Source: Patescibacteria group bacterium
GTDB lineage: Bacteria; Patescibacteriota; Patescibacteriia; 2-01-FULL-39-33
Assembly (NCBI GenBank): GCA_041645075.1
Contig: JBAZQS010000001.1
Location: 9,147-73,146 of the forward strand
Reading direction: 5' to 3'
DNA: 64,000 nucleotides
Numbering within the stretch: the first letter of the stretch is position 1; each line of letters opens with the position of its first letter. A program made the translations under genes and the position numbers. The notes beneath the pieces were generated by a model. The model did not search any database. It had not been told where the DNA came from and saw only the letters and a program-made list of their open reading frames with translations. This document shows positions 1 through 64,000 of this stretch, one piece after another.

Positions 1-22
1 GCGCGTCTAAGATTAAAAATAT

Positions 23-96
23 GGATCGGTAGCTCAATTGGTTAGAGCGCTGCCCTGTCACGGCAGAGGTCGCGGGTTCAAGTCCCGTCCGGTCCG
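23..96 (+). tRNA. tRNA-Asp (anticodon GTC)
   Basis: Read by eye. Acceptor ggatcgg/ccggtcc (one G-U pair), D-arm gctc...gagc, anticodon stem ctgcc/ggcag with loop ctGTCac, T-arm gcggg-ttcaagt-cccgt, discriminator g. CCA is not encoded. Confidence 0.85.
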
Positions 97-103
97 CGGA
101 CTT

Positions 104-140
104 AAAACAAAAACAGGATTTTAATCCTGTTTTTGTTTTA
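104..140 (+). terminator. Rho-independent terminator after tRNA-Asp
   Basis: Hairpin aaaacaaaaacagga-ttttaa-tcctgtttttgtttt followed by a T-run. Confidence 0.6.
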
Positions 141-305
141 TAATCTGCTGTGCAGATTGGGACTTGAACGGGCAGAAGCGAGACAAATTTTGCGCTGGAT
201 TTTGCCAGCGCAAAATACTGGCGAGCGTAGACAAATGCGACCATAGGAGCATTTGGCTACGCCCAGGGCGAAGAAGCTTGAGCGGAAGCGAGAGCGATGA
301 GAAAT

Positions 306-360
306 GTCCCGTCCGGTCCGAATTCACGAAAACAGAGTTTGATCTCTGTTTTTTGTTTTA
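306..360 (+). repeat. Direct repeat of the tRNA-Asp 3' end (15 nt, 306-320) plus a terminator-like hairpin resembling the one at 104-140
   Basis: gtcccgtccggtccg at 82-96 is identical at 306-320. The hairpin gaaaacagag-tttgat-ctctgttttttgtttta at 328-360 parallels the one at 104-140. Confidence 0.7.
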
Positions 361-422
361 TTTTAAGGTGTATCGGTTGTATTATTCGTATCAATATGAT
401 ACGATTAAGTAGTATAAATGAT

Positions 423-1490
423 ATGAACAAAAGTATGGCCAAAGTAGATAAAAAACAACAAACAATCATTAATCTCATATTGGATGGGGCTGTTTTGTCA
501 TCTTCAAAAATACACCAAAAGATGACAAAAGCAGGAGAAGATGTCTCTCTAATAACAGTCAAAAGAATTTTAACTCAGATGGTTAATGCTGGCCTGCTGG
601 ATAAAAGCGGCGCTGGACGCACGACTATTTATGCGGTAGGCATTAAAGGAAGAATATTATCTGACGTTAAAGCTAAAGAATATTGCAGCGTTGAGCCGGA
701 TAAGCGCACAGGATTAAAAGGACATAATTTTGGATTATTTAAAAATATTCCGGAAGATATTTTCAGTCAGGAAGAATTAAAAATTTTAAATGAAGCCACC
801 GCTCGATACCATCAACGAACTAAAGATTTATCCTCGGTTATTGAAAAAAAGGAATTAGAGCGTTTGATTATTGAGTTGTCTTGGAAATCGTCCAAAATCG
901 AAGGGAATACCTATACCTTGCTTGATACAGAAAAATTGATTTTAGAGAATAAGGAAGCGCCCGGGCACGACCCAAAAGAAGCGCGGATGATTTTAAACCA
1001 TAAAGAGGCCTTTAATTATGTCCGTGAACACGCCGATAAATTTAAAACTTTGACTCGTAAAAATTTAGAAGAGCTGCACTCGATTTTAGTTAAAGGTTTG
1101 AGTGTGGAATTGGGACTGCGAAAAAGGCCGGTGGGTGTTTTGGGTTCGATTTATCGACCACTTGATAATGCCCAGCAAATTTTTGAAGCCGTGGAAGCTT
1201 TAGGCGGGGCGATAATAAAAATGACGGATCCCTATGCCAAGGCGTTAATTGCTATTTTAGGCCTGAGCTATATTCAACCGTTTGAGGATGGCAATAAAAG
1301 AACATCGCGTCTTTTGGCTAACGCCACGCTTTTGGCGTATGGCTGTGCTCCTCTTTCATACCGCAGTGTTGATGAAAACGATTATCGTGAAGCGATTTTG
1401 GTTTTTTATGAGCTCAATTCCGTTATGCCGTTTAAGAAAATATTCATTTCGCAGTATGAATTTGCGGCTAATAATTATGCGGTGAAATAG
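423..1490 (+). CDS. Fic/Doc family protein with N-terminal winged-HTH; degenerate catalytic motif (QPFEDGNKRTSR in place of HPFx[DE]GNGRxxR)
   Basis: ORF 297..1490. The N-terminal extension overlaps the tRNA repeat and hairpin, so the start is more likely M at 396, 423 or 435. Inhibitory-helix-type motif SSKIEGN is present; the Fic core motif lacks the His and has GNKR. Confidence 0.75.
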   Translation: MNKSMAKVDKKQQTIINLILDGAVLSSSKIHQKMTKAGEDVSLITVKRILTQMVNAGLLDKSGAGRTTIYAVGIKGRILSDVKAKEYCSVEPDKRTGLKGHNFGLFKNIPEDIFSQEELKILNEATARYHQRTKDLSSVIEKKELERLIIELSWKSSKIEGNTYTLLDTEKLILENKEAPGHDPKEARMILNHKEAFNYVREHADKFKTLTRKNLEELHSILVKGLSVELGLRKRPVGVLGSIYRPLDNAQQIFEAVEALGGAIIKMTDPYAKALIAILGLSYIQPFEDGNKRTSRLLANATLLAYGCAPLSYRSVDENDYREAILVFYELNSVMPFKKIFISQYEFAANNYAVK

Positions 1491-1511
1491 CGGGTTTTTT
1501 GATATAAAAAG

Positions 1512-1538
1512 AACCAGAAATGAGATTTTCTGGTTCCA
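1512..1538. terminator. Bidirectional terminator hairpin between convergent genes
   Basis: aaccagaaa-tgagatt-ttctggtt flanked by a T-run and an A-run. Confidence 0.55.
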
Positions 1539-1554
1539 GGTAGAAAGGATAAAA

Positions 1555-1788
1555 TTAGATTTGATAATCTGCCTTATCATCTTTCATCCAGCCGATTGGG
1601 ATTTTGTTCCAAATGCGTTCATGAAAATAGTACAAAACAATTTTTGTGAAAATTTCTACCAGACCAATCGTGAGGGCGAGTTTTACGCGGCCGGTGACAA
1701 AAAATGAAATTACCATAGTGTCTAAGGTGCCGGTCAGCCGCCAAGATATGGCTTTGACAATGCTCCGCCAATGTCTTTCTTTGATCAT
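1555..1788 (-). CDS. Small membrane protein, DUF2061-like
   Basis: 77 aa with two hydrophobic helices and motifs SWRLTGT...YYFHERIW typical of DUF2061. Recalled family; not searched. Confidence 0.55.
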   Translation of the reverse strand: MIKERHWRSIVKAISWRLTGTLDTMVISFFVTGRVKLALTIGLVEIFTKIVLYYFHERIWNKIPIGWMKDDKADYQI

Positions 1789-1967
1789 CGCGTCTAAATC
1801 CTCTCTATTGGGAATTATTATACTTACTTGTTTGTCAGTATTTGACCATAAGATAGCACGCCGGTATGCTTTTGTAAAGAAGTGAATTTAAGCCATGGCT
1901 TAAAATAAAAATCCCCCGTCCCAATGTCACATGGGGGCGGGGGTGATTTGTTTAAATGAAGTCCTTT

Positions 1968-2789
1968 TTAGGGCTTAGCCGATGAAAGGGGACCGGAAGT
2001 TTCGTCTTGGATTGAGAGCGCTGGCTTTGGCCCAAAGTCCATAAATTGGTCGGTATCGCCTATCGCCCAATCTTTGGTCGAAATCTGATAGTTGCCTTCC
2101 TCAAGTATTTTTATGGTTTGGTCAATCTGATTAAAGTCAATTTGCATTGCCGCTGATAATCTATCATTTAATTCTTTAACCCTATTGCCAACCGCCTCGG
2201 GAGTCAGTTGGCGCATTTGCGTTTCATCATAGAAGTTGAGCAGGGTCTGGTTTTTTTCCGTGAGCCCTTTTTTAATGGCCGAGCTCCTGGCGACAATCTC
2301 TTTAAGATAATACCTGCGGTTTACGGTTCTAAGGCAGGCCGGGTCGCTTGGGGGCCGGCCGGCTTTTCTCATTTCCGCGTAGGCCTTTATCTCAAATGAT
2401 TCGTTGTGGCGCCATTGCTCGAGCCGGGTTTCGTTGTTTTGAAAATTGATTCGGTTCTGGCGCAACTCGTCAGCAATATTTTTAAGACCGGGTGGTAAAT
2501 TATTAATCGGTGATATTTCAATACCATAACCTGATTCAATGCCCTGGCCTAAATCATTAGGTAGGGGAATATAATTGGCGGAGGTGATTTTGGCGTGTTG
2601 GCCCCAGAATTTTTTCGGCCTAAAGTGCTGCCAGGTGGCCAAGCTGGCGGTGGCGATCAGGGCGATTATCGTTATGGTCATCTTGATGGAAGTTCTCGAC
2701 GGCAACTGCGGTTCCGGTGGCGATGTTACCGGTAACCCCTCGCACATGGCCGGCGGTGGCGGCGGTTCCTCACCATTTAACTGTTTCAT
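1968..2789 (-). CDS. Mosaic-family membrane/secreted protein D (Pro-rich N-terminus, TM, KFWG motif shared with the 4989..6263 protein)
   Basis: 273-aa ORF. N-terminal EEPPPPP...TM...RPKKFWGQHAKITS parallels PKCKFWGKQAASAT in the 4989..6263 protein. Alternative start at M near 2683. Confidence 0.6.
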   Translation of the reverse strand: MKQLNGEEPPPPPAMCEGLPVTSPPEPQLPSRTSIKMTITIIALIATASLATWQHFRPKKFWGQHAKITSANYIPLPNDLGQGIESGYGIEISPINNLPPGLKNIADELRQNRINFQNNETRLEQWRHNESFEIKAYAEMRKAGRPPSDPACLRTVNRRYYLKEIVARSSAIKKGLTEKNQTLLNFYDETQMRQLTPEAVGNRVKELNDRLSAAMQIDFNQIDQTIKILEEGNYQISTKDWAIGDTDQFMDFGPKPALSIQDETSGPLSSAKP

Positions 2790-2924
2790 TGGCTTTCTCC
2801 CTTTTTAATTTGTTTCAAATGGCAACTATTATTTAGGTTTTTAAGGTGCTGATTATTAGTTTATATATATAACAAAAAAGATTTTTTGTCAAATTCAGAT
2901 TTTATTTATTTTAGCAAAAAATTT

Positions 2925-2952
2925 CCCCGCGCGCTTTTATGAGTTTGCGGGG
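2925..2952. terminator. Terminator hairpin downstream of gene 2997..3815
   Basis: ccccgcgcgc-ttttatgagttt-gcgggg. Confidence 0.5.
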
Positions 2953-2996
2953 AAATAGATTATTTTTGCCGGCAGATTTTATTGTTGCCGGCCCGG

Positions 2997-3815
2997 TCAT
3001 TCTTTGGCCGCTATTTTTCCTCGGAGTTTGTCCAAAATCGGTTGAAGAGCAATTTTTAGCTTCTCCCGCTCTTCCTGGCTCATTTGGAAAAATTCTGATT
3101 TGGTTCGGTTTAAAAGAGCGTTGTTTGGAATTGGCAATCCCAGAACGCGATAGTAAATTCCCTGCGGTTCGGGCCGTTCCAAGTCAAACCAAGAGACCAG
3201 ATTATTTTTATCCAACATCGCGGGAAAAGTATTGGCTGGCGGCGTCATTGGTTCCTGGGAAAGAATATCAATTGTCCTTGCCAGTTCGCTGATTAGAAAT
3301 TGTTTTTTCTTGTCTACCGGTGGATTGATGGCGACAGGAACTGGCGTGGATAATGGGTCCGGTTGAGTGGCGACGGTTTTTTTAGGAGCGGGAGTTGGAG
3401 TTGGAGCGGCGAATATTTTTGCCGCCGGTTCCGTTGATTGAGGCGGCCTAAAAAAATCAACTTGGGGCGCTTTGTTTTCTTGAAAGCCGTAGTTATTGCT
3501 TGAGCCGTTCCAGTTATAGCCGTTCCAGCCCTCGCCATAGCCGGTTCTATTTCGGGAAATTTTGACGATGGCTTCAGTGGCCAAATCTCTGGCTTCGGGG
3601 TCTTTAATGGTGGCGGCCGAGAGAATGCCAGCGGTTTCATCTAAATGGCCGCCATAGCGCATCGCCACCTGGCCGGAATCCACTCGGCCGGCCGGGTCGC
3701 CATACTTCAATGTTTCGGCCGGAGAATGAAACCGGCTCGCGCTGGTCTGAAATTGGTTGTCTGTTTGGGCGCAGGCAGCCAAAAAAAACAAGCCGACAAA
3801 CACCGAGAATTTCAT
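2997..3815 (-). CDS. Lipoprotein, mosaic family member A (C-terminal ~110-aa domain shared with the 4228..4785 ORF)
   Basis: Signal peptide with lipobox FFLAAC. P/T-rich linker. C-terminal region QFLISELARTIDILSQEPM...EFFQMSQEEREKLKIALQP is near-identical to the 4228..4785 ORF. Confidence 0.7.
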   Translation of the reverse strand: MKFSVFVGLFFLAACAQTDNQFQTSASRFHSPAETLKYGDPAGRVDSGQVAMRYGGHLDETAGILSAATIKDPEARDLATEAIVKISRNRTGYGEGWNGYNWNGSSNNYGFQENKAPQVDFFRPPQSTEPAAKIFAAPTPTPAPKKTVATQPDPLSTPVPVAINPPVDKKKQFLISELARTIDILSQEPMTPPANTFPAMLDKNNLVSWFDLERPEPQGIYYRVLGLPIPNNALLNRTKSEFFQMSQEEREKLKIALQPILDKLRGKIAAKE

Positions 3816-3971
3816 TTTTGGATACCTCCATTTTTCAAATAAATAGATTTCTTGCCTCTTGGTTAATTTTATTAAGGTGCTGACTGATGATTGTTAACTT
3901 AATTTTATTATAGTTATAGAAATTTGTAAATGGTTTTGAGGTATATGTTTTGGTGTATAAATAAAAAAATC

Positions 3972-4002
3972 CCCCGTAAAGTTTTTAGTGAACTTTACGG
4001 GG
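3972..4002. terminator. Conserved terminator hairpin (copy 1)
   Basis: ccccgtaaagtt-tttagtg-aactttacgggg. A near-identical copy lies at 4925..4956. Confidence 0.6.
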
Positions 4003-4033
4003 TATTTATTGGCGTAGTTTTGATTTGCCTGCT

Positions 4034-4785
4034 CTATTCGCTGGGCGTCTCAATAACCTCATCATCAACGGCCGGAGGAGCGGGAGCAGGTATAATTAGG
4101 CGGGTGCAGGTCTTTCGGCGCTTTCTTGGGGCTTCCAAAGCGGCCGACGGTTTTAAGACGATTGACCGCTCTGTTGTAATACTCCTCTTTGGCGTCTTCT
4201 TCATCGCGCATCTGGCGTAACCCGCCGTTAATGTCGCTTTTCCCACTCTTCGCATATCTTGCGTAACCCGTCGTTAAGTTGCTTTTTCCACTCTTCGTGA
4301 GCGGTTAAGCGTTTTTCTGCCAGCGATTTTTTTGGCAGTTGCTGTTGTAAATTTTTCAAAACCGGCTGGAGGGCAATTTTCAGTTTCTCCCGCTCTTCCT
4401 GGCTCATTTGGAAAAATTCTGATTTGGTGCGACTAAGCAAGGACTGATTTTGAATCGGCAGGCCCAGAACGCGGTAGTAAATTCCCTGCGGTTCGGGCCG
4501 TTCCAAGTCAAACCAAGAGACCAGCTTATTTTTATCCAACATCGCGGGAAAGGCATTGGGCGGCGGCACCATTGGTTCTTGGGAAAGAATATCAATGGTT
4601 CTTGCCAGTTCGTTGATTAGAAATTGCGTCTGCTTTTCCGAGAGATGGCCAATCGCAGTAGTCGTGGTTGTGGTTAAAGTCGCTTTTTTTGCGGCTGATT
4701 TTTTTTGTTGAGCCAAGGCATTGGCGCTAAACAAAAAAATGATAACTAAAAACATCACAACTTGTCTCATTTTAATTTCCTCCAC
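4034..4785 (-). pseudogene. Mosaic family member B, frame-disrupted (signal peptide + shared domain X + Y-tail)
   Basis: ORFs 4228..4785 and 4034..4255 are the same gene in different frames. A 46-bp tandem duplication (4215-4260 / 4261-~4300) and a 2-nt deletion near 4085 relative to paralog C break the frame. The conceptual repaired C-terminus matches ...YYGKAIKRLKTVGRFGSPKK...PAPPTVDDEVIEAPSE of 4989..6263. Confidence 0.6.
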
Positions 4786-4924
4786 CTTTTCAAATTTTTT
4801 TAATGCCGAGTTTATGTTTTATTAAGGTGCCAATTTATTATTTATAGGATATAACAAAAAATAGCTTATGTCAAACCAAGTTTGCGCGCGTGCCTAAAAC
4901 AGAGATATTTTTAGTAAAAAAAGT

Positions 4925-4956
4925 CCCCGTAAAGTTCTTGGTGAACTTTACGGGGG
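4925..4956. terminator. Conserved terminator hairpin (copy 2)
   Basis: ccccgtaaagtt-cttggtg-aactttacggggg. Confidence 0.6.
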
Positions 4957-4988
4957 TATTTGTTGGCGTGGCTCTGATTCCGTCTGCT

Positions 4989-6263
4989 TTATTCGCTGGG
5001 CGCCTCAATAACTTCGTCATCAACGGTCGGAGGAGCGGGAGGAGCAGGCACATTGGGCGGGTACAGGTCTTTCAGCGCCTTTTTGGGGCTACCGAAACGG
5101 CCAACGGTTTTAAGGCGTTTGATTGCCTTGCCGTAATACTCCTGTTTAGCCTTTGTTTCTTCGCGCCTCTGACGTAACGCGCCGTCAAGTTCCTTTTCCC
5201 ATTTTTCGTGAGCGATTAAGCGTTTTTCATGATCAGTCAACTGGCTCTCGATTGGCTTGAGCCGTTCGTTGAGTTGCGCGGGTTGGACGGCGGTCCTGGT
5301 TTTGTCCAGGTTATTCCTCTTGGCGGCTAACTCCTCCTTTAGGTTGCCGTCATGCAGAGCTTTTTCGGCCTCGTCCTCGGTCTTGCCATCGGCGATGAGC
5401 TCGACCTTGTCACGAGCATCCAACCCCGCTTTTACCCGTTTGACTTCCGCCCTCACTTGTTTGACTTCCGTCGCCAGTCCATCAAGCGTAATTATTGTCG
5501 TGATGGTGGTGCCGGCGGAAGCAGTGGTCGCACCCTTTTTCTGTGAGGCGGTGACCAACCCGGTCTTCTTGTCCTTGGCTGGCGTTTCCGATTTGGCAGC
5601 GAGCGAAGCTGAGGTTTGAGCGGCCATAACGGCGGTGGCGAGCTTGGCCGGGAGTTCGGCGATTTCCTTCTGGATATCGCCTTGACCCATAGCAATGTCG
5701 ATGAGCTGTTCGACCTGCTCCTTCCTCAAAGGGATGCCGTTTTCCATCATGGACTTACCTAATCCCTGGATGGCCTCGACGATGTCCTTGTTCGCGTTCG
5801 TCGTGGTCGCATGAGCGGTCGTTGTGGCCGTCGCGGAGGCGGCCTGTTTGCCCCAGAATTTGCATTTCGGCCAGGTAAAGTACCCATAGAGAAAACCGGC
5901 GATGGCGACCAGGACGATCATCGTCCAGACGATTTTGCCGAAAGTTCGTGGCGCCGGTGCCGGTTGCGGCGATGGCCGAAACTCAACTCGTGCCGACCGG
6001 GGCCGCCCAAGGGATGGCGCCGGTTGTGCCGTCGATTGCGGTGGCAACTCTTCTTGTGGCGGCGGCACTGCGTGCGACCGACCGGTCTGCGGCGGCGCCT
6101 CGTCTAAAGGCGGCAGCCGAATCTCCTCGTCCAAGGGCGGTTGAGGATTCGGGTTCGGTCCCTGGTCCTCGTGTTCCGGCGGCAGAGTCGGCTGGAGCGA
6201 TTCGGGCGGTGGCGGTTGATTGGCCCGCGGCCGCGATTGATTTTCCCTCTTTGGCTTTGGCAT
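4989..6263 (-). CDS. Mosaic family member C: Pro-rich cytoplasmic N-terminus, single TM, T/A-rich spacer, coiled-coil, conserved Y-tail
   Basis: 424-aa ORF. Architecture: PPPP/PQP low-complexity N-terminus, TM IVWTMIVLVAIAGFLYGYF, ATATTTAHATTT, long charged coiled-coil region. The C-terminus is shared with pseudogene B. Confidence 0.65.
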   Translation of the reverse strand: MPKPKRENQSRPRANQPPPPESLQPTLPPEHEDQGPNPNPQPPLDEEIRLPPLDEAPPQTGRSHAVPPPQEELPPQSTAQPAPSLGRPRSARVEFRPSPQPAPAPRTFGKIVWTMIVLVAIAGFLYGYFTWPKCKFWGKQAASATATTTAHATTTNANKDIVEAIQGLGKSMMENGIPLRKEQVEQLIDIAMGQGDIQKEIAELPAKLATAVMAAQTSASLAAKSETPAKDKKTGLVTASQKKGATTASAGTTITTIITLDGLATEVKQVRAEVKRVKAGLDARDKVELIADGKTEDEAEKALHDGNLKEELAAKRNNLDKTRTAVQPAQLNERLKPIESQLTDHEKRLIAHEKWEKELDGALRQRREETKAKQEYYGKAIKRLKTVGRFGSPKKALKDLYPPNVPAPPAPPTVDDEVIEAPSE

Positions 6264-6436
6264 AATTATGCCCTCCTTTTTCCTTTCAAATTTTAAAATT
6301 GGTTTTAAAGGTTCGGTTTTTTGACTCTTTTTATATGACTAAGGTCCTTTGTTATCGGACTTATCATTGTATCATATAATCATAATTTTGTCAATAGATT
6401 TAATGAGAGTTAATGAATTTTTTGTTTATTTTATTA

Positions 6437-6466
6437 AAAAAACCGCTAAATTTAGCGTTTTTTTAT
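6437..6466. terminator. Bidirectional terminator downstream of rplT
   Basis: aaaaaaaccgctaaatttagcgttttttt palindrome with flanking A-run and T-run. Confidence 0.55.
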
Positions 6467-6495
6467 CAAGAATTATTCAGGAATTATTGAGAAAT

Positions 6496-6840
6496 TTACT
6501 TAATTTTTTCTATTATTTTAGCAAAAATAATTGGTTGTTTCTGGGCGATTTCGGCTAAGACCTTTCGGTCTAATTCTATCTTGGCCTTCTTTAAACCGCC
6601 GATAAATTTACTATAAGAAAGGCCGTGTTCCCTGACCGCGGCATTAAGCTGGATTTGCCATAATTGTCTGGCCGTTCTTTTTTTTGTCCGGCGGTCTCGG
6701 TAAGCATAAACGCCGGCCTTGGTAACGGCGGTCTTGGCTAATTTGATTAATTTTTTTCGGCCCCATTTATAACCCTTGGCTTGTTTTAAGATATTCCGGC
6801 GGTTTTTGGCATGGGTCATTCCTCGTTTTACTCTCGGCAT
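6496..6840 (-). CDS. rplT: 50S ribosomal protein L20
   Basis: 114 aa, MPRVKRGMTHAKNRRNILKQAKGY... a canonical L20 N-terminus. Confidence 0.92.
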   Translation of the reverse strand: MPRVKRGMTHAKNRRNILKQAKGYKWGRKKLIKLAKTAVTKAGVYAYRDRRTKKRTARQLWQIQLNAAVREHGLSYSKFIGGLKKAKIELDRKVLAEIAQKQPIIFAKIIEKIK

Positions 6841-6910
6841 ATTTTTTAAATCTTTAAATTATTATATTGTTTATATTATTAAACCACTAGACCCGATGGA
6901 TATTTATATA

Positions 6911-7087
6911 ATTTTCAATTTTAGAATTTTGAATTTTGAAATAATGATTTAATGTCATCGCGAGCGAAGCCCGAGCGTCAGGAGGGCGAAGCGTGGCGAT
7001 TTTATTGCAGTTAGATTGCTTCGTCGCCGATTACGGCTTCTCGCAATGACAATTTCAAAATTATTTCAAAATTCAAAATTTTTAATT
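6911..7087. repeat. Long imperfect inverted repeat / nested hairpin element (~175 bp) in the rpmI-rplT spacer
   Basis: Left arm ttttgaattttgaaataatgatttaatgtcatcgcgagcgaagcc and right arm ggcttctcgcaatgacaatttcaaaattatttcaaaattcaaaa are reverse complements. The GC-rich core has its own inner hairpin (ggcgaagc...gcttcgtcgcc). Confidence 0.6.
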
Positions 7088-7279
7088 ATAAGGCATTGAT
7101 TGTCTGATGGTTTTTCGGTCTGACTTGGCGATTTGGACGTCGCGCCTTTTATGGCGCTTGGTCTTGCCCGACTCGCGGGCGTTAAAATGGTCTTGGCCGG
7201 CCATTCTTTTTATTATTTTTTTCTTTTTGGTTATTTTGAATCTTTTAGCAACCGCTTGCCGGGTTTTTATTTTTGGCAT
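7082..7279 (-). CDS. rpmI: 50S ribosomal protein L35
   Basis: 65 aa, MPKIKTRQAVAKRFKITKKKKIIKR... Confidence 0.9.
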   Translation of the reverse strand: MPKIKTRQAVAKRFKITKKKKIIKRMAGQDHFNARESGKTKRHKRRDVQIAKSDRKTIRQSMPYN

Positions 7280-7299
7280 GTTTTTAATTTATAAGTTTA

Positions 7300-7360
7300 T
7301 AAGTTACTAAGTTTATAAGTTTTTTCCCCTTAGCGACTCACCAACTTATAAACTTAGTAA
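7300..7360. repeat. Perfect 20-bp inverted repeat hairpin between infC and rpmI
   Basis: agttactaagtttataagtt ... aacttataaacttagtaact with a 20-nt loop. Possible intercistronic regulatory or processing structure. Confidence 0.55.
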
Positions 7361-7367
7361 CTGAATT

Positions 7368-7925
7368 TTAATAGGAAATAATCGCGGAAAATTTATTGCC
7401 CAATTGTTTTAATTCCTGCTCTATTTTTAAAATTTTATTTTCTGATTTTATCTGGATTTCATTGATGGTCCGGCGAATGGTTTCCCGGGCCAAATCCGCA
7501 TGCTGGTTTTCCCGGCCTCTTAATTGGATTTCTATTTTAACCTTGTCGCCGCCTTTTAAAAATTTAATCGCTTGCTCAATCCTAAATGCCATATCATGCT
7601 GGCCGATTCTGGTTGAGAGCTTAATGGTTTTTATTTCAATGGTTTTTTGCTTGGCTTTGGCTTTTCTTTCCATTTTTTCGCGCTGATATTTGAAACTGCC
7701 GTAATTCATAAATTTGGCGATTGGCGTTTCCGCTTTGGGCGAAACCTCAACCAAGTCCAAGCCCCTGGCCTGCGCTTCGGCCAAGGCCCGCTCTTTGGGC
7801 ATTGGGCCGAGATTTTGGCCGTTTTCATCAATAATAATCAGCTCGCGGGTAAAAATTTTTTCATTGATTCGGAATTCTTTGAAAGATTCTTTTTGGAAAT
7901 TTTTTCCTTTGAAGGATTTTCTCAT
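7368..7925 (-). CDS. infC: Translation initiation factor IF-3
   Basis: 185 aa. IF-3 N- and C-domain sequence (ELIIIDENGQNLG...LVEVSP...KFMNYGSFKYQ). Operon order infC-rpmI-rplT. Confidence 0.9.
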   Translation of the reverse strand: MRKSFKGKNFQKESFKEFRINEKIFTRELIIIDENGQNLGPMPKERALAEAQARGLDLVEVSPKAETPIAKFMNYGSFKYQREKMERKAKAKQKTIEIKTIKLSTRIGQHDMAFRIEQAIKFLKGGDKVKIEIQLRGRENQHADLARETIRRTINEIQIKSENKILKIEQELKQLGNKFSAIISY

Positions 7926-8004
7926 TAAAATTGTTTATTTAATTTATTCATCTATATTATTTAATTATACTACAGGCCATTAGCGATTAGCCATAGGCCA
8001 TTAG

Positions 8005-8381
8005 TGGAGATGAGGAGGGTGAACTCCTGTCTAGAAGCCAGACATAAATCAGGATACAAGTTTAGCTCTTTTTTTAAACCAAGGCCTCAAAAAAGAGCAA
8101 AATGGTCTTGGTTGTTCTTGGTAATTTTAAATGATAATTTCCAAGAAAAATTATCACCGAGCCCGATATATGACACCGCTTCTTGCTTATCAGGCCATCA
8201 GCAAGACGATGGCTGTTAAACCTTGTTAGGCAACAGCAGGGGCTAAAGCCAATCCGCGGAAAGCGAATTTTACTTTAGTCAATAAGTTTTTTGCACTTAT
8301 GTTTTGATAATTAGTTTGCGAGCAATTATCAATCTCGCCTTGCTAATTTATGGCTTAGCTTCTATCGAAACAGACATCCCC
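8005..8381 (-). ncRNA. ssrA: tmRNA (SsrA)
   Basis: On the minus strand the 5' end GGGGATGTCTGTTTCGATAG resembles the E. coli tmRNA 5' end (GGGGCUGAUUCUGGAUUCGAC). The 3' end AGGAG-TTCACC-CTCCT-CATCTCCA forms a T-arm plus acceptor pairing with the 5' GGGGATG. A GCA resume-like codon sits at nt 88-90, as in E. coli. It opens a frame ...FAFRGLALAPAVA-TAA. Immediately downstream of and co-oriented with smpB. Confidence 0.75.
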
Positions 8382-8399
8382 GAATTGAAAATTTATCGT

Positions 8400-8855
8400 T
8401 TATCTTTTCAATGACCTTCGTATTTCCCTGTCCGCTTCTCTCTTTTTAATACTTTCCCGCTTATCAATTTTGGTTTTGCCTTTGGCTAAGGCGATATCAA
8501 CCTTGATTAATCCCTTTATAGTATATACGGCAGTGGGTATAATTGTCAACCCCTTTTGTTTGCTTTTGCCGATCAAGGAATTAATTTCTTTCTTGCGCAA
8601 AAGCAATTTTTTTTGGCGCTCCGGCTGATAATTGGCTTGGACATTTTGCGCCGGCTTATAGCGGGCAATATGGCAATTGACCAGCCAAAGCTCGCTCTGG
8701 CCGTCAATAATGACATAGCTGCCCTTCAAGCTGATTTGCCCGCCCTTGACCGATTTAACTTCCGGCCCGGTTAAAACAATTCCGGCTTGGTATGTTTCAA
8801 TAACTTCATAATTAAAAAGCCCCTCCTTGTTTTGGTTGATGATTTTTTTTGACAT
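8400..8855 (-). CDS. smpB: SsrA-binding protein SmpB
   Basis: 151 aa, ...YEVIETYQAGIVLTGPEVKS...GLTIIPTAVY... typical SmpB. Confidence 0.9.
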   Translation of the reverse strand: MSKKIINQNKEGLFNYEVIETYQAGIVLTGPEVKSVKGGQISLKGSYVIIDGQSELWLVNCHIARYKPAQNVQANYQPERQKKLLLRKKEINSLIGKSKQKGLTIIPTAVYTIKGLIKVDIALAKGKTKIDKRESIKKREADREIRRSLKR

Positions 8856-8927
8856 AGCATTAATATTCTTCCTCTTGACCTCGGCTTATAACTACGGTAT
8901 AATTTAATTAAATTAATATTTATATCC

Positions 8928-9986
8928 GTGGCGGCTCAAAGCAATCAGAAAAACATTACCATTAATATTTCTTCGTTAACCTTGATGAAGGTCTTGTTTA
9001 TCATTGCCTTGGTCGGACTGCTGTTTTATATTAAAAGCGTTTTATTAATAATTTTTGTGGCTTTGATTTTGGCGTCGGCGCTTGACCCGTGGGTGGATTG
9101 GCTGCAAAAACATAAAATTCCCCGATCCTTTAGCATTCTTCTGATTTATTTGGTTTTACTGTCGGTTATCGGCGGCATTATTTATTTAATCATACCACCA
9201 ATAGTCAAGGAAGTGAACCAGTTAACCGCCGACTTTCCGGTCTATTGGCAAAATATAATTAAGACCTTTGCCGATTTTCAAAATTATTCCGACAGTCACG
9301 GCTGGTCAGCCAATATTCAGAGTTCTTTAAAAGTCCTGCAAACCAATATCGGCGGAGTAGCGGGCGATGTTTTTAGCACTATATTTTCTTTCTTTGGCGG
9401 CGTCATTTCATTTCTTATTATTTTAGTGATCACTTTTTATCTCACCGTAGAAGAAAAATCCCTAAAACGACTAATTCGTTCGCTCGTGCCCGTAAAGTAT
9501 CAGCCCTATTTTACCCACTTGGTTAATCGGATACAAGAGAAAATCGGCCAATGGTTGCGCGGCCAGCTAATACTTTCTTTGATAATTTTTGTGGTTGTTT
9601 TTTTGGGGTTGACGATTTTGGGCGTAAAATATGCTTTGGTCTTGGCCTTGTTTGCCGGTATTACTGAATTGATTCCTTATCTGGGGCCGACCATTGGCGC
9701 CATTCCGGCGGTTTTTATCGCTTTCACTCAATCACCCATGCTCGCTCTTTTTGTGATTTTACTTTATATTTTAGTTCAATTTTTGGAAAATCATATTATC
9801 GTGCCCAAAGTCATGCAGAAAGCGGTCGGACTTAATCCGGTGGTGGTAATCGTGGCCATGCTGATTGGCGCTAAATTGGCCGGTATCTTGGGCGTGATTT
9901 TAGCCGTGCCCGTGACCACGGCCCTGGGCGTTATTTTGAGCGACTTTATTGAAATAAAACAGGAAGAGGGGGATATAGAAGTATAA
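8928..9986 (+). CDS. AI-2E family transporter (PerM/UPF0118) membrane protein
   Basis: 352 aa, multiple TM helices, motif GITELIPYLGPTIGAIP characteristic of the family. Confidence 0.8.
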   Translation: MAAQSNQKNITINISSLTLMKVLFIIALVGLLFYIKSVLLIIFVALILASALDPWVDWLQKHKIPRSFSILLIYLVLLSVIGGIIYLIIPPIVKEVNQLTADFPVYWQNIIKTFADFQNYSDSHGWSANIQSSLKVLQTNIGGVAGDVFSTIFSFFGGVISFLIILVITFYLTVEEKSLKRLIRSLVPVKYQPYFTHLVNRIQEKIGQWLRGQLILSLIIFVVVFLGLTILGVKYALVLALFAGITELIPYLGPTIGAIPAVFIAFTQSPMLALFVILLYILVQFLENHIIVPKVMQKAVGLNPVVVIVAMLIGAKLAGILGVILAVPVTTALGVILSDFIEIKQEEGDIEV

Positions 9987-10073
9987 TAGAAGTATAAATG
10001 TTAAAATTTACATATATATAATAAATAAATTTTTGACGGGTTTGGAAAAACCCTCAAAATAAAGGACAAAGAA

Positions 10074-10625
10074 ATGGTTTACAAAAAAAGTCGACAACAA
10101 ATGTCAGAAATGATTGATGATGACCAAGAGGCCAAAGATTTCGGTTCTCGGGGCGGCCATAAGGGCGGGAAATTAGGCCGGGTTATTATTACTCTCGTGG
10201 TAATAATAATTATTGTGGTTGGGGGTTGGTATTTGCTGGGTAGATACACCAACATTAGTTTGCCGGGTCTTGGCGGCCAGGCCTCTAATGATTGGCAAGC
10301 GGTATTTTTATCCAATGGCCAAGTTTATTTCGGGAAAATTAAAGCTGCTTCAAAGAAGCAAGTCGTCTTGGCCGACATCTATTACCTTCAAGTAGTAGAG
10401 GTGCCTCTGCAAACAACTCAAACAGGCGCGGGCGAGGCGCCTAAAACCCAACAGGAATTAAAGCTGATCAAATTGGGCAATGAACTGCACGGGCCGGTTG
10501 ATGAAATGATTATCAATCCCGACCATGTATTGCTCACCGAAAGATTAAAAAATGATTCCCGCGTCGTTCAGGCCATAAACAACTATTTGGCCGAGCAAAA
10601 GAAGGCGGCCGCGCCAAAGAAATAG
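10074..10625 (+). CDS. Hypothetical single-pass membrane protein
   Basis: 183 aa. Charged N-terminus, one TM (VIITLVVIIIIVVGGWYLL), soluble C-domain. A strong terminator follows at 10645-10690. Confidence 0.6.
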   Translation: MVYKKSRQQMSEMIDDDQEAKDFGSRGGHKGGKLGRVIITLVVIIIIVVGGWYLLGRYTNISLPGLGGQASNDWQAVFLSNGQVYFGKIKAASKKQVVLADIYYLQVVEVPLQTTQTGAGEAPKTQQELKLIKLGNELHGPVDEMIINPDHVLLTERLKNDSRVVQAINNYLAEQKKAAAPKK

Positions 10626-10644
10626 GTTAATCGTTTTTTTACCA

Positions 10645-10690
10645 ATCCCGACCCGCCCCCCACTTTATTAAAGTGGGGGGCGGGGTTTTT
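10645..10690 (+). terminator. Rho-independent terminator
   Basis: ccgacccgccccccactttattaaagtggggggcggggttttt. Confidence 0.7.
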
Positions 10691-10730
10691 GGTTATGGGC
10701 GCAATGGTGCGGGATGAATTATTTTATGAT

Positions 10731-10927
10731 ATAATTTCATTGAGCTGGTTACAAAACTATATTTCTCTAAATTTGTCCTTTTCGGCTGCGACTGCGTCGG
10801 GCTGGCGCAAAAAGATTTTCACCGTAGCCGCTGCTACGGCTCAAATCTTTTTCCTGGCCCTCCTTGTCTCGCTCAAAAAGTCCTAAATTTATAGATAAAA
10901 TAGTTTTGTAACCAGCTCATTATAAAT
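10731..10927 (+). repeat. IR-flanked ~197-bp element (20-bp perfect terminal inverted repeats); candidate structured sRNA (6S-like) or MITE
   Basis: atagttttgtaaccagctca at 10741-10760 (as reverse complement) and at 10899-10918. A TATAAT-like box at 10728-10733 lies just upstream. The GC-rich structured interior has a local hairpin ccgtagc-cgct-gctacgg. Confidence 0.45.
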
Positions 10928-10937
10928 ATCGTCTAAA

Positions 10938-11996
10938 ATGGAAGAGAAAAAAATCAGAAAAAAGTCATTAGCGAAGATTGGGAGCGATAAAATAGCTAAA
11001 AGGCAGACGGAAAAGACAGCGGCGGACAAATTAGCTGAAGGAAACGAGCTTTTCTTGGGCAATGGTTTTGGTTACTTAACTTTAAACTCGGCGACGAAAG
11101 GAACTTCATTTAGCGTGAGCTATTTAACGGGTGTGGCTCGCCAGGGAAGGCTCAAGGCCTTTAAGGTGGGCGATGATTGGCTTACGACAAGAGAATGGTT
11201 TGTTGAATTTCAAAAAACCATAAAAGAAAAAGTGGAAAATGAAATTTTAAGCGATGGCTGGGTCGTTGATTCGGGCCGCGCCTTTGAAAATCAATGGGTT
11301 AAACTTTCTCCAAAGAAAAAAAGAATTAAATTTAATTTTAAATTGCCGGTAAAATATTCTTTGGCGGCGGTTTTGTTAGTGGCAATCATCGGCAATAGCG
11401 CCATCTTTACTAAAAGCCAGCCGGATAGAGCGTATAATTTTTTAATTCGCGCCGGTAAAATATCGGACCGCAGATTTATGGTGGCTAATAATTTTTTAAC
11501 TATCACCAACTTGGTTTATGGGTTTCCCTTAAAAGCCGGAATCTCGGCGCAGTTAAAATATTTTTCATTTCTAAATGGCTTTAGCGGGGGAGTATTATAT
11601 TCTTTAAATAACTTTAATCACTCTATTTTAAAAGGCGGCGATTATACGGTGTCGGAAGTCAGACGGGTGGGTCTGGCTTTGGCTTATGCCGGCCGATTAG
11701 CCGGTAATTTAAAATTTTCCGATGAAAAAATAACCGGGTCTTGGCATAATTTTGTCCAGAACGGCCGCTGGTCACGCCAGATGGCTCTTCAATGGGAAAA
11801 AATCGCCGGTTTCAATATGGCTGGGATATTTTCTAGGGGCAGGGTCGCCGGGGCGAGCGCTTCATTTAATAATGATGGCGCCGACGTTAAAAATTATAAA
11901 AATTCGTTATCAAAGGTTTTTTCCCATTGGGCGGTCGGCCAAATTGATAATATTCAGAAAATTCTTGAACAGGTAAAAAACTTATTAGATAAATAA
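10938..11996 (+). CDS. Hypothetical protein with N-terminal excisionase/MerR-type HTH, TM segment and C-terminal domain
   Basis: 352 aa. HTH-like YLTLNSATKG...LTTREWFVEFQ. TM AAVLLVAIIGNSAIF. Confidence 0.6.
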   Translation: MEEKKIRKKSLAKIGSDKIAKRQTEKTAADKLAEGNELFLGNGFGYLTLNSATKGTSFSVSYLTGVARQGRLKAFKVGDDWLTTREWFVEFQKTIKEKVENEILSDGWVVDSGRAFENQWVKLSPKKKRIKFNFKLPVKYSLAAVLLVAIIGNSAIFTKSQPDRAYNFLIRAGKISDRRFMVANNFLTITNLVYGFPLKAGISAQLKYFSFLNGFSGGVLYSLNNFNHSILKGGDYTVSEVRRVGLALAYAGRLAGNLKFSDEKITGSWHNFVQNGRWSRQMALQWEKIAGFNMAGIFSRGRVAGASASFNNDGADVKNYKNSLSKVFSHWAVGQIDNIQKILEQVKNLLDK

Positions 11997-12135
11997 GGCC
12001 GTTAAATCAGCTGTCTTTGGCTTATTGCCAAAATTGAATTTTTCGGATAAGATTTACCCTGTGGAATGGCTATGCCAAAATTTTTGCCACAGCAAAAATT
12101 TTATTCCACAGGGTGAAGGCACTAATTTTTTTATT

Positions 12136-13536
12136 ATGGCGCCGGAAAAAAACGATTTAATGCCGAAAATTATTTCTCTCTGCAAGCGAAGGGGGATAAT
12201 TTTTCAATCGTCGGAAATTTATGGCGGCTTGGCCAACACCTGGGATTATGGCCCGGTCGGCGTGGAATTGAAAAATAATATAAAAAAGGCCTGGTGGAAA
12301 TATTTTGTCCAGGCGCGGGAAGACATGGTCGGCCTAGACGCGGCGATTTTTATGAATCCGGAGGTCTGGAAGGCCTCGGGCCATATAGACGGATTTTCTG
12401 ACGCCCTGATTGATTGCAAAGAATGCCAAGCCAGATTCAGAGCCGACCAATTAATTGAAGAAATATTGAATATGAGAGTTGATGGCAAGACGGTTGAAGA
12501 GCTGAATTCGATTATTGGGGAAAATAAATTAACCTGCCCGGCTTGCGGCGCTAAAAATTTTACCGAAGCCCGCCGTTTTAATTTGATGTTTAAAACATAT
12601 CAGGGCGTGATTGAAGATGACTCGTCAATAATTTATTTACGGCCGGAGACGGCGCAAGGCATCTTTGTGAATTTTAAAAATGTTTTGGCGTCAAGCCGAA
12701 AGAAACTGCCTTTTGGCATCGCGCAAATCGGCAAGTCATTCAGAAACGAGATTACGCCCGGCAACTTTATCTTCCGCACCCGCGAGTTTGAACAGATGGA
12801 AATAGAATATTTTATCAATCCGAAAAGCGATTGGGAGGAAAAGTTTAAAGAACTTCAGGAATTGATGTGGGGATTTTATATGGCCTACGGCGTGAAGGAA
12901 GAAAATTTAAAATGGCGCCAGCATGGCCAAAATGAATTGTCGCATTATTCAAAAATGACTTTTGACCTTGATTATAATTTTCCTTTCGGCTGGAAAGAAT
13001 TGGACGGCATTGCTTATCGCGCGGATTTTGATTTAGCCCAGCACCAAAAGCATTCAGGCGAGGATATGTCATATTTTGACCCGGAAACAAAGGAAAATTT
13101 TATTCCCCATTGTCTTGAGCCGACTTTCGGCGTTGATCGGAATGCGCTGGTTTTTTTATTGGACGCGTATCAAGAAGAGGAAGCGCCGACCGCCGACGGC
13201 GAGATGGAAACGCGAGTGGTTTTAAAATTACATCAAGACATCGCCCCGATTAAAATTGCGGTTTTGCCTTTATCAAAGAAAGATGACTTATCACAACTCT
13301 CCAAAGAGGTCTGGAAGAAATTATCGCCGCATTGGCAAACTGAATATGATGAGACGCAAAGCATCGGCAAAAGATATCGCCGGCAAGATGAGATTGGCAC
13401 GCCTTATTGCGTCACGGTTGATTTTGAAAGTTTGGCCGATAAGGCCGTCACCATCCGAGACCGAGACACCATGAAGCAGGATAGGGTGAAAATAGATGAA
13501 TTGGTCGGTTATTTTAAAGGTAAGTTTGGTTGCTAA
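12136..13536 (+). CDS. glyQS: Glycine--tRNA ligase (alpha2 dimeric type)
   Basis: The ORF is annotated from 12025, but the conserved N-terminus starts at MAPEKND...LCKRRGIIFQSSEIYGGLANTWDYGPVG (ATG at 12136). Class II motifs and a C-terminal anticodon-binding domain are present. Confidence 0.88.
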   Translation: MAPEKNDLMPKIISLCKRRGIIFQSSEIYGGLANTWDYGPVGVELKNNIKKAWWKYFVQAREDMVGLDAAIFMNPEVWKASGHIDGFSDALIDCKECQARFRADQLIEEILNMRVDGKTVEELNSIIGENKLTCPACGAKNFTEARRFNLMFKTYQGVIEDDSSIIYLRPETAQGIFVNFKNVLASSRKKLPFGIAQIGKSFRNEITPGNFIFRTREFEQMEIEYFINPKSDWEEKFKELQELMWGFYMAYGVKEENLKWRQHGQNELSHYSKMTFDLDYNFPFGWKELDGIAYRADFDLAQHQKHSGEDMSYFDPETKENFIPHCLEPTFGVDRNALVFLLDAYQEEEAPTADGEMETRVVLKLHQDIAPIKIAVLPLSKKDDLSQLSKEVWKKLSPHWQTEYDETQSIGKRYRRQDEIGTPYCVTVDFESLADKAVTIRDRDTMKQDRVKIDELVGYFKGKFGC

Positions 13537-13551
13537 AATTGAAAATTATTT

Positions 13552-14817
13552 ATGTATACTAAAATAATTTTAAAAAATAATGTTCGCTTAATTCTGGCGC
13601 CCCTAAAAGAATCCAAAGCCGTGACGCTTTTGGTCTTATTTAAAGTGGGCTCGCGCCATGAGGGCGCCAAAAACAGCGGCATTTCCCATTTTATAGAGCA
13701 TATGATGTTTAAAGGCACCAAGAAAAGGCCCAATACTTTAGCCATTTCCAAAGAGCTTGACGGCGTGGGCGCGGAATTCAATGCGTTTACCGGCAAGGAT
13801 TACACCGGCTATTATATCAAAGCCGATTCTCGGCATTTGGGCCTGGCGGTTGAGGTTTTGTCGGACATGCTTTTAAATTCTAAATTTGACCATAAGGAAG
13901 TGGAAAGAGAAAAGGGCGTTATTATTGAAGAAATAAATATGTACGAGGATAATCCTTTAATGTATGTTGACGATTTATTGGAACAGCTTATGTTCAAAAA
14001 TGAGCCGCTGGGGCGCTCCATCGCCGGCACTCGCGAAACCGTGAGGAATTTGGATAATGAAAAATTAATCGCTTATCGCGATAAATTTTATCAAGGAGCC
14101 AATATTGTCATTGGCTTAGTGGGTAATTTTAAGCAAAATAATGTTCGGGAAATTGAGCGAAGTTTTAAATTTAAAAAAAGCGAGGGCAAGAATAAATTTA
14201 AGCCGGTCGCGCTCAACCAAATAAAACCACAAATTAAATTAAAATATAAGGAAACCGAGCAGACGCAAATCGCCTTGGGATTTTTCGCCTATCCTTATAA
14301 TGACCCGCGCCTTTACGCTTTGCAGATATTATCGGTAATTTTGGGCGGCAATATGAGCTCGCGGCTATTTTTAAAGATTAGGGAAAGGCATGGTTTGGCT
14401 TATTTTATCCGTTCCGGCCTGAGCATTTATGAAGATACCGGCGGACTGATTATTCAATCCGGCCTGGATAAAACCCGACTGGACAAGGCCCTGTCTCTGA
14501 TTTTGGCCGAACTGAAAAAAATAAAAAACGGCGTGAGCTTAGCTGAATTAAAGCGAGCCCAGGAATATTTGGCGGGGAAAATAATTCTTGATTTGGAAGA
14601 CACCTCCCATTTGTGCCAATGGTACGGCCAGCAAGAGCTATTGACAGATAAGATTTTGACGCCCGAGGAAAAAATTAATAAGATAATGGCAGTGACCGGA
14701 AATGAGGTGGAAAAAGCCGCTCAAGAAGTGATTGATTTTAAAAAAGCCAATTTAGCGATTATCGGGCCATTTAAGGACGAGAAACGATTTAATGAAATAT
14801 TGAGGAAAATGGCATAA
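13552..14817 (+). CDS. M16 family zinc peptidase (insulinase-like)
   Basis: HxxEH zinc motif HFIEHMMFKGT near the N-terminus; 421 aa. Confidence 0.85.
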   Translation: MYTKIILKNNVRLILAPLKESKAVTLLVLFKVGSRHEGAKNSGISHFIEHMMFKGTKKRPNTLAISKELDGVGAEFNAFTGKDYTGYYIKADSRHLGLAVEVLSDMLLNSKFDHKEVEREKGVIIEEINMYEDNPLMYVDDLLEQLMFKNEPLGRSIAGTRETVRNLDNEKLIAYRDKFYQGANIVIGLVGNFKQNNVREIERSFKFKKSEGKNKFKPVALNQIKPQIKLKYKETEQTQIALGFFAYPYNDPRLYALQILSVILGGNMSSRLFLKIRERHGLAYFIRSGLSIYEDTGGLIIQSGLDKTRLDKALSLILAELKKIKNGVSLAELKRAQEYLAGKIILDLEDTSHLCQWYGQQELLTDKILTPEEKINKIMAVTGNEVEKAAQEVIDFKKANLAIIGPFKDEKRFNEILRKMA

Positions 14818-14835
14818 TAATAATTTTATAATTTT

Positions 14836-16143
14836 ATGAGAATAGGGATTGATTGCCGCACAATTTTAAACCCCGGCGCCGGCGAACAGGCGGGCGTGGG
14901 CCATTACACTTATTATTTAGTGAAGACCTTATTGGCGATTGATAGGGCTAATACTTATGTTTTGTTTTTTGACAGCCGGTTTAAAAAGGCAAAAGAATTT
15001 GCGGCCGGTAATGTGGAAATAAAATTTTTCCCCTTTTACCAATATAAAAAATATTTGCCGGTTTTTTATTCGCAAATGTTAGTGAGCGCTGTTTTGGAAA
15101 GAGAAAAACTTGATTTATTCCATTCGCCCGCCAATGTGCTGCCGCTTTTTTACCGCAAGCCGGCCGTCATTACCATTCACGATTTGGCCATTTATAAGTA
15201 TCCGCGGTTTTTCCCTCAGAAATTTTTAAATCGCCAGACGCTTTCCACAAAGGTCTTGGTGCCGCGTTCATTGGAAAGAGCGGCGAAAATAATCGCCGTT
15301 TCTAAAAATACCAAAACCGATATTATAGAAGAATTCGGCATTGCCGAGGAAAGAATAGAGGTAATTTATGAAGGCGTCATTAACCAGGACAACGAACGGC
15401 TCAACCAGATTGATTTTGAAAAAATAAAAAATAAATTCGGCATTAAAGATAAATATCTTCTTTTTTTGGGGACGATAGAGCCGAGAAAAAATATCATCGG
15501 CTTAATCAAGGCCTTCAGGGATTTGTCTCTGACTTATGATTCGCCGGCCAAAGATTATCAGTTAATAATCGCTGGTGCTCACGGCTGGAAAGTTAAGCCG
15601 GTATATGAAGCGATTGCCAATGCCAACGCGAGCATCATGGGCGAACAAAAGCATTTAAGAAACGGCCGAGAGCGCCGAAGCGGTTTGGATTTGAGAGGCG
15701 AGGCCAGAATTAAAAAAGAAGGAGAGAGAAGGCAGGGCCGGGAACGGCGCCGGGGCATGCCGATAAAACACATTGGTTATGTTTCTCGTTTGGAAAAGAT
15801 TATGTTATTGCGACACGCGACCTGTTTTGTCTTTCCCAGCTTATACGAGGGATTTGGCTTGCCGGTTTTGGAAGCCATGGACTTGGGCACGCCGGTCATT
15901 ACTTCAAATTTAAGTTCTTTGCCGGAAATTGTCGGCGAAAAAGGAGCGCTGATGGTAAATCCCAATAAGGAATCAGAATTAATTGACGCCTTGCAGCAAA
16001 TTTTAACCGATGTCGGCTTGAGAGAGGTTTTAAGTGTTAGCGGCAAAAACCAAGCCAAAGAATTCACTTGGAAAAAATGCGCGGAAAAAACATTGGCTGT
16101 TTATCAATCAGTGATTGATAAAGCGGTTCATAAAACTATATAG
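14836..16143 (+). CDS. Glycosyltransferase family 4 (GT-B) with an Arg/Glu-rich low-complexity insertion
   Basis: C-terminal EGFGLPVLEAM motif. Insertion GEQKHLRNGRERRSGLDLRGEARIKKEGERRQGRERRRG between the two Rossmann halves. Confidence 0.8.
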   Translation: MRIGIDCRTILNPGAGEQAGVGHYTYYLVKTLLAIDRANTYVLFFDSRFKKAKEFAAGNVEIKFFPFYQYKKYLPVFYSQMLVSAVLEREKLDLFHSPANVLPLFYRKPAVITIHDLAIYKYPRFFPQKFLNRQTLSTKVLVPRSLERAAKIIAVSKNTKTDIIEEFGIAEERIEVIYEGVINQDNERLNQIDFEKIKNKFGIKDKYLLFLGTIEPRKNIIGLIKAFRDLSLTYDSPAKDYQLIIAGAHGWKVKPVYEAIANANASIMGEQKHLRNGRERRSGLDLRGEARIKKEGERRQGRERRRGMPIKHIGYVSRLEKIMLLRHATCFVFPSLYEGFGLPVLEAMDLGTPVITSNLSSLPEIVGEKGALMVNPNKESELIDALQQILTDVGLREVLSVSGKNQAKEFTWKKCAEKTLAVYQSVIDKAVHKTI

Positions 16144-16188
16144 GGATGATTTTAAAAATTACCCCCCACTATAATCATAGTGGGGGGT

Positions 16189-16689
16189 TTAAAATAAAGC
16201 AATCAGCCAGAAAATAATTATAAATGTTATGACTTGCATTAAGACGCCCCATCTTAAGGGAATGTCTTTTTTTATTTTATTAAGCCAGAGATAATGGATT
16301 TTAGAATGCAGGTCAAAAAACCATTTTAAAAATTTGAATTTTCCCACCATATAAATTCCCACCAAAGCATCGGGCAGAATGCCGCCGATAATCGCCCAAG
16401 TCACACTATCGCTGTCGGCGAACTCAAATGTCCTGAATAAATAAAGCAAAAAGCCGATTAGAGCCAACGCGTCAATAATGCCGTATAAGGCCAAAATTCT
16501 AATTCCCTTTTTTTCTCGGGGAATTAAGTTAAAACGGAAGCCGAAAAATTTTTTGCCGAGTTTTTGGTCGCCGTGAGGAATGATATCCAAAATAAAATGA
16601 GAAATTAGGCCGAGGACAAAGGCCAGTGGGACGCTGGCCACTTTTTTGCCGATAAGCGTGGCCGCGGCCGCATGAACGGTGATGAACAT
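16189..16689 (-). CDS. Membrane-bound metal-dependent hydrolase-like protein (YdjM/DUF457-like)
   Basis: The ORF track extends to 16842, but the likely start is MFITVH... (M52 of the track ORF). His/Asp-rich motifs ISHFILDIIPHGD; several TM helices. Confidence 0.55.
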   Translation of the reverse strand: MFITVHAAAATLIGKKVASVPLAFVLGLISHFILDIIPHGDQKLGKKFFGFRFNLIPREKKGIRILALYGIIDALALIGFLLYLFRTFEFADSDSVTWAIIGGILPDALVGIYMVGKFKFLKWFFDLHSKIHYLWLNKIKKDIPLRWGVLMQVITFIIIFWLIALF

Positions 16690-17052
16690 GGTTTTATAGA
16701 TTTTTATTTTGAGATTCCGCCGAATACCTCGCGGTAATCCGCGAGGATGAGGCGGAAGTCTATGATTTAATCTGTGAGCTTTTGCCGATTCGCCAACAGG
16801 CGAAAAAGGCAAAAGCGAACACTGATCAAAAGAGGATTCCAAAGGGGCGCCCCCTTTGGTCGGTGGGCGGGAATCTAAATACCCCGCCCACCGAAGCCTA
16901 CTTTATAATTTAAAAATCAATCAGGAACAGTATTAATTTTATCATAGTTGATTGGTTAAGGCAATGAGATTGAATTAAGGCGCGAATATTGAGGATTTTT
17001 TCGAGCGAAAAACAAGCGATTCGCCATTTTTATTATCTTATGGAGTGTGGTT

Positions 17053-18657
17053 TCATAATGTGATGTCCATAGGGGCGGTAACTGCAATCTCGGTTGCATC
17101 AGCCGCCGCCGGCTTATGGCTATTCATCAACAACTTATAGGTGTAACTATCCAGCAATGCGTTCCAGCAGGCCTCAATGATGTTTTCGTGGACCCCCATC
17201 GTTGTCCAAGTTTTACTGCCATCAGTGAAATCGACCAGCACTCTCACTTTAGCGGCCGTCCCTCTGACGGCATCAATAATCCGAACCTTAAAGTCGATCA
17301 ATTTTACTAATTCAAGGTCAGGATAGATTTTGCGCAATTTACGTCGCAACACCTCATCCAGGGCATTGACCGGACCATCACCAGCGGCATTATGCCATTG
17401 GTCTTCGCCCGCCACTTTCATTTTAAGATTAGCTTCAGTTTGGATCGGCTGATTTTCCCACTTATTAATAGTAATCCGTAGCCCGACAAACTCGAAAAAT
17501 TTTGGTAATTGACCCAGTTCTCGAAGAACAAAAAGGAGAAAAGAAGCGTCAGCGGCGCCAAAATTCGCCCCCATGTCAACTAGCTCCTGATGGCGAGCCG
17601 CGATGGCAGTCAATTTATCATCAGGAATATCAATTCCCAGGTGTTTAGCTTTGGCGGTAATATTTGCCCGACCAGATTGATCGGTTACTCCTCCTCGCAT
17701 ACGATTGCCGATCAACTCGGGGTTAGCATGAAAATAGCTGCCTGGATCACGTTCTAGCCCGGACTCATGCATACCGGCCTCGGTATAAAAAGCCGAATCG
17801 CCAACCCAGGGTTTCTTGGGATCCGGAGTAATATTAAGGGCATCGCAAACCAGCAGGTAAACTCGCGTCAGTCGCTTAAGTTGGTTGGGGTTAAAACTCT
17901 TGTTGCCATAATTAAAGCAAATATTGGGGATGAAGGTGGTTAAGTCCATATTGCCCGTGCGTTCGCCAACACCGCCGATTGTCCCTTGGATATGACACAC
18001 CCCCTCACTGAAAGCGGCTTCGGCGTTAGCCAAAGCTAAACCTCGATCATTGTGGGTGTGAATTCCCAATTTTTTAATAGGAATTAATTCCTTAACGTTA
18101 GTAATCGTCTGAATAATCTTTTGCGGTGTCATTTTCCCGTTAGTGTCGCATAAAACGATCCAGTGAGCCCCTGATGTTAGGGCGGCTTCTAAGGCCTGGA
18201 GGGCATAATCACGGTCATCTTCCCAAAATGCCTGGAAAAAGTGTTCGGCATCAAAGATAACCTCTAAGTCAGCATTGGCAAGAGTAGTAATAGAATCTCT
18301 GATTAACTGCAGATTTTGCTCGGGGGTTTTGCGCAGGGAAATTTCCGCGTCACGTTTTCGGGATTTACCAACTAATACGGCTACCGGTACTTTCAGGCCT
18401 AAAATTGCCTTCACGTCATTAGGATGAGTTCGGCCAAATGCCGATACCTTAGCTTTTAAATTAAGATCAAGCGCCTTGGTAATTCTTAACCTCGCCGCCT
18501 CATTAGCCGTGGCGAATCCAAGTTCTAAATAAGAAACCCCTAAAGAGTCAATCGCTTGGATGGCCTGAATGATTTCCTGGCGATTAGCGGCTTCCACATT
18601 TTCCCCTTGGATGCCATCACGAAACGTCGTATCAAGAATTGATAATTTTAAATTCAT
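17053..18657 (-). CDS. 2-isopropylmalate synthase / citramalate synthase family protein (LeuA/CimA-like)
   Basis: 534 aa. N-terminal TIM-barrel DRE-TIM motifs (DTTFRDGIQ, HTHNDRGLALANAEAA) and a C-terminal LeuA-dimer-like regulatory domain. Confidence 0.8.
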   Translation of the reverse strand: MNLKLSILDTTFRDGIQGENVEAANRQEIIQAIQAIDSLGVSYLELGFATANEAARLRITKALDLNLKAKVSAFGRTHPNDVKAILGLKVPVAVLVGKSRKRDAEISLRKTPEQNLQLIRDSITTLANADLEVIFDAEHFFQAFWEDDRDYALQALEAALTSGAHWIVLCDTNGKMTPQKIIQTITNVKELIPIKKLGIHTHNDRGLALANAEAAFSEGVCHIQGTIGGVGERTGNMDLTTFIPNICFNYGNKSFNPNQLKRLTRVYLLVCDALNITPDPKKPWVGDSAFYTEAGMHESGLERDPGSYFHANPELIGNRMRGGVTDQSGRANITAKAKHLGIDIPDDKLTAIAARHQELVDMGANFGAADASFLLFVLRELGQLPKFFEFVGLRITINKWENQPIQTEANLKMKVAGEDQWHNAAGDGPVNALDEVLRRKLRKIYPDLELVKLIDFKVRIIDAVRGTAAKVRVLVDFTDGSKTWTTMGVHENIIEACWNALLDSYTYKLLMNSHKPAAADATEIAVTAPMDITL

Positions 18658-18727
18658 AACTAATTTAGATGATTTAACCCGTAGGTTGTTTTTCTTTCTG
18701 CGCCCGCCAGGCCGATAATATTTTTTA

Positions 18728-18811
18728 TGCCGAAGGAGAGAATCGAACTCTCATGACCGTAAGGCCACACGATTTTGAGTCGTGCGCGTCTACCAATTCC
18801 GCCACTTCGGC
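18728..18811 (-). tRNA. tRNA-Leu (anticodon CAA)
   Basis: Minus-strand sequence GCCGAAG-TG-GCGGAATTGGTAGACGC-GCACGA-CTCAAAA-TCGTG-long variable arm-AGAGTTCGATTCTCT-CCTTCGGC-A. Confidence 0.85.
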
Positions 18812-18823
18812 TTATTAATTTTA

Positions 18824-18896
18824 GTAGCAGGGGCGGGAGTTGAACCCGCGACCAATGGCTTATGAGTCCACTGCTCTACCACTGAGCTACCCTGCC
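18824..18896 (-). tRNA. tRNA-Met (anticodon CAT; elongator-type, could be tRNA-Ile2 if lysidinylated), copy 1
   Basis: GGCAGGG-TA-GCTC-AGTGGTA-GAGC-A-GTGGA-CTCATAA-GCCAT-TGGTC-GCGGG-TTCAACT-CCCGC-CCCTGCT-A. It lacks the three G-C pairs of initiator tRNA. Confidence 0.8.
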
Positions 18897-19020
18897 GCAT
18901 TATCACTAAAACACAAAAGCACAGAAAACACAGAAAGCACAAAAACGTAGACCAGATAGTTGTTTCTATGTTTTTGTGTTTTTGTGCTTTAGTGCTTTTG
19001 TGATTTCTGTTGCGGGGGCC
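18897..19020. repeat. Imperfect hairpin / repeat block (cacaaaagcacagaaa motifs) upstream of tRNA-Met copy 1
   Basis: aaaacacaaaagcacagaaaacacagaaagcacaaaaac ... gtttttgtgtttttgtgctttagtgcttttgtg are approximately reverse-complementary. The block is ~75% identical to 21076-21185. Confidence 0.6.
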
Positions 19021-19029
19021 GGATTCGAA

Positions 19030-19102
19030 CCGGCGACCTGCGGGTTATGGGCCCGCCGAGCTGCCAACTGCTCTACCCCGCGTCATTTTTAAACTTTTAT
19101 TA
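19030..19102 (-). tRNA. Initiator tRNA-fMet (anticodon CAT)
   Basis: CGCGGGG-TA-GAGC-AGTTGGCA-GCTC-G-GCGGG-CCCATAA-CCCGC-AGGTC-GCCGG-TTCGAAT-CCGGC-CCCCGCA-A. C1-A72 mismatch and GGG/CCC anticodon stem as in E. coli tRNAfMet. Confidence 0.85.
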
Positions 19103-19385
19103 TTTTAGCATAGAATTGCCGCTTTGGCAAGAAACGGTCACAAAAACAAAAAAACACAAAAGCACAAAAAAACATGGAAACAGGAAAATGAAAATTACAG
19201 AAAAAATAAAGTATTAATTAAATTAATTTTTTTGTTTTAATATTTTCGTGTTCCAATGTTTTGATTTTATTTTAAAATAGAGGTATAATTTAAAGTAGTT
19301 TATCGTCGATTTGAATTATTATTTCCTATAACTATCAGCTTCAGTAAATAATTAATTTAAACATTTAATTACTTATTTATTAACC

Positions 19386-20954
19386 ATGGATAAAAAAATA
19401 AAATTAAAAACTCTATCTGGCCAAAAAATTGCTATCGGTTTTTTGCTGTTTGCTTCCGCCTTCTCACTTCTTGGTACTGCCGTGATGATGGCCATAGCTC
19501 CTAATCCCGTCATTGTTAGTTTTATTTCTCTTATTGACCCTAATAAAGCCACTATTTGGCGTGTCGGTGATACCGTGCAAATCAAATGGAACGCCTCTGC
19601 TGAAGTAAGGTATGTAGCCATGACTTGGACGAAGATTAATAATACGACCAACCGTATTGCCGGTTGGATTACTCCGCCCATGACCGGAGTAGTCAACACA
19701 GGCTCATATTCTTGGAAAATACCCTCAGTAGAACCCAATGGATATCGCTGGAATAATTCGCTTAATAAATATGACAATCCCGTGACCTTAAAAATGGAAT
19801 CCGGTTCCGATTATATTATTCAAATTTTTAATCATGACGGTCTTGATCATACCAGCGATCCCACGGGTAATACTGGAGCCCTGCTTCCATTTGTGGGGAG
19901 TGATTACTTTAATATAATAGCAGATAAAAGCTTTTTAGATTGTCCAATCAGTTATAAGCTGATATTGGTTTCCCAAGCCCATGTTGGCAATTTTAAAGAT
20001 GGTTCGGTTAGCAGTCCATTTAATACTTTAGATGAGGCCAAGGCGGCCGCTCAGGCGGATAGTAAATTAACCAGCGCCGCGCCCGGGTATTGCATTTTTT
20101 TGAATGGAGGAGAAGTGTTTACTAATTTTACTTCTCATAAATATGAAAATGATGCTAAAAGCAAATATGCTTTCGTCTGGGATTTAAACAAGCCCTTGGT
20201 TATGAGCAGTTATGGCACGGGTAAGGCGATTATCAGACAAAAGGATACGTCTATGCCGCCCTCGGCCCTTCTTATCGTCGGTCCGGATACCAAAACCTAT
20301 AATACTGAAGTTAAAATTCAGAAACTTCAATTTGAAAAATGGCAGGCACGGGTTATTTCCATTCGGTATCGTTCCAACGTTAAAATTGTAAATAATGTTA
20401 TTGATAGCGTCGGTACCAAATTTTTAGGGGATGAGGGTACCTCTGGTAATGGTGATAGCGATAGAATTTATGGTGATGGCATAATTTATCCCAAGGATTC
20501 AGATAATCTTATTTTTGACGGTAATATTATGACAAATATGATTAATAATACCAATGGCTCAGACAATAAGTATGATGATGTCCACGCTTTTTATTTGACT
20601 CGAGTTAGTAATGTTACCATTTCAAATAATACTATCAAAAATACCAGTGGCTCGGCCATAAAACCGAGTAAGGGCAGTAGTGATATCAGAATTTTAAATA
20701 ATATCCTAAGTTATGTCGCTCCCTATGTTGGTCAGGGCAGTTATGATCAATTGGGTTTTATTCGCTTGGATGGCGATAGTGGTTGTCCTAGTAACATTAC
20801 CGCTCAAAACAATATTTTTAATTATCCTTATTGTACTGGTTCTAGTTGCTCCGGTAATAAAAAAGCGCAACTTTGTTCCCAGGTTCATTGTAGCGGCTCA
20901 TGTAGTAGTAATATTAATTGGGTTAATAATACAGTGAACCTAAACTGGCAATAG
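19386..20954 (+). CDS. Secreted right-handed parallel beta-helix (pectin-lyase-fold) protein; paralog of the C-terminal domain of the 4092-aa giant protein
   Basis: Signal peptide. C-terminal ~330 aa align with the end of ORF 39303..51581 (GYCI(F/L)L(N/K)GG(E/D)(V/T)FT(N/T)FTSH, KWQARVI, DGNxxTN, NNTIKNTSG/NNTITNISG, YPYCTGSSCS). Confidence 0.75.
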   Translation: MDKKIKLKTLSGQKIAIGFLLFASAFSLLGTAVMMAIAPNPVIVSFISLIDPNKATIWRVGDTVQIKWNASAEVRYVAMTWTKINNTTNRIAGWITPPMTGVVNTGSYSWKIPSVEPNGYRWNNSLNKYDNPVTLKMESGSDYIIQIFNHDGLDHTSDPTGNTGALLPFVGSDYFNIIADKSFLDCPISYKLILVSQAHVGNFKDGSVSSPFNTLDEAKAAAQADSKLTSAAPGYCIFLNGGEVFTNFTSHKYENDAKSKYAFVWDLNKPLVMSSYGTGKAIIRQKDTSMPPSALLIVGPDTKTYNTEVKIQKLQFEKWQARVISIRYRSNVKIVNNVIDSVGTKFLGDEGTSGNGDSDRIYGDGIIYPKDSDNLIFDGNIMTNMINNTNGSDNKYDDVHAFYLTRVSNVTISNNTIKNTSGSAIKPSKGSSDIRILNNILSYVAPYVGQGSYDQLGFIRLDGDSGCPSNITAQNNIFNYPYCTGSSCSGNKKAQLCSQVHCSGSCSSNINWVNNTVNLNWQ

Positions 20955-21003
20955 AATTTGAACATAAAAATACTCCAGATTAAATCCGGAGTATTTTTAT
21001 TTG

Positions 21004-21075
21004 TAGCAGGGGGCGGAGTTGAACCGCCGACCAATGGCTTATGAGTCCACTGCTCTACCACTGAGCTACCCTGCC
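21004..21075 (-). tRNA. tRNA-Met (anticodon CAT), copy 2
   Basis: Same as copy 1 except T-stem GGCGG/CCGCC. Followed by a block homologous to 18897-19020. Confidence 0.8.
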
Positions 21076-21190
21076 AGGATATCACTAAAACACAAAAACA
21101 CAGAAAGCACAAAAACGCAGATCAGATGGTTGTTTCTATGTTTTCGTGTTCCAATGTTTTCGTGCTTTCTGTGTTCCCGTGCTATAATAT
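21076..21190. repeat. Repeat block homologous to 18897-19020, containing a promoter-like cgtgttccaatgtttt...tataat also seen at 19238-19290
   Basis: atcactaaaacacaaaaacacagaaagcacaaaaacgcagatcagatggttgtttctatgttttcgtgttccaatgttttcgtgc. Confidence 0.6.
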
Positions 21191-21194
21191 ATTT

Positions 21195-21962
21195 ATGGGA
21201 CAAATAATTTCTGTCGTCAATCAAAAGGGCGGAGTCGGCAAGACCACCACCTCAATTAACCTCGCGGCTTATCTAAGTAAATTAGGTAAGTTTGTTTTGT
21301 TGGTGGACTTAGACCCGCAGAGCAACGCCACTTCCCATCTGGGCATTTCCCGCGAATTGGACCGGGGCGTTTATGAGGTTTTGACCGGCCCGTATTCTTT
21401 CAGGGATATTGTGGTGGACACCCAGCATGATTTTTACAAATTAGCGCCGTCCACTCAGTCCTTGGCTGGCGCCAATGTGGAATTTGTCAATTTGGACCGC
21501 CGCGAATTCCGTTTATATGATAATTTATTGGAAATAAGAAATGATTTTGATTATATCATTATTGATTGCCCGCCCTCTCTCGGCCTCTTGACTATCAATG
21601 GCTTAGTGGCGTCTGATAGAATATTAATACCGGTTCAAGCCGAATATTTTTCTTTGGAAGGGCTTGGCCAATTAATGTCTACGATTAATCTAATTCAGGA
21701 AAACGTCAAGCCCGAGCTTGATATTTTAGGCGTGGTTTTAACGATGTATGACCGCCGTTGTCGTTTAGCCAATGATGTCTTACAAGAAGTTTATCGTCAT
21801 TTCCCAAATAAAATTTTCCGCTCGGTTATTCCTAGAAATGTCCGCTTATCCGAGGCGCCGAGTTATGGCCAGACGATTTTAAATTATGACCCGAAGTCAA
21901 AAGGCGCCAAGGCGTATGAACGTTTAGCCAGAGAATTTGTCCAATATACCACTTCCCACTAA
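21195..21962 (+). CDS. parA: Chromosome partitioning ATPase ParA/Soj
   Basis: Start at MGQIISVVNQKGGVGKTTT (Walker A KGGVGKTT); the ORF track start at 21126 is an upstream extension. Confidence 0.9.
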   Translation: MGQIISVVNQKGGVGKTTTSINLAAYLSKLGKFVLLVDLDPQSNATSHLGISRELDRGVYEVLTGPYSFRDIVVDTQHDFYKLAPSTQSLAGANVEFVNLDRREFRLYDNLLEIRNDFDYIIIDCPPSLGLLTINGLVASDRILIPVQAEYFSLEGLGQLMSTINLIQENVKPELDILGVVLTMYDRRCRLANDVLQEVYRHFPNKIFRSVIPRNVRLSEAPSYGQTILNYDPKSKGAKAYERLAREFVQYTTSH

Positions 21963-21972
21963 CTTTAATTTT

Positions 21973-22896
21973 ATGCAAAAAATTTCCGGATTGGGCCGCG
22001 GTCTTGGCTCATTGATTCCCCATAAAAAAAGCTTGTCCCCAACCACGATTGGGGATAAGCTTGTCCCCAACCACGATTGGGGAATTGCGTCGGAAAATAA
22101 TAATGAATTTGCCTCTCTTGCCGATGGCCAGGAAAAAATTATTCCCTTGCCGGTTGATAAAATTTCGCCCAATCCCCATCAGCCTAGAAATAATTTTTCC
22201 GAAGAGAGTTTGCGGGAATTAATGGACTCAATCAAAGAGCATGGCATTATTCAGCCATTGATCGTTACCAAAGAAGGGGATGGTTGGCAATTAATCGCCG
22301 GTGAAAGAAGGTGGCGCGCGGCCAAGGCCTTAAAAATGGCAACCGTGCCGGCCATTATCCGCGATATGACCGAACAGAAAAAATTAGAAATTGCTTTGAT
22401 TGAAAATTTACAGCGCCAGGATTTAAATGCCTTAGAAACGGCGGCCGCCTATCGAAAATTAATTGACGAGTTTAATTTGACGCAGGAGCAATTGGCCAAG
22501 AGAATCGGCAAGAGCCGTCCGGCCGTGTCCAATACGATTCGTATTTTATCGGCGGCCGAAGAAGTAAAACAGGCAATTTTACAAGAAAAAATTACCGCCG
22601 GGCACGCGCGGGTCTTGGCCGGCTTGCCCAAAGAGGACCAACTGCTCTTGCTGCAAAAGATTATTGAGAGCACCATGAATGTCCGCGAGGCCGAGCGGGC
22701 CAGCCGAAATATCGTTATCCAAAAGCATATTCGCAATCTTCCGTTTTATCCGGATATTGAAGCGAAAAAGGATTTGCTCCAAGAGGTCTTGGCCACAAAA
22801 GTGGAAATAAAAAAATCCGGCGGCAGTGGCCAGATTATTATTAAATTTTATTCCGAGGAGGAATTGGAAAGTATTTTTAAGAAAATAGTTAATTAG
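21973..22896 (+). CDS. parB: Chromosome partitioning protein ParB (N-terminal region contains a 28-bp tandem direct repeat)
   Basis: MQKISGLGRGLGSLIP N-terminal motif. ParB box ...QPLIVTKEGDGWQLIAGERRWRAAKAL..., HTH. Tandem copies of aagcttgtccccaaccacgattgggg at 22029-22054 and 22057-22082. Confidence 0.88.
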   Translation: MQKISGLGRGLGSLIPHKKSLSPTTIGDKLVPNHDWGIASENNNEFASLADGQEKIIPLPVDKISPNPHQPRNNFSEESLRELMDSIKEHGIIQPLIVTKEGDGWQLIAGERRWRAAKALKMATVPAIIRDMTEQKKLEIALIENLQRQDLNALETAAAYRKLIDEFNLTQEQLAKRIGKSRPAVSNTIRILSAAEEVKQAILQEKITAGHARVLAGLPKEDQLLLLQKIIESTMNVREAERASRNIVIQKHIRNLPFYPDIEAKKDLLQEVLATKVEIKKSGGSGQIIIKFYSEEELESIFKKIVN

Positions 22897-22977
22897 TAAT
22901 TAGTAACTATTAACTAGTAACTGGTAATTTAATTTTTACTGATTACTGATTACTAATTACTAATTACTGATTACCGA
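22897..22977. repeat. Palindromic array of 7-bp repeats (ttactaa/ttactga) between convergent parB and rel
   Basis: taattagtaattagtaactattaactagtaactggtaa ... tactgattactgattactaattactaattactgattaccgatta; the two halves are reverse complements. Confidence 0.6.
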
Positions 22978-24438
22978 TTATTTCCTCATTTTATTTAACG
23001 CCGTCCTGATTTTGTTTTTAGCCATAGAGGTTTTGACATATTCCAGCCAATCCACGCTCGGCCCCCTGCGGTTTTTGTCGGTGATGATTTCCATGACATC
23101 GCCGCTTTTTAATTTATAATTTAAATTCACCATTTGGCCGTTGGCTCTGGCGCCCACATATTGATTGCCCAGAGAAGTATGGACATGGTAGGCGAAGTCA
23201 ATGGGTGTTGAGCCATCAGGCAAATCAAACACATCGCCTTTGGGGCTGAAGACAAAAATACGGTCCTGAAAAATTTCCATCTTTATGTCTCGTAAAAATT
23301 GCTCATTATCCCTGATTTGCTTTTGCCATTCTACTAATTCATTAATCCAGGGCAAATTTGGTTTGGCGATACTGCCATGTTCCTTATAATGCCAATGGGC
23401 GGCAATACCATATTCGGCTTCATCATGCATTTTGTCGGTCCTGATTTGAATTTCTATGATTTCGCCGTCATCGGCAAAGACCGTCGTATGGAGCGATTGA
23501 TAGCCGTTGGGTTTGGGCTGGGCAATATAATCTTTAATCTGGCCGGGCAATGGCTTATATAATTCATGGATAATACCCAAGACATAATAGCAATCACTGA
23601 CCGTCGGGACAACAATCCTTAAAGCGATTAAGTCATAGATTTTTGACAAATCCCGGTCGATCTCGGGCTTTAATAATTTTTTGTATAAACTGTAAATATG
23701 TTTGGTTCGCCCGTGCATAGATAATATTTTAATCGGGATATTTTCTGCCGCTAATTTTCTGCTGATTTCTTTTCTGGTTTTGTTGAGGTGTTTTTCTTTG
23801 CTTTTATATTTTTTCGGTAAAATTTGCCTGATCCAATCATACTCATTAGGATAAACATATTTAAAAGCAATATCTTCCAGTTCGCCTTTGATTTGGCCCA
23901 TGCCCAAGCGATCGGCGATGGACGCGTAAATTTCCAATGATTCGCGGGCAATGCGCAGTCGTTTGTCTGGGGGCAAGGCATCCAAGGTTTTTAAATTATG
24001 AAGACGGTCGGCGAATTTAATCAGCACCACCCTGATATCGTCGCTCATGGCCACAAACATTTTTCTTAAATTTTCCGCGTAACGTTCTATGCCGCGATAT
24101 TTTATTTTTCCTAATTTAGTAATGCCATTTACTAGCGTGGCCACTTCTTTGCCAAAATTTTTCTTTATTTCTTCAATCGGAAATTTGGTATCTTCTGGCA
24201 CATCATGAAGCAGGCCGGCAATAATTGTGGGTAAATCAAGACGGGTTTCGGCCAATTTTTGCGCCACGGCCAATGAATGGAGTATGTATGGTTCGCCCGA
24301 GGCGCGCCGTTGCCCGCGGTGCGCTTCCTCGGCAAAATCATAAGCCAATCTAACCATATCCAAATCATTTTCCGAATAGTTTTCTTTGATGGTTTGGATT
24401 AGTTTTTCCCATTCTTTTTGCGGCGTGGTCGGTTCCAT
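22978..24438 (-). CDS. rel: RelA/SpoT-family (p)ppGpp synthetase/hydrolase (HD + synthetase domains, short form)
   Basis: HD motif LHDVPEDT. Synthetase-domain residues (RxKxxxSxxxK-like), 486 aa; lacks the long C-terminal regulatory region. Confidence 0.85.
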   Translation of the reverse strand: MEPTTPQKEWEKLIQTIKENYSENDLDMVRLAYDFAEEAHRGQRRASGEPYILHSLAVAQKLAETRLDLPTIIAGLLHDVPEDTKFPIEEIKKNFGKEVATLVNGITKLGKIKYRGIERYAENLRKMFVAMSDDIRVVLIKFADRLHNLKTLDALPPDKRLRIARESLEIYASIADRLGMGQIKGELEDIAFKYVYPNEYDWIRQILPKKYKSKEKHLNKTRKEISRKLAAENIPIKILSMHGRTKHIYSLYKKLLKPEIDRDLSKIYDLIALRIVVPTVSDCYYVLGIIHELYKPLPGQIKDYIAQPKPNGYQSLHTTVFADDGEIIEIQIRTDKMHDEAEYGIAAHWHYKEHGSIAKPNLPWINELVEWQKQIRDNEQFLRDIKMEIFQDRIFVFSPKGDVFDLPDGSTPIDFAYHVHTSLGNQYVGARANGQMVNLNYKLKSGDVMEIITDKNRRGPSVDWLEYVKTSMAKNKIRTALNKMRK

Positions 24439-24524
24439 ATTTTGAGGGTATTATAGAATAGTTTGCATTTTAAATCAAAAAACGGGCAATTGGCCCGTTT
24501 TAGTAATTTTTTACGATTTACAAC

Positions 24525-26729
24525 CTAACCCCCGCATTCCTTATTACTGCATTTTATCCCTCCCTTTTTGTCTTCGGTCATGGGATAGCCGCAATCCGGA
24601 CATTTTTCGCCCGTGGGCTTGCCCCAAAAAGCAAAATCGCATTTGGGATATTGGTCGCAGCCGTAAAACATTCCCTTGCGGCTTCTCTTGCTTACCACCT
24701 TGCCGGTTTTGCATTTTGGGCAAGCCAAATTTAAATCCTCGGCCGCTTCTTTTTTAATGTATTTGCAATCGGGATATTTTGAACAGCCCTTGAACGAGCC
24801 ATATCGTCCTTGGCGCATTACCAAATTGGCGCCGCACTCCGGACATTTTTCTTCTAAAAGCACCGGCGCTTTTTTTTCTTCTATTTCACCGTTGCCATTT
24901 ATTTTTTTGGTATTTTTGCAGGCCGGATAATTTGAGCAAGCCAGGAATCTGCCGAAACGCCCCACTTTTATTATCATTTCACTGCCGCATTTTTCGCATT
25001 TTTCATTGGTTTTTTCTTCAGTGATTTCTTTTTTGCTTAATTCTTTTTCTTTGAGCATAAGATTTTTATTAAAAGGTTCATAAAATTCTTTTAGAATTTT
25101 TTGCCATTTTTGTTTGCCCTCGGCGATTTCATCCAAGTCATTTTCCATTTTGGCGGTAAAATTATAATCAACAATATTTGGAAAATGTTCCATTAAGAGG
25201 TCATTGACGATAAAGGCGATATCAGTCGGTTTGAGCCGTTTATTTTCCACTCTCTCGGCGTATCTCCGTTCAATAACCGTGGCAATGGTGGGCGCGTAAG
25301 TAGAGGGCCGGCCGATGCCCTTTTCTTCCAAAATTTTTACTATACCCGCGTCCGAATAACGCGCGGCCGGCTGGGTGAATTTTTGCATTGGATTTATTTT
25401 GAGGCATTTTATGGCCTCGTCTTTTTCCAGGGCCGGCAGAATTTCATCTTTAGTTGAAGAAGGATAAATTTTTAAAAAGCCGTCAAATTTTATGATTTGG
25501 CCGCTTATTTTGAAAGTGTATTTATCATCTTTGGTATTAATATCAACCGAAGTCGCGTCAAGACGCGCCGGACTCATTTGGCTCGCCACGGCTCTTTGCC
25601 AGATTAATTGATATAATTTAAATTGATTTCTATTTAATATTTTTTCCAGTTCTGGCGGAGTGCGGTGGGCCTCGGTCGGCCTAATGGCTTCGTGGGCTTC
25701 TTGCGCGCCCTTGCTTTTAGTTTTAAAATTTCTGGTTTCTAAATAATTATTGCCCATGGTGTTTTTGATATAATCAGCCGCTTCGCCGATAAATTTTTGC
25801 GACAAATTCAAGGAGTCGGTCCTCATATAAGTAATCAAACCAACCGAATCATCGCCACCCAGATCAATGCCTTCATAAAGCTGTTGGGCAAGCATCATGG
25901 TTTGTTTGGCGGAAAATCCCAAACGCCTATTTGCTTCCTGTTGAATAGTTGAGGTCGTAAATGGCGGCAAAGGATGGCGGCTAACCTCTTTTTTAATAAT
26001 GTCAGCCACATAATAATTCTGCTTGGCTAAAGTATATAAAAGATTATCCGCTTCTTTTTTTGATTTAATTTCCAATTTATCTAATGTTTTGCCGTCTATT
26101 TTTTGGAGCTTGGCCGTGAACTTTTCTTTTTGTTTTGTTTGAAAATCGCCAAGGATTTCCCAGTACTCTTCAATTTTAAAATTTTGGATTTCCCGCTCTT
26201 TTTCTACGATTAAGCGGACAACCACGGATTGGACGCGGCCGGCCGAAAGCCCGCGCGCCACCTTTTTCCATAATAGGGGCGAAAGCTTATAGCCGACCAG
26301 TCGGTCTAAGATTCTTCGGGCTTGCTGGGCGTCAACCAAATCAAGGTCAATCTGGCGGGGATTTTTCAGGGCCTCGTTAATCGCTTCTTTGGTGATTTCG
26401 TGGAAAGTTATTCTTTGGGTTTCGCCGATTGGCGTTTTGAAAATCTGCGCCAAATGCCAGGCAATGGCCTCGCCTTCCCGGTCTTCGTCAGTGGCAAAGT
26501 AAATTAAATCGGCCTTTTCCGCCAATTTTTTTAACTCGGTAACGCGCTTTTTTGCCCTGGTTGGTATTTCATAAGTTGGTTCAAAATTATGTTCAAAATC
26601 CACTCCCATTTTTTTTGTCGGCAAATCCCTGACATGGCCGAAAGACGACTCCACCTTGAAATCATTATTTAAAAATTTTGAAATTGTTTTGGCTTTGGTC
26701 GGGGATTCAACAATTACTAAGTTTTTCAT
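24525..26729 (-). CDS. topA: DNA topoisomerase I with C-terminal zinc-ribbon repeats
   Basis: MKNLVIVESPTKAKTISKFL... Toprim/TOP1A domains; multiple C-terminal CxxC...CxxC fingers. Confidence 0.92.
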   Translation of the reverse strand: MKNLVIVESPTKAKTISKFLNNDFKVESSFGHVRDLPTKKMGVDFEHNFEPTYEIPTRAKKRVTELKKLAEKADLIYFATDEDREGEAIAWHLAQIFKTPIGETQRITFHEITKEAINEALKNPRQIDLDLVDAQQARRILDRLVGYKLSPLLWKKVARGLSAGRVQSVVVRLIVEKEREIQNFKIEEYWEILGDFQTKQKEKFTAKLQKIDGKTLDKLEIKSKKEADNLLYTLAKQNYYVADIIKKEVSRHPLPPFTTSTIQQEANRRLGFSAKQTMMLAQQLYEGIDLGGDDSVGLITYMRTDSLNLSQKFIGEAADYIKNTMGNNYLETRNFKTKSKGAQEAHEAIRPTEAHRTPPELEKILNRNQFKLYQLIWQRAVASQMSPARLDATSVDINTKDDKYTFKISGQIIKFDGFLKIYPSSTKDEILPALEKDEAIKCLKINPMQKFTQPAARYSDAGIVKILEEKGIGRPSTYAPTIATVIERRYAERVENKRLKPTDIAFIVNDLLMEHFPNIVDYNFTAKMENDLDEIAEGKQKWQKILKEFYEPFNKNLMLKEKELSKKEITEEKTNEKCEKCGSEMIIKVGRFGRFLACSNYPACKNTKKINGNGEIEEKKAPVLLEEKCPECGANLVMRQGRYGSFKGCSKYPDCKYIKKEAAEDLNLACPKCKTGKVVSKRSRKGMFYGCDQYPKCDFAFWGKPTGEKCPDCGYPMTEDKKGGIKCSNKECGG

Positions 26730-26824
26730 AACTTAATTATTTAATATGCGATGCTAATATACGAATTCATTCTAATGATACTAATATTCGTATAATTCGC
26801 ATGCATTAGTATATTGGCATCGCG

Positions 26825-27922
26825 TTAATTCTTAATATAATTCTTCCCCCCCAAATCCTTTATCGCGTCCCTCATCTCTAAAATGGTGAGCGCGCTTGAG
26901 AGAGCATTAATTTTAAGTTTACTAAATTGGCTTATTTTGTCAATATGAATCGGCTCCTTGGACAATATTTTTAAAATAATTTCTTCCTCGGCGGTTTCGG
27001 CCCTGGCTTGATTTTCGCTTTCCGCTCCTATAATTTGTTTTAGATTTAATTCTTCTAAAATATCGTTAGCATTAATGACCAGCTTCGCGCCCTGCTTGAT
27101 TAAATTATTAGTGCCTTGGGAATTTTTATTATAAATACTGCCGGGCACGGCAAAGACCTCTCGATTTTGGTCCAGGGCATATTTGGCAGTTATCAACGAA
27201 CCCGAGCTTTCTTTGGCTTCTATGACCAAGGTTCCCAAAGACAGTCCGGAAATAATTCGGTTTCTTAAGGGAAAATTCTGTTTGGCCGGAATGGCGCCGA
27301 TGGGATATTCGGAAATAATGGCGCCGCCGTTTTCTATGATTTTTTTGGCCAAATACCGGTTGGTAGAGGGATAAATGCTTTGCCAATCGGCGCCCGAGCC
27401 AAGAATGGCGGTCGTGAGTCCGTTGTTTTCCAGACAGGCCTCGTGGGCGAGAGCGTCTATGCCCAAGGCCAAACCGGAAACAATAGTAATTTTTTGGCGC
27501 GATAAATCGGCCACGATTTCCGAGACGGCTTGTTTGCCATAAAGGGAAAATTTTCTCGTGCCCACCACGGCCAGGCAAAAATTTTGCAGGCCGTTTAAAG
27601 ACCCGTGATAATACAATAAGGCGGGCGGGTCAAAAATTTGTTTTAAGAGAGTCGGATAATCTTCATCAATAAATCGGCACGCCTTTAAATTTTCCTTTTC
27701 CAATTTTTCTAATTCCTGGTCCGGATTTATCTGGCTTCGGGCAATGATAATTTCATGAGCCAAATTTTCTTCAAAGCCCGCGTCCATTAAAGCCAGCAAA
27801 TCGGCGCGCCAGGCGCTTTCTAAGCCATGGAAACGTTTAATTAGTTTTTGAAAGCGAGTCGCGCCGATAAGGCGTATTTGTGAAAAGGCGAGCCAATATT
27901 TTAAATTACTGTTATTTACCAT
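26825..27922 (-). CDS. dprA: DNA processing protein DprA (Smf)
   Basis: 365 aa. Rossmann-like DprA core (GSxxGxD-type region AVVGTRKFSLYGKQ, ALGIDALAHEA) and a C-terminal wHTH. Confidence 0.85.
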   Translation of the reverse strand: MVNNSNLKYWLAFSQIRLIGATRFQKLIKRFHGLESAWRADLLALMDAGFEENLAHEIIIARSQINPDQELEKLEKENLKACRFIDEDYPTLLKQIFDPPALLYYHGSLNGLQNFCLAVVGTRKFSLYGKQAVSEIVADLSRQKITIVSGLALGIDALAHEACLENNGLTTAILGSGADWQSIYPSTNRYLAKKIIENGGAIISEYPIGAIPAKQNFPLRNRIISGLSLGTLVIEAKESSGSLITAKYALDQNREVFAVPGSIYNKNSQGTNNLIKQGAKLVINANDILEELNLKQIIGAESENQARAETAEEEIILKILSKEPIHIDKISQFSKLKINALSSALTILEMRDAIKDLGGKNYIKN

Positions 27923-27950
27923 AGCTTTAATTGTTTTTTATCGCATGATA

Positions 27951-27984
27951 TTGACAGAAAATTTTTGGTATGATAGTATCTCTT
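27951..27984 (+). promoter_or_regulatory. Sigma70-like promoter TTGACA-17-TAGTAT upstream of a 240-nt leader and two tRNA genes
   Basis: cattgacagaaaatttttggtatgatagtatc. Confidence 0.5.
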
Positions 27985-28225
27985 AAAGAATATAGCCGCT
28001 ATTTTTCTGTCTGATAGTTGACGAAAAAGTTGTTCCCCCTCCTGACGGCTTTTTTATCAGCAAGTTATGGTCCTTTCCTTTTGGACGGGGCTATAAGCTA
28101 TCGGACAGTAAAATAGCGACTATAATTGTTCTGAAAAATTAGTTTGGTTCCGGGGTAATGGAGGCAGGGACTGCAGTACGCAGTCATTCATTTAGAGATT
28201 TTTATCTCCCCCGTAACCCATGAGG

Positions 28226-28326
28226 GGTTGGTGTAGCTCGCTGGCAGAGCGGCGCAAAACCGTTGTCGGAGTATTTTGCTCCGTGTTATGCGAAGGTCAT
28301 TGGTTCGAATCCAATCACCAACCCCA
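28226..28326 (+). tRNA. Atypical tRNA-like gene (~100 nt, encoded CCA) with a 32-nt anticodon loop carrying an internal hairpin; His-like identity elements (G-1 paired with C73)
   Basis: Acceptor GTTGGTG/CACCAAC extended by G-1:C73. TA, D-arm GCTC-GCTGGCA-GAGC, T-arm ATTGG-TTCGAAT-CCAAT, CCA at 28324-28326. Anticodon stem CGCA/TGCG encloses aaaccgttgtCGGAGtattttgCTCCGtgtta instead of 7 nt. Possible intron-containing tRNA, expanded-loop tRNA or pseudogene. Confidence 0.5.
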
Positions 28327-28352
28327 AAATATTATAATCGGTCTTTTTAAGT

Positions 28353-28430
28353 CGGGGTGTAGCTCAGTCCGGTAGAGCACCCGCCTTGGGCGCGGGGGGT
28401 CGCAGGTTCAAATCCTCGCCACTCCGACCA
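28353..28430 (+). tRNA. tRNA-Pro (anticodon TGG), CCA encoded
   Basis: CGGGGTG-TA-GCTC-AGTCCGGTA-GAGC-A-CCCGC-CTTGGGC-GCGGG-GGGTC-GCAGG-TTCAAAT-CCT(C)GC-CACTCCG-A-CCA; one bulged C in the T-stem. Confidence 0.75.
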
Positions 28431-28432
28431 AA

Positions 28433-28999
28433 TTAATTAAATTTGTTCATCGCCCTTTCCAAGGAATCTTCAATTATAGCCGTCACCACGTTGGCGGCTT
28501 TTTTTATTGTTTCATTTGTTTCCATTTTTTTATCTTTGCCGATTTTTTCCAAGACATATTTTAAGGCGCCGATTTTTTCGGCCCTGGCGGTTTTGACGCC
28601 GATTTTTAGCCGGATGAAATCTTGAGTGCTCAGCGATTGAATAATTGACCTTATACCATTGTGTCCGCCCGCCGAAGAATTCTTTGCCAGGCGGATTTTC
28701 CCCAGAGGCAAATCAACATCATCGTGAACGATGATTATATCCGCAATTTTTATTTTAAAATAATTTTTTAATAAGGCCGCGGCCAGGCCCGATTCGTTCA
28801 TAAAAGTTTGCGGCTTGACTAAAATGATTTTTTCCCGGCCGATTTTGCCGATAGAAATTTCTGACTTTAATTTTTTATGCTCTTTAAAATTTTCAAATCC
28901 CAATTCATTCGCCATTTTTTCAATGGTTAAAAATCCCATATTATGCCAGGTGTTTTTGTATTGTTCGCCCGGATTGCCCAGACCTATAACTAATTTCAT
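28433..28999 (-). CDS. pth: Peptidyl-tRNA hydrolase
   Basis: MKLVIGLGNPGEQYKNTWHNMGF... canonical Pth. Confidence 0.9.
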   Translation of the reverse strand: MKLVIGLGNPGEQYKNTWHNMGFLTIEKMANELGFENFKEHKKLKSEISIGKIGREKIILVKPQTFMNESGLAAALLKNYFKIKIADIIIVHDDVDLPLGKIRLAKNSSAGGHNGIRSIIQSLSTQDFIRLKIGVKTARAEKIGALKYVLEKIGKDKKMETNETIKKAANVVTAIIEDSLERAMNKFN

Positions 29000-30360
29000 A
29001 TTTTTTTATCTTCTTTCCACCTTTTAACTTCTATCTGTATCGGCGTGCCGATAATATCAAACGTTTCTCTCAAATTATTCTGAATAAATCTGATATAAGA
29101 AAAATGCAGAATTTTCGGGTCATTGACAAAAATATCAAAGCGCGGGGGGTTGGTCCCACTCTGCTGGATTTTAAAAATATAAGGATTTTTAAGCCCTTGG
29201 CCGCGCGACGGCTTGTGTTTTTTAATTTGGCTTATTAGAAATTTTTGTAAGTCTTCATCGGAAATTCTGACTTGTCTTGATTTTTGGATTTCCAAAATCA
29301 AATCAAGGATTTTTTTGGTTCTCAAATCATCTTTGGCGGAAATAAATATGATTGGCGCCCACCACAAATAGGGAAGATTCCCGTGATAATAATCCATATA
29401 TTTATTGACGGTGTTAGTATCTTTTTCCGGTATCAAGTCCCATTTATTCACGGCGATAATCAGCGATTTTGAATTTTCTAAAATTTCTTGGGTAATTTTT
29501 TTGTCCTGCGTCTCTATTTTTTCCGGCGCTTCCACCACCAAGACCACCACATCCGCCCGCTTAATGGTAGAAATTGATTTGTCAACGGATTTTCGTTCTA
29601 AACTTCTTGGCTCAATTTTACCTTTTTTTCGCATTCCGGCCGTGTCAATCAAAAGAAACTTTTTATCCTTATATTCAAATTCCGTGTCATGCGATTCACG
29701 GGTGGTATGGGGGATATCGGTGACGATCACCCTTTCTTCGCCCAAAATAGAATTGAGCAGAGATGATTTGCCCACATTGGGTTTGCCCACGATGGCCACC
29801 TTAATCGCCTCTTCACCCTCTTTTTCTTTTTGTTGGCTGATTTTTTTCGGCAATTTTTTAATGATTAAATCCAAGAGGTCGCCGCAGCCCGAGCCGTTGG
29901 CCGCCGAAACCATTTGCGGCTCGCCCAAATTTAATTTGTAGATTTCCGCATCGGGATTTCGCCATTTTAAAGAATCGGCCTTATTGACCACCAAAATAAT
30001 TTTATTTTTTAAATGCTGTTTTATTAACTCGCGCGCTAATTCCTTATCGCTTCGCAGGACGCCCTCTTTAGCATCAATTATAAATAAAATTAAATTCGCA
30101 TTGGCAATCGCTTTACGCGCCTGCTTGACAATATTTTCTTCTATAATACCGGGATATTTTTTGTCTATATCAAGACCACCCGTATCAACTAAAATGAATT
30201 CGCGGTCGCGCCATTTTACATTATCAATATTTCGGTCGCGCGTGGTGCCGGAGACCATAGAAACAATCGCTTTGTTTTTTTCAATTAAGCGATTAAATAA
30301 AGTTGATTTGCCGACATTGGCTCGGCCGATAATGGCGACTTGCGCTAATTTTGTTTTCAT
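28996..30360 (-). CDS. der: Ribosome-associated GTPase Der/EngA (two tandem GTPase domains + KH-like)
   Basis: GRANVGKSTLFN and GKPNVGKSSLLN P-loops. Likely start at MKTKLAQVAIIG (30360); the ORF track extends to 30447. 4-nt overlap with pth. Confidence 0.88.
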   Translation of the reverse strand: MKTKLAQVAIIGRANVGKSTLFNRLIEKNKAIVSMVSGTTRDRNIDNVKWRDREFILVDTGGLDIDKKYPGIIEENIVKQARKAIANANLILFIIDAKEGVLRSDKELARELIKQHLKNKIILVVNKADSLKWRNPDAEIYKLNLGEPQMVSAANGSGCGDLLDLIIKKLPKKISQQKEKEGEEAIKVAIVGKPNVGKSSLLNSILGEERVIVTDIPHTTRESHDTEFEYKDKKFLLIDTAGMRKKGKIEPRSLERKSVDKSISTIKRADVVVLVVEAPEKIETQDKKITQEILENSKSLIIAVNKWDLIPEKDTNTVNKYMDYYHGNLPYLWWAPIIFISAKDDLRTKKILDLILEIQKSRQVRISDEDLQKFLISQIKKHKPSRGQGLKNPYIFKIQQSGTNPPRFDIFVNDPKILHFSYIRFIQNNLRETFDIIGTPIQIEVKRWKEDKKI

Positions 30361-30510
30361 ATTAGATATGATAGCGGAAAAATCGCTTATTGGCAATTTT
30401 GATAAATAAAAAAATTTGTCGCTTTTTTGATTTTTTAAATTTGACAATTATAAAATTAATTGTTATTATGATTAATAATCTTAGCTCATTGCTCATTAAG
30501 GAGGGCAACA

Positions 30511-30840
30511 ATGAATAACCGCAAAAGCATCGTCTGTATCTGGTTTGTCGAGCCGCTGGATAAAGACACCAATGCCGTTATCGGCCGGATGATTGACCCG
30601 TGCGATAACTTGGAAAATTATCTTGAGGCCGTGGAAGGCGCTGACGGGCAAAACCACAATTTGTGGCAATTGCCCAATTTTCAAATGGTCGGTTCGCTTA
30701 ATGCTAGCGCCAAAGGTCTTCGTTTACGTTTCAAAATTTGGGTCCGAGAGGGGAATGGCCAAATTCGCGAGTGGTTTAAATTGCGTCCGAAAGCCCAAAC
30801 TAAAAACGCCGGCGAAACACGGCCGGCGCCGGCAAATTAA
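30511..30840 (+). CDS. Hypothetical small protein
   Basis: 109 aa. Strong SD aaggaggg 7 nt upstream of ATG. Terminator hairpin ccggcttatcgcgcgataagccggctttttt at 30858-30888. Confidence 0.6.
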   Translation: MNNRKSIVCIWFVEPLDKDTNAVIGRMIDPCDNLENYLEAVEGADGQNHNLWQLPNFQMVGSLNASAKGLRLRFKIWVREGNGQIREWFKLRPKAQTKNAGETRPAPAN

Positions 30841-30923
30841 TTTTAAAAAAATATTCCGGCTTATCGCGCGATAAGCCGGCTTTTTTATTTAATGAGACGG
30901 TGTGGTATTGGCCGGAGGAATTA

Positions 30924-32495
30924 TTATTTTTGCCCCAAAATAATTACAAAATTTGCCGTGGAGATTAGGCCGGTTGGCGCCGCCACGGCTTCCGCCTCAT
31001 ATAATTTTTCCAATTCTCGGGCCGTGGCCGGATATTTGCCTTTAGCCAAATCGTAAATCACGGTTCGCGCGTATTCGTGATTATCGGCGTTGGCGGTTTG
31101 AATCACTTTTAAGCCCAGCGCTTCCAGCCGCGTTTTTTCCTGGTTGGCATAGCCGTTTATCCAAGTGCCGTTTCTGATTTCAATTTTCGCCGTTTCATCT
31201 TTAAAAGTTTTTTCTATTACCGGTAAAGTATTAATTGGTTTTTCCTCGGTGGTGGTCGCCGCTTTTTCCGTATTATTTTTTGTGGTTGAGGCAGAATTAT
31301 TATTTGCGGTTTTTGGCGGCGGACGTTGGCTGGCAATCGTGTTTTCCACTATGTCTTTGTAGAAAATATATTGCCAGACATTTTTTATATCCTCAAAATT
31401 TCCGGCCGTCGGCAAAAGCAAATAAGAACCGTTAATCATGGCGGAATAAAGCAGCGGCTTGGCGCCGTCAGTCAAGCTTTGGTGAATAATCGCCGCGCTA
31501 TCAACTTTTTTGGCAATATCCATTATTCGGAGCATTTCCCAGATTGCCAAATTGGTTTTAATGTGCTCATTATAAGCGGTCAGAAGATTATTTATTTTTT
31601 TCGGATTAACAAAGGTCTCAATGGTAAATATTTTTTCTTTCAGGGCCATGATAATTTTTTGCTGTCTTTTGGCGCGGGCGAAATCCGAGCCCTCCGAGCC
31701 CAGCGCGTGCCTTGACCGCGCGTATTTGAGCGCCAACTCGCCGTCCATATGTTGTATACCTTTCTTAATACTCAATTTTTCATAGCGGTTTTCAATGGGA
31801 TAAACATATTCTTTGCCGCGGATGGGATATTCATAATCCACCAGGTCGTTTTCTACCTCAATATCCACGCCGCCGAATTCGTCAATAATTTTTTCAAAGC
31901 CGTCAAAATCAACGACTATATAATAATGGATATCCGCGCCCAATAGTTTGCTTAATTCCCGCGCCAGCGCTTCGCCGCCCGCGCCCGTTTTTTTTTGTTC
32001 GGCGAAAGCGCTAATGGCATTTATTTTATAGCAGTTGCCGCCGCCCGCCTCGCAATACTGGGTGTCGCGTGGTATAGACATCATGGCCACCTGATTGGCG
32101 CTCGGCTTATAACTAGCTAAAATAATGGTATCGGCCAAGGTCCCGCCCTCGTGGTTTTTCCCGCCTTGGCCCATAATCAAGAAATTTACCCGGTCATCAT
32201 TTTCGCCGTCTAATTTTTTGTCTTGGCTGGCGATCAGCCGTCCCATCTGCTGGAATAAGTTTAATTTAGAAAGGTTTTTCACCAAGCTTTCGCCGCTGAA
32301 AATGACTGATGACGAGAAAACCAATAGAGAAATGATAATCACGACAATTAAGCCGACGACGATTTTTTTCCAGCCGCGCCTTGATTTTGGGCGCCCCGGC
32401 TCATTAAATTCCGGAACTTCCGGTTCGGGCAGAAAATTGACTTGCATTTTTGACATGATAACGAATATTATTGTTTTAATAATTTTTATGGGCAA
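30924..32495 (-). CDS. LytR-CpsA-Psr (LCP) family cell-envelope phosphotransferase with C-terminal extra domain
   Basis: N-terminal TM. LCP core (LIMGQGG...TLADTIILASY...MSIPRDT). The start may be at internal M (MSKMQ...). Confidence 0.8.
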   Translation of the reverse strand: MPIKIIKTIIFVIMSKMQVNFLPEPEVPEFNEPGRPKSRRGWKKIVVGLIVVIIISLLVFSSSVIFSGESLVKNLSKLNLFQQMGRLIASQDKKLDGENDDRVNFLIMGQGGKNHEGGTLADTIILASYKPSANQVAMMSIPRDTQYCEAGGGNCYKINAISAFAEQKKTGAGGEALARELSKLLGADIHYYIVVDFDGFEKIIDEFGGVDIEVENDLVDYEYPIRGKEYVYPIENRYEKLSIKKGIQHMDGELALKYARSRHALGSEGSDFARAKRQQKIIMALKEKIFTIETFVNPKKINNLLTAYNEHIKTNLAIWEMLRIMDIAKKVDSAAIIHQSLTDGAKPLLYSAMINGSYLLLPTAGNFEDIKNVWQYIFYKDIVENTIASQRPPPKTANNNSASTTKNNTEKAATTTEEKPINTLPVIEKTFKDETAKIEIRNGTWINGYANQEKTRLEALGLKVIQTANADNHEYARTVIYDLAKGKYPATARELEKLYEAEAVAAPTGLISTANFVIILGQK

Positions 32496-32645
32496 ATTTT
32501 AAAGCTAATATTTTATAGGCGGGGTATTTATCCCCCGCCCCATGACAACATTTTTTATTATAACTGATTACTTGCAATTTGCCAACATATTATGTTATAA
32601 ATAAACCTTGTAAAATTTTAATTTTGTGTTATAATCAATAACATA

Positions 32646-33272
32646 ATGTCTATGAGTAATCCGGAGAGCAATTTAGGCCTTGGTAATTACAATTCTCAAA
32701 AATCCCGCTTTGTTCGGACGAAAGAATTCGTCTGGGAAATGTTTAAGGTCGCGGTTGTTTCGCTGGCGATCATTCTCCCGGTTCGTTATTTTTTAATCCA
32801 GCCCTTTTATGTCAAGGGAGCGTCCATGGAGCCGAATTTTTATGATCATGAGTATTTGATCATTGATGAGATTGGTTATCGTTTTAATGAGCCCCAAAGA
32901 GGCGATATAGTGGTTTTTAAATATCCGAAAAATCCCAGGCAATATTTTATAAAAAGAGTTATCGGCCTGCCCGGGGAGCATATAAAAATAGAAAATGGCC
33001 GGATTTACCTATTGAAACCAGGCACTTCTTTTATCCCCTTGGCGGAAAATTATTTGGCGCCGGGCCTGGCGACCGACTTGCCGGCTCGCGGTTATGGCGA
33101 CATCACTTTGGGCGCCGACGAATATTTTTTATTGGGCGATAATCGGGGAGAAAGTTTGGATTCCAGGGTGTTCGGGCCGGTAAAAAGGAGTTTTATTATC
33201 GGCCGCACCTGGTTGCGTGGCTGGCCATTCACCCGGTTGACCATTTTTAATACGCCAAAGTATAACTTTTAA
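32646..33272 (+). CDS. lepB: Signal peptidase I
   Basis: S26 motifs GASMEPN (Ser), VIGLPGE, KRVIG (Lys box), GDNRGESLDSR. Confidence 0.88.
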   Translation: MSMSNPESNLGLGNYNSQKSRFVRTKEFVWEMFKVAVVSLAIILPVRYFLIQPFYVKGASMEPNFYDHEYLIIDEIGYRFNEPQRGDIVVFKYPKNPRQYFIKRVIGLPGEHIKIENGRIYLLKPGTSFIPLAENYLAPGLATDLPARGYGDITLGADEYFLLGDNRGESLDSRVFGPVKRSFIIGRTWLRGWPFTRLTIFNTPKYNF

Positions 33273-33298
33273 CCTTTAACTTTTTACTTTTAACTCTA

Positions 33299-34852
33299 AT
33301 GTCCAGACCAAAGAAAAACTACAACAATTATAATAAAGATAAAAAAGCGGCTAAAACCGAAAATAAGCCCGCTTCGACTTCGCCAAAGCGAGGCGAGCCG
33401 GAAAAACGAAGCCGGAAAAAAGAATTGTCTACCATCACGGGCATGAGAGATATTCTGCCCCAAGACCAGAAGTATTGGGAGGCCGTGAGAAATGTGGCCA
33501 AGGCCATGGCTTTGGCTTACGGCTATGACCAGATTGATACGCCCATTTTGGAATATACGGATTTATTTATTCGGGGCGTGGGCAAGCAGACCGATATCGT
33601 GGAAAAAGAGATGTTCAGCTTTATTGACCAAGGCGGCGATAATTTGTGCCTAAGGCCGGAAGCGACGGCGGCCGTAGTCAGGGCCTATATCCAGCACGGC
33701 ATGCTTAATCAGACGCAGCCGGTTAAGTTTTTTTACCTCGGCCCGATGTTTCGCCACGAAAAGCCGCAATCCGGCCGTTTCCGCCAGCTTTATCAATTTG
33801 GTTTTGAGGCCATTGGCGAGATTAATCCGGCTTTGGACGCCCAGCTTATATTAATGGGCTGGAACTGCCTGAATGAATTGGGCTTAGAGTCGTTAATTCA
33901 GGTCAACAGCATCGGCTGTCCCGAATGCCGCGAAAAATATAAGCAGGAATTGATAAAATATTACAAAAGCAAGAGTAAATTGCTTTGCGAGAATTGCAAA
34001 AAGCGTTTGGCGAAAAATCCTTTGCGCCTATTGGATTGCAAAGAGGACGGCTGCCGCCAATTGCGCGATGAAGCGCCGCAGATTTTGGATTTTTTGGACG
34101 AGGAATGCAAGGACCATTTTATGAAAGTCGTGGAATATTTGGACGAATTGGATTTGCCCTATGTTTTAAATCCGCATATTGTCCGGGGCTTGGATTATTA
34201 TACTAAAACCATTTTTGAATATTGGGCGGCTGACGATATTGAGGGCAAGAGCGCTTTGGGCGGTGGCGGCCGTTATGACGGCTTGGTGGAAACCCTGGGC
34301 GGACGGGAACAAATTCCGGCCTGCGGTTTGGCCATGGGCATGGACCGGATGGTGGCAAAATTAAGGGAAAAAGAAATTGCCGTGCCCAAGCCCTATAAGC
34401 CGGATATATTTATTGCCCAATTAGGCGAAGCCGCCAAAAAGAAAGCCCTGGTTTTGTATGAAAAATTGCGGAAAATAGAGGGATTGGCCCTGGCCCAGGC
34501 ATTTTATAAAGACAGTTTGAAAAGTCAGCTGGAATTGGCCAATAAATTGGAAGTCAAATTCACTCTGATTTTAGGCCAAAAAGAAATTGGCGACGGCACG
34601 ATTTTGTTCAGGGACATGGAAGGCGGGGTTCAAGAAGTTATTAATTTTAATAAAATAGAAGAAGAATTACAGGCCCGACTGGAAAAATATTATAAAAGTC
34701 GGACGACCATTCTAAGAGAAGCAGAAACAGAAGAATCAGAAAACACGGCAGAAACATTGCCTTTGCCAAAAAGAAGAAAGAGGCATCAAGACATTATTAG
34801 AGAAGAAGAGGAAGATGAAGGAGAAAGGTTGGAAAAAGAACCGGAAGAATAG
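33299..34852 (+). CDS. hisS: Histidine--tRNA ligase with Lys-rich N-terminal and Glu-rich C-terminal extensions
   Basis: Class II HisRS motifs (GMRDILP, CLRPEATAAVVRAY, GGGRYDGL). Appended low-complexity tails. Confidence 0.88.
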   Translation: MSRPKKNYNNYNKDKKAAKTENKPASTSPKRGEPEKRSRKKELSTITGMRDILPQDQKYWEAVRNVAKAMALAYGYDQIDTPILEYTDLFIRGVGKQTDIVEKEMFSFIDQGGDNLCLRPEATAAVVRAYIQHGMLNQTQPVKFFYLGPMFRHEKPQSGRFRQLYQFGFEAIGEINPALDAQLILMGWNCLNELGLESLIQVNSIGCPECREKYKQELIKYYKSKSKLLCENCKKRLAKNPLRLLDCKEDGCRQLRDEAPQILDFLDEECKDHFMKVVEYLDELDLPYVLNPHIVRGLDYYTKTIFEYWAADDIEGKSALGGGGRYDGLVETLGGREQIPACGLAMGMDRMVAKLREKEIAVPKPYKPDIFIAQLGEAAKKKALVLYEKLRKIEGLALAQAFYKDSLKSQLELANKLEVKFTLILGQKEIGDGTILFRDMEGGVQEVINFNKIEEELQARLEKYYKSRTTILREAETEESENTAETLPLPKRRKRHQDIIREEEEDEGERLEKEPEE

Positions 34853-34920
34853 TCGTGTTTGTCAATATTAATTTATTATAACGAGATGGCTATAAAGCCG
34901 TCTTAATTAAAGAAAGCGAG

Positions 34921-35166
34921 GTGAACCAAGTGGTAGAAGTAAAAAGAAAAAAGGGCGAGACCTTTGAGGCCTTAGTCAGGCGGTTTAGCAAAAAAATCCA
35001 GCAGAGCGGGCGATTAATCCAATCCAGAAAGATTAGGTATTATGAAGCGAAGAAAAATAAGACCGCCGTCAGAACCGCCGCGGCCCGTCGGCAAGAGATC
35101 AATGTAAAAAGGGACTATTTGAAAAAAATAGGCAAATTAGTGGAAGAACCGAGAAGTAATCGATAA
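34921..35166 (+). CDS. rpsU: 30S ribosomal protein S21 (GTG start)
   Basis: 81 aa, basic, ...ALVRRFSKKIQQSGRLIQSRKIRYYEAKKNKT... S21-like. Confidence 0.75.
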   Translation: MNQVVEVKRKKGETFEALVRRFSKKIQQSGRLIQSRKIRYYEAKKNKTAVRTAAARRQEINVKRDYLKKIGKLVEEPRSNR

Positions 35167-35201
35167 ATTTTTTAATTTCTCCCCCGAAAAATAAAAAAAT
35201 C

Positions 35202-35660
35202 ATGACCCTGCAGCCGCAAATTGAACAGGATTTTTTAAAGGCCCTTAAAAGAGGGGATAAATCCGTAGTGGACACGCTACGGATGCTTAAGGCCGCCGTC
35301 CAGAACAAAAAAATTGAAAAATTAATGGCCAAGGAAGCGGCCTTGCCTGATGAGGAAATGGTTGGCTTAATCAAATCGGAAATTAAAAAACGGCGGGACT
35401 CGATTGATTCATATCGGCAAGGCAACCGGAACGATTTGGCGGACAAGGAGGAAGCCGAAATAAAAATTTTAGAAAAATATCTGCCCGAGCCATTATCCGA
35501 AGATAAGTTAATTGAGATAATTAAAAATGTTATCGGTGAGTTGGGCGCGGCTGGTCCGGCTGATTTCGGCAAAGTAATGGGCGCGGTGGTGGCTCGGGTT
35601 AAGGGGCGGGCGGATGGACAGGTGGTAGCACGGTTGGTTAAAGAGGAACTTGGGAAATAA
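35202..35660 (+). CDS. GatB/YqeY domain-containing protein
   Basis: 152 aa; C-terminal ...DFGKVMGAVVARVKGRADGQVVARLVKEEL typical of YqeY. Confidence 0.8.
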   Translation: MTLQPQIEQDFLKALKRGDKSVVDTLRMLKAAVQNKKIEKLMAKEAALPDEEMVGLIKSEIKKRRDSIDSYRQGNRNDLADKEEAEIKILEKYLPEPLSEDKLIEIIKNVIGELGAAGPADFGKVMGAVVARVKGRADGQVVARLVKEELGK

Positions 35661-35701
35661 AATTAAAAATTAATCAATCTTTATAAAATAACTTAAAATC
35701 T

Positions 35702-38700
35702 ATGTTCAAGTCACGCCCTTCCCTCATGCAAAGGTCGTCCATCACCAAAATATTATTGGTTGTGTTTTTGGTGATTTTTTTGTTTTTAATTTTGCCGACC
35801 ACGACCTGGGCGCAAAACCTTGATCTTGGCTTGGAAAGCGCTCGGGGCATCGGCTTGGCCGAAACCCCGCTCAAGGTGATTATCGCTCGCATCATCCAGA
35901 TTGTTTTGGGTTTTTTGGGCATCTTGACCGTGATTTTGATTATGTACGCCGGCTTTATTTGGATGACGGCGGGCGGTGACGAAAAAAAAATTGAAACGGC
36001 GAAAAAAATACTTCGTGACGCCATCATCGGCCTGATTATAATTTTGGCCGCCTTTATCATCGTCTCCTTTATTTTGCGCGGCTGGGAGACGGGTGGCGGC
36101 GGCCCCGGCGGTCGCGGCCCCGGCGGCGGTCCTGATCTTTGGGGCCTGGGCCAGGATCCGGTGGAAAGCGTTTATCCGGCCAATAGACAAAGGGATGTGC
36201 CCATTAATACGATGATCGCGGTTACTTTTAAGGAGAAAATCAAGCCGAGCACCATCTGCCAAATAGCGGACACGGCGACCCGATGCAATGGCGAAGCCAT
36301 AAAAAGAGATGCAAGAAACAATCTTAATGTGGAGATTTGTAAATTAACCGCCGGTACAACGGCTTGCGAGACGACCGGTGAATTTAGGAAAGAAGATTTT
36401 GCCGCAACCAAGGTCTATAACAACGATGACTATACTTTCGTTTTCATTACTTATCAAAATGACAACAGGAAATATTTGGGCTTGGAAGACAAGCAGAATC
36501 GTGTTTTTCAGGTGACATTAAATCAAGGGATTATGAAAGCTGACGGCAGTGAGACCGTATTTAAAAATTCTACCAATCGGATGTATCGCTGGAGCTTTAC
36601 CACCAACGGCGAGCTGGATTTGGACCCGCCCGAAGTCCAGAGCACGAACGCGGTTTTAAATCCCGAGAGCATTGATAATGTGAGCGGGATTTGGCCCAGC
36701 CCGGATGAAAGGGCCGACACTTATGTATCGGCTGGCGTGGCGACGCGGACTCAATTGATGTTTACCGTCGGGTCGGGTAGCTTTAATCAGGAAATCGTCG
36801 CTTCCGCGACACCGCCCGCGCCCGTAAGCCCAAATACCACAAACGCCACCCTAAGCGGGACATATAGCGGCATAGGTGATGGCACAGTCACCGTGAATAT
36901 TATTGGCAATGCTGTTTCTGTTGCTTGGCCCGGTGTGACTCAACAGTATACCAGCGCTTATGATAGCGGTCTCAATGTAAATATCGGTCCTTATGGTTTA
37001 AATTTCAGATTAAATGAAGTGGTAGCAGGCAGTAATAGCTGGACTTTTAATGTTGTGGCGCCTAAAACCGGCGATCGGGTGCAATTTTTAGATGATAATA
37101 GAGTAATCAGAACATATACCATAGGCAGGGACACAATAGTTTCAGCCGTGGCCGTGAATGGTGATGGCGGAAGATTAAATACCCTAAAAAATATCGTGAC
37201 GAAAATTTTGACGGATTATGGCACGATTTTTCAACGTTGCGCCGTTGATCCAGATCTGTTGTGTCTGGAAACAAAAACCACCGGTTCAGCGACTAATCGC
37301 TATGCCGTAAAATTTTTAATCCAGAATACCACTGCTATTAGTACTGTGTTTAATGCGGCGGTTACGGCCGGTCAAAATATTTTGGAAAGAATAACGGTTA
37401 ATGGCATCAGAGACGCGTATCGCAATACCAAATTTCAGATTAATTTTAATGAGGCGGTGAATCCCTTGGTGATTGATAAAATTTTAGTTAAATATGATAA
37501 AGATTATAATGTCGCGAATGCCACTGAAGCCGCTAATACCGCCGAGACCTCAATCCTAAATACCGCCACCACAACAAAGATAAAATATAAGATTACTAAT
37601 AAATATCGCACCGTTGAATTAACCGGCAATATTGAATGCGGGGTGAATGCTTGCGGCGATAAAATTTATTGCTGGCCGGTAAATAATAAGATAGACACCA
37701 ATGAAGATGGCACTATAGATGTTCTTAATGATTTTGCTCACAAAGCCACTTATTATGAAGTAGAAACACCGGCGGCTAATTTAAAAAAATGCGGTACGGC
37801 TAATGAGGGCTGGTGCAGGACTTGGGGCGGGACTTGCGCCATAGATGGGCCATGCGGTAAAGCCGTGCCCAATGCTGCCAATCAAATAGTTTATTATCCC
37901 AAATCCATACCAACTTGCGTAGGCGATAATGATTCTTGGTGTGAAGGTAGTTGGGGCGGTACCTGTAATGCGGCCTTGGGCAATAAATGCACCAGAGTGG
38001 TCAGTGGAAATTTAGAAATTTATAAGCCCTCGGACAAACCCGAGGATTGGGGTATTTGCCCAACCGTTAATGCCGGTTGGTGTCTGGCTTGGGGCGGTTC
38101 CTGCCTGGCGAACGCGCCTTGTACCAAAATTTTAGCTTCAAACAAATTTTATTATCCTTCATTAGAAACGCCTTTTAGCAACGGCATGACGGACATGGCC
38201 TTAAATTCTTTTAACGGCAGTTTTAATTATTTTCAAGACCCGACTAATCAGAGATATTATGGCTTGGCCAATGGCCAGGAAAAAAACGCCTATATTTTAA
38301 ATTTAGCCAAGCCCTATTATAATCCCTTGGACCCGAGCGGCAGCGGTTTTGGCGATAATTTTCAGTGGAGTTTCTGGCTCTCGGATAAAATTGACTTGCA
38401 GCCGCCCCTTTTGATGAACATTGACCCGATAAAGGATAAGGAGGTAGATAATTTATTATATAAGCCCAAGCTTAATTTCAATAAGGTAATGAGTTACGGC
38501 ACTTTAAGGGCGGGCTGGCTTTATGGCCAAACCATAGAAGAAAGAAATAAGAGATATATTTTACTGACGCCGTTGAGAAACGGTTGGGCGGTCGGCTATA
38601 ACACTAATAGCAGTAATGATGTTGATCGCCGAGATGGCGAGCCCAAATATACCCACACTTTCGTTGAACATGACAGTCCGTTTTCCGTGCCCGCCAGTTA

Positions 38701-39193
38701 CGCGCCCTTGGCCGGCTCGGGCCTAGAATCCATTACCCAGAATTGCTTTTTGCCGGGTAGCGGGCCGAAAAATGCCGGTAGCGGCGCTTGCGTTTATCAA
38801 AATCAAAATAACCCGGAAGCCACGCTCACCACCGGCTGTGTCACCGATGCTGATATTGCTCTCGCGAATCGGGTAAAATTGCCCAATCCCGCTTCTTATG
38901 CCACGCTTTATTGCGATAGAGATGAAATTAACGGCGCTAAAAAATGCGGTCTTAATGATAACGGCACTAATAATCCCAAAGTATATTGTATGGCTTTTCA
39001 CGCGACTTCTACCAAGCCCGAAGTTAATGGCCGGTCGCAAAAAGGCAGCTGGGTTATCAGCCAAGACCATTCGGCTGTTCTATCCGATTTAACCGATGAT
39101 AATGAGAATATAGGTAAAACCGGCTGTTGTTTTGGCAAATGTTTTGATAATAATGGCACGCTTCTTAATTATAATGATGATATAGCCAAATAG
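35702..39193 (+). CDS. Giant surface protein 1 (1163 aa): signal peptide + helical-hairpin membrane anchor module, Gly-rich linker, Cys-rich tandem repeats
   Basis: The N-terminal ~125 aa are paralogous to the N-terminus of ORF 39303..51581 (YAGF(I/L)WMTAGGDEKKIETAKKI). Three tandem ~40-aa repeats C..N.GWC..WGG(T/S)C...C at DNA 37790-38160. A terminator hairpin at 39228-39252 follows. Confidence 0.8.
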   Translation: MFKSRPSLMQRSSITKILLVVFLVIFLFLILPTTTWAQNLDLGLESARGIGLAETPLKVIIARIIQIVLGFLGILTVILIMYAGFIWMTAGGDEKKIETAKKILRDAIIGLIIILAAFIIVSFILRGWETGGGGPGGRGPGGGPDLWGLGQDPVESVYPANRQRDVPINTMIAVTFKEKIKPSTICQIADTATRCNGEAIKRDARNNLNVEICKLTAGTTACETTGEFRKEDFAATKVYNNDDYTFVFITYQNDNRKYLGLEDKQNRVFQVTLNQGIMKADGSETVFKNSTNRMYRWSFTTNGELDLDPPEVQSTNAVLNPESIDNVSGIWPSPDERADTYVSAGVATRTQLMFTVGSGSFNQEIVASATPPAPVSPNTTNATLSGTYSGIGDGTVTVNIIGNAVSVAWPGVTQQYTSAYDSGLNVNIGPYGLNFRLNEVVAGSNSWTFNVVAPKTGDRVQFLDDNRVIRTYTIGRDTIVSAVAVNGDGGRLNTLKNIVTKILTDYGTIFQRCAVDPDLLCLETKTTGSATNRYAVKFLIQNTTAISTVFNAAVTAGQNILERITVNGIRDAYRNTKFQINFNEAVNPLVIDKILVKYDKDYNVANATEAANTAETSILNTATTTKIKYKITNKYRTVELTGNIECGVNACGDKIYCWPVNNKIDTNEDGTIDVLNDFAHKATYYEVETPAANLKKCGTANEGWCRTWGGTCAIDGPCGKAVPNAANQIVYYPKSIPTCVGDNDSWCEGSWGGTCNAALGNKCTRVVSGNLEIYKPSDKPEDWGICPTVNAGWCLAWGGSCLANAPCTKILASNKFYYPSLETPFSNGMTDMALNSFNGSFNYFQDPTNQRYYGLANGQEKNAYILNLAKPYYNPLDPSGSGFGDNFQWSFWLSDKIDLQPPLLMNIDPIKDKEVDNLLYKPKLNFNKVMSYGTLRAGWLYGQTIEERNKRYILLTPLRNGWAVGYNTNSSNDVDRRDGEPKYTHTFVEHDSPFSVPASYAPLAGSGLESITQNCFLPGSGPKNAGSGACVYQNQNNPEATLTTGCVTDADIALANRVKLPNPASYATLYCDRDEINGAKKCGLNDNGTNNPKVYCMAFHATSTKPEVNGRSQKGSWVISQDHSAVLSDLTDDNENIGKTGCCFGKCFDNNGTLLNYNDDIAK

Positions 39194-39227
39194 GCCATTA
39201 ATTAATATTCTAATAGTGTATTTAAAT

Positions 39228-39252
39228 ACCCTCTCCTCTATTGAGGAGAGGG
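39228..39252 (+). terminator. Terminator hairpin between the two giant genes
   Basis: ccctctcctc-tattg-aggagaggg, followed by SD-like gaggagg and the next ATG. Confidence 0.5.
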
Positions 39253-39302
39253 TAGGGTGAGGAGGATTAAATTTCCTATTCCCATAATTTTCTAAATTCA
39301 CG

Positions 39303-42300
39303 ATGACCGCGATTGTCAAAAAGAAAAAATTCATAGCGTTTGTCCTGATTTTGGTTTTGGCCGGAATTTTTATTCTATTCAATCCGATTTTGGCCCAAGA
39401 CCAATTCGGCTTAAACAGCGCCGCGGGCATCGGCTTGGCGCAAAATGACCTTAAAACCACCATTGTCAATATCGTCAGGATATTTTTGGGATTTTTGGGA
39501 TTGGTGGCCGTGATTTTGATTATTTACGCCGGCTTTTTGTGGATGACGGCGGGCGGTGACGAAAAAAAAATTGAAACGGCAAAAAAAATAATTTTAGGCG
39601 CGGTCATTGGCTTAATTATTATTCTGTCGGCGTTTGCCATTGTTTCTTTTGTTTTAACCAGGTTGGCGCCACCGCCGGCCGAGCCATGCGTGTCCGGGAC
39701 AATCGTTAGTTGCGGACCGCAGGGCTGCGGCAGTAAAATTTGCGTCAATGGGAGTTGGGGCGTTTGTAATATCAACACCTCCGCCTGCGACTTTATTCTT
39801 AATAACAAATTAAGCTACATAAAATATTTCCGCTCCGATAAAATACCGGCGGCCGGAAACACTTTTTCAAATTGGACCAGAAACATCAGTTATAATTTTA
39901 GCGGCGTGGTCGGCGTGCCAAAAATAGATGATTTGTCGGTCGGCGCTTACGCGCGAAATAGAGGCGGCTTCATAACCGATACGCGATTATATAAAGTGGA
40001 GGGCTTTGACGGCACAGTTTTTACCGACTACGGCCCATTTAATCCAAATCAAACCCCCAACGAAGAATTTGACACCCAAATTGCTTGGGACACTTCGGCT
40101 TTGAATTTGCAATCAGAATGGAAAATAAAAACTCATGTTGTGCCAAGCGGTATTGCCACGCCATTTGAGTCGCCGGCTATTAAAACAAAAATTAGAGCGC
40201 CCAACTGCTTCAACGGCATCCAGGACTCACAATCGCCTTATGGCGAAACCGGCATTGATTGCGGCGGCAACCCGGCCAGCCAATATTATTGCGGGGCGTG
40301 CGGGGGAGAAAGTTGCAGCAACGGCGGCGACAGCAGCCAATGTCTTGACGAAAATTGCGCCACCAGCGTCTGCCTGCCAATTAATTGCCTGTGCGCCCAA
40401 AATCCGATTATTGATTGGATTGAGCCCGATAATGGCGCGGCCGGGAATTATGTCACCATCGGCGGCCGCTATTTCGGCAATTTAAAGGGCGCGGTTTATT
40501 TTGGCAATACCCGGGCTAATTTGGAATTAAATCCCGAATGCAACAGCACTTGGACCAGCAACCAGATTATCGTGGAGGTGCCGGCCATCGCGCAAAACAC
40601 TTATCAGGTGACGGTCCAGACCCATCAGGATTTTGGCGGTTTAACCAGCAACAGCAAGGACTTCATTCTTAATAATATTGTCCGGCCCGGCCTTTGTAAT
40701 GTTTATAATTTGGATATTTATACGGATAGAAATGTAAAAATAAACGCCGGCTCGGCGAATCAAACAGGCCAGCTTATCGGCGCGAATTTTCCGACCACCG
40801 GCCTCAAAAATGTTGTCTGGAAATTTCTTCCCACCAACACCACCAGCACCGGTTCCAATTGGGCCATAGATAGAGCCCGCGACTTGGTGCCGGAGAACAA
40901 GAGGGGGATGACCAATTTAAATGTTTATAACGGCGCGCAGTATAGTAATCCGTTTAGATTTTTAGTCAGTCCGGGCGGGATCGGCGACCCCTGCGGTTTT
41001 GCCGATGATTCGCCCGGCATTTGTTCGGCGGCAGAGGTTTGCCAGACCGGCCTGGAATGTAATATTTTGGCTACTCCCACTAAGCCGGCTTGTACTTGCC
41101 AATCAGCCGCCAATTTTTGCAATAATAACGGCCAAGTGGAAGGCACGGAAGAGTGCGACGGCACGGCTTTTAAAGACAATAAAAATCAATGTTCAAATTA
41201 TCCCGGCTTTACCGGCGGCGCGCTATCCTGCAACCGACAATGCCGACCAGACACCTCGCAATGTGTCAGTGTTTCCACCACTAACATACCGGCGGGCATG
41301 GGTATATTCACTTGGTCGTTCAATACGATAATCAGCCCGCCCACGCCGTATAGTTGCGGCTATGACCAATATGGCGCCTGCAGTATAAGCGGCTGCGCCA
41401 CGGGCCAGAGATGCGAGGTTCAGGGCAATAGTGACGAATTTATTGAATTTTATAATCCGACTGGCTACACCGTTAATAATTTCGGCGCCTGGTTATTGGT
41501 TATCAATAAAACAAATACTTCTACCATCTCAAATTTTTTGCCGGCGGGCGCCAGCGCTTCAATTCCGGCCAGGGGCTTTTTTGTTTTGCCGCGAAGCGCT
41601 CAATTTGGCTTGCCGCCCGCTTACTCGGGAGCCGTAACCATTAAATTGGTGCGGTCAGCCAACACGGCTTATGATGATAAAATTACCTATGGCGGTCCCG
41701 GCAAATTGCCCTTAGCCATTGCCCCAACTTCTTTGGGCCGGAAAATTGACGGCCTTGAAAGTAGAAGCATATTTTCCGATCCCCTTGTTTTTACTGATTT
41801 TTCTGTTTTTGCCCGTTCCACTAAAGGCGTCTCTAACAGCGCGGAACCAGCCAAAACAGGCGCTCGTCTACTTATTAATGAAATTTCCGTGGGCATTGAC
41901 CCTTGCACTTGCCGGCCAGCCGCGCTCGCTACCTGCGCCAACGGCCTATTGGATGTGGGCGAGATTTGCGATCGGGTGGGCAATGAGGACGTATTCCAGC
42001 GCGGCACTGGCCTTTGCTCGGATTATAATATCGGCTCAACCGGCCGGTTATCCTGCCGGAATTGCCAGATTGATAAGAGCAGTTGCCAAGGTCCTTTAGT
42101 CGATATCACCCAAGCGGCCATTGGTATGTACACCTGGTCGTTTAATACGATTAGCCAATCGCCATTTCAACGGCCTTATGTGGTGGAGGACTGCAGTCGG
42201 ACAAGAAGTTGTGATGTCGGCGCTAAAATGGCCAGCCCCACCCCCTGGAGCGAAGAATGGAATCAAGTCAAGCACCCCAATTTATATATTCCTCAACCAT

Positions 42301-45300
42301 TGGCTTGCGTGGACGCGGTTATCTCGGCCAGGTTCAGCAATCGTATGAATCCAGCCACCATAAATAATAACACGGTTATTGTTTTAAAATGCGATAATAC
42401 TAACGGCAAAGATTGCCGGAAAGTTAGCGGCGCGGTTGAGGTATATAAAGATAATAACAATTTAGATTATGATATTTTTAAGTTTACGCCGACCGCTGAT
42501 TTGACGCCCAATGCCTGGTATAAAGTGGTTTTAAAGAGCGAAGAAATCAAGGATTATGTTGGTTTAAAATTGGATAATAAAACAACTTTATTAAGTTTAT
42601 CAGAGAGGTATTGCGCCGAAATTACTTATAACGGCGGGATTACCACGGACAAGGATTATTGCTGGAATTTCCAGACCAGGCCAAGTAACGTCAAATGTAA
42701 TCCGGGTTGCGTGGAATGTTCGCCCGACCCAGAGCGATTTCGTTATAGGTTTGAAGCCAAACCATTTAAGGCCAATTTGGACAGCGAGGACAATGTTTGC
42801 TTAATGCTTAATTCTTGGAATTATCTGTGGAATTGGAGCACTGATAAAAGCGATAAAATTTTTGTTTATAATTTGGCAAATCAACCGGTCGCCACGGGCA
42901 TTGCCTTAAAAGAAACGATTTATGATGCGCCCGATAAATTTGCCAAAGTTATTACCCAGTTAGAAGTTAATCCAAACAAAACCGATTATTGCCGCGCCTA
43001 TATTGATTTGACTAATTTGGTGGTGATTGAGGACCAGTCCTGCGACAAGGGCACGACTCAAAGCCCCAGCCCTTGGATTATGTCAGAAGACGCCTGTTTA
43101 AACGGTTTGATTTCGGCGCGCTTTAATTTGCCCGTAGCCGATGAGACGGTTAAATCCTCGGGGAATTTAATTGTGGAAAAATGCGGCGGCGTAAAAGACG
43201 AGGCGCTCGCGGGCGTAGGATGCGAGAGACAGTCAGTTAACTCGGCGCAGATACATATTTTCCCTTACAGCCATCTTCCGCTTAGTGAAAACTTAAGAAA
43301 CTTAATTTTTGAGCAAGGCCTTTCGCCCGCTTTTCCCGAGGGCTTTCTCATTAATCAAAGTGAGAATTTTAATCCCAACACCTGGTATCGGGTGATTCTT
43401 CTTGGTGGCGATAATGGCGTGCGGGCCTCAAAGATAATAACCTTAGCCGATGGCACAGAAAGTGATACCAACGAACCGCAGGGGAAACTCTTAACGCCCA
43501 ACCCCAATACCCGCACCGATTATAATCAAGATGGTGAAGATGATTATATCTGGCTATTTAAGACCGGCAGCCAAATCTGCGAGGTAGATTCAGTTGAAGT
43601 TGCGCCGGCCGATAAATTTATGAAATATACTTACGAAACCCAGGTTTATAATGCTTTTGCCCAGGCCGCGAATTGCAATGTGCTTAATTCCTGTAAATAC
43701 AATTGGCAGTGGCGTTCAGTTATAGAGCCAACCGACAACAGCAACTCGGGCGATAGTATTGCCACCATTAAAAACGAAAAGGATCAGCCGAGTATTTGCG
43801 TGGGCAAGGGCGGTGAGAAAATCGGGCCTACTTTGGTTGACCCAGTCCAACTCGCTTCCGCGGTAGCAGAAGGTGAGACCAATATTAAGGCCATAGAACC
43901 GGGGAAAGACCTCGTTCATCCAAATCAACCGGCTTATGGCGCGAAATGGGATTACGGCCATTTGCAAATCGGTTTTCCTAAGTTACGGATAACGGATTAT
44001 AAACCCAAAGGCAAGATATTATGCACTAATGAGAATATTAAAATTACTTTTAATGAGGATGTCAAAAGCAGTTCAATCCGCGTCACCAATCCAGCTTTAA
44101 GCGCTGATAATATTAAAGTGTATAAATGTGTGGGTGATGGGGTTTGTGTAAAAAAAGGATTAATCGGTTACTGGAATTTTGACGACGGAGATGCAAAAGA
44201 TTCTTCTGGAGCAGGCAATGATGGTATTAAGAAAAATGGGGTAGTTATATCTCCTTATGCAGAGAAAGGGATGGTTGCGATTTTTGACGGGGTGGATGAT
44301 TATATTGAAATACCAAATACAAATACTAGTCCATTAACTGATAAAATAACAGTTTCTGCATGGATATATTTTAATGATTCATCTTTTACAACTCAGCAAT
44401 GGGTGGTGAATCAAGGAAGAGATTATTATGGTTCTGGATGGGGAATATTGTTATATAATGGAGCATTGAGATTCAGTGTTAATACAAATAATGCAGATGA
44501 TGGAAGGGAAATTACTATCGCATCTCCGGTTTCTTCAAGAAGATGGTATTATGTTACGGCTGTTTATGATTCAATTAATGGGGCTAAACTTTATATTGAT
44601 GGTGTTGAGAAAGCAAATGCATCTGCGAAAGGCAAGATTGTCTATAAGTATAATGAAAAAATAACTTTTGGTGTAATGGCATTTTATTCTCCTACGTATT
44701 TCAAATTTAGCGGGATGCTTGATGATGTGAGAATTTATAATCGTGTTTTGAGTGACACCGAGATAAAGGAATTGGCAGGGTCAACGCAACAAAACGCAAC
44801 TTGCTACACTAATGATGATTGCCCCACCTCTCTTGATGATATGCCTTTGAATTTAAAGGTAAATTATCCGGCTTATGTTTACGGTTATTCTTCCGGTGTT
44901 TGGACGCCTGTTTGGACGCCGGAGCTTTCGAAAGAATTGGACTTATCTATTGTCAATGCGCTTGAGCCCAAGGCCAAATATCGAGTGGTGGTAAATGGCG
45001 GTCCGGCCGGCCCGATTGCCTGGAATACAAATCAATTGGGCGATTTGAATTATAATGTCGGCAATGGCCGCGGCGAAGAATGCGAACCCGGGCTCTATCC
45101 TTGGAAGGTTTTATCCGGCTCTTGCGAAAACGCCTTTTACGCGCTCCAGAAATGTGTTTTACCTTATTATTACAATTCGTGTCCCGATCCAGCCAATCCC
45201 AATGATTTAAAAAATTTAATCAAAGAATGCAACCGGGGTGAAGCTTATTGCGACCAAAATTGCCATAATACGGGTAACACCAATATTGCTTCCTGCGGCG

Positions 45301-48300
45301 ATGGCATTAAAGAGTCGTCGCTTGAAGAGTGCGATGATCGCAACACCATAAACGGCGACGGCTGCAGTAGTAATTGCCTTTTAGAGGGTTCGGATCAAAA
45401 ATATGGCTCTCTTTGCGGCAACCAAAGAATACAAACAGGCGAGAGTTGCGATGACGGCAACACCGCAAACGGCGACGGCTGTTCTGATAAATGCTTGCCA
45501 GAATCCGGCCGGCCAAACGGTTCACGGCCAAACGCGCCCATTTGTGGCAATGGCAAGATAGAAATCGGCGAGGATTGCGATGATGGCAATAAAGTTAATG
45601 ACGATGGTTGCAATTTCCGCTGTTTAAATGAGGGTTCAAGCGGTGGCGCCAGGTGCGGCAATAATGTGGTGGAAAAGGGCCAGCCCACTAGTTTCTCTTG
45701 GACTTTTGCAGTAGACCAAAGCGCTGAAACTTGCGTGCCAGTAGTATTTAATATTAGTAATTGTCCTAATGGCATTTGGGAGGCGGTGGTGGGCGTTAAC
45801 ACTACCATGAATTTAAATAATTTTGCGATTTGCGAGCATGATAATACAGTTTTTAATAATGTCGCTTTTGGCAATAGTTTATGGGGTAAGATTTTAGGCA
45901 AGATAAAATTAGTCGTAAATAAATTTACCAATAGAAAATCCGTCTTTGCCGGAGTTGGCGATCTTTGTGGTAATGGCTGGACGATTCGACCCAATGGTGA
46001 ATTTGATATTTTGGAATATAGCAGTACGGATAATCAGAAAATTTTTGATTTTATTAAAAAAGCGGATTGGGCTGGTGGTCATGAGTATAAAATTGTGGGA
46101 GATATAAACCGCAACGGCGGGTTTGATGAAGGAATTGACACCCAGGCCTCGGTAATAATGAGAACGCATGGCCGTTGTTGGATTGAAGGCGCAAAGATAA
46201 ACGTCTGGCCCATGGGCGAGGAAAAATATAATGATACTTTTTTCTGCTACGGCGAAAATTGCGGTAAGCGAACCGTAAGCTTATATGATGATGATATTTC
46301 CGCCGATTGGAACACTCTTTTTCCTTATTTGAAATATAATGATATTGCCGTTAGCGACCCCCTCAAACCGGGTAACCAGCATTTGTATCAGGCCTGGGCT
46401 TTAAGCACCAGTAGTGATTTATTGAAATCAAATATCGCATGGAGTATGAGCAATCCGAGTTATGTCAGTCAGCAGGATTTTAATTATTCTACCGGAGTTG
46501 GCGATGGCAATAGAAACAAATGGTTCACGGGCGGTAATGTGGGTGGCGACGGCTACATAACCGCCAAAGTCACCTCTGATTCTAATATAGACATCGGTAA
46601 AGCCACAGCCACGACCACAGTCAAAGTGTTTTTATGCGAAAATCCCTGGCCGTCGCCCGAGAATTTTCCTTATTATGATTCTGCTAATAATTGCAAGACC
46701 AATAGCGGTGGCTGTGTTAATACCAATTTTGAACTTTATTATTGCCGTGATAGCGGGGCGGCCGGACCAGATGGCGATTTGCCGGCGGTTTATGACCCGG
46801 TGGTTATCGGTTATAGCGCTCTTACCCCGGCCAGAAATGTCAACGATTTAATAAAAGAATTTATATTTACCAGGCAGTTTTCCCTAGCCGAAGCGACAAG
46901 AAATATCAAGCAGACGATTACGGGCGATAAGACCATTACCGATGTCGGAGATGGTAGAAACGGGTGTTATATTCAACCTGGCTACGCCGTGACATTTATC
47001 GAAAGTGATAGGTGTGATTTTGTTTATGAAATTAATTTTCCCAAATCAGGGGATTATTATTTGCTTTTAAAGACCGCCAACGACAATAACTCGCTTGAAA
47101 AAGCGGGTTTGGATATCAATCATGAAATGGACATCAGGGTAGATGGCGTGATTAAGGGGACAATTATCGCCAAAGCCAGCCTGCCAAATAATCCCCAGAC
47201 CAATATAGTCAAATTATCCAATATTTCGGCTGGGAAGCATGCCATAAAAATTGACTGGACAAATGATTTTTATTGTTCCGGTCCCGGTGGCGCTTCGTGC
47301 CCGTCCTGGACTCCTATAGATACGGTCACCGGTGAATATAAATATTTTGATTCTAATTTAAGAATTTACAGCCTGGCTTTGGCCGAGGGTTCAAATGACG
47401 ACGCCATTGGCGTCAGAGTCGTGGCTAACAGTAATCATTTTTCACCGCTATTTTGGTATCGGAAATATTTTGACCCAAATAATCAGGGCAGTCCCAGCGG
47501 CCTGCTCGCCAATGATTATCAGGGCGTCAGAGAGGGCCGGACGGTTTATGTCAATGCCGCCGATTTAAATGATAATAAGAAAGAGATTTATAGCAATGTG
47601 TACTTGCTTTCTTATAGCGCCGCTGCCGATGCCATTACCAAAGATATTTATAATGGCCTGCTGGCTAATTTTCATTTTAATGTACAAAATCCGTTTGGCG
47701 TCTGCAGCGCTGACGCCACCTATAAATGCTTGACCGACACCAACTGCCAGCAAGCCAATAAGGGCTATTGCTTATTAAATTACAGCCAAGGCGGTTTGCC
47801 CGACTTCGGCGTCTGCAGTGATGATGCCACCTATGAATGTTTGACTGACACCAATTGCCAAAAAGCCAACAAGGGCTATTGCTTGTCGGATAAAGCCAAG
47901 TTAACCCGAGACACCAAACGGCTGGCCGACTTGCAATTCATTAATTCACTTTTGGCTACTTATAATAATACCAAGAGATGCAATAACGACCATTCGCGCT
48001 TATGTGCCGGCGACTCCGGTTGCTATGGCGGCGGTTCTTGCGGCAACTATTATCCGAATTTATTAGCCGGTTCTTATATTGTCGGCCGAACCTTTAGCGC
48101 TTGGCCGTCTTGGCAGGCGACTTTGGGCAACACCATTGGCTCGGCTTTGCCCATTGACCCCCTAAACGGTTTTAAGGGCTGTGGCGACCAATATGACAAA
48201 ATCACCTGCTGGGATAATTTAAATAAATTAATGCGGTGTCCGGACGAGACGACGTATGTTTATACTTATTCCTCAACGGCGATAAACGGCAAAAGCGAAA

Positions 48301-51300
48301 CCAAGAACATATTTGCCCATCGGGAATATGCTCCGACGCCAGCCGCTTCCTGGCAGCCGGTTTGGAGCCAGGTTGAGTACATGAAGGATAATCCCGATCC
48401 ATTCAAAGATCCGTTTACGAATTTCAGCGTTGCCCAGATGTGCCAACCCACGCCGACTTGCGGCAATAACACAATTGAGGCGGGAGAAAATTGTTACAAT
48501 TGCTGGGCCGATGCCGGCTGTGGCAATAGCGCGCTAAATGCGGGCGAAAGCTGTCAACGAAGCGTTGTTGCCGGTGTAGAAAATTGGTCGTGCCGTTGTC
48601 CGGATAGCGACCGTATTCCCTATGCAAATGATAAAACCAAATTAATATCTGATGGATTTCCGGACGTGGCTTGCGGCGGTAAAGCGAGAGATAATTGTCC
48701 TTATGTTTTTAATCTTGATCAAACGGATAGCGATAGCGATGGCATTGGTAATGCTTGTGATAGCTGTCCGACAAGTGCCAATGTCGATCAAAAAGACAGC
48801 GATCGCGACGGCGTGGGCGATGCCTGTGATAATTGTGTCAGTAAATATAATTTGCGAGTAAATGGAAATCAGCCGAATTCTGATGGCGATAATTTTGGCG
48901 ATGCCTGTGATAATTGTTCGACCGTGGCCAATAATGATCAGACGGATGCCGACAGCGATGGCGTGGGTAATGTGTGCGACAACTGTCCGACCATTAAAAA
49001 TCAAAATCAAAATGATATTAATCGCAATGGCCGGGGCGACGCTTGCGAGGTTTATGTTGCGAGTTATTGCGGCAATAGCGTTGTGGAAAATATAAATACG
49101 GGCGGTTATGGCAGTGAGGTTTGCGATGAAGGAGCCGATAATGGCAAGCCCAATCGTTGCAACAGCACTTGCACCGGAATTTTTTCCACTTTCTGCGGCG
49201 ATGGCCAAATGGTAACTGGTGATAATGAACAGTGCGACTGCGGCATTGACCCGGCGCGTTTGCCCGTGGGACCGGCCTGTACGACTTCATGGCCGGCAGG
49301 AGCGGGCTCGCGTCCGACCTGGGATACAGTCAGTTTTACTACGATTAATGGCGTGCCGCCGGATTTGTATTCCACCGATCAAAAAACATTATGGTATTGC
49401 AGCGCCGGTTGCCAACAAACCCGCCAAGACAGCCGTTATTGCGGCGATAGCCGGGTTGATAGCTTAAACGGCGAGCAATGCGATTTAGGAGTACAAACCG
49501 GTCTGACAGACACCACCTATAATTATGACTATGGTACCTGCAATACTCAATGCCAGAGGACTTATTGCGGCGATGGCAAAAAACAGGACCCTAATGGCAT
49601 GGGCCGGGGCGGTCCAAATAATGACGGCAAAGAAGCGTGCGACGGCAGTGATTATGGTTCCGGTGGCCAGCCAATTGGTAAGACGTGCAATAATAATTGT
49701 CAAATTGTGGCAAACACCGTAAATGTAAATTTAGGCGTTTGTGGCGATGGCGTCAAACAAACACCGAATACCAGCGGACTCAATGAAACTTGCGATGAGG
49801 GGGCTTTAAACGGCCAACCTGGCCACTGCAATTCAACTTGTACCGGAGTTTTATTAGATCAATTTTTATATTATGGCCGTATTCATTTTGGAGAAATGTG
49901 TGATGGCACGGTTCATGCTTATTTAGCTACTTATAGCCCATTAATATTAGATAGCGGTTGGTTAAGTATGGCTTCAAAACTTGATAACGCCATGTTTTTG
50001 GTTAATCAAAAAAGCGATGATCCTTGCTCTAAGGGTTCGGATACCCCGGTGCCGGCAGGATATAATGTCGTGGGTGGCATTCATTTGGGCGACAAGGAAA
50101 GAGACGTGGCTTCGGACAATTCTTACTGCTCTTTTATTGCGGCTGTTGGTTATAACGGCACGGCTTGGAATACGGCCATGGGAACGGCCGGGACGAATTT
50201 AGAAGGACCTGGTTGGGTGAAAATCGCGGCTAAAGACGATTCTATTAAATTAGCTATGGTTTATGGGGTAAATCCCGAAAGTCCGCGCGCATCATGTCCG
50301 TCGGGCTATACCGAACAAGGGGCCATATTTGTTGGCTTAACGACTGTGACTGATAATCTGCCTCGGGCGTACATTGGTGGGACTTCCATAAGCAAGGGCT
50401 GGGTTTCTTTCTGTGTGAAAAATAATATTCCGGCGCAGACGAAATTCGAAGTGGGTCAAAGAGATGATTGCAGCATTGTCCAGGCAAATCGTTATTCTTG
50501 CCCGGCCGATTATAAAATGATTTTCGTGTCCACTTCGGGCAGTAGTAGTAATGATGGTTTAAGTGAAGCCGACCCCAGAGCCACCTTAGACCAAGCGCAA
50601 GCCGTGGTCGCGGCCAATCCTTCAGAGCCGGGTTATTGTATTTTATTAAAAGGCGGAGATACATTTACTACTTTTACCTCTCATGGTACAGCAGTTGAAA
50701 CGGGCGAAACTGATGTTAATTCGCATTATGCATTTTTGTGGAATATTAATAAGCCGTTGGTTATGAAGTCTTATGGCGCGCCAAACGCGATTTTACAGCA
50801 ACCATCTGCCCAGTCGGCAACTATGCCGCCCGCGGCCATTGCTATCGCGCGACCAGAATCAAGCCCGTTGACTAGCAAGGTTATTATTTCTAACCTAACT
50901 TTTAAAAATTGGCAGGCCCGGGTTATTTATATGTCTAGTGTGAGGAACGTGGAGATAAATAATAATATTATTGAAGGTGCGGGCACAAAACAATTAGGTG
51001 ATAATGGCGGAGTTTATGGAGATGGAGTTATCTACCCCGAAGATTCTAGTGGCATAGTTGTTGATGGCAATCAAATAACCGATTCACTTAATAGGACTGG
51101 TGATAAGTATGATGATATCCATGCGGTGTATATAAACAGATCTTCCAATATTGAAATAAAAAACAATACGATTACCAATATTTCTGGGCCGGCTCTCAAG
51201 ATGGTTAGAAACCAGACATCCGATATATCAATCCATGATAATACTCTGAATTATATTGGTCCTTATATCGGACAATCGGAAGTCCAATTTGGATTTGTGA

Positions 51301-51581
51301 GGTTGGCCGATAAGGGGGGCGGTTGTCCTACCGGCATAAGAATTTATAGTAATACATTTTGGTATCCGTATTGTACTGGCAGTTCTTGTTCTAATAAGCA
51401 GGTTAATCGCTGTTCGTCCGAGGGCTGTAGCAGTTTTTGCGGATCTAATGATACGCCGAATTCAAGCGGAACGTATGATAATGTAAATGGTAATTTTGGC
51501 GACAATCAGCCGACAGTATTATGGAAAAATGGCGTTTCTGGGGCGTGGGGTACAAATAATTTCAGAGGCGGATGGCAGTAA
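39303..51581 (+). CDS. Giant surface adhesin-like protein 2 (4092 aa): anchor module, Cys-rich regions, LamG/concanavalin-like lectin domain, Myxococcus-type Cys-rich repeats, thrombospondin type-3 Ca-binding repeats, C-terminal parallel beta-helix
   Basis: - Uninterrupted 12.3-kb ORF.
- LamG-like: GLIGYWNFDDGDAKDSSGAGNDG...FDGVDDYIEIP...VSAWIY...LDDVRIYNRVLSDTEIKEL.
- Myxo Cys repeat x3: CGDGIKESSLEECDDRNTINGDGCSSNCLLE.
- TSP3 repeats: DQTDSDSDGIGNACDSC, DQKDSDRDGVGDACDNC, DQTDADSDGVGNVCDNC.
- Beta-helix tail homologous to 19386..20954. Confidence 0.85.
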   Translation: MTAIVKKKKFIAFVLILVLAGIFILFNPILAQDQFGLNSAAGIGLAQNDLKTTIVNIVRIFLGFLGLVAVILIIYAGFLWMTAGGDEKKIETAKKIILGAVIGLIIILSAFAIVSFVLTRLAPPPAEPCVSGTIVSCGPQGCGSKICVNGSWGVCNINTSACDFILNNKLSYIKYFRSDKIPAAGNTFSNWTRNISYNFSGVVGVPKIDDLSVGAYARNRGGFITDTRLYKVEGFDGTVFTDYGPFNPNQTPNEEFDTQIAWDTSALNLQSEWKIKTHVVPSGIATPFESPAIKTKIRAPNCFNGIQDSQSPYGETGIDCGGNPASQYYCGACGGESCSNGGDSSQCLDENCATSVCLPINCLCAQNPIIDWIEPDNGAAGNYVTIGGRYFGNLKGAVYFGNTRANLELNPECNSTWTSNQIIVEVPAIAQNTYQVTVQTHQDFGGLTSNSKDFILNNIVRPGLCNVYNLDIYTDRNVKINAGSANQTGQLIGANFPTTGLKNVVWKFLPTNTTSTGSNWAIDRARDLVPENKRGMTNLNVYNGAQYSNPFRFLVSPGGIGDPCGFADDSPGICSAAEVCQTGLECNILATPTKPACTCQSAANFCNNNGQVEGTEECDGTAFKDNKNQCSNYPGFTGGALSCNRQCRPDTSQCVSVSTTNIPAGMGIFTWSFNTIISPPTPYSCGYDQYGACSISGCATGQRCEVQGNSDEFIEFYNPTGYTVNNFGAWLLVINKTNTSTISNFLPAGASASIPARGFFVLPRSAQFGLPPAYSGAVTIKLVRSANTAYDDKITYGGPGKLPLAIAPTSLGRKIDGLESRSIFSDPLVFTDFSVFARSTKGVSNSAEPAKTGARLLINEISVGIDPCTCRPAALATCANGLLDVGEICDRVGNEDVFQRGTGLCSDYNIGSTGRLSCRNCQIDKSSCQGPLVDITQAAIGMYTWSFNTISQSPFQRPYVVEDCSRTRSCDVGAKMASPTPWSEEWNQVKHPNLYIPQPLACVDAVISARFSNRMNPATINNNTVIVLKCDNTNGKDCRKVSGAVEVYKDNNNLDYDIFKFTPTADLTPNAWYKVVLKSEEIKDYVGLKLDNKTTLLSLSERYCAEITYNGGITTDKDYCWNFQTRPSNVKCNPGCVECSPDPERFRYRFEAKPFKANLDSEDNVCLMLNSWNYLWNWSTDKSDKIFVYNLANQPVATGIALKETIYDAPDKFAKVITQLEVNPNKTDYCRAYIDLTNLVVIEDQSCDKGTTQSPSPWIMSEDACLNGLISARFNLPVADETVKSSGNLIVEKCGGVKDEALAGVGCERQSVNSAQIHIFPYSHLPLSENLRNLIFEQGLSPAFPEGFLINQSENFNPNTWYRVILLGGDNGVRASKIITLADGTESDTNEPQGKLLTPNPNTRTDYNQDGEDDYIWLFKTGSQICEVDSVEVAPADKFMKYTYETQVYNAFAQAANCNVLNSCKYNWQWRSVIEPTDNSNSGDSIATIKNEKDQPSICVGKGGEKIGPTLVDPVQLASAVAEGETNIKAIEPGKDLVHPNQPAYGAKWDYGHLQIGFPKLRITDYKPKGKILCTNENIKITFNEDVKSSSIRVTNPALSADNIKVYKCVGDGVCVKKGLIGYWNFDDGDAKDSSGAGNDGIKKNGVVISPYAEKGMVAIFDGVDDYIEIPNTNTSPLTDKITVSAWIYFNDSSFTTQQWVVNQGRDYYGSGWGILLYNGALRFSVNTNNADDGREITIASPVSSRRWYYVTAVYDSINGAKLYIDGVEKANASAKGKIVYKYNEKITFGVMAFYSPTYFKFSGMLDDVRIYNRVLSDTEIKELAGSTQQNATCYTNDDCPTSLDDMPLNLKVNYPAYVYGYSSGVWTPVWTPELSKELDLSIVNALEPKAKYRVVVNGGPAGPIAWNTNQLGDLNYNVGNGRGEECEPGLYPWKVLSGSCENAFYALQKCVLPYYYNSCPDPANPNDLKNLIKECNRGEAYCDQNCHNTGNTNIASCGDGIKESSLEECDDRNTINGDGCSSNCLLEGSDQKYGSLCGNQRIQTGESCDDGNTANGDGCSDKCLPESGRPNGSRPNAPICGNGKIEIGEDCDDGNKVNDDGCNFRCLNEGSSGGARCGNNVVEKGQPTSFSWTFAVDQSAETCVPVVFNISNCPNGIWEAVVGVNTTMNLNNFAICEHDNTVFNNVAFGNSLWGKILGKIKLVVNKFTNRKSVFAGVGDLCGNGWTIRPNGEFDILEYSSTDNQKIFDFIKKADWAGGHEYKIVGDINRNGGFDEGIDTQASVIMRTHGRCWIEGAKINVWPMGEEKYNDTFFCYGENCGKRTVSLYDDDISADWNTLFPYLKYNDIAVSDPLKPGNQHLYQAWALSTSSDLLKSNIAWSMSNPSYVSQQDFNYSTGVGDGNRNKWFTGGNVGGDGYITAKVTSDSNIDIGKATATTTVKVFLCENPWPSPENFPYYDSANNCKTNSGGCVNTNFELYYCRDSGAAGPDGDLPAVYDPVVIGYSALTPARNVNDLIKEFIFTRQFSLAEATRNIKQTITGDKTITDVGDGRNGCYIQPGYAVTFIESDRCDFVYEINFPKSGDYYLLLKTANDNNSLEKAGLDINHEMDIRVDGVIKGTIIAKASLPNNPQTNIVKLSNISAGKHAIKIDWTNDFYCSGPGGASCPSWTPIDTVTGEYKYFDSNLRIYSLALAEGSNDDAIGVRVVANSNHFSPLFWYRKYFDPNNQGSPSGLLANDYQGVREGRTVYVNAADLNDNKKEIYSNVYLLSYSAAADAITKDIYNGLLANFHFNVQNPFGVCSADATYKCLTDTNCQQANKGYCLLNYSQGGLPDFGVCSDDATYECLTDTNCQKANKGYCLSDKAKLTRDTKRLADLQFINSLLATYNNTKRCNNDHSRLCAGDSGCYGGGSCGNYYPNLLAGSYIVGRTFSAWPSWQATLGNTIGSALPIDPLNGFKGCGDQYDKITCWDNLNKLMRCPDETTYVYTYSSTAINGKSETKNIFAHREYAPTPAASWQPVWSQVEYMKDNPDPFKDPFTNFSVAQMCQPTPTCGNNTIEAGENCYNCWADAGCGNSALNAGESCQRSVVAGVENWSCRCPDSDRIPYANDKTKLISDGFPDVACGGKARDNCPYVFNLDQTDSDSDGIGNACDSCPTSANVDQKDSDRDGVGDACDNCVSKYNLRVNGNQPNSDGDNFGDACDNCSTVANNDQTDADSDGVGNVCDNCPTIKNQNQNDINRNGRGDACEVYVASYCGNSVVENINTGGYGSEVCDEGADNGKPNRCNSTCTGIFSTFCGDGQMVTGDNEQCDCGIDPARLPVGPACTTSWPAGAGSRPTWDTVSFTTINGVPPDLYSTDQKTLWYCSAGCQQTRQDSRYCGDSRVDSLNGEQCDLGVQTGLTDTTYNYDYGTCNTQCQRTYCGDGKKQDPNGMGRGGPNNDGKEACDGSDYGSGGQPIGKTCNNNCQIVANTVNVNLGVCGDGVKQTPNTSGLNETCDEGALNGQPGHCNSTCTGVLLDQFLYYGRIHFGEMCDGTVHAYLATYSPLILDSGWLSMASKLDNAMFLVNQKSDDPCSKGSDTPVPAGYNVVGGIHLGDKERDVASDNSYCSFIAAVGYNGTAWNTAMGTAGTNLEGPGWVKIAAKDDSIKLAMVYGVNPESPRASCPSGYTEQGAIFVGLTTVTDNLPRAYIGGTSISKGWVSFCVKNNIPAQTKFEVGQRDDCSIVQANRYSCPADYKMIFVSTSGSSSNDGLSEADPRATLDQAQAVVAANPSEPGYCILLKGGDTFTTFTSHGTAVETGETDVNSHYAFLWNINKPLVMKSYGAPNAILQQPSAQSATMPPAAIAIARPESSPLTSKVIISNLTFKNWQARVIYMSSVRNVEINNNIIEGAGTKQLGDNGGVYGDGVIYPEDSSGIVVDGNQITDSLNRTGDKYDDIHAVYINRSSNIEIKNNTITNISGPALKMVRNQTSDISIHDNTLNYIGPYIGQSEVQFGFVRLADKGGGCPTGIRIYSNTFWYPYCTGSSCSNKQVNRCSSEGCSSFCGSNDTPNSSGTYDNVNGNFGDNQPTVLWKNGVSGAWGTNNFRGGWQ

Positions 51582-51622
51582 AAATTTTATTTTTGACAAA
51601 TTAAATAAAATAAATCAATAAT

Positions 51623-52333
51623 ATGTTTAATCAACAACAAGCTCAACAAAATTCAAATCCAGATTTAAGTTCATCCGGTAATGCCTTGCCCATTGAGCCG
51701 GCTTTGCCGCCCCAGCCGCCTACGCCGCCGCCTCAAGTAGAGGATATGTTTGCCGAAACCGATAAAGGTAATCCGCAAGTAATCAGGCCGCTCCAGCCAG
51801 GACAAGTCCAAAATATATTGCCCGATACTCAAGGCGAGGATATTTTTGGCGGCCGTTCAATTTGGCAAAATAAATTGTTAGTCGTTGTTTTAATGGCGGC
51901 GGGCGTATTGATTTTGGGTGGCGCGGGCTGGCTGACTTTTAGTTTTTTTGCCAAATCAGGAAAGCCCAATCAAAATATTAACAATAACAGCGCGGCGGCC
52001 AATATCAACAACGTCAATACGGCGAATGTAAATAATGTGAATAATAATGCCGACGCGACCAACAATGCCAATACCAATCAAGCGGCGATTCCCATTGACA
52101 GCGATAATGACGGTTTGACTGATGAAGAAGAAAGAAATCTGGGTACTGATCCGAATAATTTTGACAGCGATAATGACGGCTTGACCGATAGCGCCGAGGT
52201 AAAAATTTATAAGACCGACCCACTTAACCCGGATACGGACGGCGACGGCTATAAAGACGGCCCGGAAGTCAGCAGCGGTTATGATCCGACTAAATCGGGC
52301 GGGGCCAGATTATTTAATGTCCCAACGCAATAA
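51623..52333 (+). CDS. Membrane-anchored protein with EF-hand/TSP3-like Ca-binding DxDxDG loops
   Basis: 236 aa. Q/P-rich N-terminus, one TM, N-rich spacer, then IDSDNDGLTDEEE, DSDNDGLTDSAE, DTDGDGYKDGPE loops. Confidence 0.7.
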   Translation: MFNQQQAQQNSNPDLSSSGNALPIEPALPPQPPTPPPQVEDMFAETDKGNPQVIRPLQPGQVQNILPDTQGEDIFGGRSIWQNKLLVVVLMAAGVLILGGAGWLTFSFFAKSGKPNQNINNNSAAANINNVNTANVNNVNNNADATNNANTNQAAIPIDSDNDGLTDEEERNLGTDPNNFDSDNDGLTDSAEVKIYKTDPLNPDTDGDGYKDGPEVSSGYDPTKSGGARLFNVPTQ

Positions 52334-52366
52334 TTAAAAATCAAAATTAATTATTTAAATTATTAT

Positions 52367-53830
52367 ATGTTTAACTCAAACAATTCGCCCTCACCCATCA
52401 GTCAGCCGCCGGAAAATAAACCGCCGAGCCCAAACTTTTCCTTGAATAATAATCCGCCGGAACCGCTAAAGGACGAAGTTTATGTGATGCCGGAAAAATT
52501 CCATCCCCAGCCAGCCAAATCATCGGCCGGTAAGCCCTTGATTATCGCTTTGATTATTTTAATTTTAGTCGTGGCGGCCACGGCCACTTATTTTTTGTAT
52601 GATATGTGGCAAAAGAGCCAGAATGGTCTGGCGTTAGCCAATCAAAATCTTAATGTGAATAATAGTCAAAATCAGAATCAGAATGAAAACCAGAATGAAA
52701 ATGTAAACAGCGATATAAATAATAGTTTAAATAGTAATGCCGAAATAAATTTAAATGCCGAAACCAATACCGATATCAGCACCAGCACGCCGCCGGAAAA
52801 TATCGGCGTCTATACGGCCCAAATACCGCCTCAAATAAGCAGTGACAGCGACAATGACGGTTTGACTGACGCGGAGGAAGCCGTGGTCGGCAGTTCGCCG
52901 ATTGAACAGGACAGCGATAAAGACGGTTTTATTGACGGCCAGGAATTAGCCAAGGGCTATAGCCCGACCGCGCCAGCCGGCGACAACGGCAGATTGCCGG
53001 CGGCCAGTTTTATCGCCTCGCTTTCCACGAATTTTATCAAGGATAATTTTAAAATACTTTATCCCAAAAACTGGCAAGCAACGACAATCCCGGCCACCAA
53101 TCAGGTGGTGATTACCACCAATACAGGTGAGATTATAAAAATATCCGCGCGCGATAATAATGACCGTGTTTCCGCCGCTAATTGGTATTTGAATAATAAT
53201 CCGCAGGCCTCTTTAAGCCAATTAAAAAGCCTCACGGCCGGCGACTTAAGCGGCGTGTTTTCTCCCAATGGTTTAGCCGCCTATCTGGCCGATGCCGATA
53301 AAAATCGGTTTTATTCTTTTGAGTATATGATGGATGCCAACGCTCAATTCCGCTATCCCGCTTTATTTTTAATGGTTATTAAAAATTTTGCGCCGATTAT
53401 TGGCAGTGAGACAACCGCCAATTGGCAGGCCTTTAGCAATGAAGTCAATAATTACACCGTAAAATATCCTAAGGACTGGAAAACCGTGACGGACAATAGC
53501 AATGTCGTCGGCTTTGCGCCAATTACTATGGCTCTAGATTATCAATGGGCGATATTGGTGTTTGACGCGAGCCAGAAAACCAAGGAAGATATTATCAGGG
53601 AAATGGGCAGCCAGTTCGGCCAGTCCAGAACGGAAAATCGGGCGAATATAACCATGGGCAATATACCGGCCACCAAAGTAGCGGTCACCACGGCAACCAT
53701 TCCATCTTGGTATTTTGAATCCATTTTTATTGAAAAAAATAGTAAGATATATCAGATATCAAATGGCGCCATAAACAGCGATTTATTTGAGCCATTTTAC
53801 AGGAGTTTTCAATTCATAGCCAATAATTAG
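52367..53830 (+). CDS. Membrane-anchored protein with N-rich low-complexity spacer, two DxDxDG Ca-binding loops and a C-terminal globular domain
   Basis: 487 aa. P-rich N-terminus, TM (LIIALIILILVVAATATYFLY), NQN repeats, SDSDNDGLTDAEE, DSDKDGFIDGQE. Confidence 0.7.
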   Translation: MFNSNNSPSPISQPPENKPPSPNFSLNNNPPEPLKDEVYVMPEKFHPQPAKSSAGKPLIIALIILILVVAATATYFLYDMWQKSQNGLALANQNLNVNNSQNQNQNENQNENVNSDINNSLNSNAEINLNAETNTDISTSTPPENIGVYTAQIPPQISSDSDNDGLTDAEEAVVGSSPIEQDSDKDGFIDGQELAKGYSPTAPAGDNGRLPAASFIASLSTNFIKDNFKILYPKNWQATTIPATNQVVITTNTGEIIKISARDNNDRVSAANWYLNNNPQASLSQLKSLTAGDLSGVFSPNGLAAYLADADKNRFYSFEYMMDANAQFRYPALFLMVIKNFAPIIGSETTANWQAFSNEVNNYTVKYPKDWKTVTDNSNVVGFAPITMALDYQWAILVFDASQKTKEDIIREMGSQFGQSRTENRANITMGNIPATKVAVTTATIPSWYFESIFIEKNSKIYQISNGAINSDLFEPFYRSFQFIANN

Positions 53831-53844
53831 TTAATTCCCATTAG

Positions 53845-54300
53845 GTGTTAAATTTTGAACTAAATAAACAAGTTAGGGCTGACGTTGAAGAAAAATTTTT
53901 GAAAAAGGCGGTGGCGGTTTTTAATCAGGAAAGCGCGCTTAAGGGAAAATTTAATTTTTCTTTGGCTTTCATTGACGCAAAAAATATTAAAAAATTAAAC
54001 CAAGATTATCGCGGCAAAAGTCGGGTTACCGACGTCTTGAGTTTTGCCGAAGATAAAAACGATTTTATAGAGATGCCCTCGGCGGAAAAGTATTTAGGCG
54101 AGATTTTAATCTGCGTTTCTCAAGCGGAAAAACAGGCCAAGCAATTCAAGCAGCCCTTAAAAAAGGAAATTGCCCGTTTATTAATTCATGGCTTGGCTCA
54201 TTTAGTCGGTTATGAGCATGAAGGGGTGTCGCTGAAGAGGGCAGGGGAGATGAGGGCGCTTGAGGAGAGGGTGAGGGCGAGGATAAATTCTAAATTTTAA
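53845..54300 (+). CDS. ybeY: rRNA maturation endoribonuclease YbeY
   Basis: HGLAHLVGYEH zinc motif. Coordinates as in the ORF track; the start codon looks non-ATG. Confidence 0.85.
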   Translation: MLNFELNKQVRADVEEKFLKKAVAVFNQESALKGKFNFSLAFIDAKNIKKLNQDYRGKSRVTDVLSFAEDKNDFIEMPSAEKYLGEILICVSQAEKQAKQFKQPLKKEIARLLIHGLAHLVGYEHEGVSLKRAGEMRALEERVRARINSKF

Positions 54301-54404
54301 TGATGAACACATATTTTGTTCATTTACTGTTTTATTAACAGTTTGATAGTTGACTGATTTTTTATTATAATATAGGGGCGAGGTAATTTTTAATTTATAT
54401 TCCC

Positions 54405-55646
54405 ATGCCGAGAGATAATATCATAACCGGATTAGATGTTGGCTCAACCGCCATTAGGATTGTGGTTGGCCAAAAATCCAGAAACGATGAGCGTCTTCAT
54501 ATTGTGGGCGCGGTTGAGGCGCCGGCCCAAGGCATCAGCAAAGGAGTGGTTAATAGCGTGGAAGATGCCGTCTCCTCAATTTCTCTGGCTTTGGAAAAAA
54601 TTGAACGGATGGTGGGCCAGCCCGTTGACCATGCTTGGATTGGCATTTCCGGGAGCCACATTATCGCTCAAGAAAGCCGCGGCGTCGTGGCGGTTTCCAA
54701 GCCCGACGGCGAAATCAGAGCCGAAGACGTGGAGCGGGCGATCGGAGCGGCCCGCGCCGTTTCCATCCCGCCCAATTATGAGATAATCCATGTTATTCCC
54801 AAAAGTTTTACGGTTGATTCCCAAATCGGCATTAAAGACCCGATTGGCATGACCGGCATCCGTTTAGAAGTGGAGACGCAGATTATTCAGGGTTTAACCG
54901 CCCAAATTAAAAATTTAACCAAATGCATTTATCGCACGGGCTTGGATATTGATGACCTCGTCCTCTCGGTCTTGGCTTCGGCCGAAAGCGTTTTGACTAA
55001 TCGCCAGAAGGACTTGGGCGTGGTGGTCATGAATTTAGGCGGCGCCACCACCAGCTTATCGGTTTTTGAAGAGGGCGATGTCTTGCATACCGCGGTTTTG
55101 CCGGTTGGCTCTGAATATATTACCAACGACATCGCGATTGGTTTAAGGATATCTATTGAGACGGCGGAAAAAATTAAGGTCCGAGAGGGCAGCTGCGTCT
55201 TAAAGGATTTGAAAAAAAACGAGGAAATAAAATATTCGGAAGTTGGCGGCATTGAAGAGGGCAGTTTTTCTAAAAAACAAGTCGCTGAAATCATTGAAGC
55301 GCGGGTAGAGGAAATTATGGAAAAGGTGGATAAGGAATTGAAAAAAATTGGCAAATCGGGCATGCTTCCGGCGGGCGCGGTTTTGACCGGCGGCGGCGCC
55401 AAACTGTCCGGCCTCGTTGAAGCCGCTAAGACCTATTTGCGTCTGCCGGCCTCTCTCGGCTATCCGCAAGAGTTGGTTTCCAATTTAGACAAGGTGAGCG
55501 ATTTGTCATTTACCACCGCCATCGGCTTGGTCTTGTGGGGCAGCGAGTTGCAAAAAACGGCCAGCCATTTTCCATTTTCCCAATTTAAAACCGTTGATAA
55601 GGCCACCCACCAATTAAAAAAATGGTTTAAATCATTATTACCGTAA
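54405..55646 (+). CDS. ftsA: Cell division protein FtsA
   Basis: Actin-like ATPase, ITGLDVGSTAIRIVVG N-terminus, 413 aa. Confidence 0.9.
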   Translation: MPRDNIITGLDVGSTAIRIVVGQKSRNDERLHIVGAVEAPAQGISKGVVNSVEDAVSSISLALEKIERMVGQPVDHAWIGISGSHIIAQESRGVVAVSKPDGEIRAEDVERAIGAARAVSIPPNYEIIHVIPKSFTVDSQIGIKDPIGMTGIRLEVETQIIQGLTAQIKNLTKCIYRTGLDIDDLVLSVLASAESVLTNRQKDLGVVVMNLGGATTSLSVFEEGDVLHTAVLPVGSEYITNDIAIGLRISIETAEKIKVREGSCVLKDLKKNEEIKYSEVGGIEEGSFSKKQVAEIIEARVEEIMEKVDKELKKIGKSGMLPAGAVLTGGGAKLSGLVEAAKTYLRLPASLGYPQELVSNLDKVSDLSFTTAIGLVLWGSELQKTASHFPFSQFKTVDKATHQLKKWFKSLLP

Positions 55647-55659
55647 ATAAGGCAAAATG

Positions 55660-55770
55660 TAAAATGTAAATATCAAATATCAAAATGACAATGTAAAATT
55701 AAAAATTTTAAATTTTGAACTGTCATTTTCCATTTTGATTTTTACATTTTCAATTATTTATCATTAAAAT
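55660..55770. repeat. AT-rich long inverted repeat in the ftsA-ftsZ spacer
   Basis: atgtaaaatgtaaatatcaaatatcaaaatgacaatgtaaaatt ... tgtcattttccattttgatttttacattttcaat are roughly reverse-complementary. Confidence 0.45.
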
Positions 55771-55776
55771 AAAATT

Positions 55777-56973
55777 ATGCCCGAAATAAAACCGGAAATA
55801 GAAACATTTGCCAAAATAAAAGTCGTGGGAATCGGCGGATCTGGCTGCTCGGCGATCAATCGGATGATCGCGTCCAAGATTAAGGGGGTGGAATTTATTG
55901 CCATCAATACCGATGTGCAGGCGCTTCATCATAATGACGCGAAAATAAAATTACACATCGGCCAAGCTACGACCAAGGGTTTGGGCGCGGGCATGAATCC
56001 GGAAATTGGTTTCCAATCCGCCCAAGAAAACATCAATGACATTCGGGACTTGCTTAAGAATGCTGACATGGTTTTTATTACCTGTGGCATGGGCGGCGGC
56101 ACGGGCACGGGCGCGGCGCCGATCATCGCGGCCGTGGCTAAAGAGCTTGGGGCATTAGTGGTCGCGGTGGTGACCAAGCCGTTTTCTTTTGAGGGCGCGC
56201 AAAGAGCGGAAATCGCCGAACGCGGACATCGGGAACTGTGCGACCGGGTGGATACGATCATTACCATTCCCAATGATAAAATTTTACAGATAATAGACAA
56301 AAAAACCTCTCTATTGGACGCTTTTACGGTGGTGGACGATGTTTTGAGGCAGGGGGTTCAGGGCATTTCCGAACTAATTACCATACCCGGCTTGATTAAT
56401 GTGGATTTTGCCGATGTCAAGTCAATTATGAAGGATTCGGGCTCGGCTTTAATGGGTATTGGCGAGATGGGTGGCGACAATCGGGCCGTGGCGGCAGCCA
56501 AAAAGGCCATTTCCTCGCCCCTGCTGGATGTTTCCATTGACGGCGCTAAGGGCATTTTATTTACCATTACCGGCGGTTTGGGTTTGACTATGGATGAAGT
56601 CAATGAAGCCGCTAATGTGATTACGGAAAGCGCTGACGACAATGCCCGCATAATTTTTGGCGCGGTTATTGATGAAGGTTTAAAAGATAAAGTCAGAATC
56701 ACGGTCGTGGCCACCGGTTTTGGCGGCCAGGAAGCAGGCGCCAAGGCCTCGTTTGAGGAGCCGAAATATTCAATGAACAGATTGTTTTCCAAAAAAATTA
56801 TAGAGGATAAAATGGCTGACGGCAAAGGCCCCAATTTTAATAGATATCCTTCGGAGGTCTCCGACCGGGAGCCGTTTAGGCCGGCCATGATGCCCCAGTC
56901 CGCCAAACCCCGACAAACCGCCGAGGAAGAGGACTTGGAAATTCCGGCTTTCATCAGAAAGAAAATGAAATAG
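55777..56973 (+). CDS. ftsZ: Cell division protein FtsZ
   Basis: Tubulin signature [13 protein letters not shown]; 398 aa. Confidence 0.93.
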
Positions 56974-57180
56974 AAATTTATTTATCCACAAGAGCCATAA
57001 ATTTTTAAAAAATCCCATAAAATCCGCGCTTTGACACCTGTCTTGGGAGTGGTATAATTAATATTGCTGGCGGAGAGGTAGAGAAACAGATCTAGTAATT
57101 AATTTGGATTTTAAAATTCAAGTTTAAACCCCTAGGTCTTTTTTTATTACGAAATTTTAGGCGCCATTATCTAAAATCCT

Positions 57181-60100
57181 ATGGAACCAAATGTCATCAA
57201 GCAAGTCAGAAAAAGAGAGGGTGATATCGTTGATTTTAGCCAAGATAAAATTACCCAGGCCGTATATAAGGCGCTCAAAGCCGTGGGGCGTGATGATGAA
57301 GCCCTGTCCCTGGAATTATCAGATAAGGTGGTTCGCATTTTAAACAACAAATTTCACTATCGTTCAATTCCGGCCATTGAGGAAATCCAGGATATGGTGG
57401 AAGAGGTTTTAATCAAAGAGGATTTAGTCAAAGCGGCCAAGGCCTATATTATTTATCGGGAACAGCACAGCCGTTTGCGCGATTTGAAAAAATTAATTGA
57501 CTCGGATGATGTCATCAACGGCTATTTAAAACAATTGGACTGGCGGGTTAAGGAAAACGCCAATATGGCCTACTCTTTGCAGGGTTTGAATAACCATGTG
57601 GCGTCGGCGGTGAGTTCGCATTATTGGCTTAACCGGGTTTATCCGCCGGAAATCAGAGAAGCCCATGTGAGCGGCGCTATTCATCTTCATGATTTGCAAA
57701 TTTTGGCGGTTTATTGCTGCGGTTGGGATTTGCAGGCCTTGCTTCGGCTTGGCTTCGGCGGGGTGGAGGGCAAGATTCACAGCAAGCCGGCCAAGCATCT
57801 TCGCGTGGCTTTAAGCCAGATGGTTAATTTTTTCTATACTCTGCAGGGCGAAGCGGCCGGCGCCGAGGCTTTTGCTAATTTTGACACTCTTTTGGCGCCT
57901 TTTGTCCGCTATGACGGCTTAGGTGAAAAAGAAGTCAGGCAAGCCATGCAGGAATTTATTTTCGGCATGAATGTGCCGACTCGAGTAGGATTTCAGACCC
58001 CATTTACAAATTTAACTTTTGATTTGATCTGCCCGTCGATTATGGCCAATGAGGTCGTCATTATCGGCGGCTTGCCCCAGAAAGAGACCTACAAAGAATT
58101 CCAGCCGGAAATGGATATGATTAATCGGGCTTTTGCCGAGGTAATGATGGCCGGCGACGCCAATGGCCGGGTCTTTACTTTTCCCATCCCGACCTATAAT
58201 ATTTCAGTCGATTTTAATTGGGACAATAAAGTCCTTGACCCGATTTGGGAAATGACGGCCAAGTACGGGATTCCTTATTTCGCTAATTTTGTAAATAGCG
58301 ATATGAAGCCCGAGGATGCGAGGAGTATGTGCATTTCACCGAAAGAAGAAGTCCTGGTCCGCAATCGCGCCAATATAAAACGTTTAAGCTTCGGCCAGAT
58401 GGTGGATAAATATCGAAAGACCGAATTTGACCAAGACGGCTGGGCCGACTGCGATTTAAACAAGAATCTTGAACTGCTTTCCTTAAATCCCGAAACCGGT
58501 AAAATGGAATGGGCGAGGGCAAAAAGATTTCTTAAAGTGGAAGACAACCGGCAAATTCGGATTATCGCCGAAGACGGCAAGAGTTTCGAGGTTTCCTCAA
58601 AGCACATTGTCCCGGTTCTGACCGAAAACGGCATCATTAATAAATTCGCCAAAGATATTAAAAACGGCGATTATCTGCTTAACTTAAAAAAAGCCGATGA
58701 GATATTAAACACCGCCTATCAACATATTGATGATTTTGTTCTTAACGAAGATCTAGCGAAAATTTTGGGATTTTTTACGGCTGACGGCAATTACCTTTTT
58801 GAAAACAGAAAAAATATGAAGGCCTTGGGTCAGCCGAGAGGGATGCAATTTACTTTTAACGCGCAGACGAAAAAGGATTTGGCTGAAGTCAAGGAATTAA
58901 TAGAAAAAGTTTTTAAAACGGCGGTTAAAGAAAAAAAAGATCCGCGTTACAACAGTTATTATTTGTATATTTATAATACCGGCTTGGCGAGAAAATTATT
59001 TGACGCGGGATTTAAAAAATACGGCCATCTGCCCGATATTATTTTCAATTCGCCAATCGCGGTGATTGAGAGTTTTTTGGATTATCATTTTCGAGGCGAC
59101 GGACACGAAAAGAGAAAAGAAATTCATATTAATGATAAAGAATTAGCCCGCGACTTGGTGATTCTTTATTCGTTAATCGGTCGGCCTGTAACTTATCGGG
59201 AAAGAAAGAAAAGCCAAGTTGTTTACATTCAGCACCAAAAATCAAAAATAAATAAAAAAGGAATTTTAAGTAATCCCGTGATCGCCGAAAGAGTGCCCGG
59301 ATTTTTAGCCAAGTCCACTTATTTGGTCCCCGGTTTGAATAAATCAAGAATGGTCGGGTTCGACGCCTTGGACAAATATCAGGCGCAAACAAAATTCAGT
59401 TTAAGTATTAAAAACAGCGATTATTACATTGTTAGAGTGAAAAAAGTGGTTCAGAAAATTTTTACAAAAGCGCGCGCGTTTTTTGACGTGGAATTGGAAA
59501 CAAATCATCTTTTTGTTCATTCTTTGGGAGTGATTACTCATAATTGTTGCCGGCTTCGGCTCGACAACCGCGAACTGCGCAAGCGCGGCGGCGGCCTTTT
59601 CGCGGCCAACCCTCTCACCGGTTCTATCGGCGTGGTCACCATTAATATGTCGCGTATCGGCTATTTATCAAAAACCCGGGACGAATATTTTAACCGTTTG
59701 GGCCAGACCATGGATTTGGCCAAGCAAAGTTTGCAGTTAAAGCGGGAAATACTGGAAAGTTTTACCGAGCAGGGGCTTTATCCCTACAGTAAATATTATT
59801 TAAAAGATATTAAGGAGAGATTTGGCGAGTATTGGCGAAATCATTTTAATACCATTGGCCTTAATGGCATGAATGAGTCGTTGCTCAACTTTATGAAGCG
59901 GCCGCTTTCCACCAAAGAAGGGCAGGAATTTGCCCTGGAAGTGATGGATTTTATGCTTCAAAGATTGGGAAAATATCAGGAGGGCGACAATCAATTATAT
60001 AATTTAGAAGCCACGCCGGCCGAAGGCGCCACTTATCGTTTTGCCAAAAAAGATAAAGAATTGTATCCGGATATAATTGTGGCCAATGAGGAGGCCTACC

Positions 60101-60444
60101 AAGAAAGCGGCGCCGCGCCTTATTATACGAATTCCACGCATCTGCCCGTTAATTTTTCCACGGATATTTTTGAGGTTTTGGAAAAGCAGGATGTTTTACA
60201 GACAAAATATACGGGCGGCACGGTTGTCCACGGTTTCTTGGGCGAGCGGATGCCGGACGCCGAGAGCACGAAAAATTTAGTCAGAAAAATCGCGGAAAAT
60301 TTCCATTTGCCTTATTATACTTTGACGCCGACTTTTTCCATTTGTCCCAAGCACGGTTATCTGGCCGGCGAGCATAGATTCTGCCCGATTTGCGATGAAG
60401 AGATTGGTTATATCAGGGAGCAGGAAGAAAAATTGCCTCTTTAA
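57181..60444 (+). CDS. nrdD: Anaerobic ribonucleoside-triphosphate reductase NrdD (class III) containing an intein and lacking the glycyl-radical C-terminal peptide, which is on a separate ORF
   Basis: N-terminal ATP-cone. Class III RNR body. C-terminal Zn-ribbon-like CPKHGYLAGEHRFCPIC, then stop. Exteins flank the intein as ...EDARSM | CCRLRLDNREL. Confidence 0.85.
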   Translation: MEPNVIKQVRKREGDIVDFSQDKITQAVYKALKAVGRDDEALSLELSDKVVRILNNKFHYRSIPAIEEIQDMVEEVLIKEDLVKAAKAYIIYREQHSRLRDLKKLIDSDDVINGYLKQLDWRVKENANMAYSLQGLNNHVASAVSSHYWLNRVYPPEIREAHVSGAIHLHDLQILAVYCCGWDLQALLRLGFGGVEGKIHSKPAKHLRVALSQMVNFFYTLQGEAAGAEAFANFDTLLAPFVRYDGLGEKEVRQAMQEFIFGMNVPTRVGFQTPFTNLTFDLICPSIMANEVVIIGGLPQKETYKEFQPEMDMINRAFAEVMMAGDANGRVFTFPIPTYNISVDFNWDNKVLDPIWEMTAKYGIPYFANFVNSDMKPEDARSMCISPKEEVLVRNRANIKRLSFGQMVDKYRKTEFDQDGWADCDLNKNLELLSLNPETGKMEWARAKRFLKVEDNRQIRIIAEDGKSFEVSSKHIVPVLTENGIINKFAKDIKNGDYLLNLKKADEILNTAYQHIDDFVLNEDLAKILGFFTADGNYLFENRKNMKALGQPRGMQFTFNAQTKKDLAEVKELIEKVFKTAVKEKKDPRYNSYYLYIYNTGLARKLFDAGFKKYGHLPDIIFNSPIAVIESFLDYHFRGDGHEKRKEIHINDKELARDLVILYSLIGRPVTYRERKKSQVVYIQHQKSKINKKGILSNPVIAERVPGFLAKSTYLVPGLNKSRMVGFDALDKYQAQTKFSLSIKNSDYYIVRVKKVVQKIFTKARAFFDVELETNHLFVHSLGVITHNCCRLRLDNRELRKRGGGLFAANPLTGSIGVVTINMSRIGYLSKTRDEYFNRLGQTMDLAKQSLQLKREILESFTEQGLYPYSKYYLKDIKERFGEYWRNHFNTIGLNGMNESLLNFMKRPLSTKEGQEFALEVMDFMLQRLGKYQEGDNQLYNLEATPAEGATYRFAKKDKELYPDIIVANEEAYQESGAAPYYTNSTHLPVNFSTDIFEVLEKQDVLQTKYTGGTVVHGFLGERMPDAESTKNLVRKIAENFHLPYYTLTPTFSICPKHGYLAGEHRFCPICDEEIGYIREQEEKLPL
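58330..59544 (+). mobile_element. Intein (405 aa) with LAGLIDADG homing-endonuclease domain inside nrdD
   Basis: Starts at Cys (CISPKEEVL...) and ends ...SLGVITHN, followed by +1 Cys (CCRL). Internal LAKILGFFTADGNY and ESFLDYHFRGDGH LAGLIDADG-like blocks. Length is a multiple of three (1215 nt). Confidence 0.8.
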
Positions 60445-60477
60445 ATTCGTAATTTTTAATTCGTAATTATATATTTT

Positions 60478-60639
60478 ATGGAAGGTGAACAAACAAAATC
60501 GGAAAGACAGCCCTGCGAGGTTTATTCGCGGGTTGTCGGTTATCTCCGCCCGGTGGACCAATGGAATCCGGGCAAGCAGTCGGAATTTATAGACCGTAAG
60601 TCCTTTGCGGTTTGCGGTTGCGCGGCTGAGCCGTTATAA
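60478..60639 (+). CDS. Small ORF (53 aa) encoding the NrdD glycyl-radical C-terminal peptide (RVVGYL motif)
   Basis: MEGEQTKSERQPCEVYSRVVGYLRPVDQWNPGKQSEFIDRKSF... parallels the E. coli NrdD C-terminus ...TRRVCGYLGSPDARPFNAGKQEEVKRRV. It lies 32 nt downstream of the nrdD stop and in a different frame; it is below the ORF-track size cutoff. Confidence 0.7.
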   Translation: MEGEQTKSERQPCEVYSRVVGYLRPVDQWNPGKQSEFIDRKSFAVCGCAAEPL

Positions 60640-60646
60640 ATCCGTT

Positions 60647-61342
60647 ATGAAAATAGGCGGATTACAGCCGGTAACCCTACTGGATTATCCCCAGAAAGTG
60701 GCAGCGATAATATTCACCCTTGGTTGCGATATGCGCTGTCCTTTTTGTTATAATCCGAATTTGGTCTGGCCCGATTTAATCAAGAAAGCAAATTTGTTGC
60801 CGGAAACGGACTTGTTTTCTTTTTTAAAGCGCCGCCGGAAATATTTAGACGGCGTTTGCCTGACAGGCGGCGAGCCGCTGCTCCAGCCGGACCTGATTTC
60901 TTTTTTGGAGAAAATAAAAAAACTTGGTTATTCAGTTAAATTAGACACCAATGGCTTGAGGCCGGATATTTTGAAAAAATTAATGGCCGGCGGGTTGATT
61001 GATTACGCGGCCATGGACATCAAGGGCCCGTTAGAACAATATGAAAAATTCTGCGGCGTAAAAATAAACGGCGGTGAGATTAAAAAAAGTATCGGCCTGA
61101 TTATAAAGAGCGGTCTGGATTATGAATTTAGAAGCACTTTAGTCAAGGGATTGCATAAAAAATCTGATATTGTTAAGATGGCAAAGTTAATTAAAGGCGC
61201 CGGTAAATATTTTTTACAAAATTTTAATCCGCAAGCGGTTTTGGTGGGCGGAAAATTTAAGGGCGCAAGTTTTACGCAAAAAGAAATGGCGGAGTTTTGC
61301 CGCTTGGCGGGAAAATATGTCAATATGTGTAAAGTTAGGTAG
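60647..61342 (+). CDS. nrdG: Anaerobic ribonucleotide reductase activating protein NrdG (radical SAM)
   Basis: CxxxCxxC cluster GCDMRCPFCYNP. Likely start MKIGGLQPVTLLDYP (60647); the ORF track starts at 60605. Confidence 0.85.
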   Translation: MKIGGLQPVTLLDYPQKVAAIIFTLGCDMRCPFCYNPNLVWPDLIKKANLLPETDLFSFLKRRRKYLDGVCLTGGEPLLQPDLISFLEKIKKLGYSVKLDTNGLRPDILKKLMAGGLIDYAAMDIKGPLEQYEKFCGVKINGGEIKKSIGLIIKSGLDYEFRSTLVKGLHKKSDIVKMAKLIKGAGKYFLQNFNPQAVLVGGKFKGASFTQKEMAEFCRLAGKYVNMCKVR

Positions 61343-61362
61343 GATGGTGTTATAATTAATTT

Positions 61363-62473
61363 ATGAAAGAAATATTTTCACAAATCAAAGATTTACAAGG
61401 CAAAATCTCTGGAAGCTGGAGGTTGCTTTGACTTGGATAAATCGCAAAAAGAAATAAGCAAACTGGAACAGGAAATTTTCCAGCCGGATTTTTGGCAAGA
61501 GGCAAATCGGGCGAAAGCGATAAGCAAAAAATACGAGGATTTGAAAAAGGAATTTGACCAGTGGCGGATTTTAAAAAACGAAATTGATGATTTATCGGAA
61601 TTGGCGGAGGTAGCCGAAAATGATGAAAATTTGGCTAAGGAAATTAATGAAAAATTTACCAAAGCGGAAAAAAAGTTTTCCAAATTAGAATTTCAAGTTT
61701 TATTTTCCGGAGTCCACGATAAAAATAATGCTATTTTGTCTATTCACGCGGGCACGGGCGGGGTAGACGCGCAGGACTGGGCCGAGATACTTTTGCGAAT
61801 GTATTTAAGATTTTGCGAAATACACGGTTTTGAGGCGAGAGTGATTGATAAGAGCGCGGGCAGTGAAGCCGGCGTAAAAAGTGTCGTGGTAGAGGTTATT
61901 GGCCGCCATGCTTATGGTTGGCTTCGGTCGGAAAATGGCGTTCATCGCCTGGTGCGCATTTCGCCCTTTGACGCGGAAAAAATGAGACACACCTCCTTTG
62001 CTTTAGTGGAAGTGCTTCCTGAATTGGCCGAAGAGAAAGACCCGTCGGCGCCGGCAGGAATCGGACTTAAAGATTCGGATTTAAGAATCGAGGTCATGCG
62101 CGCGGGCGGCCACGGCGGCCAAAGCGTTAATACCACGGATTCAGCGGTGCGTATCACTCATATTCCCACGGGCATTGTCGTCAAGTGCCAGAATGAGCGG
62201 TCGCAACTGCAGAATAAAAATAACGCCTTTAAAATTTTAAAAGCCAAACTGCTTAAAATCAGCGAGGAAAAAGAAAGCGAAGAAATTAAAAAAATAAAAG
62301 GCGATTATCAGAAAGCCGAATGGGGCAATCAGGCGCGGTCTTATGTGATGCAACCGTATAAATTAGTCAAAGACCACCGCACTAATTACGAAACGCCGGA
62401 TATTGACCGCGTGCTTAACGGCGAAATTGATGATTTTGTGGAAAATTATTTGAGATATAAAATTGCAAAATAA
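61363..62473 (+). CDS. prfB: Peptide chain release factor 2 with programmed +1 ribosomal frameshift
   Basis: Frame 0 is MKEIFSQIKDLQGKISGSWRLL-TGA. The shift site ggagg-ttg-CTT-TGA-C at 61415-61432 continues in +1 as DLDKSQKE... The body has SPF (RISPFD) and GGQ (HGGQSVN) motifs. Confidence 0.85.
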
Positions 62474-62482
62474 TAATTAAAA

Positions 62483-64000
62483 ATGCAGTGGAGGGCATTG
62501 ATAAATTCCAAATCAAAAATATTTTTAATTTGTTTATTGGGTTTTATGGCCGGCGTGGCTATAAGTAATTTTTTTAAAATAGGCGATTTCATAATTTTTT
62601 GCCTGGTTTTATTCTTAATAATCTTGCTGATTATTTTTTGGCAAAATAAAAATTGGCGGCTCATAATTTTATGGGGCGTTTTTTTATTTTTGGGAATTTG
62701 GCGCTTTCAAATCGGACTGCCGGATTATAATGAGGCCGGCCAGATTTATCATTATAATAACCAGCCGCTTAAATTCTCCGGCATAATTGCCAATATTGAC
62801 GAAAGAATAAGCAATCAGAAATTAACCATCAAGGCGGAAAAACTGATTAATGGCCAAAAAATCAAGGGCAAGGTTTTGATTACCACCGGCCTATATCCCA
62901 AATATCATTATGGCGACCGATTAGAGATTGATTGCCAATTAAAAAAGCCGGAAAATTTTCAAGACTTTGATTACGAAAAATATCTGGCCCGATATGATAT
63001 TTATTCTATTTGCCGTTTTGCCAGAATTTCCCTCCTCCCCCTTACCAAGGGGGAGGTTGGGAGGGGGTTAAATAATGCGGCCATAAAATCCAACCGCGCT
63101 ATTTTAACCTTTAAAAATAAATTATTGGACGGTTTAAGCCAAGCCATAAACGAACCGCAGGCCTCTATTTTGCAGGCCATGATTTTGGGAAATCGCGGCG
63201 GAATTCCCCGGGAATTATTAGACAAATTTTCTAATAGCGGCATCAGCCACATCATTGCCATCTCGGGCATGAATATCACGATTATTGTTTTCTTATTTAT
63301 GCAGGTGTTAATCAACCTCGGCGTTATCAGGCAAAAAGCGTTCTGGCTGGCTTCGGCCGGCATTTTGATTTTTGTTTTAATGATCGGCGACCAGGCCTCG
63401 GCTTTGCGCGCCGCCATTATGGGCATCGTGGTTTTATACGCGCAAAAAATCGGGCGGCTGAATAATTCTTTAAACGCCGTTATTTTTGCCGCCTCGCTTA
63501 TGCTTTTGATTAATCCCAAATTATTATTGTCCGATGTCGGCTTCCAGCTTTCCTTTATGGCGATTTTGGGCTTGCTTTATCTGCCGCCGATTTTTGAAAA
63601 ATATTTTGCAAAAATTTCCGACCGCGGGCAAATCAAAACCATGGCCATCACCACCATCTCCGCCCAAATTATGACCCTGCCCCTAATTATTTTTTATTTC
63701 CATAAATTGTCTTTGGTCTCGGTTTTTACCAACGCGCTGATCTTGCCCCTGGTTCCGTTTTTGACTATCTGGGGCTTAACCAATGCCGCGGCCTCCCTTT
63801 TTTCTTTATGGCTCGGGCAAGTCATGGGATTTGTGAGCTGGCTGGGCGTTGGCTATATTCTCCGGATAGTTGAGTGGTCTTTAAAAATTCCCTTTGCTTA
63901 TCTGGAAAATTTTTATATTAATATATTGGCGCTGGCTGGATTATACGGCTTAATTTTTTGGTGGATTTTTAGATCAAGGGCGAATAATGTTATAATTAAA
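62483..64000 (+). CDS. comEC: ComEC/Rec2-family competence membrane protein (partial, continues past the window end)
   Basis: ATG at 62483, open to the window end. DUF4131-like N-terminus and competence domain (GISHIIAISGMNITII, ALRAAIMGIVV). Confidence 0.75.
   Translation, partial: MQWRALINSKSKIFLICLLGFMAGVAISNFFKIGDFIIFCLVLFLIILLIIFWQNKNWRLIILWGVFLFLGIWRFQIGLPDYNEAGQIYHYNNQPLKFSGIIANIDERISNQKLTIKAEKLINGQKIKGKVLITTGLYPKYHYGDRLEIDCQLKKPENFQDFDYEKYLARYDIYSICRFARISLLPLTKGEVGRGLNNAAIKSNRAILTFKNKLLDGLSQAINEPQASILQAMILGNRGGIPRELLDKFSNSGISHIIAISGMNITIIVFLFMQVLINLGVIRQKAFWLASAGILIFVLMIGDQASALRAAIMGIVVLYAQKIGRLNNSLNAVIFAASLMLLINPKLLLSDVGFQLSFMAILGLLYLPPIFEKYFAKISDRGQIKTMAITTISAQIMTLPLIIFYFHKLSLVSVFTNALILPLVPFLTIWGLTNAAASLFSLWLGQVMGFVSWLGVGYILRIVEWSLKIPFAYLENFYINILALAGLYGLIFWWIFRSRANNVIIK

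Follow-up and report, generated by a model that had tools for sequence, protein, structure and literature searches.

The locus analysed here raises the question of whether its two very large proteins form an adhesin system peculiar to one strain or a cell-surface apparatus that its relatives share. The window, the whole 64-kb stretch of DNA analysed (64,000 nucleotides), comes from a public Patescibacteria MAG whose nearest relative is labelled Ca. Falkowbacteria, bearing out the small-genome bacterium that the earlier note had suspected and placing it in the Patescibacteria/CPR. The ORF listing showed that the four ORFs described there match exactly in their coordinates and all lie on the + strand, as do all features given below. 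These are ORF1 (35702-39193, 1163 aa) and ORF2 (39303-51581, 4092 aa), a smaller and a giant surface protein that both have a pilin-type anchor; ORF3 (51623-52333, 236 aa), a bitopic membrane protein with TSP3 Ca loops; and ORF4 (52367-53830, 487 aa), a bitopic membrane protein with TSP3_bac loops.

An ORF of the length of ORF2 could be an assembly chimera, an objection that the earlier note had named, or a chance read-through of repeats. MAG assemblies can mis-join repeats, and in the close relative L009 a stop falls after residue 1,526 of the giant, the sequence past this stop being still homologous. However, identical proteins are present in the NCBI and JGI records (P0001, P0080 and P0200, with P0080 being ORF2), in which the 4092-aa protein was called independently, and unrelated samples contain colinear homologues of 2,500-4,200 aa in their hundreds. 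Block-wise alignments of ORF2 homologues are colinear along 3,400 aa, and a 111-nt duplication is the sole notable internal repeat in ORF2. Thus, the identical database proteins and the colinear homologues argue that ORF2 is not a chimera, and an artefact is considered highly improbable.

In both giants, a VirB2-like hairpin comes after an N-terminal signal peptide. In the ORF1 anchor (35702-36094), the signal peptide ends in …TWA ahead of QN, the two helices of the hairpin are joined by the loop GGDEKKIETAKK, and the hydrophobic segments span aa 7-40, 55-92 and 100-131. In the ORF2 anchor (39303-39674), the signal peptide ends in …ILA ahead of QD and the hydrophobic segments span aa 1-34, 50-86 and 90-124. 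The two anchors share 67 of 109 residues (61% identity), so that the common anchor module seen earlier is real. Pfam comparisons gave T4SS_pilin (PF18895) in ORF1 at 33.8 bits (cut-off 26.6, aa 55-124) and in ORF2 at 36.4 bits (aa 48-117), also above the gathering score. TrbC (PF04956) reached 22.8 bits in ORF2, under its cut-off, and an NCBIfam pilin-like conjugal-transfer model also supports the pilin assignment. The shared anchor is thus, on sequence comparison, a VirB2/TrbC-type T4SS pilin domain, unrecognised in the earlier note. The VirB2 hairpin leaves the C-terminal part of the protein outside the cell. Going by this topology, the C-terminal 1,000-4,000 residues of ORF1 and ORF2 would be extracellular.

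The same anchors could mean that the giants are components of a T4SS pilus, the VirB2-like domains being T4SS substrates that enter a common polymer with small VirB2-like pilins. In that case the giant ectodomains would be displayed on the pilus as adhesins, at its tip or as decoration, or the giants would nucleate or cap it. The above-threshold PF18895 matches and the NCBIfam model speak for this, and F-type pilin C-termini are reported to be on the pilus exterior, where C-terminal fusions may be displayable. Patescibacteria widely possess VirB2-like pilins and a MPF-FATA-type T4SS, the pilin genes often being unlinked to virB4, and a Saccharibacterium cannot live without its T4SS genes (PMC12102498), all of which suits a pilus. 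However, neither VirB4, VirB6, VirD4 nor any other T4SS gene is present in the 64-kb window, and the surroundings of the cassette in 12 related loci are free of them to a distance of 8-10 kb. The partners that are conserved are instead membrane proteins with TSP3 loops and genes of housekeeping function. The sub-threshold TrbC score also counts against a pilus, and extensions of 1,000-6,800 aa are hard to fit into tight helical packing, save at very low stoichiometry. Compared with VirB2/TrbC pilins, including those of Patescibacteria (PF18895/PF04956; PMC12102498), the anchors are alike over their N-terminal ~120 aa in the signal peptide, the two hydrophobic helices and the short charged loop. 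Known VirB2 pilins are small subunits that polymerise, and their genes usually accompany virB4, whereas the cassette domain carries an ectodomain of 1,000-4,000 aa and has no T4SS gene near it; fusions of a pilin to a giant protein are not mentioned in the survey of Patescibacteria T4SS (PMC12102498). A T4SS pilus is therefore considered unlikely.

The domain content of ORF2 is in keeping with an exposed protein. Homologues of ORF2 number 375 at E<=1e-10. An IPT/TIG Ig-like domain (40404-40664, aa 368-454; PF01833, 36.9 bits vs a cut-off of 20.9) falls inside the conserved stretch of aa 300-600, and a Big_5 Ig-like domain (42309-42587, aa 1003-1095; PF13205, 49 bits vs 23.6) lies within a conserved block of aa 900-1600 that is covered by ~90-98 of 198 homologues. 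The concanavalin-like lectin domain claimed in the earlier note was found as a LamG jelly-roll (44286-44768, aa 1662-1822; PF13385 Laminin_G_3, 87.6 bits vs 27.6). It is a variable module, to which just 11-15 of 198 homologues align. The three Myxococcus-type Cys-rich repeats were likewise recovered as acidic TIGR02232/DUF4215 repeats (45291-45623, starting at aa 1998, 2038 and 2081; 77.2 bits vs 20.8 in three stretches with NCBIfam), in a region kept in ~100 homologues. The thrombospondin type-3 Ca-binding repeats (48684-49052, aa 3128-3250; PF02412 TSP_3, 36.8 bits vs 25), another variable module, have motifs at aa 3142, 3165, ~3190 and 3215 and a fifth, degenerate one at 3238. They are followed, as had been noticed, by further Cys-rich units, five of the CG[DN]x type (49068-49862, aa 3256-3520), with pattern matches at aa 3256, 3298, 3380, 3422 and 3480.

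The C-terminal right-handed beta-helix (50499-51452, aa 3733-4050) is a lineage-specific terminal add-on. Its assignment held when the last 533 aa were scanned alone (PF13229, 36.8 bits vs 25.9, aa 3858-3986); Beta_helix was not detected when the whole of ORF2 was scanned. The beta-helix is absent from all ORF2 homologues aligned and from every related locus examined. Among the other 119 of the best 120 ORF2 matches, PF13385 occurs in ~20, PF02412 in 5 and PF13229 in none. A stand-alone beta-helix protein of 522 aa is encoded ~20 kb upstream of the cassette, outside the interval of the four genes (19386-20954). It has a Beta_helix match and an N-terminal hydrophobic segment, is secreted or anchored, and shares 46% identity over 334 aa with ORF2 aa 3733-4049 (E 3e-91), indicating module shuffling. 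ORF2 can thus be described from these alignments as a conserved scaffold, made up of the anchor, the stretches aa 300-600 and 900-1600, the Cys repeats and a core at aa 2690-3010, with lineage-specific inserted or terminal modules, which in this genome are the LamG, the TSP3 repeats and the beta-helix. The earlier emphasis on a eukaryote-like combination of LamG and TSP3 is not sustained, as these modules, like the beta-helix, are non-conserved add-ons and the Pfam and NCBIfam models that match all three also cover bacterial proteins.

The core domain of 320 aa (47370-48332) defines the family. Its sequence features are the motif S-x-W-P-S-W-Q…L-P-x-D-P-x-N and cysteines that are near-invariant among homologues, and at least 1,277 protein clusters can be recognised by it (E<=1e-30), with one copy per protein at about two-thirds of the length. 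Within it, a tandem duplication (47694-47884) involves a small 4-Cys knot module of 37 aa. The duplication reported earlier is real, but its period is 111 nt rather than 105, with two 80-nt copies (47694-47773 and 47805-47884) that are 86% identical; TRF gave no call for it. The first copy is a low-pLDDT loop (core residues 110-138), and most homologues have a single copy of the module.

ORF1 has three Cys/Trp-rich repeats of ~40 aa near aa 690-810 and a weak Pfam match to Big_5. Its 79 homologues, of ~900-1150 aa, have the same architecture. Sequence counts gave 172 cysteines in ORF2 (4.2%) and 30 in ORF1. Together these features support the view that both giants are built like exported, membrane-anchored, disulfide-rich multi-domain surface proteins, with predicted ectodomains that are Cys-rich and contain Ig-like (TIG, Big_5), Cys-knot and Ca-binding modules.

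ORF3 and ORF4 are small bitopic proteins with one TM helix each and, as had been claimed, Ca-type loops, namely three TSP3_bac repeats in ORF3 (Pfam, 79.1 bits) and two in ORF4 (26.3 bits). In ORF3, a Pro/Gln-rich cytoplasmic tail with a conserved QVEDMFAETD motif is followed by the TM helix (aa 79-110), an Asn-rich spacer and the extracellular loops (aa 159-217); in 9 loci an orthologue is encoded at the corresponding place. ORF4 is arranged similarly, with a cytoplasmic tail whose VYVMPEKF motif is conserved among orthologues, a TM helix (aa 50-81), an Asn-rich spacer, the extracellular loops (aa 160-195) and a conserved globular domain. Its 36 homologues are mostly ~350 aa long, and the C-terminus of ORF4 has an additional lineage-specific PsbP-like stretch of ~140 aa, with PsbP and PsbP_2 slightly below cut-offs.

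Each giant had been thought to be followed by its own terminator. However, the terminator scan was empty in both spacers, and terminator-like sites are not enriched across the region (22 found vs 25.6 expected). The argument for independent transcription units from separate terminators therefore fails, because the spacers lack canonical terminators. The ORF1-ORF2 spacer (109 nt) contains a 12-bp perfect stem-loop without a U-run (39227-39254) and folds at -35.3 kcal/mol (z = -4.36); the ORF2-ORF3 spacer is AT-rich and 41 nt long. A promoter-like TTGACA-18-AATAAT in the latter spacer (51593-51622) agrees with the consensus at 11 of 12 positions, as a consensus match only.

Comparison of the related loci examined showed one gene order in all, S21–YqeY–[pilin-anchored, ~530-1160 aa]–[pilin-anchored giant, 2520-6860 aa]–[TSP3 protein]–[~350-490 aa]–YbeY–FtsA–FtsZ. 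The four genes keep this order and short spacers in L004-L007 and L010-L014. An ORF1 orthologue lies directly 5' of the giant throughout, L011 alone being without a separate ORF1 gene. In these related loci the cassette is single-copy and fixed between rpsU-yqeY and ybeY-ftsA-ftsZ, even at 24-33% identity, and it lies directly 5' of ybeY-(dgkA)-ftsA-ftsZ in 9 of 9 loci with a visible downstream flank; the spacer to ybeY is 14 nt. It is conserved in many Patescibacteria, under the labels Falkow-, Buchanan-, Uhr-, Komeili- and Nomurabacteria. A strain-specific island or accessory variable adhesin system was rejected, as the order and the site are constant in the related loci; the comparative check on presence that the earlier note had suggested thus revealed a locus that is neither accessory nor variable. 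With this constant chromosomal position, the cassette seems to be a core apparatus of the cell surface and not an isolated adhesin island. Relative to Falkowbacteria HZA71, identities are 74% for ORF1 and 72% for the N-terminal 600 aa of ORF2, vs 88-95% for LytR, SPase, HisRS and YqeY, showing that the cassette proteins diverge faster than those of the flanking genes.

Such a position also suits a core envelope or morphogenesis element that is not an adhesin, either a scaffold across the wall or a surface layer, with bitopic partners that would link it to the cytoskeleton or divisome, for example in positioning or partitioning the surface structure at division. The single copy, the invariant site in 9 loci and the conservation of core domain and scaffold over the above clusters favour this. 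The short conserved motifs in the cytoplasmic tails of ORF3 and ORF4 point to a partner in the cytoplasm that is conserved as well, and Big_5 is by name an SbsA S-layer-type Ig domain. However, reduced genomes can keep gene order fixed without a functional link, and the Pfam comparison of ORF3 and ORF4 gave no divisome domain such as FtsQ/POTRA or FtsN. A single-anchor protein of 4,000 aa is unlike known S-layer subunits, and the variable lectin, TSP3 and beta-helix modules with fast divergence suit an interaction surface better than a uniform layer. We consider a morphogenesis element rather unlikely.

The reading that we somewhat favour is that the conserved four-gene cassette encodes one membrane-anchored cell-surface complex, disulfide- and Ca-stabilised and probably serving cell contact. 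The adhesin-type modules score above curated cut-offs, and this domain content may point to a role in adhesion or host attachment. Very large Patescibacteria surface proteins are usually interpreted as adhesins (PMC11809585, PMC13059738), and in Paceibacteria proteins with a T4SS-pilin domain rank among the secreted proteins with the highest expression (PMC10936435). The four products, whose physical association we infer from conserved adjacency alone, may assemble as a Ca2+- and disulfide-stabilised fibre or spike through the wall. ORF3 and ORF4 would form the membrane-proximal base and link the complex to a cytoplasmic partner, and the conserved part of the giant would be structural. The variable modules may bind glycans on the surface of a partner cell or of a substrate, which the beta-helix could possibly cleave. 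Against such a complex, a strict single copy at a housekeeping site is atypical, as host-range adhesins tend to be multi-copy and mobile, and the pilin-family anchor might signal polymerisation rather than plain anchoring.

The giant resembles SiiE, LapA and MpIBP, the large non-fimbrial RTX/T1SS adhesins known from Gram-negatives, in size, Ig-like extenders, Ca2+ modules and lectin-type modules on a stalk. However, ORF2 has neither RTX GGxGxD repeats nor a C-terminal T1SS signal, and no ABC, MFP or TolC genes lie nearby. Those adhesins have an outer-membrane retention module, whereas the cassette giants have an N-terminal membrane hairpin, and ORF2 is extremely Cys-rich, with heterogeneous domains instead of long single-repeat arrays. 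The Myxococcus proteins MtsC and MtsD (cell-cell cohesion), CglD (a gliding lipoprotein) and the myxo-type cysteine-rich repeats of TIGR02232 are alike in TSP3 loops and CxxCGDG…-type disulfide repeats. This likeness is confined to the repeats, as whole-protein scores are far below the NCBIfam equivalog cut-offs (MtsC 63.5 vs 350, MtsD 29.9 vs 800, CglD 32.9 vs 400), and the cassette proteins have no MYXO-CTERM or lipoprotein signal. Our literature search found no paper on the four-gene cassette. Giants of the same phylum include FhaB-domain proteins of >5000 aa in P. danicum (PMC11809585) and proteins of >1500 aa with fn3, ConA and integrin domains in Absconditicoccaceae (PMC13059738), which are likewise oversized and exported, with adhesion-type domains, concanavalin-like ones too, and the same presumed role in partner contact. 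These are described as without full-length homologues and rapidly reshuffled, whereas the cassette giant combines a conserved scaffold with a diagnostic core and a VirB2-like anchor, and both its three companion genes and its chromosomal site are fixed.

The four same-strand ORFs that the earlier note had placed at 35702-53830 were recovered at exactly these coordinates, all on the + strand: ORF1 (35702-39193, 1163 aa), the giant ORF2 (39303-51581, 4092 aa), ORF3 (51623-52333, 236 aa) and ORF4 (52367-53830, 487 aa). Only short gaps separate the genes, with 41 nt between YqeY and ORF1, 109 nt between ORF1 and ORF2, 41 nt between ORF2 and ORF3, 33 nt between ORF3 and ORF4, and 14 nt between ORF4 and YbeY. 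Identical copies of all three proteins searched (ORF1 as WC610_00260) are present in public records of one MAG named 'Patescibacteria group bacterium'. The suspicion that ORF2 might be an assembly chimera is contradicted by its colinear homologues in unrelated samples, which number in the hundreds and are 2,500-4,200 aa long, and an assembly artefact is extremely improbable. The internal duplication noticed in ORF2 is real, although its period is 111 nt rather than 105 nt, with two 80-nt copies of 86% identity at 47694-47884; it was missed by TRF and detected by a separate repeat search. However, the terminators thought to follow each giant were not recovered. The terminator scan showed no canonical terminator in either spacer, and terminator-like sites in the region are not enriched (22 observed vs. 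25.6 expected). The ORF1-ORF2 spacer contains a perfect 12-bp hairpin without a U-run (39227-39254, z = -4.4), and the 41-nt, AT-rich ORF2-ORF3 spacer contains a promoter-like hexamer pair. Three ~40-aa Cys/Trp-rich repeats (C-x4-GWC-x-WGG-x-C…YYP-S) occupy aa ~690-810 of ORF1 (37760-38130), the stretch least conserved among its homologues; a search of PDB sequences with ORF1 gave nothing useful. Among GTDB genomes, the closest relative of the giant is at L009 (79-94% aa identity); there the ORF ends after 1,526 aa and homologous sequence goes on downstream (2881-7461 and onward), an interruption that reflects either a frameshift/pseudogene or an assembly error.

The locus is a conserved cassette, not an island, which is where the present reading differs most from the earlier one. 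Homologues looked up by exact sequence, together with one GTDB scan, led to 12 distinct related loci; the single-protein GTDB genome scan yielded 5 loci, and the phyletic breadth thus leans on the protein searches and the 12 loci. In all loci with a visible upstream flank (L001, L003-L006 and L010-L014), the order is (LytR<-) SPase I - HisRS - (S21) - YqeY, followed by a pilin-anchored protein of 531-1156 aa and then by the pilin-anchored giant. In all loci with a visible downstream flank (L004-L007 and L010-L014), the giant is succeeded by a TSP3_bac protein of ~190-300 aa, an ORF4 homologue of ~320-440 aa and YbeY - (DagK) - FtsA - FtsZ. Variants are seen in L011, which has neither a YbeY match nor a separate ORF1, and in L013, which has two TSP3 genes. 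The giants of the related loci range from 2,520 to 6,860 aa, and their identity to that of the window drops to 24-33%, whereas FtsZ holds at 59-73%. In the nearest relative, a Ca. Falkowbacteria MAG, the housekeeping proteins flanking the cassette share 88-95% identity with their counterparts in the window; compared with these flanks, the cassette diverges faster (72-75% vs. 88-95% identity). The genomes carry the labels Falkow-, Buchanan-, Uhr-, Komeili- or Nomurabacteria or plain Patescibacteria, and most of them probably belong to the GTDB class ABY1. The GTDB records of L008, L009 and L010 are titled 'uncultured Gammaproteobacteria bacterium' despite a Patescibacteria-type cassette and flanks, and look mislabelled. 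No T1SS, sortase or DGR reverse transcriptase genes were found in the window, and no gene of the T4SS, T1SS or sortase type is listed for the related loci in their Pfam-annotated gene tables. In L006 (SCUL01000002), a bAvd-like gene and an RVT_1 gene with DGR hallmarks lie between LytR and the signal peptidase (3992-5325), ~3 kb upstream of the cassette; the window has nothing comparable.

Over their first ~120 residues, ORF1 and ORF2 share 61% identity (67/109), in agreement with the shared anchor module recognized earlier. Both proteins carry a bona fide PF18895 (T4SS_pilin) domain, which scores above the gathering score in ORF1 and ORF2 (33.8 and 36.4 bits vs. 26.6). PF04956 (TrbC/VirB2) lies under its cut-off (22.8 vs. 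27.9 bits), and the NCBIfam 'pilin-like conjugal transfer protein' matches both anchors more weakly than PF18895 does. Each anchor consists of three hydrophobic segments, a signal sequence with a basic n-region, ending at TWA followed by QN (ORF1) or at ILA followed by QD (ORF2), and two long helices joined by the short charged loop GGDEKKIETAKK. This layout, as predicted from the sequence, is that of VirB2. In the established VirB2 topology, the parts C-terminal of helix 2 are outside the membrane, and by this topology the regions of ORF1 and ORF2 beyond helix 2 should also lie outside. The Cys content of the two proteins (172 residues, or 4.2%, in ORF2 and 30 in ORF1) and the near-invariant Cys of the core domain support the predicted extracellular location.

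T4SS pilins, in contrast, are proteins of ~70-130 aa with the pilin fold only, compared with 1163 and 4092 aa here and 530-6860 aa in the family. They are encoded with VirB4 and T4SS assembly genes, whereas the cassette lacks such linkage in the sequence examined; no T4SS genes were found in the 64-kb window or in the 8-10-kb flanks of the 12 related loci. Since neither the size nor the gene linkage of a T4SS pilin is seen, 'pilin-anchored' is a safer label than 'pilin', and surveys scoring PF18895 matches as 'T4SS pilins' may count giant fusion proteins too. If the VirB2-like domains were genuine T4SS substrates, the giants would be pilus-borne adhesins, as might be suggested by the PF18895 match and by how widespread T4SS are in the phylum (PMC12102498); however, with T4SS linkage wholly absent from the sequence covered and extensions this large, we regard that as unlikely.

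Profile searches bore out the domains that had been proposed for the giant. Laminin_G_3 (PF13385) matches aa 1662-1822 with 87.6 bits vs. 27.6 and spans model positions 1-151 of 151, confirming the LamG domain. The three myxo-type Cys repeats match TIGR02232 in three stretches (77.2 vs. 20.8 bits), TSP_3 matches aa 3128-3250 (36.8 vs. 25 bits) with four good motifs and one degenerate motif, and the further Cys-rich units correspond to five CG[DN]x at aa 3256-3520. The beta-helix was detected as PF13229 (aa 3858-3986, 36.8 vs. 25.9 bits) only when the C-terminal 533 aa were scanned alone and went unreported when the whole of ORF2 was scanned; the module has no match among PDB sequences. ORF2 also contains a TIG domain (aa 368-454) and a Big_5 domain (aa 1003-1095), and an LTD-like stretch scores below threshold.

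Placement of the BLAST HSPs of 198 homologues on ORF2 showed conserved blocks at aa 1-120 (anchor), 300-600 (TIG), 900-1600 (Big_5), 1980-2130 (Cys repeats) and 2700-3000. Poor sharing was seen at aa 600-900, 1600-1900 (LamG) and 3100-3500 (TSP3 and CGDG units). The LamG region is aligned in 11-15 of the 198 homologues and aa 3560-4092 in none, and the best 120 matches to ORF2 include PF13385 in ~20, PF02412 in 5, both in 2 and PF13229 in 0. Thus, the coverage map and the domain listings indicate that LamG, TSP3 and the beta-helix are lineage-specific decorations on a conserved scaffold. Over 334 aa, the beta-helix module (aa 3733-4049) shares 46% identity (E 3e-91) with a separate protein of 522 aa, encoded on the + strand at 19386-20954, in which a hydrophobic N-terminal segment is combined with a Beta_helix domain. 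This similarity is direct evidence that modules have been exchanged within the genome, from or to the tip of the giant, with a small secreted protein as the other party.

The alignment of the core domain (aa 2690-3010 of ORF2; 38 diverse members) showed the invariant residues N20, W29, Y60, R184, P229, G234, W245, S247, W248 and D263 together with seven near-invariant Cys. Searched against 1.84 billion representative proteins, the core profile gave 1,530 matches with E<=1e-3, 1,277 of them with E<=1e-30, and the family comprises at least 1,277 clusters (50% identity). Nearly all proteins with full-length core matches are 2,500-4,200 aa long, with a single core at about residue 1,900-2,300. AlphaFold2 on this alignment gave a confident two-lobed model (pLDDT 86.4, pTM 0.83), in which the duplicated 4-Cys knot is a low-confidence loop. 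The modelled fold may be described as an 'envelope-associated alpha/beta domain' and offers no functional lead beyond that. The core profile returned nothing useful from PDB sequences, and a Foldseek comparison of the core with viral structures gave none at E<0.01. A type IV-pilin-like head in the core C-lobe (aa 2860-2990), considered for its K-L-x-R-D-x-K-R-L-x-D…Y-P helix motif, did not gain clear support. The core N-lobe and the globular domain of ORF4 both look PsbP-like, but their hhalign probability is 1.7% and no homology is therefore claimed.

The TM anchors and Ca loops attributed to the two small proteins were found in both, with three TSP3_bac repeats in ORF3, two in ORF4 and a single TM in each. 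The TSP3 profile (PF02412, PF18884) scores 79.1 bits in ORF3 and 26.3 bits in ORF4 vs. 25, the D-x-D-x-D-G-x-x-D loop motifs are present, and neither protein contains Cys. Among PDB sequences, ORF4 has only EF-hand/lanmodulin-type matches to its Ca loops (E 0.01). The orthologues share a layout of a disordered cytoplasmic tail, one TM, an Asn-rich low-complexity spacer and TSP3_bac loops, to which those of ORF4 add a globular domain. The window ORF4 has ~140 aa extra at its C-terminus with sub-threshold PsbP matches, absent from the other loci. The cytoplasmic tails are unalignable outside two short motifs, which lie within 51623-51860 (ORF3) and 52367-52515 (ORF4) and also occur in loci L004-L014. 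The ORF3 motif, [VPI]-[ED]-D-[IM]-[FL]-x-[ED] (QVEDMFAETD in the window), and the ORF4 motif, [IV]-[YHF]-x-M-P-x-x-[FY] (VYVMPEKF), are kept in all loci, implying a conserved cytoplasmic partner. These motifs, the single-copy universality of the cassette and its invariant position beside ybeY-ftsA-ftsZ would suit a core envelope or division-linked scaffold. However, the binding modules are variable and no Pfam divisome domain was detected in ORF3 or ORF4, so that such a role seems rather unlikely.

Comparison with known giant adhesins showed that the cassette belongs to neither the RTX/T1SS nor the LPXTG class, since the features defining each were sought and are absent. RTX/T1SS adhesins (LapA/SiiE) have RTX repeats and a T1SS signal and adjoin an ABC/MFP/OMP exporter, whereas GGxGxD is absent from all four cassette proteins and the neighbours are housekeeping genes. 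LPXTG adhesins end with LPXTG, a hydrophobic segment and a basic tail; the cassette has only internal LPGSG and LPESG, and its giants have hydrophilic C-termini and no TM past the N-terminal ~130 aa. Whole-protein scores for the MtsC, MtsD and CglD NCBIfam equivalogs fall well short of their cut-offs (63.5 vs. 350, 29.9 vs. 800 and 32.9 vs. 400). By analogy, the locus may work like a giant non-fimbrial adhesin.

The earlier observation of an 18-kb locus of giant surface proteins is largely right, and its general interpretation as a likely adhesin system is plausible as an inference. The analysis shows export signals, the VirB2-type hairpin anchor, the Cys-rich modular ectodomain and a strict co-occurrence of the four genes. 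We somewhat favor the reading that the four products make up a single surface fibre or spike, anchored in the membrane and stabilised by disulfides and Ca2+. The conserved part of the giant would be structural, the variable modules would recognise partner-cell or substrate glycans, which the beta-helix possibly cleaves, and ORF3 and ORF4 would constitute the base with a link to the cytoplasm. A more far-reaching version, which we judge distinctly unlikely, is that the cassette encodes an undescribed, lineage-defining surface organelle, with VirB2-hairpin-anchored giant fibres on a base of bitopic TSP3 proteins whose cytoplasmic motifs couple it to the neighbouring cytoskeleton/divisome or a distant T4SS. 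If true, a repurposed conjugative-pilin fold would have given rise to a new type of attachment/feeding structure that spans the envelope. Pili-like cell-cell connections have been reported on CPR cells by cryo-EM, and such an organelle might correspond to them.

Oversized adhesion-type surface proteins are known in Patescibacteria and were described as having no full-length homologues (PMC11809585; also PMC13059738). VirB2-like pilins have been catalogued with giant fusions unmentioned (PMC12102498), and T4SS-pilin-domain proteins are among the highly expressed secreted proteins of Paceibacteria (PMC10936435). In the literature searched, whose coverage was incomplete and is not proof of novelty, neither the cassette nor VirB2-anchored giant proteins are described. 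The locus is one unexceptional representative of a large family that has already been sequenced but appears itself to be uncharacterised. The contact molecules of Patescibacteria are largely unknown outside a few cultivated lineages, and oversized surface proteins have so far been treated as idiosyncratic and fast-shuffling. One such giant is now placed in a large family with a diagnostic core domain, a conjugative-pilin-type anchor, three fixed partner genes, a fixed address and swappable tips. The conserved machinery is separated from the modules likely setting specificity (here LamG, TSP3 and the beta-helix), and the cassette offers proteomics, cryo-ET, binder design or CRISPRi a concrete target that is conserved widely.

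Elsewhere in the window, a Fic-domain protein (297-1490, +), a tmRNA gene (8002-8381, -) and a tRNA cluster (18728-19082 and 21003-21075; Leu-CAA and three tRNA-Met) are unremarkable. Pfam gave no match at E<=1e-3 for five ORFs of 183-424 aa (1968-2789, 2997-3815 and 4989-6263 on the - strand; 10074-10625 and 10938-11996 on the + strand). The anaerobic ribonucleotide reductase NrdD (57181-60444, +, 1087 aa) has an Intein_splicing match at aa 428-788, and its orthologue in L004 is 681 + 59 aa with the insert absent; the NrdD of the window probably contains an intein.

Follow-up and report, generated by a model that had tools for sequence, protein, structure and literature searches.

A pilin-like membrane module shared by two predicted giant surface proteins of a Patescibacterium carries a probable gene-conversion tract

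Introduction

Gene conversion between pilin paralogs is known from pilE/pilS of Neisseria, where silent cassettes donate sequence to an exposed variable region. Among the pilins of conjugative systems, the F-pilin has both termini external in the filament (PMC5018250). The T4SSs of Patescibacteria possess pilin arrays that are essential, whereas an adhesin of the PrgB type has not been found for them (PMC12102498, PMC10633639). The VirB2-like pilins of Patescibacteria are described by the Pfam family PF18895 (T4SS_pilin), which comprises 81,172 clusters at 50% identity.

Here, we analyzed a 64-kb stretch of DNA (the window) from an ultra-small, Falkowbacteria-like Patescibacterium, in which two genes, A and B, encode giant proteins that begin with a pilin-like module. 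This combination of module and giant ectodomain is an undescribed architecture within the known family PF18895. We think it probable that A and B form a conserved tandem cell-surface pair with a PF18895 hairpin anchor, and that a 66-nt near-identical DNA block inside the module is a recent A-to-B gene conversion.

Results

A and B share only a pilin-like N-terminal module

Gene A (35702–39193, + strand; 1163 aa) and gene B (39303–51581, + strand; 4092 aa) were characterized from the ORF list and Pfam matches and, for A, from its translation. Protein A begins with a pilin-like PF18895 module, which a Gly/Pro linker joins to a beta-rich ectodomain that contains Cys and gives a weak Big_5 match in Pfam. 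The full-length AF2 model of A reached a pLDDT of 79.8 and a pTM of 0.72, and nearly all of the 79 clusters homologous to A combine PF18895 with PF13205. In protein B (Cys content 4.2%), the module is followed by TIG, LTD, Big_5, Laminin_G_3, DUF4215, and TSP_3 regions. The ectodomains C-terminal of the module measure 1,040 aa in A and 3,970 aa in B. The best structural match of A was to the Ig-like domains of PrgB and was weak (E = 1e-4, probability 0.16); together with the generic Pfam domains, it suggests that the A and B ectodomains may act as adhesins.

BLASTP yielded one significant match between the proteins, joining A aa 17–125 to B aa 11–118 (61% identity, E = 7e-34), and no similarity outside the first ~120 residues. 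A sequence-only reading of this DNA had proposed that the N-terminal ~125 aa of both proteins can be aligned, which this match bears out. At the DNA level, the aligned N-termini share 78% of their nucleotides and match almost perfectly in the core, and six-frame translation of the window revealed only these two module copies.

The module scored above the PF18895 gathering threshold (26.6 bits) in both proteins, with 33.8 bits in A (aa 55–124) and 36.4 bits in B (aa 48–117), in agreement with the earlier suggestion that it resembles VirB2/TrbC-type pilins. For NF045849 (Mbov_0395-family pilin-like conjugal transfer protein of a Mycoplasma ICE; NCBIfam cutoff 40 bits), B scored 41.9 and A 34.4 bits. 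The TrbC/VirB2 family PF04956 gave 22.8 bits in B, below its gathering score of 27.9, and no Pfam match in A; many close homologues of A and B carry precomputed PF04956 matches. The best homologues of the module are patescibacterial proteins of 115–140 aa named "pilin" by NCBI, and the lengths of the top homologues span 112–178 aa. With 1163 and 4092 aa, A and B do not match the size of the small free-standing members (about 110–150 aa); of the 64 proteins with a single module among the best 150 representatives, 18 have 487–4029 aa. The GFxxxE motif of type IV pilins is absent from both A and B, which instead have two further hydrophobic helices. By these sequence comparisons, membership of the module in PF18895 and homology to T4SS pilins are well supported.

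Predicted topology of the module

Hydropathy analysis located exactly three hydrophobic segments in each protein, all within the first ~130 aa. Together with the AF2 hairpin, this agrees with the order that had been read from the sequence, in which a helical hairpin comes after a cleavable signal peptide. The signal peptide of A (35702–35812, + strand; aa 1–37) combines an n-region of net charge +4 with a hydrophobic h-region and ends at a predicted signal-peptidase-I site after Ala37 (…LPTTTWA↓QN). Across 108 family members, Ala37 is at least 90% conserved within an AxA consensus, and (L/W/F)-A-Q can be aligned in all 12 A/B modules from six genomes. Helix 1 (35870–35968, + strand; aa 57–89) is a predicted transmembrane segment running from out to in (AF2 helix 57–89, pLDDT about 90–95; hydropathy segment 55–92). 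The turn (aa 90–93 in the AF2 model) and basic start of helix 2 (35969–36007, + strand; aa 90–102, AGGDEKKIETAKK) are predicted to be cytoplasmic. No motif of the family is better conserved than this region, with G84, T89, and G92 invariant in the 108 members and F85, W87, M88, A90, G91, and A100 at least 90% conserved. The hydrophobic part of helix 2 (36008–36091, + strand; aa 103–130) is predicted to span the membrane from in to out (AF2 helix 94–130; hydropathy segment 100–131; hairpin pLDDT about 95), and a Gly/Pro-rich disordered linker (36092–36136, + strand; aa 131–145, TGGGGPGGRGPGGGP; pLDDT below 50 at aa 130–145) separates the hairpin from the ectodomain. In B, the signal peptide (39303–39395, + strand; aa 1–31, …FNPILA↓QD) precedes a hairpin (39447–39659, + strand; aa 49–119) of helix 1, GGDEKKIETAKK turn, and helix 2, as delimited by PF18895, hydropathy, and alignment to A.

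Cleavage and orientation of the module are thus predictions from hydropathy, motif conservation, and AF2 modeling. All Cys residues of A and B lie C-terminal of the module, and because the Cys-rich, beta-rich ectodomain follows the hairpin, it is predicted to be outside the cell. A C-terminal passenger is topologically compatible with a VirB2-type hairpin. In array genes of related genomes, the order is reversed (signal peptide, ectodomain, C-terminal hairpin), as expected if both hairpin ends are external.

A conserved pair in a housekeeping neighborhood

A pair of one medium and one giant protein was found at 71 of the 80 best loci in species-representative genomes, and the A+B pair is syntenic in five further genomes; the pair is therefore an old locus that has been conserved. 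Upstream of the 71 pair loci we found LepB at 59, HisRS at 60, and S21 at 62, the conserved neighbors being LepB, HisRS, S21, YqeY, and TSP3 proteins. In the window, this conserved upstream neighbor is the signal peptidase I gene lepB (32646–33272, + strand; Pfam Peptidase_S26). LepB is the enzyme expected to cleave the signal peptide of the module, and the two may be functionally linked. T4SS genes, which the sequence-only reading had named as a search target, did not appear: Pfam detected no T4SS family in ORFs of at least 100 aa in the window, and none of virB4, virB6, prgI, etc. was among the conserved neighbors of the 71 pair loci. The A/B locus therefore lends no support to the "T4SS" in the family name.

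A near-identical block within the module

Positions 35945–36010 of A and 39525–39590 of B (both + strand) are identical at 63 of 66 nucleotides (95%), and the longer stretches 35928–36010 and 39508–39590 at 79 of 83. The block contains an exact 41-mer (35960–36000 and 39540–39580) for which shuffled sequences predict 0 chance matches. The earlier claim of a ~95% identical block is therefore real, whereas the position given for it in B (39523–39598) was shifted by 3 nt: used as given, it matches the A block at 34 of 76 positions, compared with 69 of 76 for 39520–39595. Where A and B share an amino acid with degenerate codons, they also share the codon at 22 of 23 sites in the block, versus 15 of 34 in the module outside the block (Fisher p = 4.6e-5). 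Repeat collapse does not account for the block, as an independent ENA contig, which differs at 5 of 23,492 positions, carries both copies unchanged; that the exact repeat of 41 nt is below read and k-mer length further supports this. The only two A runs of at least 9 nt in the window, 35982–35990 and 39562–39570, both fall inside the block.

To place the block among its relatives, we compared four sequences, namely A and B of the window and A and B of one syntenic Falkowbacteria sister genome. Within the block, the distance of B to the A of its own genome is 0.05 and to its own ortholog 0.18; in the flanks, B–B ortholog distances are 0.04–0.11. Site patterns in the flanks support orthology at 69 sites and concerted change at 1. 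The block has 0 orthology sites, 2 concerted sites, and 6 at which only the Falkowbacteria B differs (p = 0.0012), so that, relative to the Falkowbacteria genome, the window's B carries A-type sequence. Over 66 pairs, the median A-versus-B block identity is 0.71, and that of the window is the highest of the 66. In other genomes, the amino acids of the block are kept while the codons are not, as in one pair (L006) with 21 of 22 amino acids but only 9 of 19 codons the same. Modules closest to the paralog of their own genome amounted to 32 of 132.

The Falkowbacteria comparison and the median of 0.71 point to a short A-to-B gene conversion, with 35945–36010 as putative donor and 39525–39590 as putative recipient. 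A recent, short, and lineage-specific event covering the 66-nt block is well supported; the comparison behind it uses one sister genome and has two parsimony-informative concerted sites, with the remainder of its signal being distance asymmetry. The sequence-only reading had offered gene conversion or functional constraint as explanations, and both contribute, since the block combines the most conserved protein motif with lineage-specific synonymous identity. Conversion would have started from the stretch of the module in which selection on the protein was already maintaining the greatest similarity. The block is no new functional element.

Discussion

The data suggest how the module may work. 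The N-terminal signal peptide would direct Sec insertion, and signal peptidase I would remove it by cutting behind the conserved Ala, at TWA↓Q in A and at ILA↓Q in B. What stays in the cytoplasmic membrane would be a hairpin of two long hydrophobic helices, with its short basic turn GGDEKKIETAKK facing the cytoplasm and its two ends facing outward, and the Gly/Pro linker and large Cys-rich, Ig-like/lectin-like ectodomain would project from the cell surface. Because the hairpin is the sole membrane attachment of A and B, it may serve as their anchor and display module. The motif that is invariant in free-standing pilins is retained in the module, which makes it probable that both depend on a common partner or a common route of assembly.

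Could the module instead be a generic signal-anchor or two-helix stub that is VirB2-like by composition, sharing neither descent nor function with T4SS pilins? A PDB sequence-profile search was empty, a fold search returned generic hairpins only (the VirB2 hairpin cannot be separated from other helical hairpins by fold), PF04956 stays below threshold, and neither the pair loci nor the sampled pilin arrays have T4SS context. We nevertheless regard this explanation as very improbable, given the PF18895 scores above the curated threshold in A and B, the NF045849 score above cutoff in B, the PF04956 matches of many close homologues, and a sharply conserved non-hydrophobic motif, WMTAGGD..K....AKK, common to tens of thousands of small pilins. 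We give equally little credence to the idea that a shared nucleotide constraint, such as an RNA structure, a regulatory site, or an A9 phase-variation/slippage switch, preserved the block in place of conversion. The confinement of the two long A runs to the block fits such a switch, but the A9 run is interrupted in both sister-genome genes (GAA AGA AAA and GAA AAT AAA), no Rfam family matches the region, and the four-sequence pattern is one of A-type sequence replacing B-type. Synonymous block sites also vary freely in other genomes, as the median over 66 pairs and the codons of L006 illustrate. A general nucleotide constraint on the block, which lacks nucleotide conservation in relatives, is thereby refuted.

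A more serious alternative, though still an unlikely one, is that A and B are genuine subunits of a pilus, "modular T4SS pilins" whose giant ectodomains act as adhesins on the filament. A VirB4-type machine encoded elsewhere in the genome would extract the hairpin from the membrane and build it into a VirB2-like filament of free-standing pilins, either at low density or at the tip. The module indeed keeps invariant residues of the free-standing pilins (G73, G84, T89, G92, G110, and the FxWMTAGG motif), a degree of conservation beyond what a generic anchor would require, and the external termini of F-pilin (PMC5018250) suit a passenger. One Komeilibacteria MAG contains a pair locus together with a small-pilin array, modular type IV pilins provide an analogous precedent (PMC8179133), and the repeated homogenization of A and B modules within genomes (the 32 of 132 above) would keep both hairpins fit for the same filament. 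Since patescibacterial T4SSs depend on pilin arrays and have no known adhesin like PrgB (PMC12102498, PMC10633639), the A/B pair might even be their missing adhesins, shown on the conjugative-type pilus of a monoderm; we consider this doubtful, but such a pilus would display host-binding ectodomains of 1,000–4,000 aa. Against these readings, neither the window nor the conserved neighborhood of the 71 loci holds a T4SS gene, and the sampled small-pilin arrays adjoin solute-binding-protein and polysaccharide genes, not VirB4 (20 large ORFs tested). A passenger of 1,000–4,000 aa on every subunit would be sterically incompatible with a shaft, so that incorporation could only be rare, and the literature on patescibacterial T4SSs has yet to demonstrate a pilus for any PF18895 protein. 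We therefore favor a hairpin-anchored surface pair with a recent conversion tract.

Among known systems, the free-standing VirB2-like pilins of Patescibacteria, including the arrays of Southlakia epibionticum and TM7x (PMC10633639, PMC12102498), belong to the same HMM family as the module and share its AxA signal peptide, two-helix hairpin, and invariant YxGFxWMTxGG...AKK motif. They are about 110–150 aa long and are frequently encoded in arrays or close to virB4, whereas A and B bear ectodomains of 1,040 and 3,970 aa in a LepB–HisRS–S21–YqeY housekeeping neighborhood. Canonical VirB2/TrbC/TraA pilins (PMC5018250) likewise have a long signal peptide (LepB-cleaved in known systems), a hydrophobic hairpin, a basic inter-helix loop, and both termini outside. 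Their sequence likeness to B is sub-threshold, however, the A/B host is a monoderm, and sizes differ 10- to 40-fold; the likeness is one of predicted topology, and cyclization, acetylation, lipid binding, and formation of a filament lie outside it. Modular type IV pilins such as PilB of Streptococcus sanguinis (PMC8179133) follow the same design of a small pilin or assembly module fused to a large adhesive one, which a filament or anchor then displays, but are unrelated: their signal peptide belongs to class III (G↓FxxxE) and their N-terminus has a single helix, compared with an AxA site and two helices in the A/B module. PrgB-type adhesins resemble A and B as large, secreted surface proteins rich in Ig-like domains; PrgB is attached by LPXTG/sortase and encoded in a T4SS operon, whereas A and B have a predicted N-terminal anchor and no C-terminal sorting signal. 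Finally, the putative A/B tract is, as in Neisseria pilE/pilS, a short, non-reciprocal exchange between paralogous pilin sequences, but where Neisseria diversifies an exposed region from silent cassettes, the A/B tract would homogenize the conserved, membrane-embedded part of two expressed genes.

Two giant proteins share an N-terminal pilin-like module

The adjacent giant proteins A and B are encoded by ORFs on the forward strand at 35702–39193 (A; 1163 aa) and 39303–51581 (B; 4092 aa). BLASTP yielded one significant match between them (A aa 17–125 with B aa 11–118; 61% identity, E = 7e-34), outside of which the two are unrelated. At the DNA level, their N-terminal regions are 78% identical over the whole length and almost perfectly so in a core: 35945–36010 in A and 39525–39590 in B, aligned in register, agree at 63 of 66 positions (hereafter the block) and contain an exact common 41-mer (35960–36000 and 39540–39580). 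Both the shared module and the near-identical block had been noted in the sequence-only reading and are confirmed by BLASTP and DNA alignment, although its coordinates for B were 3 nt out of register. Further copies, which that reading had proposed looking for, did not emerge from a six-frame HMM scan of the window; A and B are the only two.

Both N-termini match PF18895 (T4SS_pilin) above the gathering score of 26.6 bits, A with 33.8 and B with 36.4 bits. B also matches PF04956 (TrbC/VirB2) below threshold and NCBIfam NF045849 ('pilin-like conjugal transfer protein' of Mycoplasma ICEs) above the cutoff, which A misses narrowly. The nearest relatives of the module are free-standing 115–140-aa patescibacterial proteins named 'pilin' by NCBI, and its profile matches 81,172 clusters at 50% identity in a representative library. 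Judged by these profile matches, the module is a catalogued Pfam domain of family PF18895. A sequence-profile search against PDB chains returned 0 matches at E ≤ 10, and a type IV pilin identity was ruled out by sequence, the class III signal peptide being absent. Many database proteins (P0200–P0263) carry 2–17 tandem modules per polypeptide, for example P0217 (1775 aa, 17 modules), P0225 (1147 aa, 11) and P0201 (820 aa, 8); these may be 'poly-pilins' or gene calls fused across arrays.

Predicted topology and ectodomains

Hydropathy analysis gave exactly three hydrophobic segments in A and in B, all within the first ~130 residues: a signal peptide with a basic n-region, followed by two long hydrophobic helices. 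Ala37 of A, which precedes the predicted cleavage site, is at least 90% conserved in 108 family members (consensus AxA), and an (L/W/F)-A-Q motif aligns in 12 of 12 A/B modules from six genomes. The helical hairpin anticipated from the sequence was recovered by AlphaFold2 from a 108-sequence alignment (helix 57–89, four-residue turn, helix 94–130; pLDDT ~95). In the full-length AlphaFold2 model of A (pLDDT 79.8, pTM 0.72), a disordered Gly/Pro linker (aa 130–145) leads into a beta-rich ectodomain. Neither A nor B has a C-terminal sorting signal in its sequence, so the hairpin would be their sole membrane attachment.

The ectodomains contain the Ig-like Pfam domains Big_5 and TIG as well as Laminin_G_3, LTD, TSP_3 and DUF4215, and cysteines, which make up 2.6% of A and 4.2% of B, all lie C-terminal to the module. 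With or without signal-peptide cleavage, the prediction places the C-terminal part outside the cell, a location that fits both this cysteine content and the domain repertoire. Foldseek comparison of the full-length A model with the PDB returned only low-probability multi-Ig matches (PrgB, CfaE/CfaB, ClfA/B) and a CopC-like sandwich; the modelled ectodomain of A thus appears weakly adhesin-like.

A putative gene-conversion tract within the module

Within the block, A and B use the same codon at 22 of 23 identical degenerate codons, compared with 15 of 34 in the remaining module (p = 4.6e-5), so that their excess identity reaches synonymous sites. A repeat-collapse or assembly artefact, a concern raised together with the first observation, was ruled out by an independently assembled ENA contig (L001) with identical blocks: it differs from the window at 5 positions in 23.5 kb, all of them outside both blocks.

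The history of the block was read from a codon alignment of A and B from the window (Aw, Bw) with those of a syntenic Falkowbacteria contig, L002 (Ah, Bh), in which sites were classified as orthology (Aw = Ah, Bw = Bh) or concerted (Aw = Bw, Ah = Bh). The flanks (signal peptide, helix 1 and helix 2) hold 69 orthology sites and 1 concerted site, whereas the block holds 0 and 2, respectively, along with 6 sites at which only Bh differs (flank versus block, p = 0.0012). Distances within the block are 0.05 for Bw–Aw, 0.18 for Bw–Bh and 0.06 for Aw–Ah; in the flanks, Bw–Bh ranges from 0.04 to 0.11. The simplest reading of these site patterns is that A-type sequence replaced the B block once the window and L002 lineages had split, in a tract of at least ~33 nt and at most 66 nt.

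A general nucleotide constraint on the block was ruled out by its median A-versus-B identity of 0.71 over 66 pairs, of which the window's 0.95 is the highest, and by the pair on L006 (L006 10001–13700; 958-kb contig, JGI 3300029288). In that pair, 21 of 22 block amino acids but only 9 of 19 codons are identical, and a lineage-specific loop, GGDPDKVNKAKK, is common to both proteins with diverged codons. An RNA element was likewise rejected, since no Rfam family matches the block region and nucleotide conservation is absent in relatives; a promoter/terminator scan of 34800–39800 remained at or below shuffle expectation. The block coincides with the most conserved protein motif of the family (YxGFxWMTAGG...AKK), and conservation at the protein level lets enough identity persist there to seed recombination, so that constraint and conversion would act together. 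We regard the near-identical DNA, on comparative grounds, as an ordinary, short and recent gene-conversion tract. The sequence-only reading, which had called the module pilin-like and offered conversion or constraint for the block, was essentially right in light of the PF18895 match and the codon and site-pattern comparison.

Conversion between A and B recurs in other lineages with different tracts, and the loop common to the L006 pair counts among these separate cases of hairpin homogenisation. The whole module is homogenised in two loci (L067 and L027), and in a third (L051) both helices are homogenised but not the loop block; overall, for 32 of 132 modules the nearest relative is their own paralog, not an ortholog. 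Each block of the window also contains an A9 homopolymer (GAC GAA AAA AAA ATT; 35982–35990 and 39562–39570). No other A run in the 64 kb reaches 9 nt, and there is one T9 run at 31988–31996. A ±1 slip at either A9 would truncate A or B just after helix 1, so both runs may serve for phase variation; in the sister genome L002, the run is broken in A as well as in B.

A conserved medium-plus-giant locus

A has its closest ortholog, at 74% identity, in a Candidatus Falkowbacteria MAG, and the A family comprises 79 clusters of ~860–1160 aa, nearly all annotated with PF18895 and PF13205. Five further genomes show the same order of LytR, LepB, HisRS, S21, YqeY, A and B, with PF18895 in both proteins and sizes of 966–1156 aa for A and, where complete, 3311–4193 aa for B. 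When species-representative genomes were scanned with the module profile, 71 of the best 80 loci contained a tandem pair of a medium (~570–1030 aa) and a giant (~1450–3540 aa) gene, each protein with one N-terminal module; the remaining 9 are arrays of 6–12 small pilin genes. Upstream of the pair lie LepB in 59, HisRS in 60 and S21 in 62 of the 71 loci, and the order LepB (signal peptidase I)–HisRS–S21–(YqeY), found directly upstream in the window at 32646–35660, is kept in ~60 of these 71, in several candidate phyla (loci L008–L087). Downstream, where sequence is available, a TSP3-repeat protein often follows, as in the window (51623–52333 and 52367–53830).

The groups named for these loci are Falkowbacteria, Magasanikbacteria and Komeilibacteria, which belong to class ABY1 in GTDB. 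The medium-plus-giant pair is an old, conserved locus: a large branch of the phylum, comprising Falkowbacteria, Magasanikbacteria, Komeilibacteria, Buchananbacteria and relatives, keeps this fixed two-gene arrangement. Many TPA MAG records with a clearly patescibacterial locus (L008, L015–L017, L024–L026 and others) are titled 'uncultured Gammaproteobacteria bacterium', probably a labelling error at the source.

Elsewhere in the window, an anaerobic ribonucleotide reductase, NrdD (57181–60444, 1087 aa), carries an intein in its catalytic domain (Pfam Intein_splicing, aa 428–788), with the NrdG activase 3' of it (60605–61342). The tmRNA directly adjoins smpB (8002–8381 and 8400–8855, both on the minus strand), and three tRNA-Met genes and one tRNA-Leu gene cluster at 18728–21075. 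Six ORFs of 183–424 aa at 1968–6263 (−) and 10074–11996 (+) match neither Pfam nor NCBIfam, and 4001–6000 shows raised GC (0.50 versus ~0.42) and a strong negative AT skew.

T4SS context and small-pilin arrays

The search for T4SS or pilus assembly genes suggested by the sequence-only reading found none in the 64-kb window or among conserved neighbours: Pfam detected no T4SS family in window ORFs of at least 100 aa or beside pair loci, NCBIfam added nothing toward T4SS genes for the six window ORFs lacking a Pfam match, and the 20 large ORFs flanking small-pilin arrays contained no T4SS family. T4SS loci of ABY1 adjoin comF, recG and radA (PMC12102498); a T4SS, if present in this genome, would therefore lie elsewhere.

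In 7 of the 9 array loci (L039, L046, L049, L058, L060, L079 and L086), a solute-binding-protein gene (SBP_bac_1/8) precedes the run of 6–12 small PF18895 genes, and DUF2079, Wzx or Wzy-type genes often flank these loci. This unexplained association with solute-binding-protein and polysaccharide genes casts doubt on the 'T4SS' label of the subfamily. Many array pilins bear C-terminal tails of 60–190 aa. Other proteins of array loci show the reverse architecture, in which the signal peptide is followed first by 150–320 aa of Cys-rich ectodomain and then by a C-terminal PF18895 hairpin (L060 4233–5510 and 5501–6328, L039 7358–8449, L058 8122–8862, L086 8813–9847), which suggests that the hairpin accepts a passenger at either end.

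Display anchor or pilus subunit

Homology, topology prediction, locus conservation and the conversion signal are documented here for A and B. We consider membrane anchoring by the hairpin their best explanation, and a probable one. A and B would be exported by Sec, LepB would cleave the signal peptide after the conserved Ala, and the hairpin would stay in the membrane, its basic turn facing the cytoplasm and both its termini the exterior. The giant ectodomains would thus be displayed at the cell surface, as putative host- or surface-binding proteins. F-pilin has both termini exposed in the filament, and before it is extracted the pilin resides in the inner membrane (PMC5018250); a passenger at either terminus is therefore compatible with a VirB2-type hairpin; the array proteins with a C-terminal hairpin are consistent with this.

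That A and B are also built into a pilus seems unlikely to us. Their modules do keep the invariant pilin motif, small-pilin arrays and the pair locus occur in one MAG (L021, L079), and the phylum lacks a reported T4SS adhesin, a role that such subunits could fill. However, a passenger of 1,000–4,000 aa on each subunit poses a steric problem, the pair loci are devoid of T4SS context, and the sampled small arrays have genes for solute-binding proteins and polysaccharides, not VirB4, as neighbours.

VirB2-like pilins and pilin arrays of Patescibacteria have been described before (PMC12102498, PMC10633639, PMC12857230). These bacteria depend on host-cell contact; in the only species tested, the T4SS with its pilin arrays proved essential, and no adhesin has been tied to the T4SS (PMC12102498, PMC10633639). 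Precomputed domain annotations show the module fused to very large ectodomains; our incomplete literature search found no description of PF18895/T4SS_pilin fusions or giant pilin-anchored proteins, of the LepB–HisRS–S21–(YqeY)–medium–giant locus, or of hairpin homogenisation. With a pilin hairpin and Ig-like, lectin-like and Ca-binding ectodomains, the pair offers concrete candidate host-attachment proteins, and the main gain is that such pilin-anchored giants, as candidate attachment factors, extend across a branch of the phylum. Modular type IV pilins (PMC8179133), though an unrelated system, provide the closest analogy in design. A testable idea is that a pilin module may anchor and display a passenger at either of its termini.

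Follow-up and report, generated by a model that had tools for sequence, protein, structure and literature searches.

A Patescibacteria-type class III ribonucleotide reductase operon whose glycyl-radical loop is probably translated as a separate 53-residue peptide

Genes and domains at the nrdD-nrdG locus

We analysed a 64,000-nucleotide stretch of a Patescibacteria group contig (the window), in which the gene for the catalytic protein of a class III ribonucleotide reductase, nrdD, is followed by a 53-codon open reading frame (ORF) and by the activase gene nrdG (table 1). Profile searches of the large ORF revealed an ATP-cone, the ten-stranded alpha/beta barrel and a zinc ribbon, without the glycyl-radical loop. 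The ORF matched NCBIfam PRK08270 (1010 bits, cutoff 548), TIGR02487 (487.5 bits, cutoff 326) and Pfam NRDD PF13597 (577.5 bits, cutoff 26.2), the last profile being covered at positions 1-533 of 562 only. The zinc ribbon aligns to CEDGHAFYGER--CPVCG(609) of Thermotoga maritima NrdD (PDB 4COI). As an earlier note on this DNA had read it, the ORF ends after the zinc-ribbon-like CPKHGYLAGEHRFCPIC, to which a 16-residue tail has to be added. The RVxGY motif expected C-terminal to the ribbon is absent from the large chain and is found in the ORF pair rather than in a single chain.

Table 1. Features of the nrdD-nrdG locus, in window coordinates.
Feature	Position	Strand	Details
Promoter-like TTGACA-16-TATAAT	57031..57058	+	12/12 matches, TG before -10; ~120 nt upstream of nrdD
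nrdD large subunit ORF	57181..60444	+	precursor 1087 aa; 682 aa once intein removed
ATP-cone, allosteric activity domain	57202..57471, aa 8-97	+	PF03477, E 2.9e-19
Intein in finger loop of nrdD ORF	58330..59544, aa 384-788, 405 aa	+	PF14890, TIGR01443
Zinc ribbon CPKH-x9-CPIC	60343..60393, aa 1055-1071	+	final conserved element of large subunit
Acidic 16-aa tail of large subunit, DEEIGYIREQEEKLPL	60394..60441	+	after zinc ribbon
nrdD TAA stop and 33-nt AT-rich spacer	60442..60477 (gap 60445-60477)	+	second in-frame TAA 60457-60459
Small subunit ORF, stand-alone glycyl-radical loop peptide, 53 aa, MEGEQTKSERQPCEVYSRVVGYLRPVDQWNPGKQSEFIDRKSFAVCGCAAEPL	60478..60639	+	ATG start
GGT codon, Gly21, predicted radical glycine in RVVG21Y	60538..60540	+	invariant in homologue alignment
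Cys46-Gly-Cys48, C-terminal Cys pair of small subunit	60613..60621	+	sequence
nrdG, radical-SAM activase, 231 aa	60647..61342	+	ATG 60647; CX3CX2C at aa 27

The finger loop of the large ORF is interrupted by an intein, overlooked at first reading, which matched PF14890 (43.1 bits, cutoff 35.8) and TIGR01443 (18.6 bits, cutoff 15.6). Its junctions read ...ARSM/C ISPKEE ... VITHN/CCRLRL (slashes mark the splice points); the splicing residues Cys1, C-terminal His-Asn and Cys+1 are present, and LAGLIDADG-like blocks lie at aa 525 and 632. Judged from these residues, splicing would restore the MCCR double-cysteine finger-loop motif, and relatives without the interruption read SMCCRLRL at this site.

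The missing loop is encoded by the small ORF, which matched Pfam NRDD at positions 530-562 (E 3.6e-10), as well as the C-terminal ~33 positions in three NCBIfam models of NrdD. Between them, the two ORFs leave no part of the NRDD profile uncovered, and because their Pfam and NCBIfam coverage is complementary, the resemblance of the small ORF to NrdD is no chance match. NRDD was its sole Pfam match, with none to Gly_radical PF01228 at E <= 0.1. The earlier placement of the radical motif (...CEVYSRVVGYLRPVDQWNPGKQSEF...) on a separate ATG-initiated ORF therefore stands, as does its likeness to NrdD C-termini. In the alignment with T. maritima NrdD, the Gly21 region falls on the RIVGY motif, and 16 residues are invariant among 46 peptide homologues (C13, E14, V15, S17, R18, V20, G21, Y22, R24, P25, V26, N30, G32, K33, E36 and R40). 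The exact 53-residue sequence has no record in other assemblies, and the peptide modelled alone gave a low-confidence structure (pLDDT 61.6). No Shine-Dalgarno site precedes the small ORF; ftsA, ftsZ and nrdD of the same window likewise lack one. A search of the 64-kb window revealed no second radical loop, though a further reductase may be encoded elsewhere in the genome. The peptide is thus an obligate subunit here, rather than a back-up.

The nrdG product matched TIGR02495 NrdG2 (205.7 bits, cutoff 131), and its gene begins 8 nt past the small ORF stop. This order is usual, nrdG being directly next in 75 of 81 loci. No promoter-like or terminator-like sites were found on the + strand among nrdD, the small ORF and nrdG, and the TTGACA-16-TATAAT site upstream of nrdD is, by its sequence, the probable operon promoter.

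The break and its recurrence in relatives

The gap between the two ORFs had been put at 32 nt and the small ORF in another frame; it is in fact 33 nt, and the small ORF lies in the frame of nrdD itself, with two TAA codons between. Translation of 60340-60642 in one frame gives ...EEKLPL(stop)IRNF(stop)FVIIYFMEGEQ..., with the stops at 60442 and 60457. Aligned to T. maritima NrdD, the break falls after CPVCG609 and before D614-EYMRIVGY. The linker from zinc ribbon to loop measures 4, 6 or 9 residues in fused relatives, compared with roughly 40 codons here. The spacer contains a short direct repeat (TAAATTCGTAATTTT / TAATTCGTAATTATA); its RNA showed no structure, with a stability below that of shuffled controls (z = +1.46), and no Rfam match, and no mobile element was found in the gap. 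We also considered a split intein joining the chains by trans-splicing. No intein profile matched the sequence flanking the break, where merely 16 and 12 non-conserved residues are available, and tails of this length are far too short for intein halves, so this candidate was rejected.

Inspection of orthologous nrdD loci revealed the same split, at the same junction, in 31 of the 80 closest species-level relatives, which include Patescibacteria and DPANN archaea. Together with this window they make up 32 split loci, in 10 of which the small ORF shares the nrdD frame and in 22 of which it does not; the spacing ranges from overlaps to gaps of about 190 nt. The small ORFs of the split relatives are intact and ATG-started, many with strong Shine-Dalgarno sites, and in DPANN archaea GGAGGTG stands 5-9 nt 5' of the ATG. 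In the loop core pN was 0.08-0.34 and pS 0.66-1.0, the latter saturated. Such comparisons indicate that both ORFs are under purifying selection, which is strong for the peptide. A homologue search with the peptide returned at least 291 protein clusters; among the matches listed (n=120), all are 43-78 aa long and 115 begin with Met. The recurrence of the break in varied frames and spacings, the intact ORFs, the few non-synonymous differences and the length of these homologues all support the genuinely two-piece NrdD that the earlier note had entertained, and count strongly against the frameshift or assembly error that it had offered instead.

The new ends created by the split have features of their own. 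Of 35 split large subunits, 30 have Asp directly after the last CxxC of the ribbon, usually continuing as x-E (CD-x-E), whereas the commonest residue at this position in fused NrdD is Gly (26/66). Upstream of the EVY of split-form peptides, Arg occupies position -4 in 28/35 and Cys position -1 in 33/35. Split forms are nested inside well-supported fused clades at three places in the tree (L035, 100%; L030/L033, 91%; L058/L060, 97%), and on this phylogenetic reading fission or fusion occurred several times. In cellular genomes, the position of the peptide is always between nrdD and nrdG.

Stand-alone radical loops beside full-length NrdD and in viruses

Moranbacteria and Pacebacteria encode a full-length NrdD and also, before nrdG, a stand-alone ~86-aa copy of zinc ribbon and loop (relatives L033 and L214-L216). 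The two loops of one genome are 75-83% identical and have lineage-specific residues in common; in L030 the resident loop persists only in decayed form. By analogy, this layout is a spare-part arrangement like that of GrcA. In viruses the peptide stands alone: about 60 viral contigs, as well as ANMV-1, an archaeal virus in GenBank, encode it without nrdD or nrdG in the vicinity.

The zinc-ribbon-plus-loop proteins (~86-145 aa; Moranbacteria/Pacebacteria, phages and ANMV-1) and the window peptide have homologous loops (profile-profile probability 99.8%, E 1.9e-27) and share their place in the operon and, in many cases, the C-terminal Cys pair, which occurs in 91/120 of these proteins compared with 37/120 loop-only peptides. 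They differ in that the former have their own CxxC...CxxC ribbon and usually occur together with a full-length NrdD, while the window peptide consists of the loop only and has a truncated partner. Databases label the zinc-ribbon-plus-loop proteins merely 'anaerobic ribonucleoside-triphosphate reductase'.

A two-piece reductase and its alternatives

Taken together, the locus is very probably a Patescibacteria-type class III ribonucleotide reductase operon whose catalytic protein is naturally made as two separately translated polypeptides. To our knowledge, the glycyl-radical enzyme of class III is seen as consisting of a single chain. The pair keeps what is known from single-chain NrdD/NrdG (phage T4, E. 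coli, T. maritima 4COI/4U3E and Prevotella copri), namely the ATP-cone, barrel, MCCR-type finger loop, zinc ribbon and RVxGY loop with its tail, as well as the adjacent nrdG and membership of the PRK08270/TIGR02487 family. It departs from canonical NrdD in that the large chain ends after the ribbon and carries an intein in the finger loop, with loop and tail on a chain of their own.

We find it scarcely credible that the split stems from a sequencing or assembly error, or that nrdD is a decaying pseudogene. The window is one metagenome-type sequence and its exact small ORF is known from nowhere else; however, since the two ORFs share a frame, nrdD could become continuous only if both TAA codons were altered, and the spacer is far from the 4-9 residue linker of fused enzymes. 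The same architecture recurs in 31 independent species-level genomes and hundreds of protein clusters, purifying selection acts on both ORFs, and the large ORF reaches 1010 bits against an equivalog model. The shared frame, with two TAA codons as the sole separation, would also fit a single polypeptide made by read-through, by TAA recoding or by ribosomes bypassing the 33-nt spacer. We consider this highly unlikely, as TAA is the commonest stop among the long ORFs of the window (17/30), the small ORF is out of frame or overlapping in 22/32 split loci, and the spacer RNA is unstructured; trans-splicing into one chain is opposed by the short tails. It is very unlikely, too, that the peptide does not complete NrdD at all but serves as an NrdG decoy or regulator, or carries the radical for some other enzyme, the truncated NrdD being inactive or otherwise employed. 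The viral orphans do show usefulness away from an adjacent nrdD, but the residues conserved in the peptide coincide exactly with the loop and tail residues of fused relatives, the order nrdD-peptide-nrdG is constant in cellular genomes, and the large subunit has every other catalytic hallmark and lacks this loop only.

A more serious alternative accepts the two-piece enzyme as real and regards the fission as neutral to selection: a permissive linker acquired a stop and a start, and the halves still come together, with no gain in repair or regulation. This is possible, if doubtful. The linker of fused relatives is short and variable in length at the break, repeated fission and fusion is what a tolerant site would show, and other split ribonucleotide reductases work: NrdJa/NrdJb of P. 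aeruginosa (cited in PMC9669993) and phage cases (PMC3653736). A neutral break explains less readily the new conserved features at both new ends (CD-x-E on the large subunit, R-x-x-C on the peptide), the frequent strong ribosome-binding sites before small ORFs and the stand-alone copies alongside intact full-length NrdD. Viruses with the peptide alone are difficult to account for unless it has some value of its own as a free molecule.

We favour, as most likely on the comparative evidence, a heteromeric class III reductase with a separately made radical peptide, which is probably exchangeable. NrdG would act on the peptide by abstracting a hydrogen at Gly21, the loop would insert in the barrel of the large subunit, and a thiyl radical would form on the finger-loop cysteine. 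In glycyl-radical enzymes, O2 cleaves the chain at the radical glycine; after such cleavage the cell could replace about 50 residues and not the 682-residue enzyme. With the glycine on a separate peptide, moreover, the activase could reach it with no need to draw a domain out of the barrel. The activase of pyruvate formate-lyase (PFL) takes short peptides and GrcA as substrates. In class I and II enzymes, C-terminal tails carry reducing equivalents to the active site, and by analogy the C-terminal Cys pair of the peptides may do the same. The radical domain of NrdD is mobile (PMC11226230).

The nearest parallel in function is GrcA/YfiD, with phage T4 Y06I, the PFL spare part: a small stand-alone glycyl-radical loop protein. 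Like GrcA, the peptide would presumably be activated by the parent's activase and inserted in the parent's barrel, and relatives L033 and L214-L216 repeat the layout of full-length enzyme plus spare copy, in a longer zinc-ribbon form, viruses carrying such genes alone. Unlike GrcA, the peptide belongs to NRDD (PF13597) and not to PFL-type Gly_radical, so the two are not homologous; it has 53 aa compared with 127 and no zinc ribbon, and no full-length parent with its own loop resides in the window. The analogy with GrcA drawn in the earlier note gains indirectly from the relatives and viruses and fails at this locus, where the sole loop is no back-up; that the peptide is replaceable, as that note suggested, we infer. 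Class II NrdJa/NrdJb (Pseudomonas aeruginosa, Thermus phage YS40) and phage nrd genes interrupted by introns, inteins or endonuclease genes likewise comprise two adjacent ORFs with non-covalent assembly (PMC9669993, PMC3653736), and differ in class, break point and consequence, the radical cofactor being separated from the barrel here. The phage nrdD splits described in PMC3653736 are due to introns, to inteins or to fragmentation at other sites of the gene, and a 2026 review knows spare-part proteins for formate lyases only (PMC13450708). No description of the two-piece NrdD layout was found in the literature searched.

Beyond this locus, the 53-aa ORF may be one member of an extensive, so far unrecognised family of autonomous NrdD-type glycyl-radical peptides, a finely balanced proposal in our judgement. 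Its members would be diffusible, exchangeable protein cofactors. They would serve many Patescibacteria and DPANN archaea as obligate radical subunits and Moranbacteria and Pacebacteria as spare parts next to a full-length NrdD; in phages and archaeal viruses they would be encoded by orphan auxiliary genes and plug into the host reductase to keep up the dNTP supply. Pipelines that call 'NrdD present' from peptides or 'NrdD truncated' from large subunits misjudge both, and small viral 'nrdD' genes need re-reading; the 'nrdD' of ANMV-1, which had been read as a complete reductase, may instead encode a radical cofactor dependent on the host enzyme. A radical glycine on a peptide of 40-60 residues offers a minimal NrdG substrate and would make docking and exchange of the radical domain directly testable. 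For the organisms themselves, the arrangement suggests a cheap repair of oxygen-damaged enzyme within tiny genomes.

Layout of the nrdD–peptide–nrdG locus

The large nrdD ORF stops shortly after its zinc ribbon, and the glycyl-radical loop is borne by a separate ATG-started ORF of 53 aa, as an earlier note on this DNA had proposed. That note had placed the small ORF 32 nt downstream in another frame, and both details need correcting: the two lie in one frame, with 33 nt and two in-frame TAA codons between them. The Pfam NRDD profile is covered by the large ORF up to position 533 of 562 and by the small ORF from 530 to 562 (E 3.6e-10), and jointly the two span the NrdD family model in the Pfam and NCBIfam profiles with no part missing. 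Alignment to Thermotoga maritima NrdD (PDB 4COI) maps the break between CPVCG609 and D614-EYMRIVGY. By the NrdD family criteria, the pair qualifies on sequence except that its radical motif lies on a separate chain.

No promoter- or terminator-like sites were found between nrdD, the small ORF and nrdG, and the three genes therefore look like one operon. An intein lies exactly within the catalytic finger loop of nrdD, so that the enzyme needs protein splicing besides two-chain assembly; as predicted from the sequence, splicing would leave 682 aa and restore the MCCR motif. Similarly long NrdD ORFs occur in several viral relatives (loci L090, L148, L152 and L124). Several relatives carry nrdR directly upstream of nrdD (L081, L214–L216), where the window has ftsZ instead.

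We further noticed a canonical programmed +1 frameshift in prfB (release factor 2), of which the ORF list holds only the downstream part, from 'TTG' 61433. The frameshift site also shows that this genome reads TGA as stop. The tmRNA and tRNA genes revealed by an Rfam scan are ordinary.

Features of the window and, under their locus handles (L numbers) or accession, of relatives and viruses
Feature	Position	Length	Remarks
Promoter	57031-57058		upstream of nrdD; perfect extended sigma-70 consensus TTGACA-16-TG-TATAAT
nrdD large ORF	57181-60444	1087 aa	C-terminus CPKH-x9-CPIC-DEEIGYIREQEEKLPL; stop 16 residues past the zinc ribbon
Intein in nrdD	58330-59544	405 aa	LAGLIDADG-like blocks; insertion M/C...HN/CCR
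Small ORF (peptide)	60478-60639	53 aa	MEGEQTKSERQPCEVYSRVVGYLRPVDQWNPGKQSEFIDRKSFAVCGCAAEPL
C-terminal CGC of peptide	60613-60621		
nrdG	from 60647		likely ATG start, 8 nt past the small-ORF stop; TIGR02495, 205.7 bits; CX3CX2C motif
prfB	61363-62473		ATG 61363; SD-like GGAGG; CTT TGA C at 61426-61432
tmRNA gene	8002-8381		
Six tRNA genes	23-96, 18728-19082, 21004-21075, 28353-28426		
L033, spare-part layout	3299-5285		
L214, spare-part layout	1326-3761		
L215, spare-part layout	1176-3761		
L216, spare-part layout	994-3767		
L030, decayed resident loop	2738-5257		
L058, helix-like ends	2170-2330		split locus
L081, tandem loop copy	3833-3900		
ANMV-1 (KP703175.1), zinc ribbon plus loop	25525-25959	144 aa	

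Recurrence of the split and its alternatives

A scan of one genome per species, with the last 299 residues of the large subunit as query, gave 80 loci at 58-80% identity. Of these, 31 have the same split, with a large ORF that stops past the zinc ribbon and the loop (consensus R(Q/T)xCEVYSRVVGYLRPVxQWNxGKxxEFxDRK) on an ATG-started ORF of its own, 40-102 aa long. The loop is fused in the other 49, 4-9 residues past the CxxC. Split loci were found in Patescibacteria (Parcubacteria-like, Veblenbacteria, Dojkabacteria, Microgenomates and Moranbacteria) and in DPANN archaea (Pace-, Woese- and Nanoarchaeota). In many of the archaeal cases, GGAGGTG precedes the ATG of the small ORF by 5-9 nt; in the window a Shine-Dalgarno-type site is absent from the small ORF, as it is from ftsA, ftsZ and nrdD. 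Searching a protein collection with the 53-aa ORF retrieved 291 clusters, and the 120 matches listed were all 43-78 aa long with an R(V/I)VGY-type motif, 115 of them Met-started. An alignment of 46 members has sixteen invariant residues, and across the 33-codon loop core non-synonymous differences amounted to 0.08-0.34 per site, synonymous ones to 0.66-1.0 (saturated). An exact-sequence look-up of the 53-aa peptide returned no record in public assemblies. In L081, a degenerate tandem loop copy (RCEIYAGRRCGGYILL) lies in frame just 5' of the functional KCEVYSRVVGYLRPV, a hint that the loop can be duplicated locally.

The earlier note had offered a frameshift or assembly error as the alternative to a two-piece enzyme, and with nrdD and the small ORF in one frame, a single chain could in principle still arise by read-through, by recoding of TAA or by ribosomes bypassing the spacer. 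Among the 31 split loci and the window, however, the small ORF keeps the frame of nrdD in 10 of 32 cases; the remaining 22 overlap or use another frame. This matches chance expectation, so the frame shared in the window means nothing. Single-chain synthesis is further opposed by stop-codon usage, TAA being the commonest stop of the window's long ORFs (17/30), and by the 33-nt spacer, whose RNA is unstructured and has a lower stability than its shuffled versions (z = +1.46); the spacer gave no match in Rfam. Recurrence of the split, diversity of frames, selection on the loop, TAA usage, the unstructured spacer and the hundreds of peptide clusters together exclude error, decay and single-chain synthesis for practical purposes. 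The two-piece nrdD is a real feature. A split intein at the junction was also rejected, because the tails on both sides of it are too short for one and match no intein profile. Nor is the conserved 'EIGY' of the large-subunit tail a remnant or second copy of the radical motif: it lacks the Arg-Val context, and its Gly is missing from viral and several cellular split tails (CDEEII.., CDKEIM.., CDQEKS).

Split and fused forms differ around the junction. Asp directly follows the CxxC in 30 of 35 split large subunits, usually then x-E (CD-x-E); in fused forms this residue is mostly Gly. Upstream of EVY, the peptides have Arg at -4 (28/35) and Cys at -1 (33/35), and fused forms have Cys or Thr at -1 and no Arg. 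These residue patterns suggest that the acidic large-subunit end and the basic peptide end may contact each other. In the split locus L058, the tail of the large subunit (EEKRNKIRNEIQKLKEELIV) resembles an amphipathic helix, as does the N-terminal end of the peptide (MEKKEILAKIEQLEQELLNV), and the two might pair as a coiled coil that tethers one piece to the other.

A neighbour-joining tree of 647 columns (100 bootstraps), which replaced a poorly resolved tree of 275 residues, contained all-split clades at 100% support: 14 DPANN members, five of Dojkabacteria type and four including the window. Split L035 is nested inside a fused clade of Thermoplasmata type (100%), and split loci stand beside fused ones in L030 with L033 (91%) and L058 with L060 (97%). 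The nesting of split forms in fused clades indicates that the junction was cut or joined several times; any count of independent fissions is a lower bound, as deep nodes are poorly resolved.

Stand-alone loop proteins in cells and viruses

A second stand-alone type, of about 86 aa and represented by at least 370 clusters, combines its own CxxC...CxxC zinc ribbon with the loop and usually a C-terminal CC/CxC. Its loop is homologous to that of the window (hhalign probability 99.8%). In the Moranbacteria/Pacebacteria loci L033, L214, L215 and L216, this protein is encoded between nrdG and a full-length NrdD whose own loop is intact, an arrangement that is, by analogy, a GrcA-like spare-part layout. 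Resident and stand-alone loops within these genomes are 75-83% identical and have lineage-specific residues in common (WNGAK in L215), with third codon positions partly diverged; on sequence grounds, this fits two loops serving one pocket. L030, sister of L033, has only a decayed resident loop (KTEVFLKVGEEE versus KTEVYSRVVGYIRPV in L033), and in L027 the resident loop is absent. These three states suggest a path from fused, through fused plus spare, to obligate two-piece, and L033/L214–L216 and L030 look like an evolutionary series towards the latter. Among the matches listed, 91 of 120 proteins with the zinc ribbon and 37 of 120 with the loop alone have a C-terminal CC/CxC, and the window peptide has CGC. 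The resident full-length NrdDs of the same genomes have a Lys-rich end and no Cys. The Cys pair may be a redox-active tail.

Scanning IMG/VR with the peptide alignment revealed, in the best 80 loci, 63 ORFs that are short and not fused. About 60 of these 63 have no NrdD/NrdG within 4 kb, as judged by HMMs built from the loci of this analysis, although the contigs are incomplete and a distant nrdD is conceivable. The viral stand-alone peptides (L082–L161 and archaeal virus ANMV-1) are 45-145 aa long and set among phage genes, with head-tail connector, head completion, tail lysozyme, HNH endonuclease and amidase genes as neighbours. The 38.5-kb GenBank genome of ANMV-1 has no other reductase gene and no activase gene, so that for this record a distant nrdD is excluded; its authors took the zinc-ribbon-plus-loop protein (AJP62049.1) for the whole nrdD (PMC4372165). 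A virus with the peptide alone is understandable if the peptide acts in trans, together with proteins of the host, and such genes support a radical element that is autonomous and exchangeable. Of 49 viral nrdD loci, at least 12 show the split seen in the window. Six viral NrdD ORFs (L175, L185, L186, L188, L195 and L210) run about 110-130 residues past the radical loop, an extension that by eye looks thioredoxin-/glutaredoxin-like (...APTLVV...).

Relation to known systems and proposed mechanism

The analogy drawn in the earlier note with GrcA/YfiD, the spare part of pyruvate formate-lyase, holds in concept and in the layout of L033 and L214–L216, but the window peptide is not homologous to GrcA and is obligatory here. 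Other known splits, the class II NrdJa/b (cited in PMC9669993) and the interrupted phage nrd genes (PMC3653736), do not part the radical cofactor from the barrel. According to a June 2026 review, spare-part proteins exist among glycyl-radical enzymes only for formate lyases (PMC13450708), and searches of openly accessible full texts revealed neither a split NrdD nor a spare part for NrdD. The stand-alone peptides have no family of their own in NCBIfam or PHROGs, where they align to no more than the final ~50 positions of the models for full-length NrdD; their label in databases is just 'anaerobic ribonucleoside-triphosphate reductase'.

AlphaFold2 modelled the peptide alone at low confidence (pLDDT 61.6), and in an 87-aa zinc-ribbon form the ribbon was ordered (71-84) and the loop disordered (<50). 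These models are compatible with folding on binding and decide nothing. Promoter, nrdD (barrel and zinc ribbon), radical-loop peptide and nrdG form a conserved operon, selected as two genes, and we consider it quite probable that the nrdD–peptide pair is a functional two-piece enzyme. From what is known of the family, NrdG would make the radical on Gly21 of the peptide, whose loop would enter the barrel beside the MCCR finger loop, and the peptide tail would run across the surface in the manner of P. copri NrdD (PMC11226230). After cleavage by O2, replacement of the peptide alone would suffice; that such exchange or repair is the selected advantage of the split has, in our estimate, about an even chance of being right.
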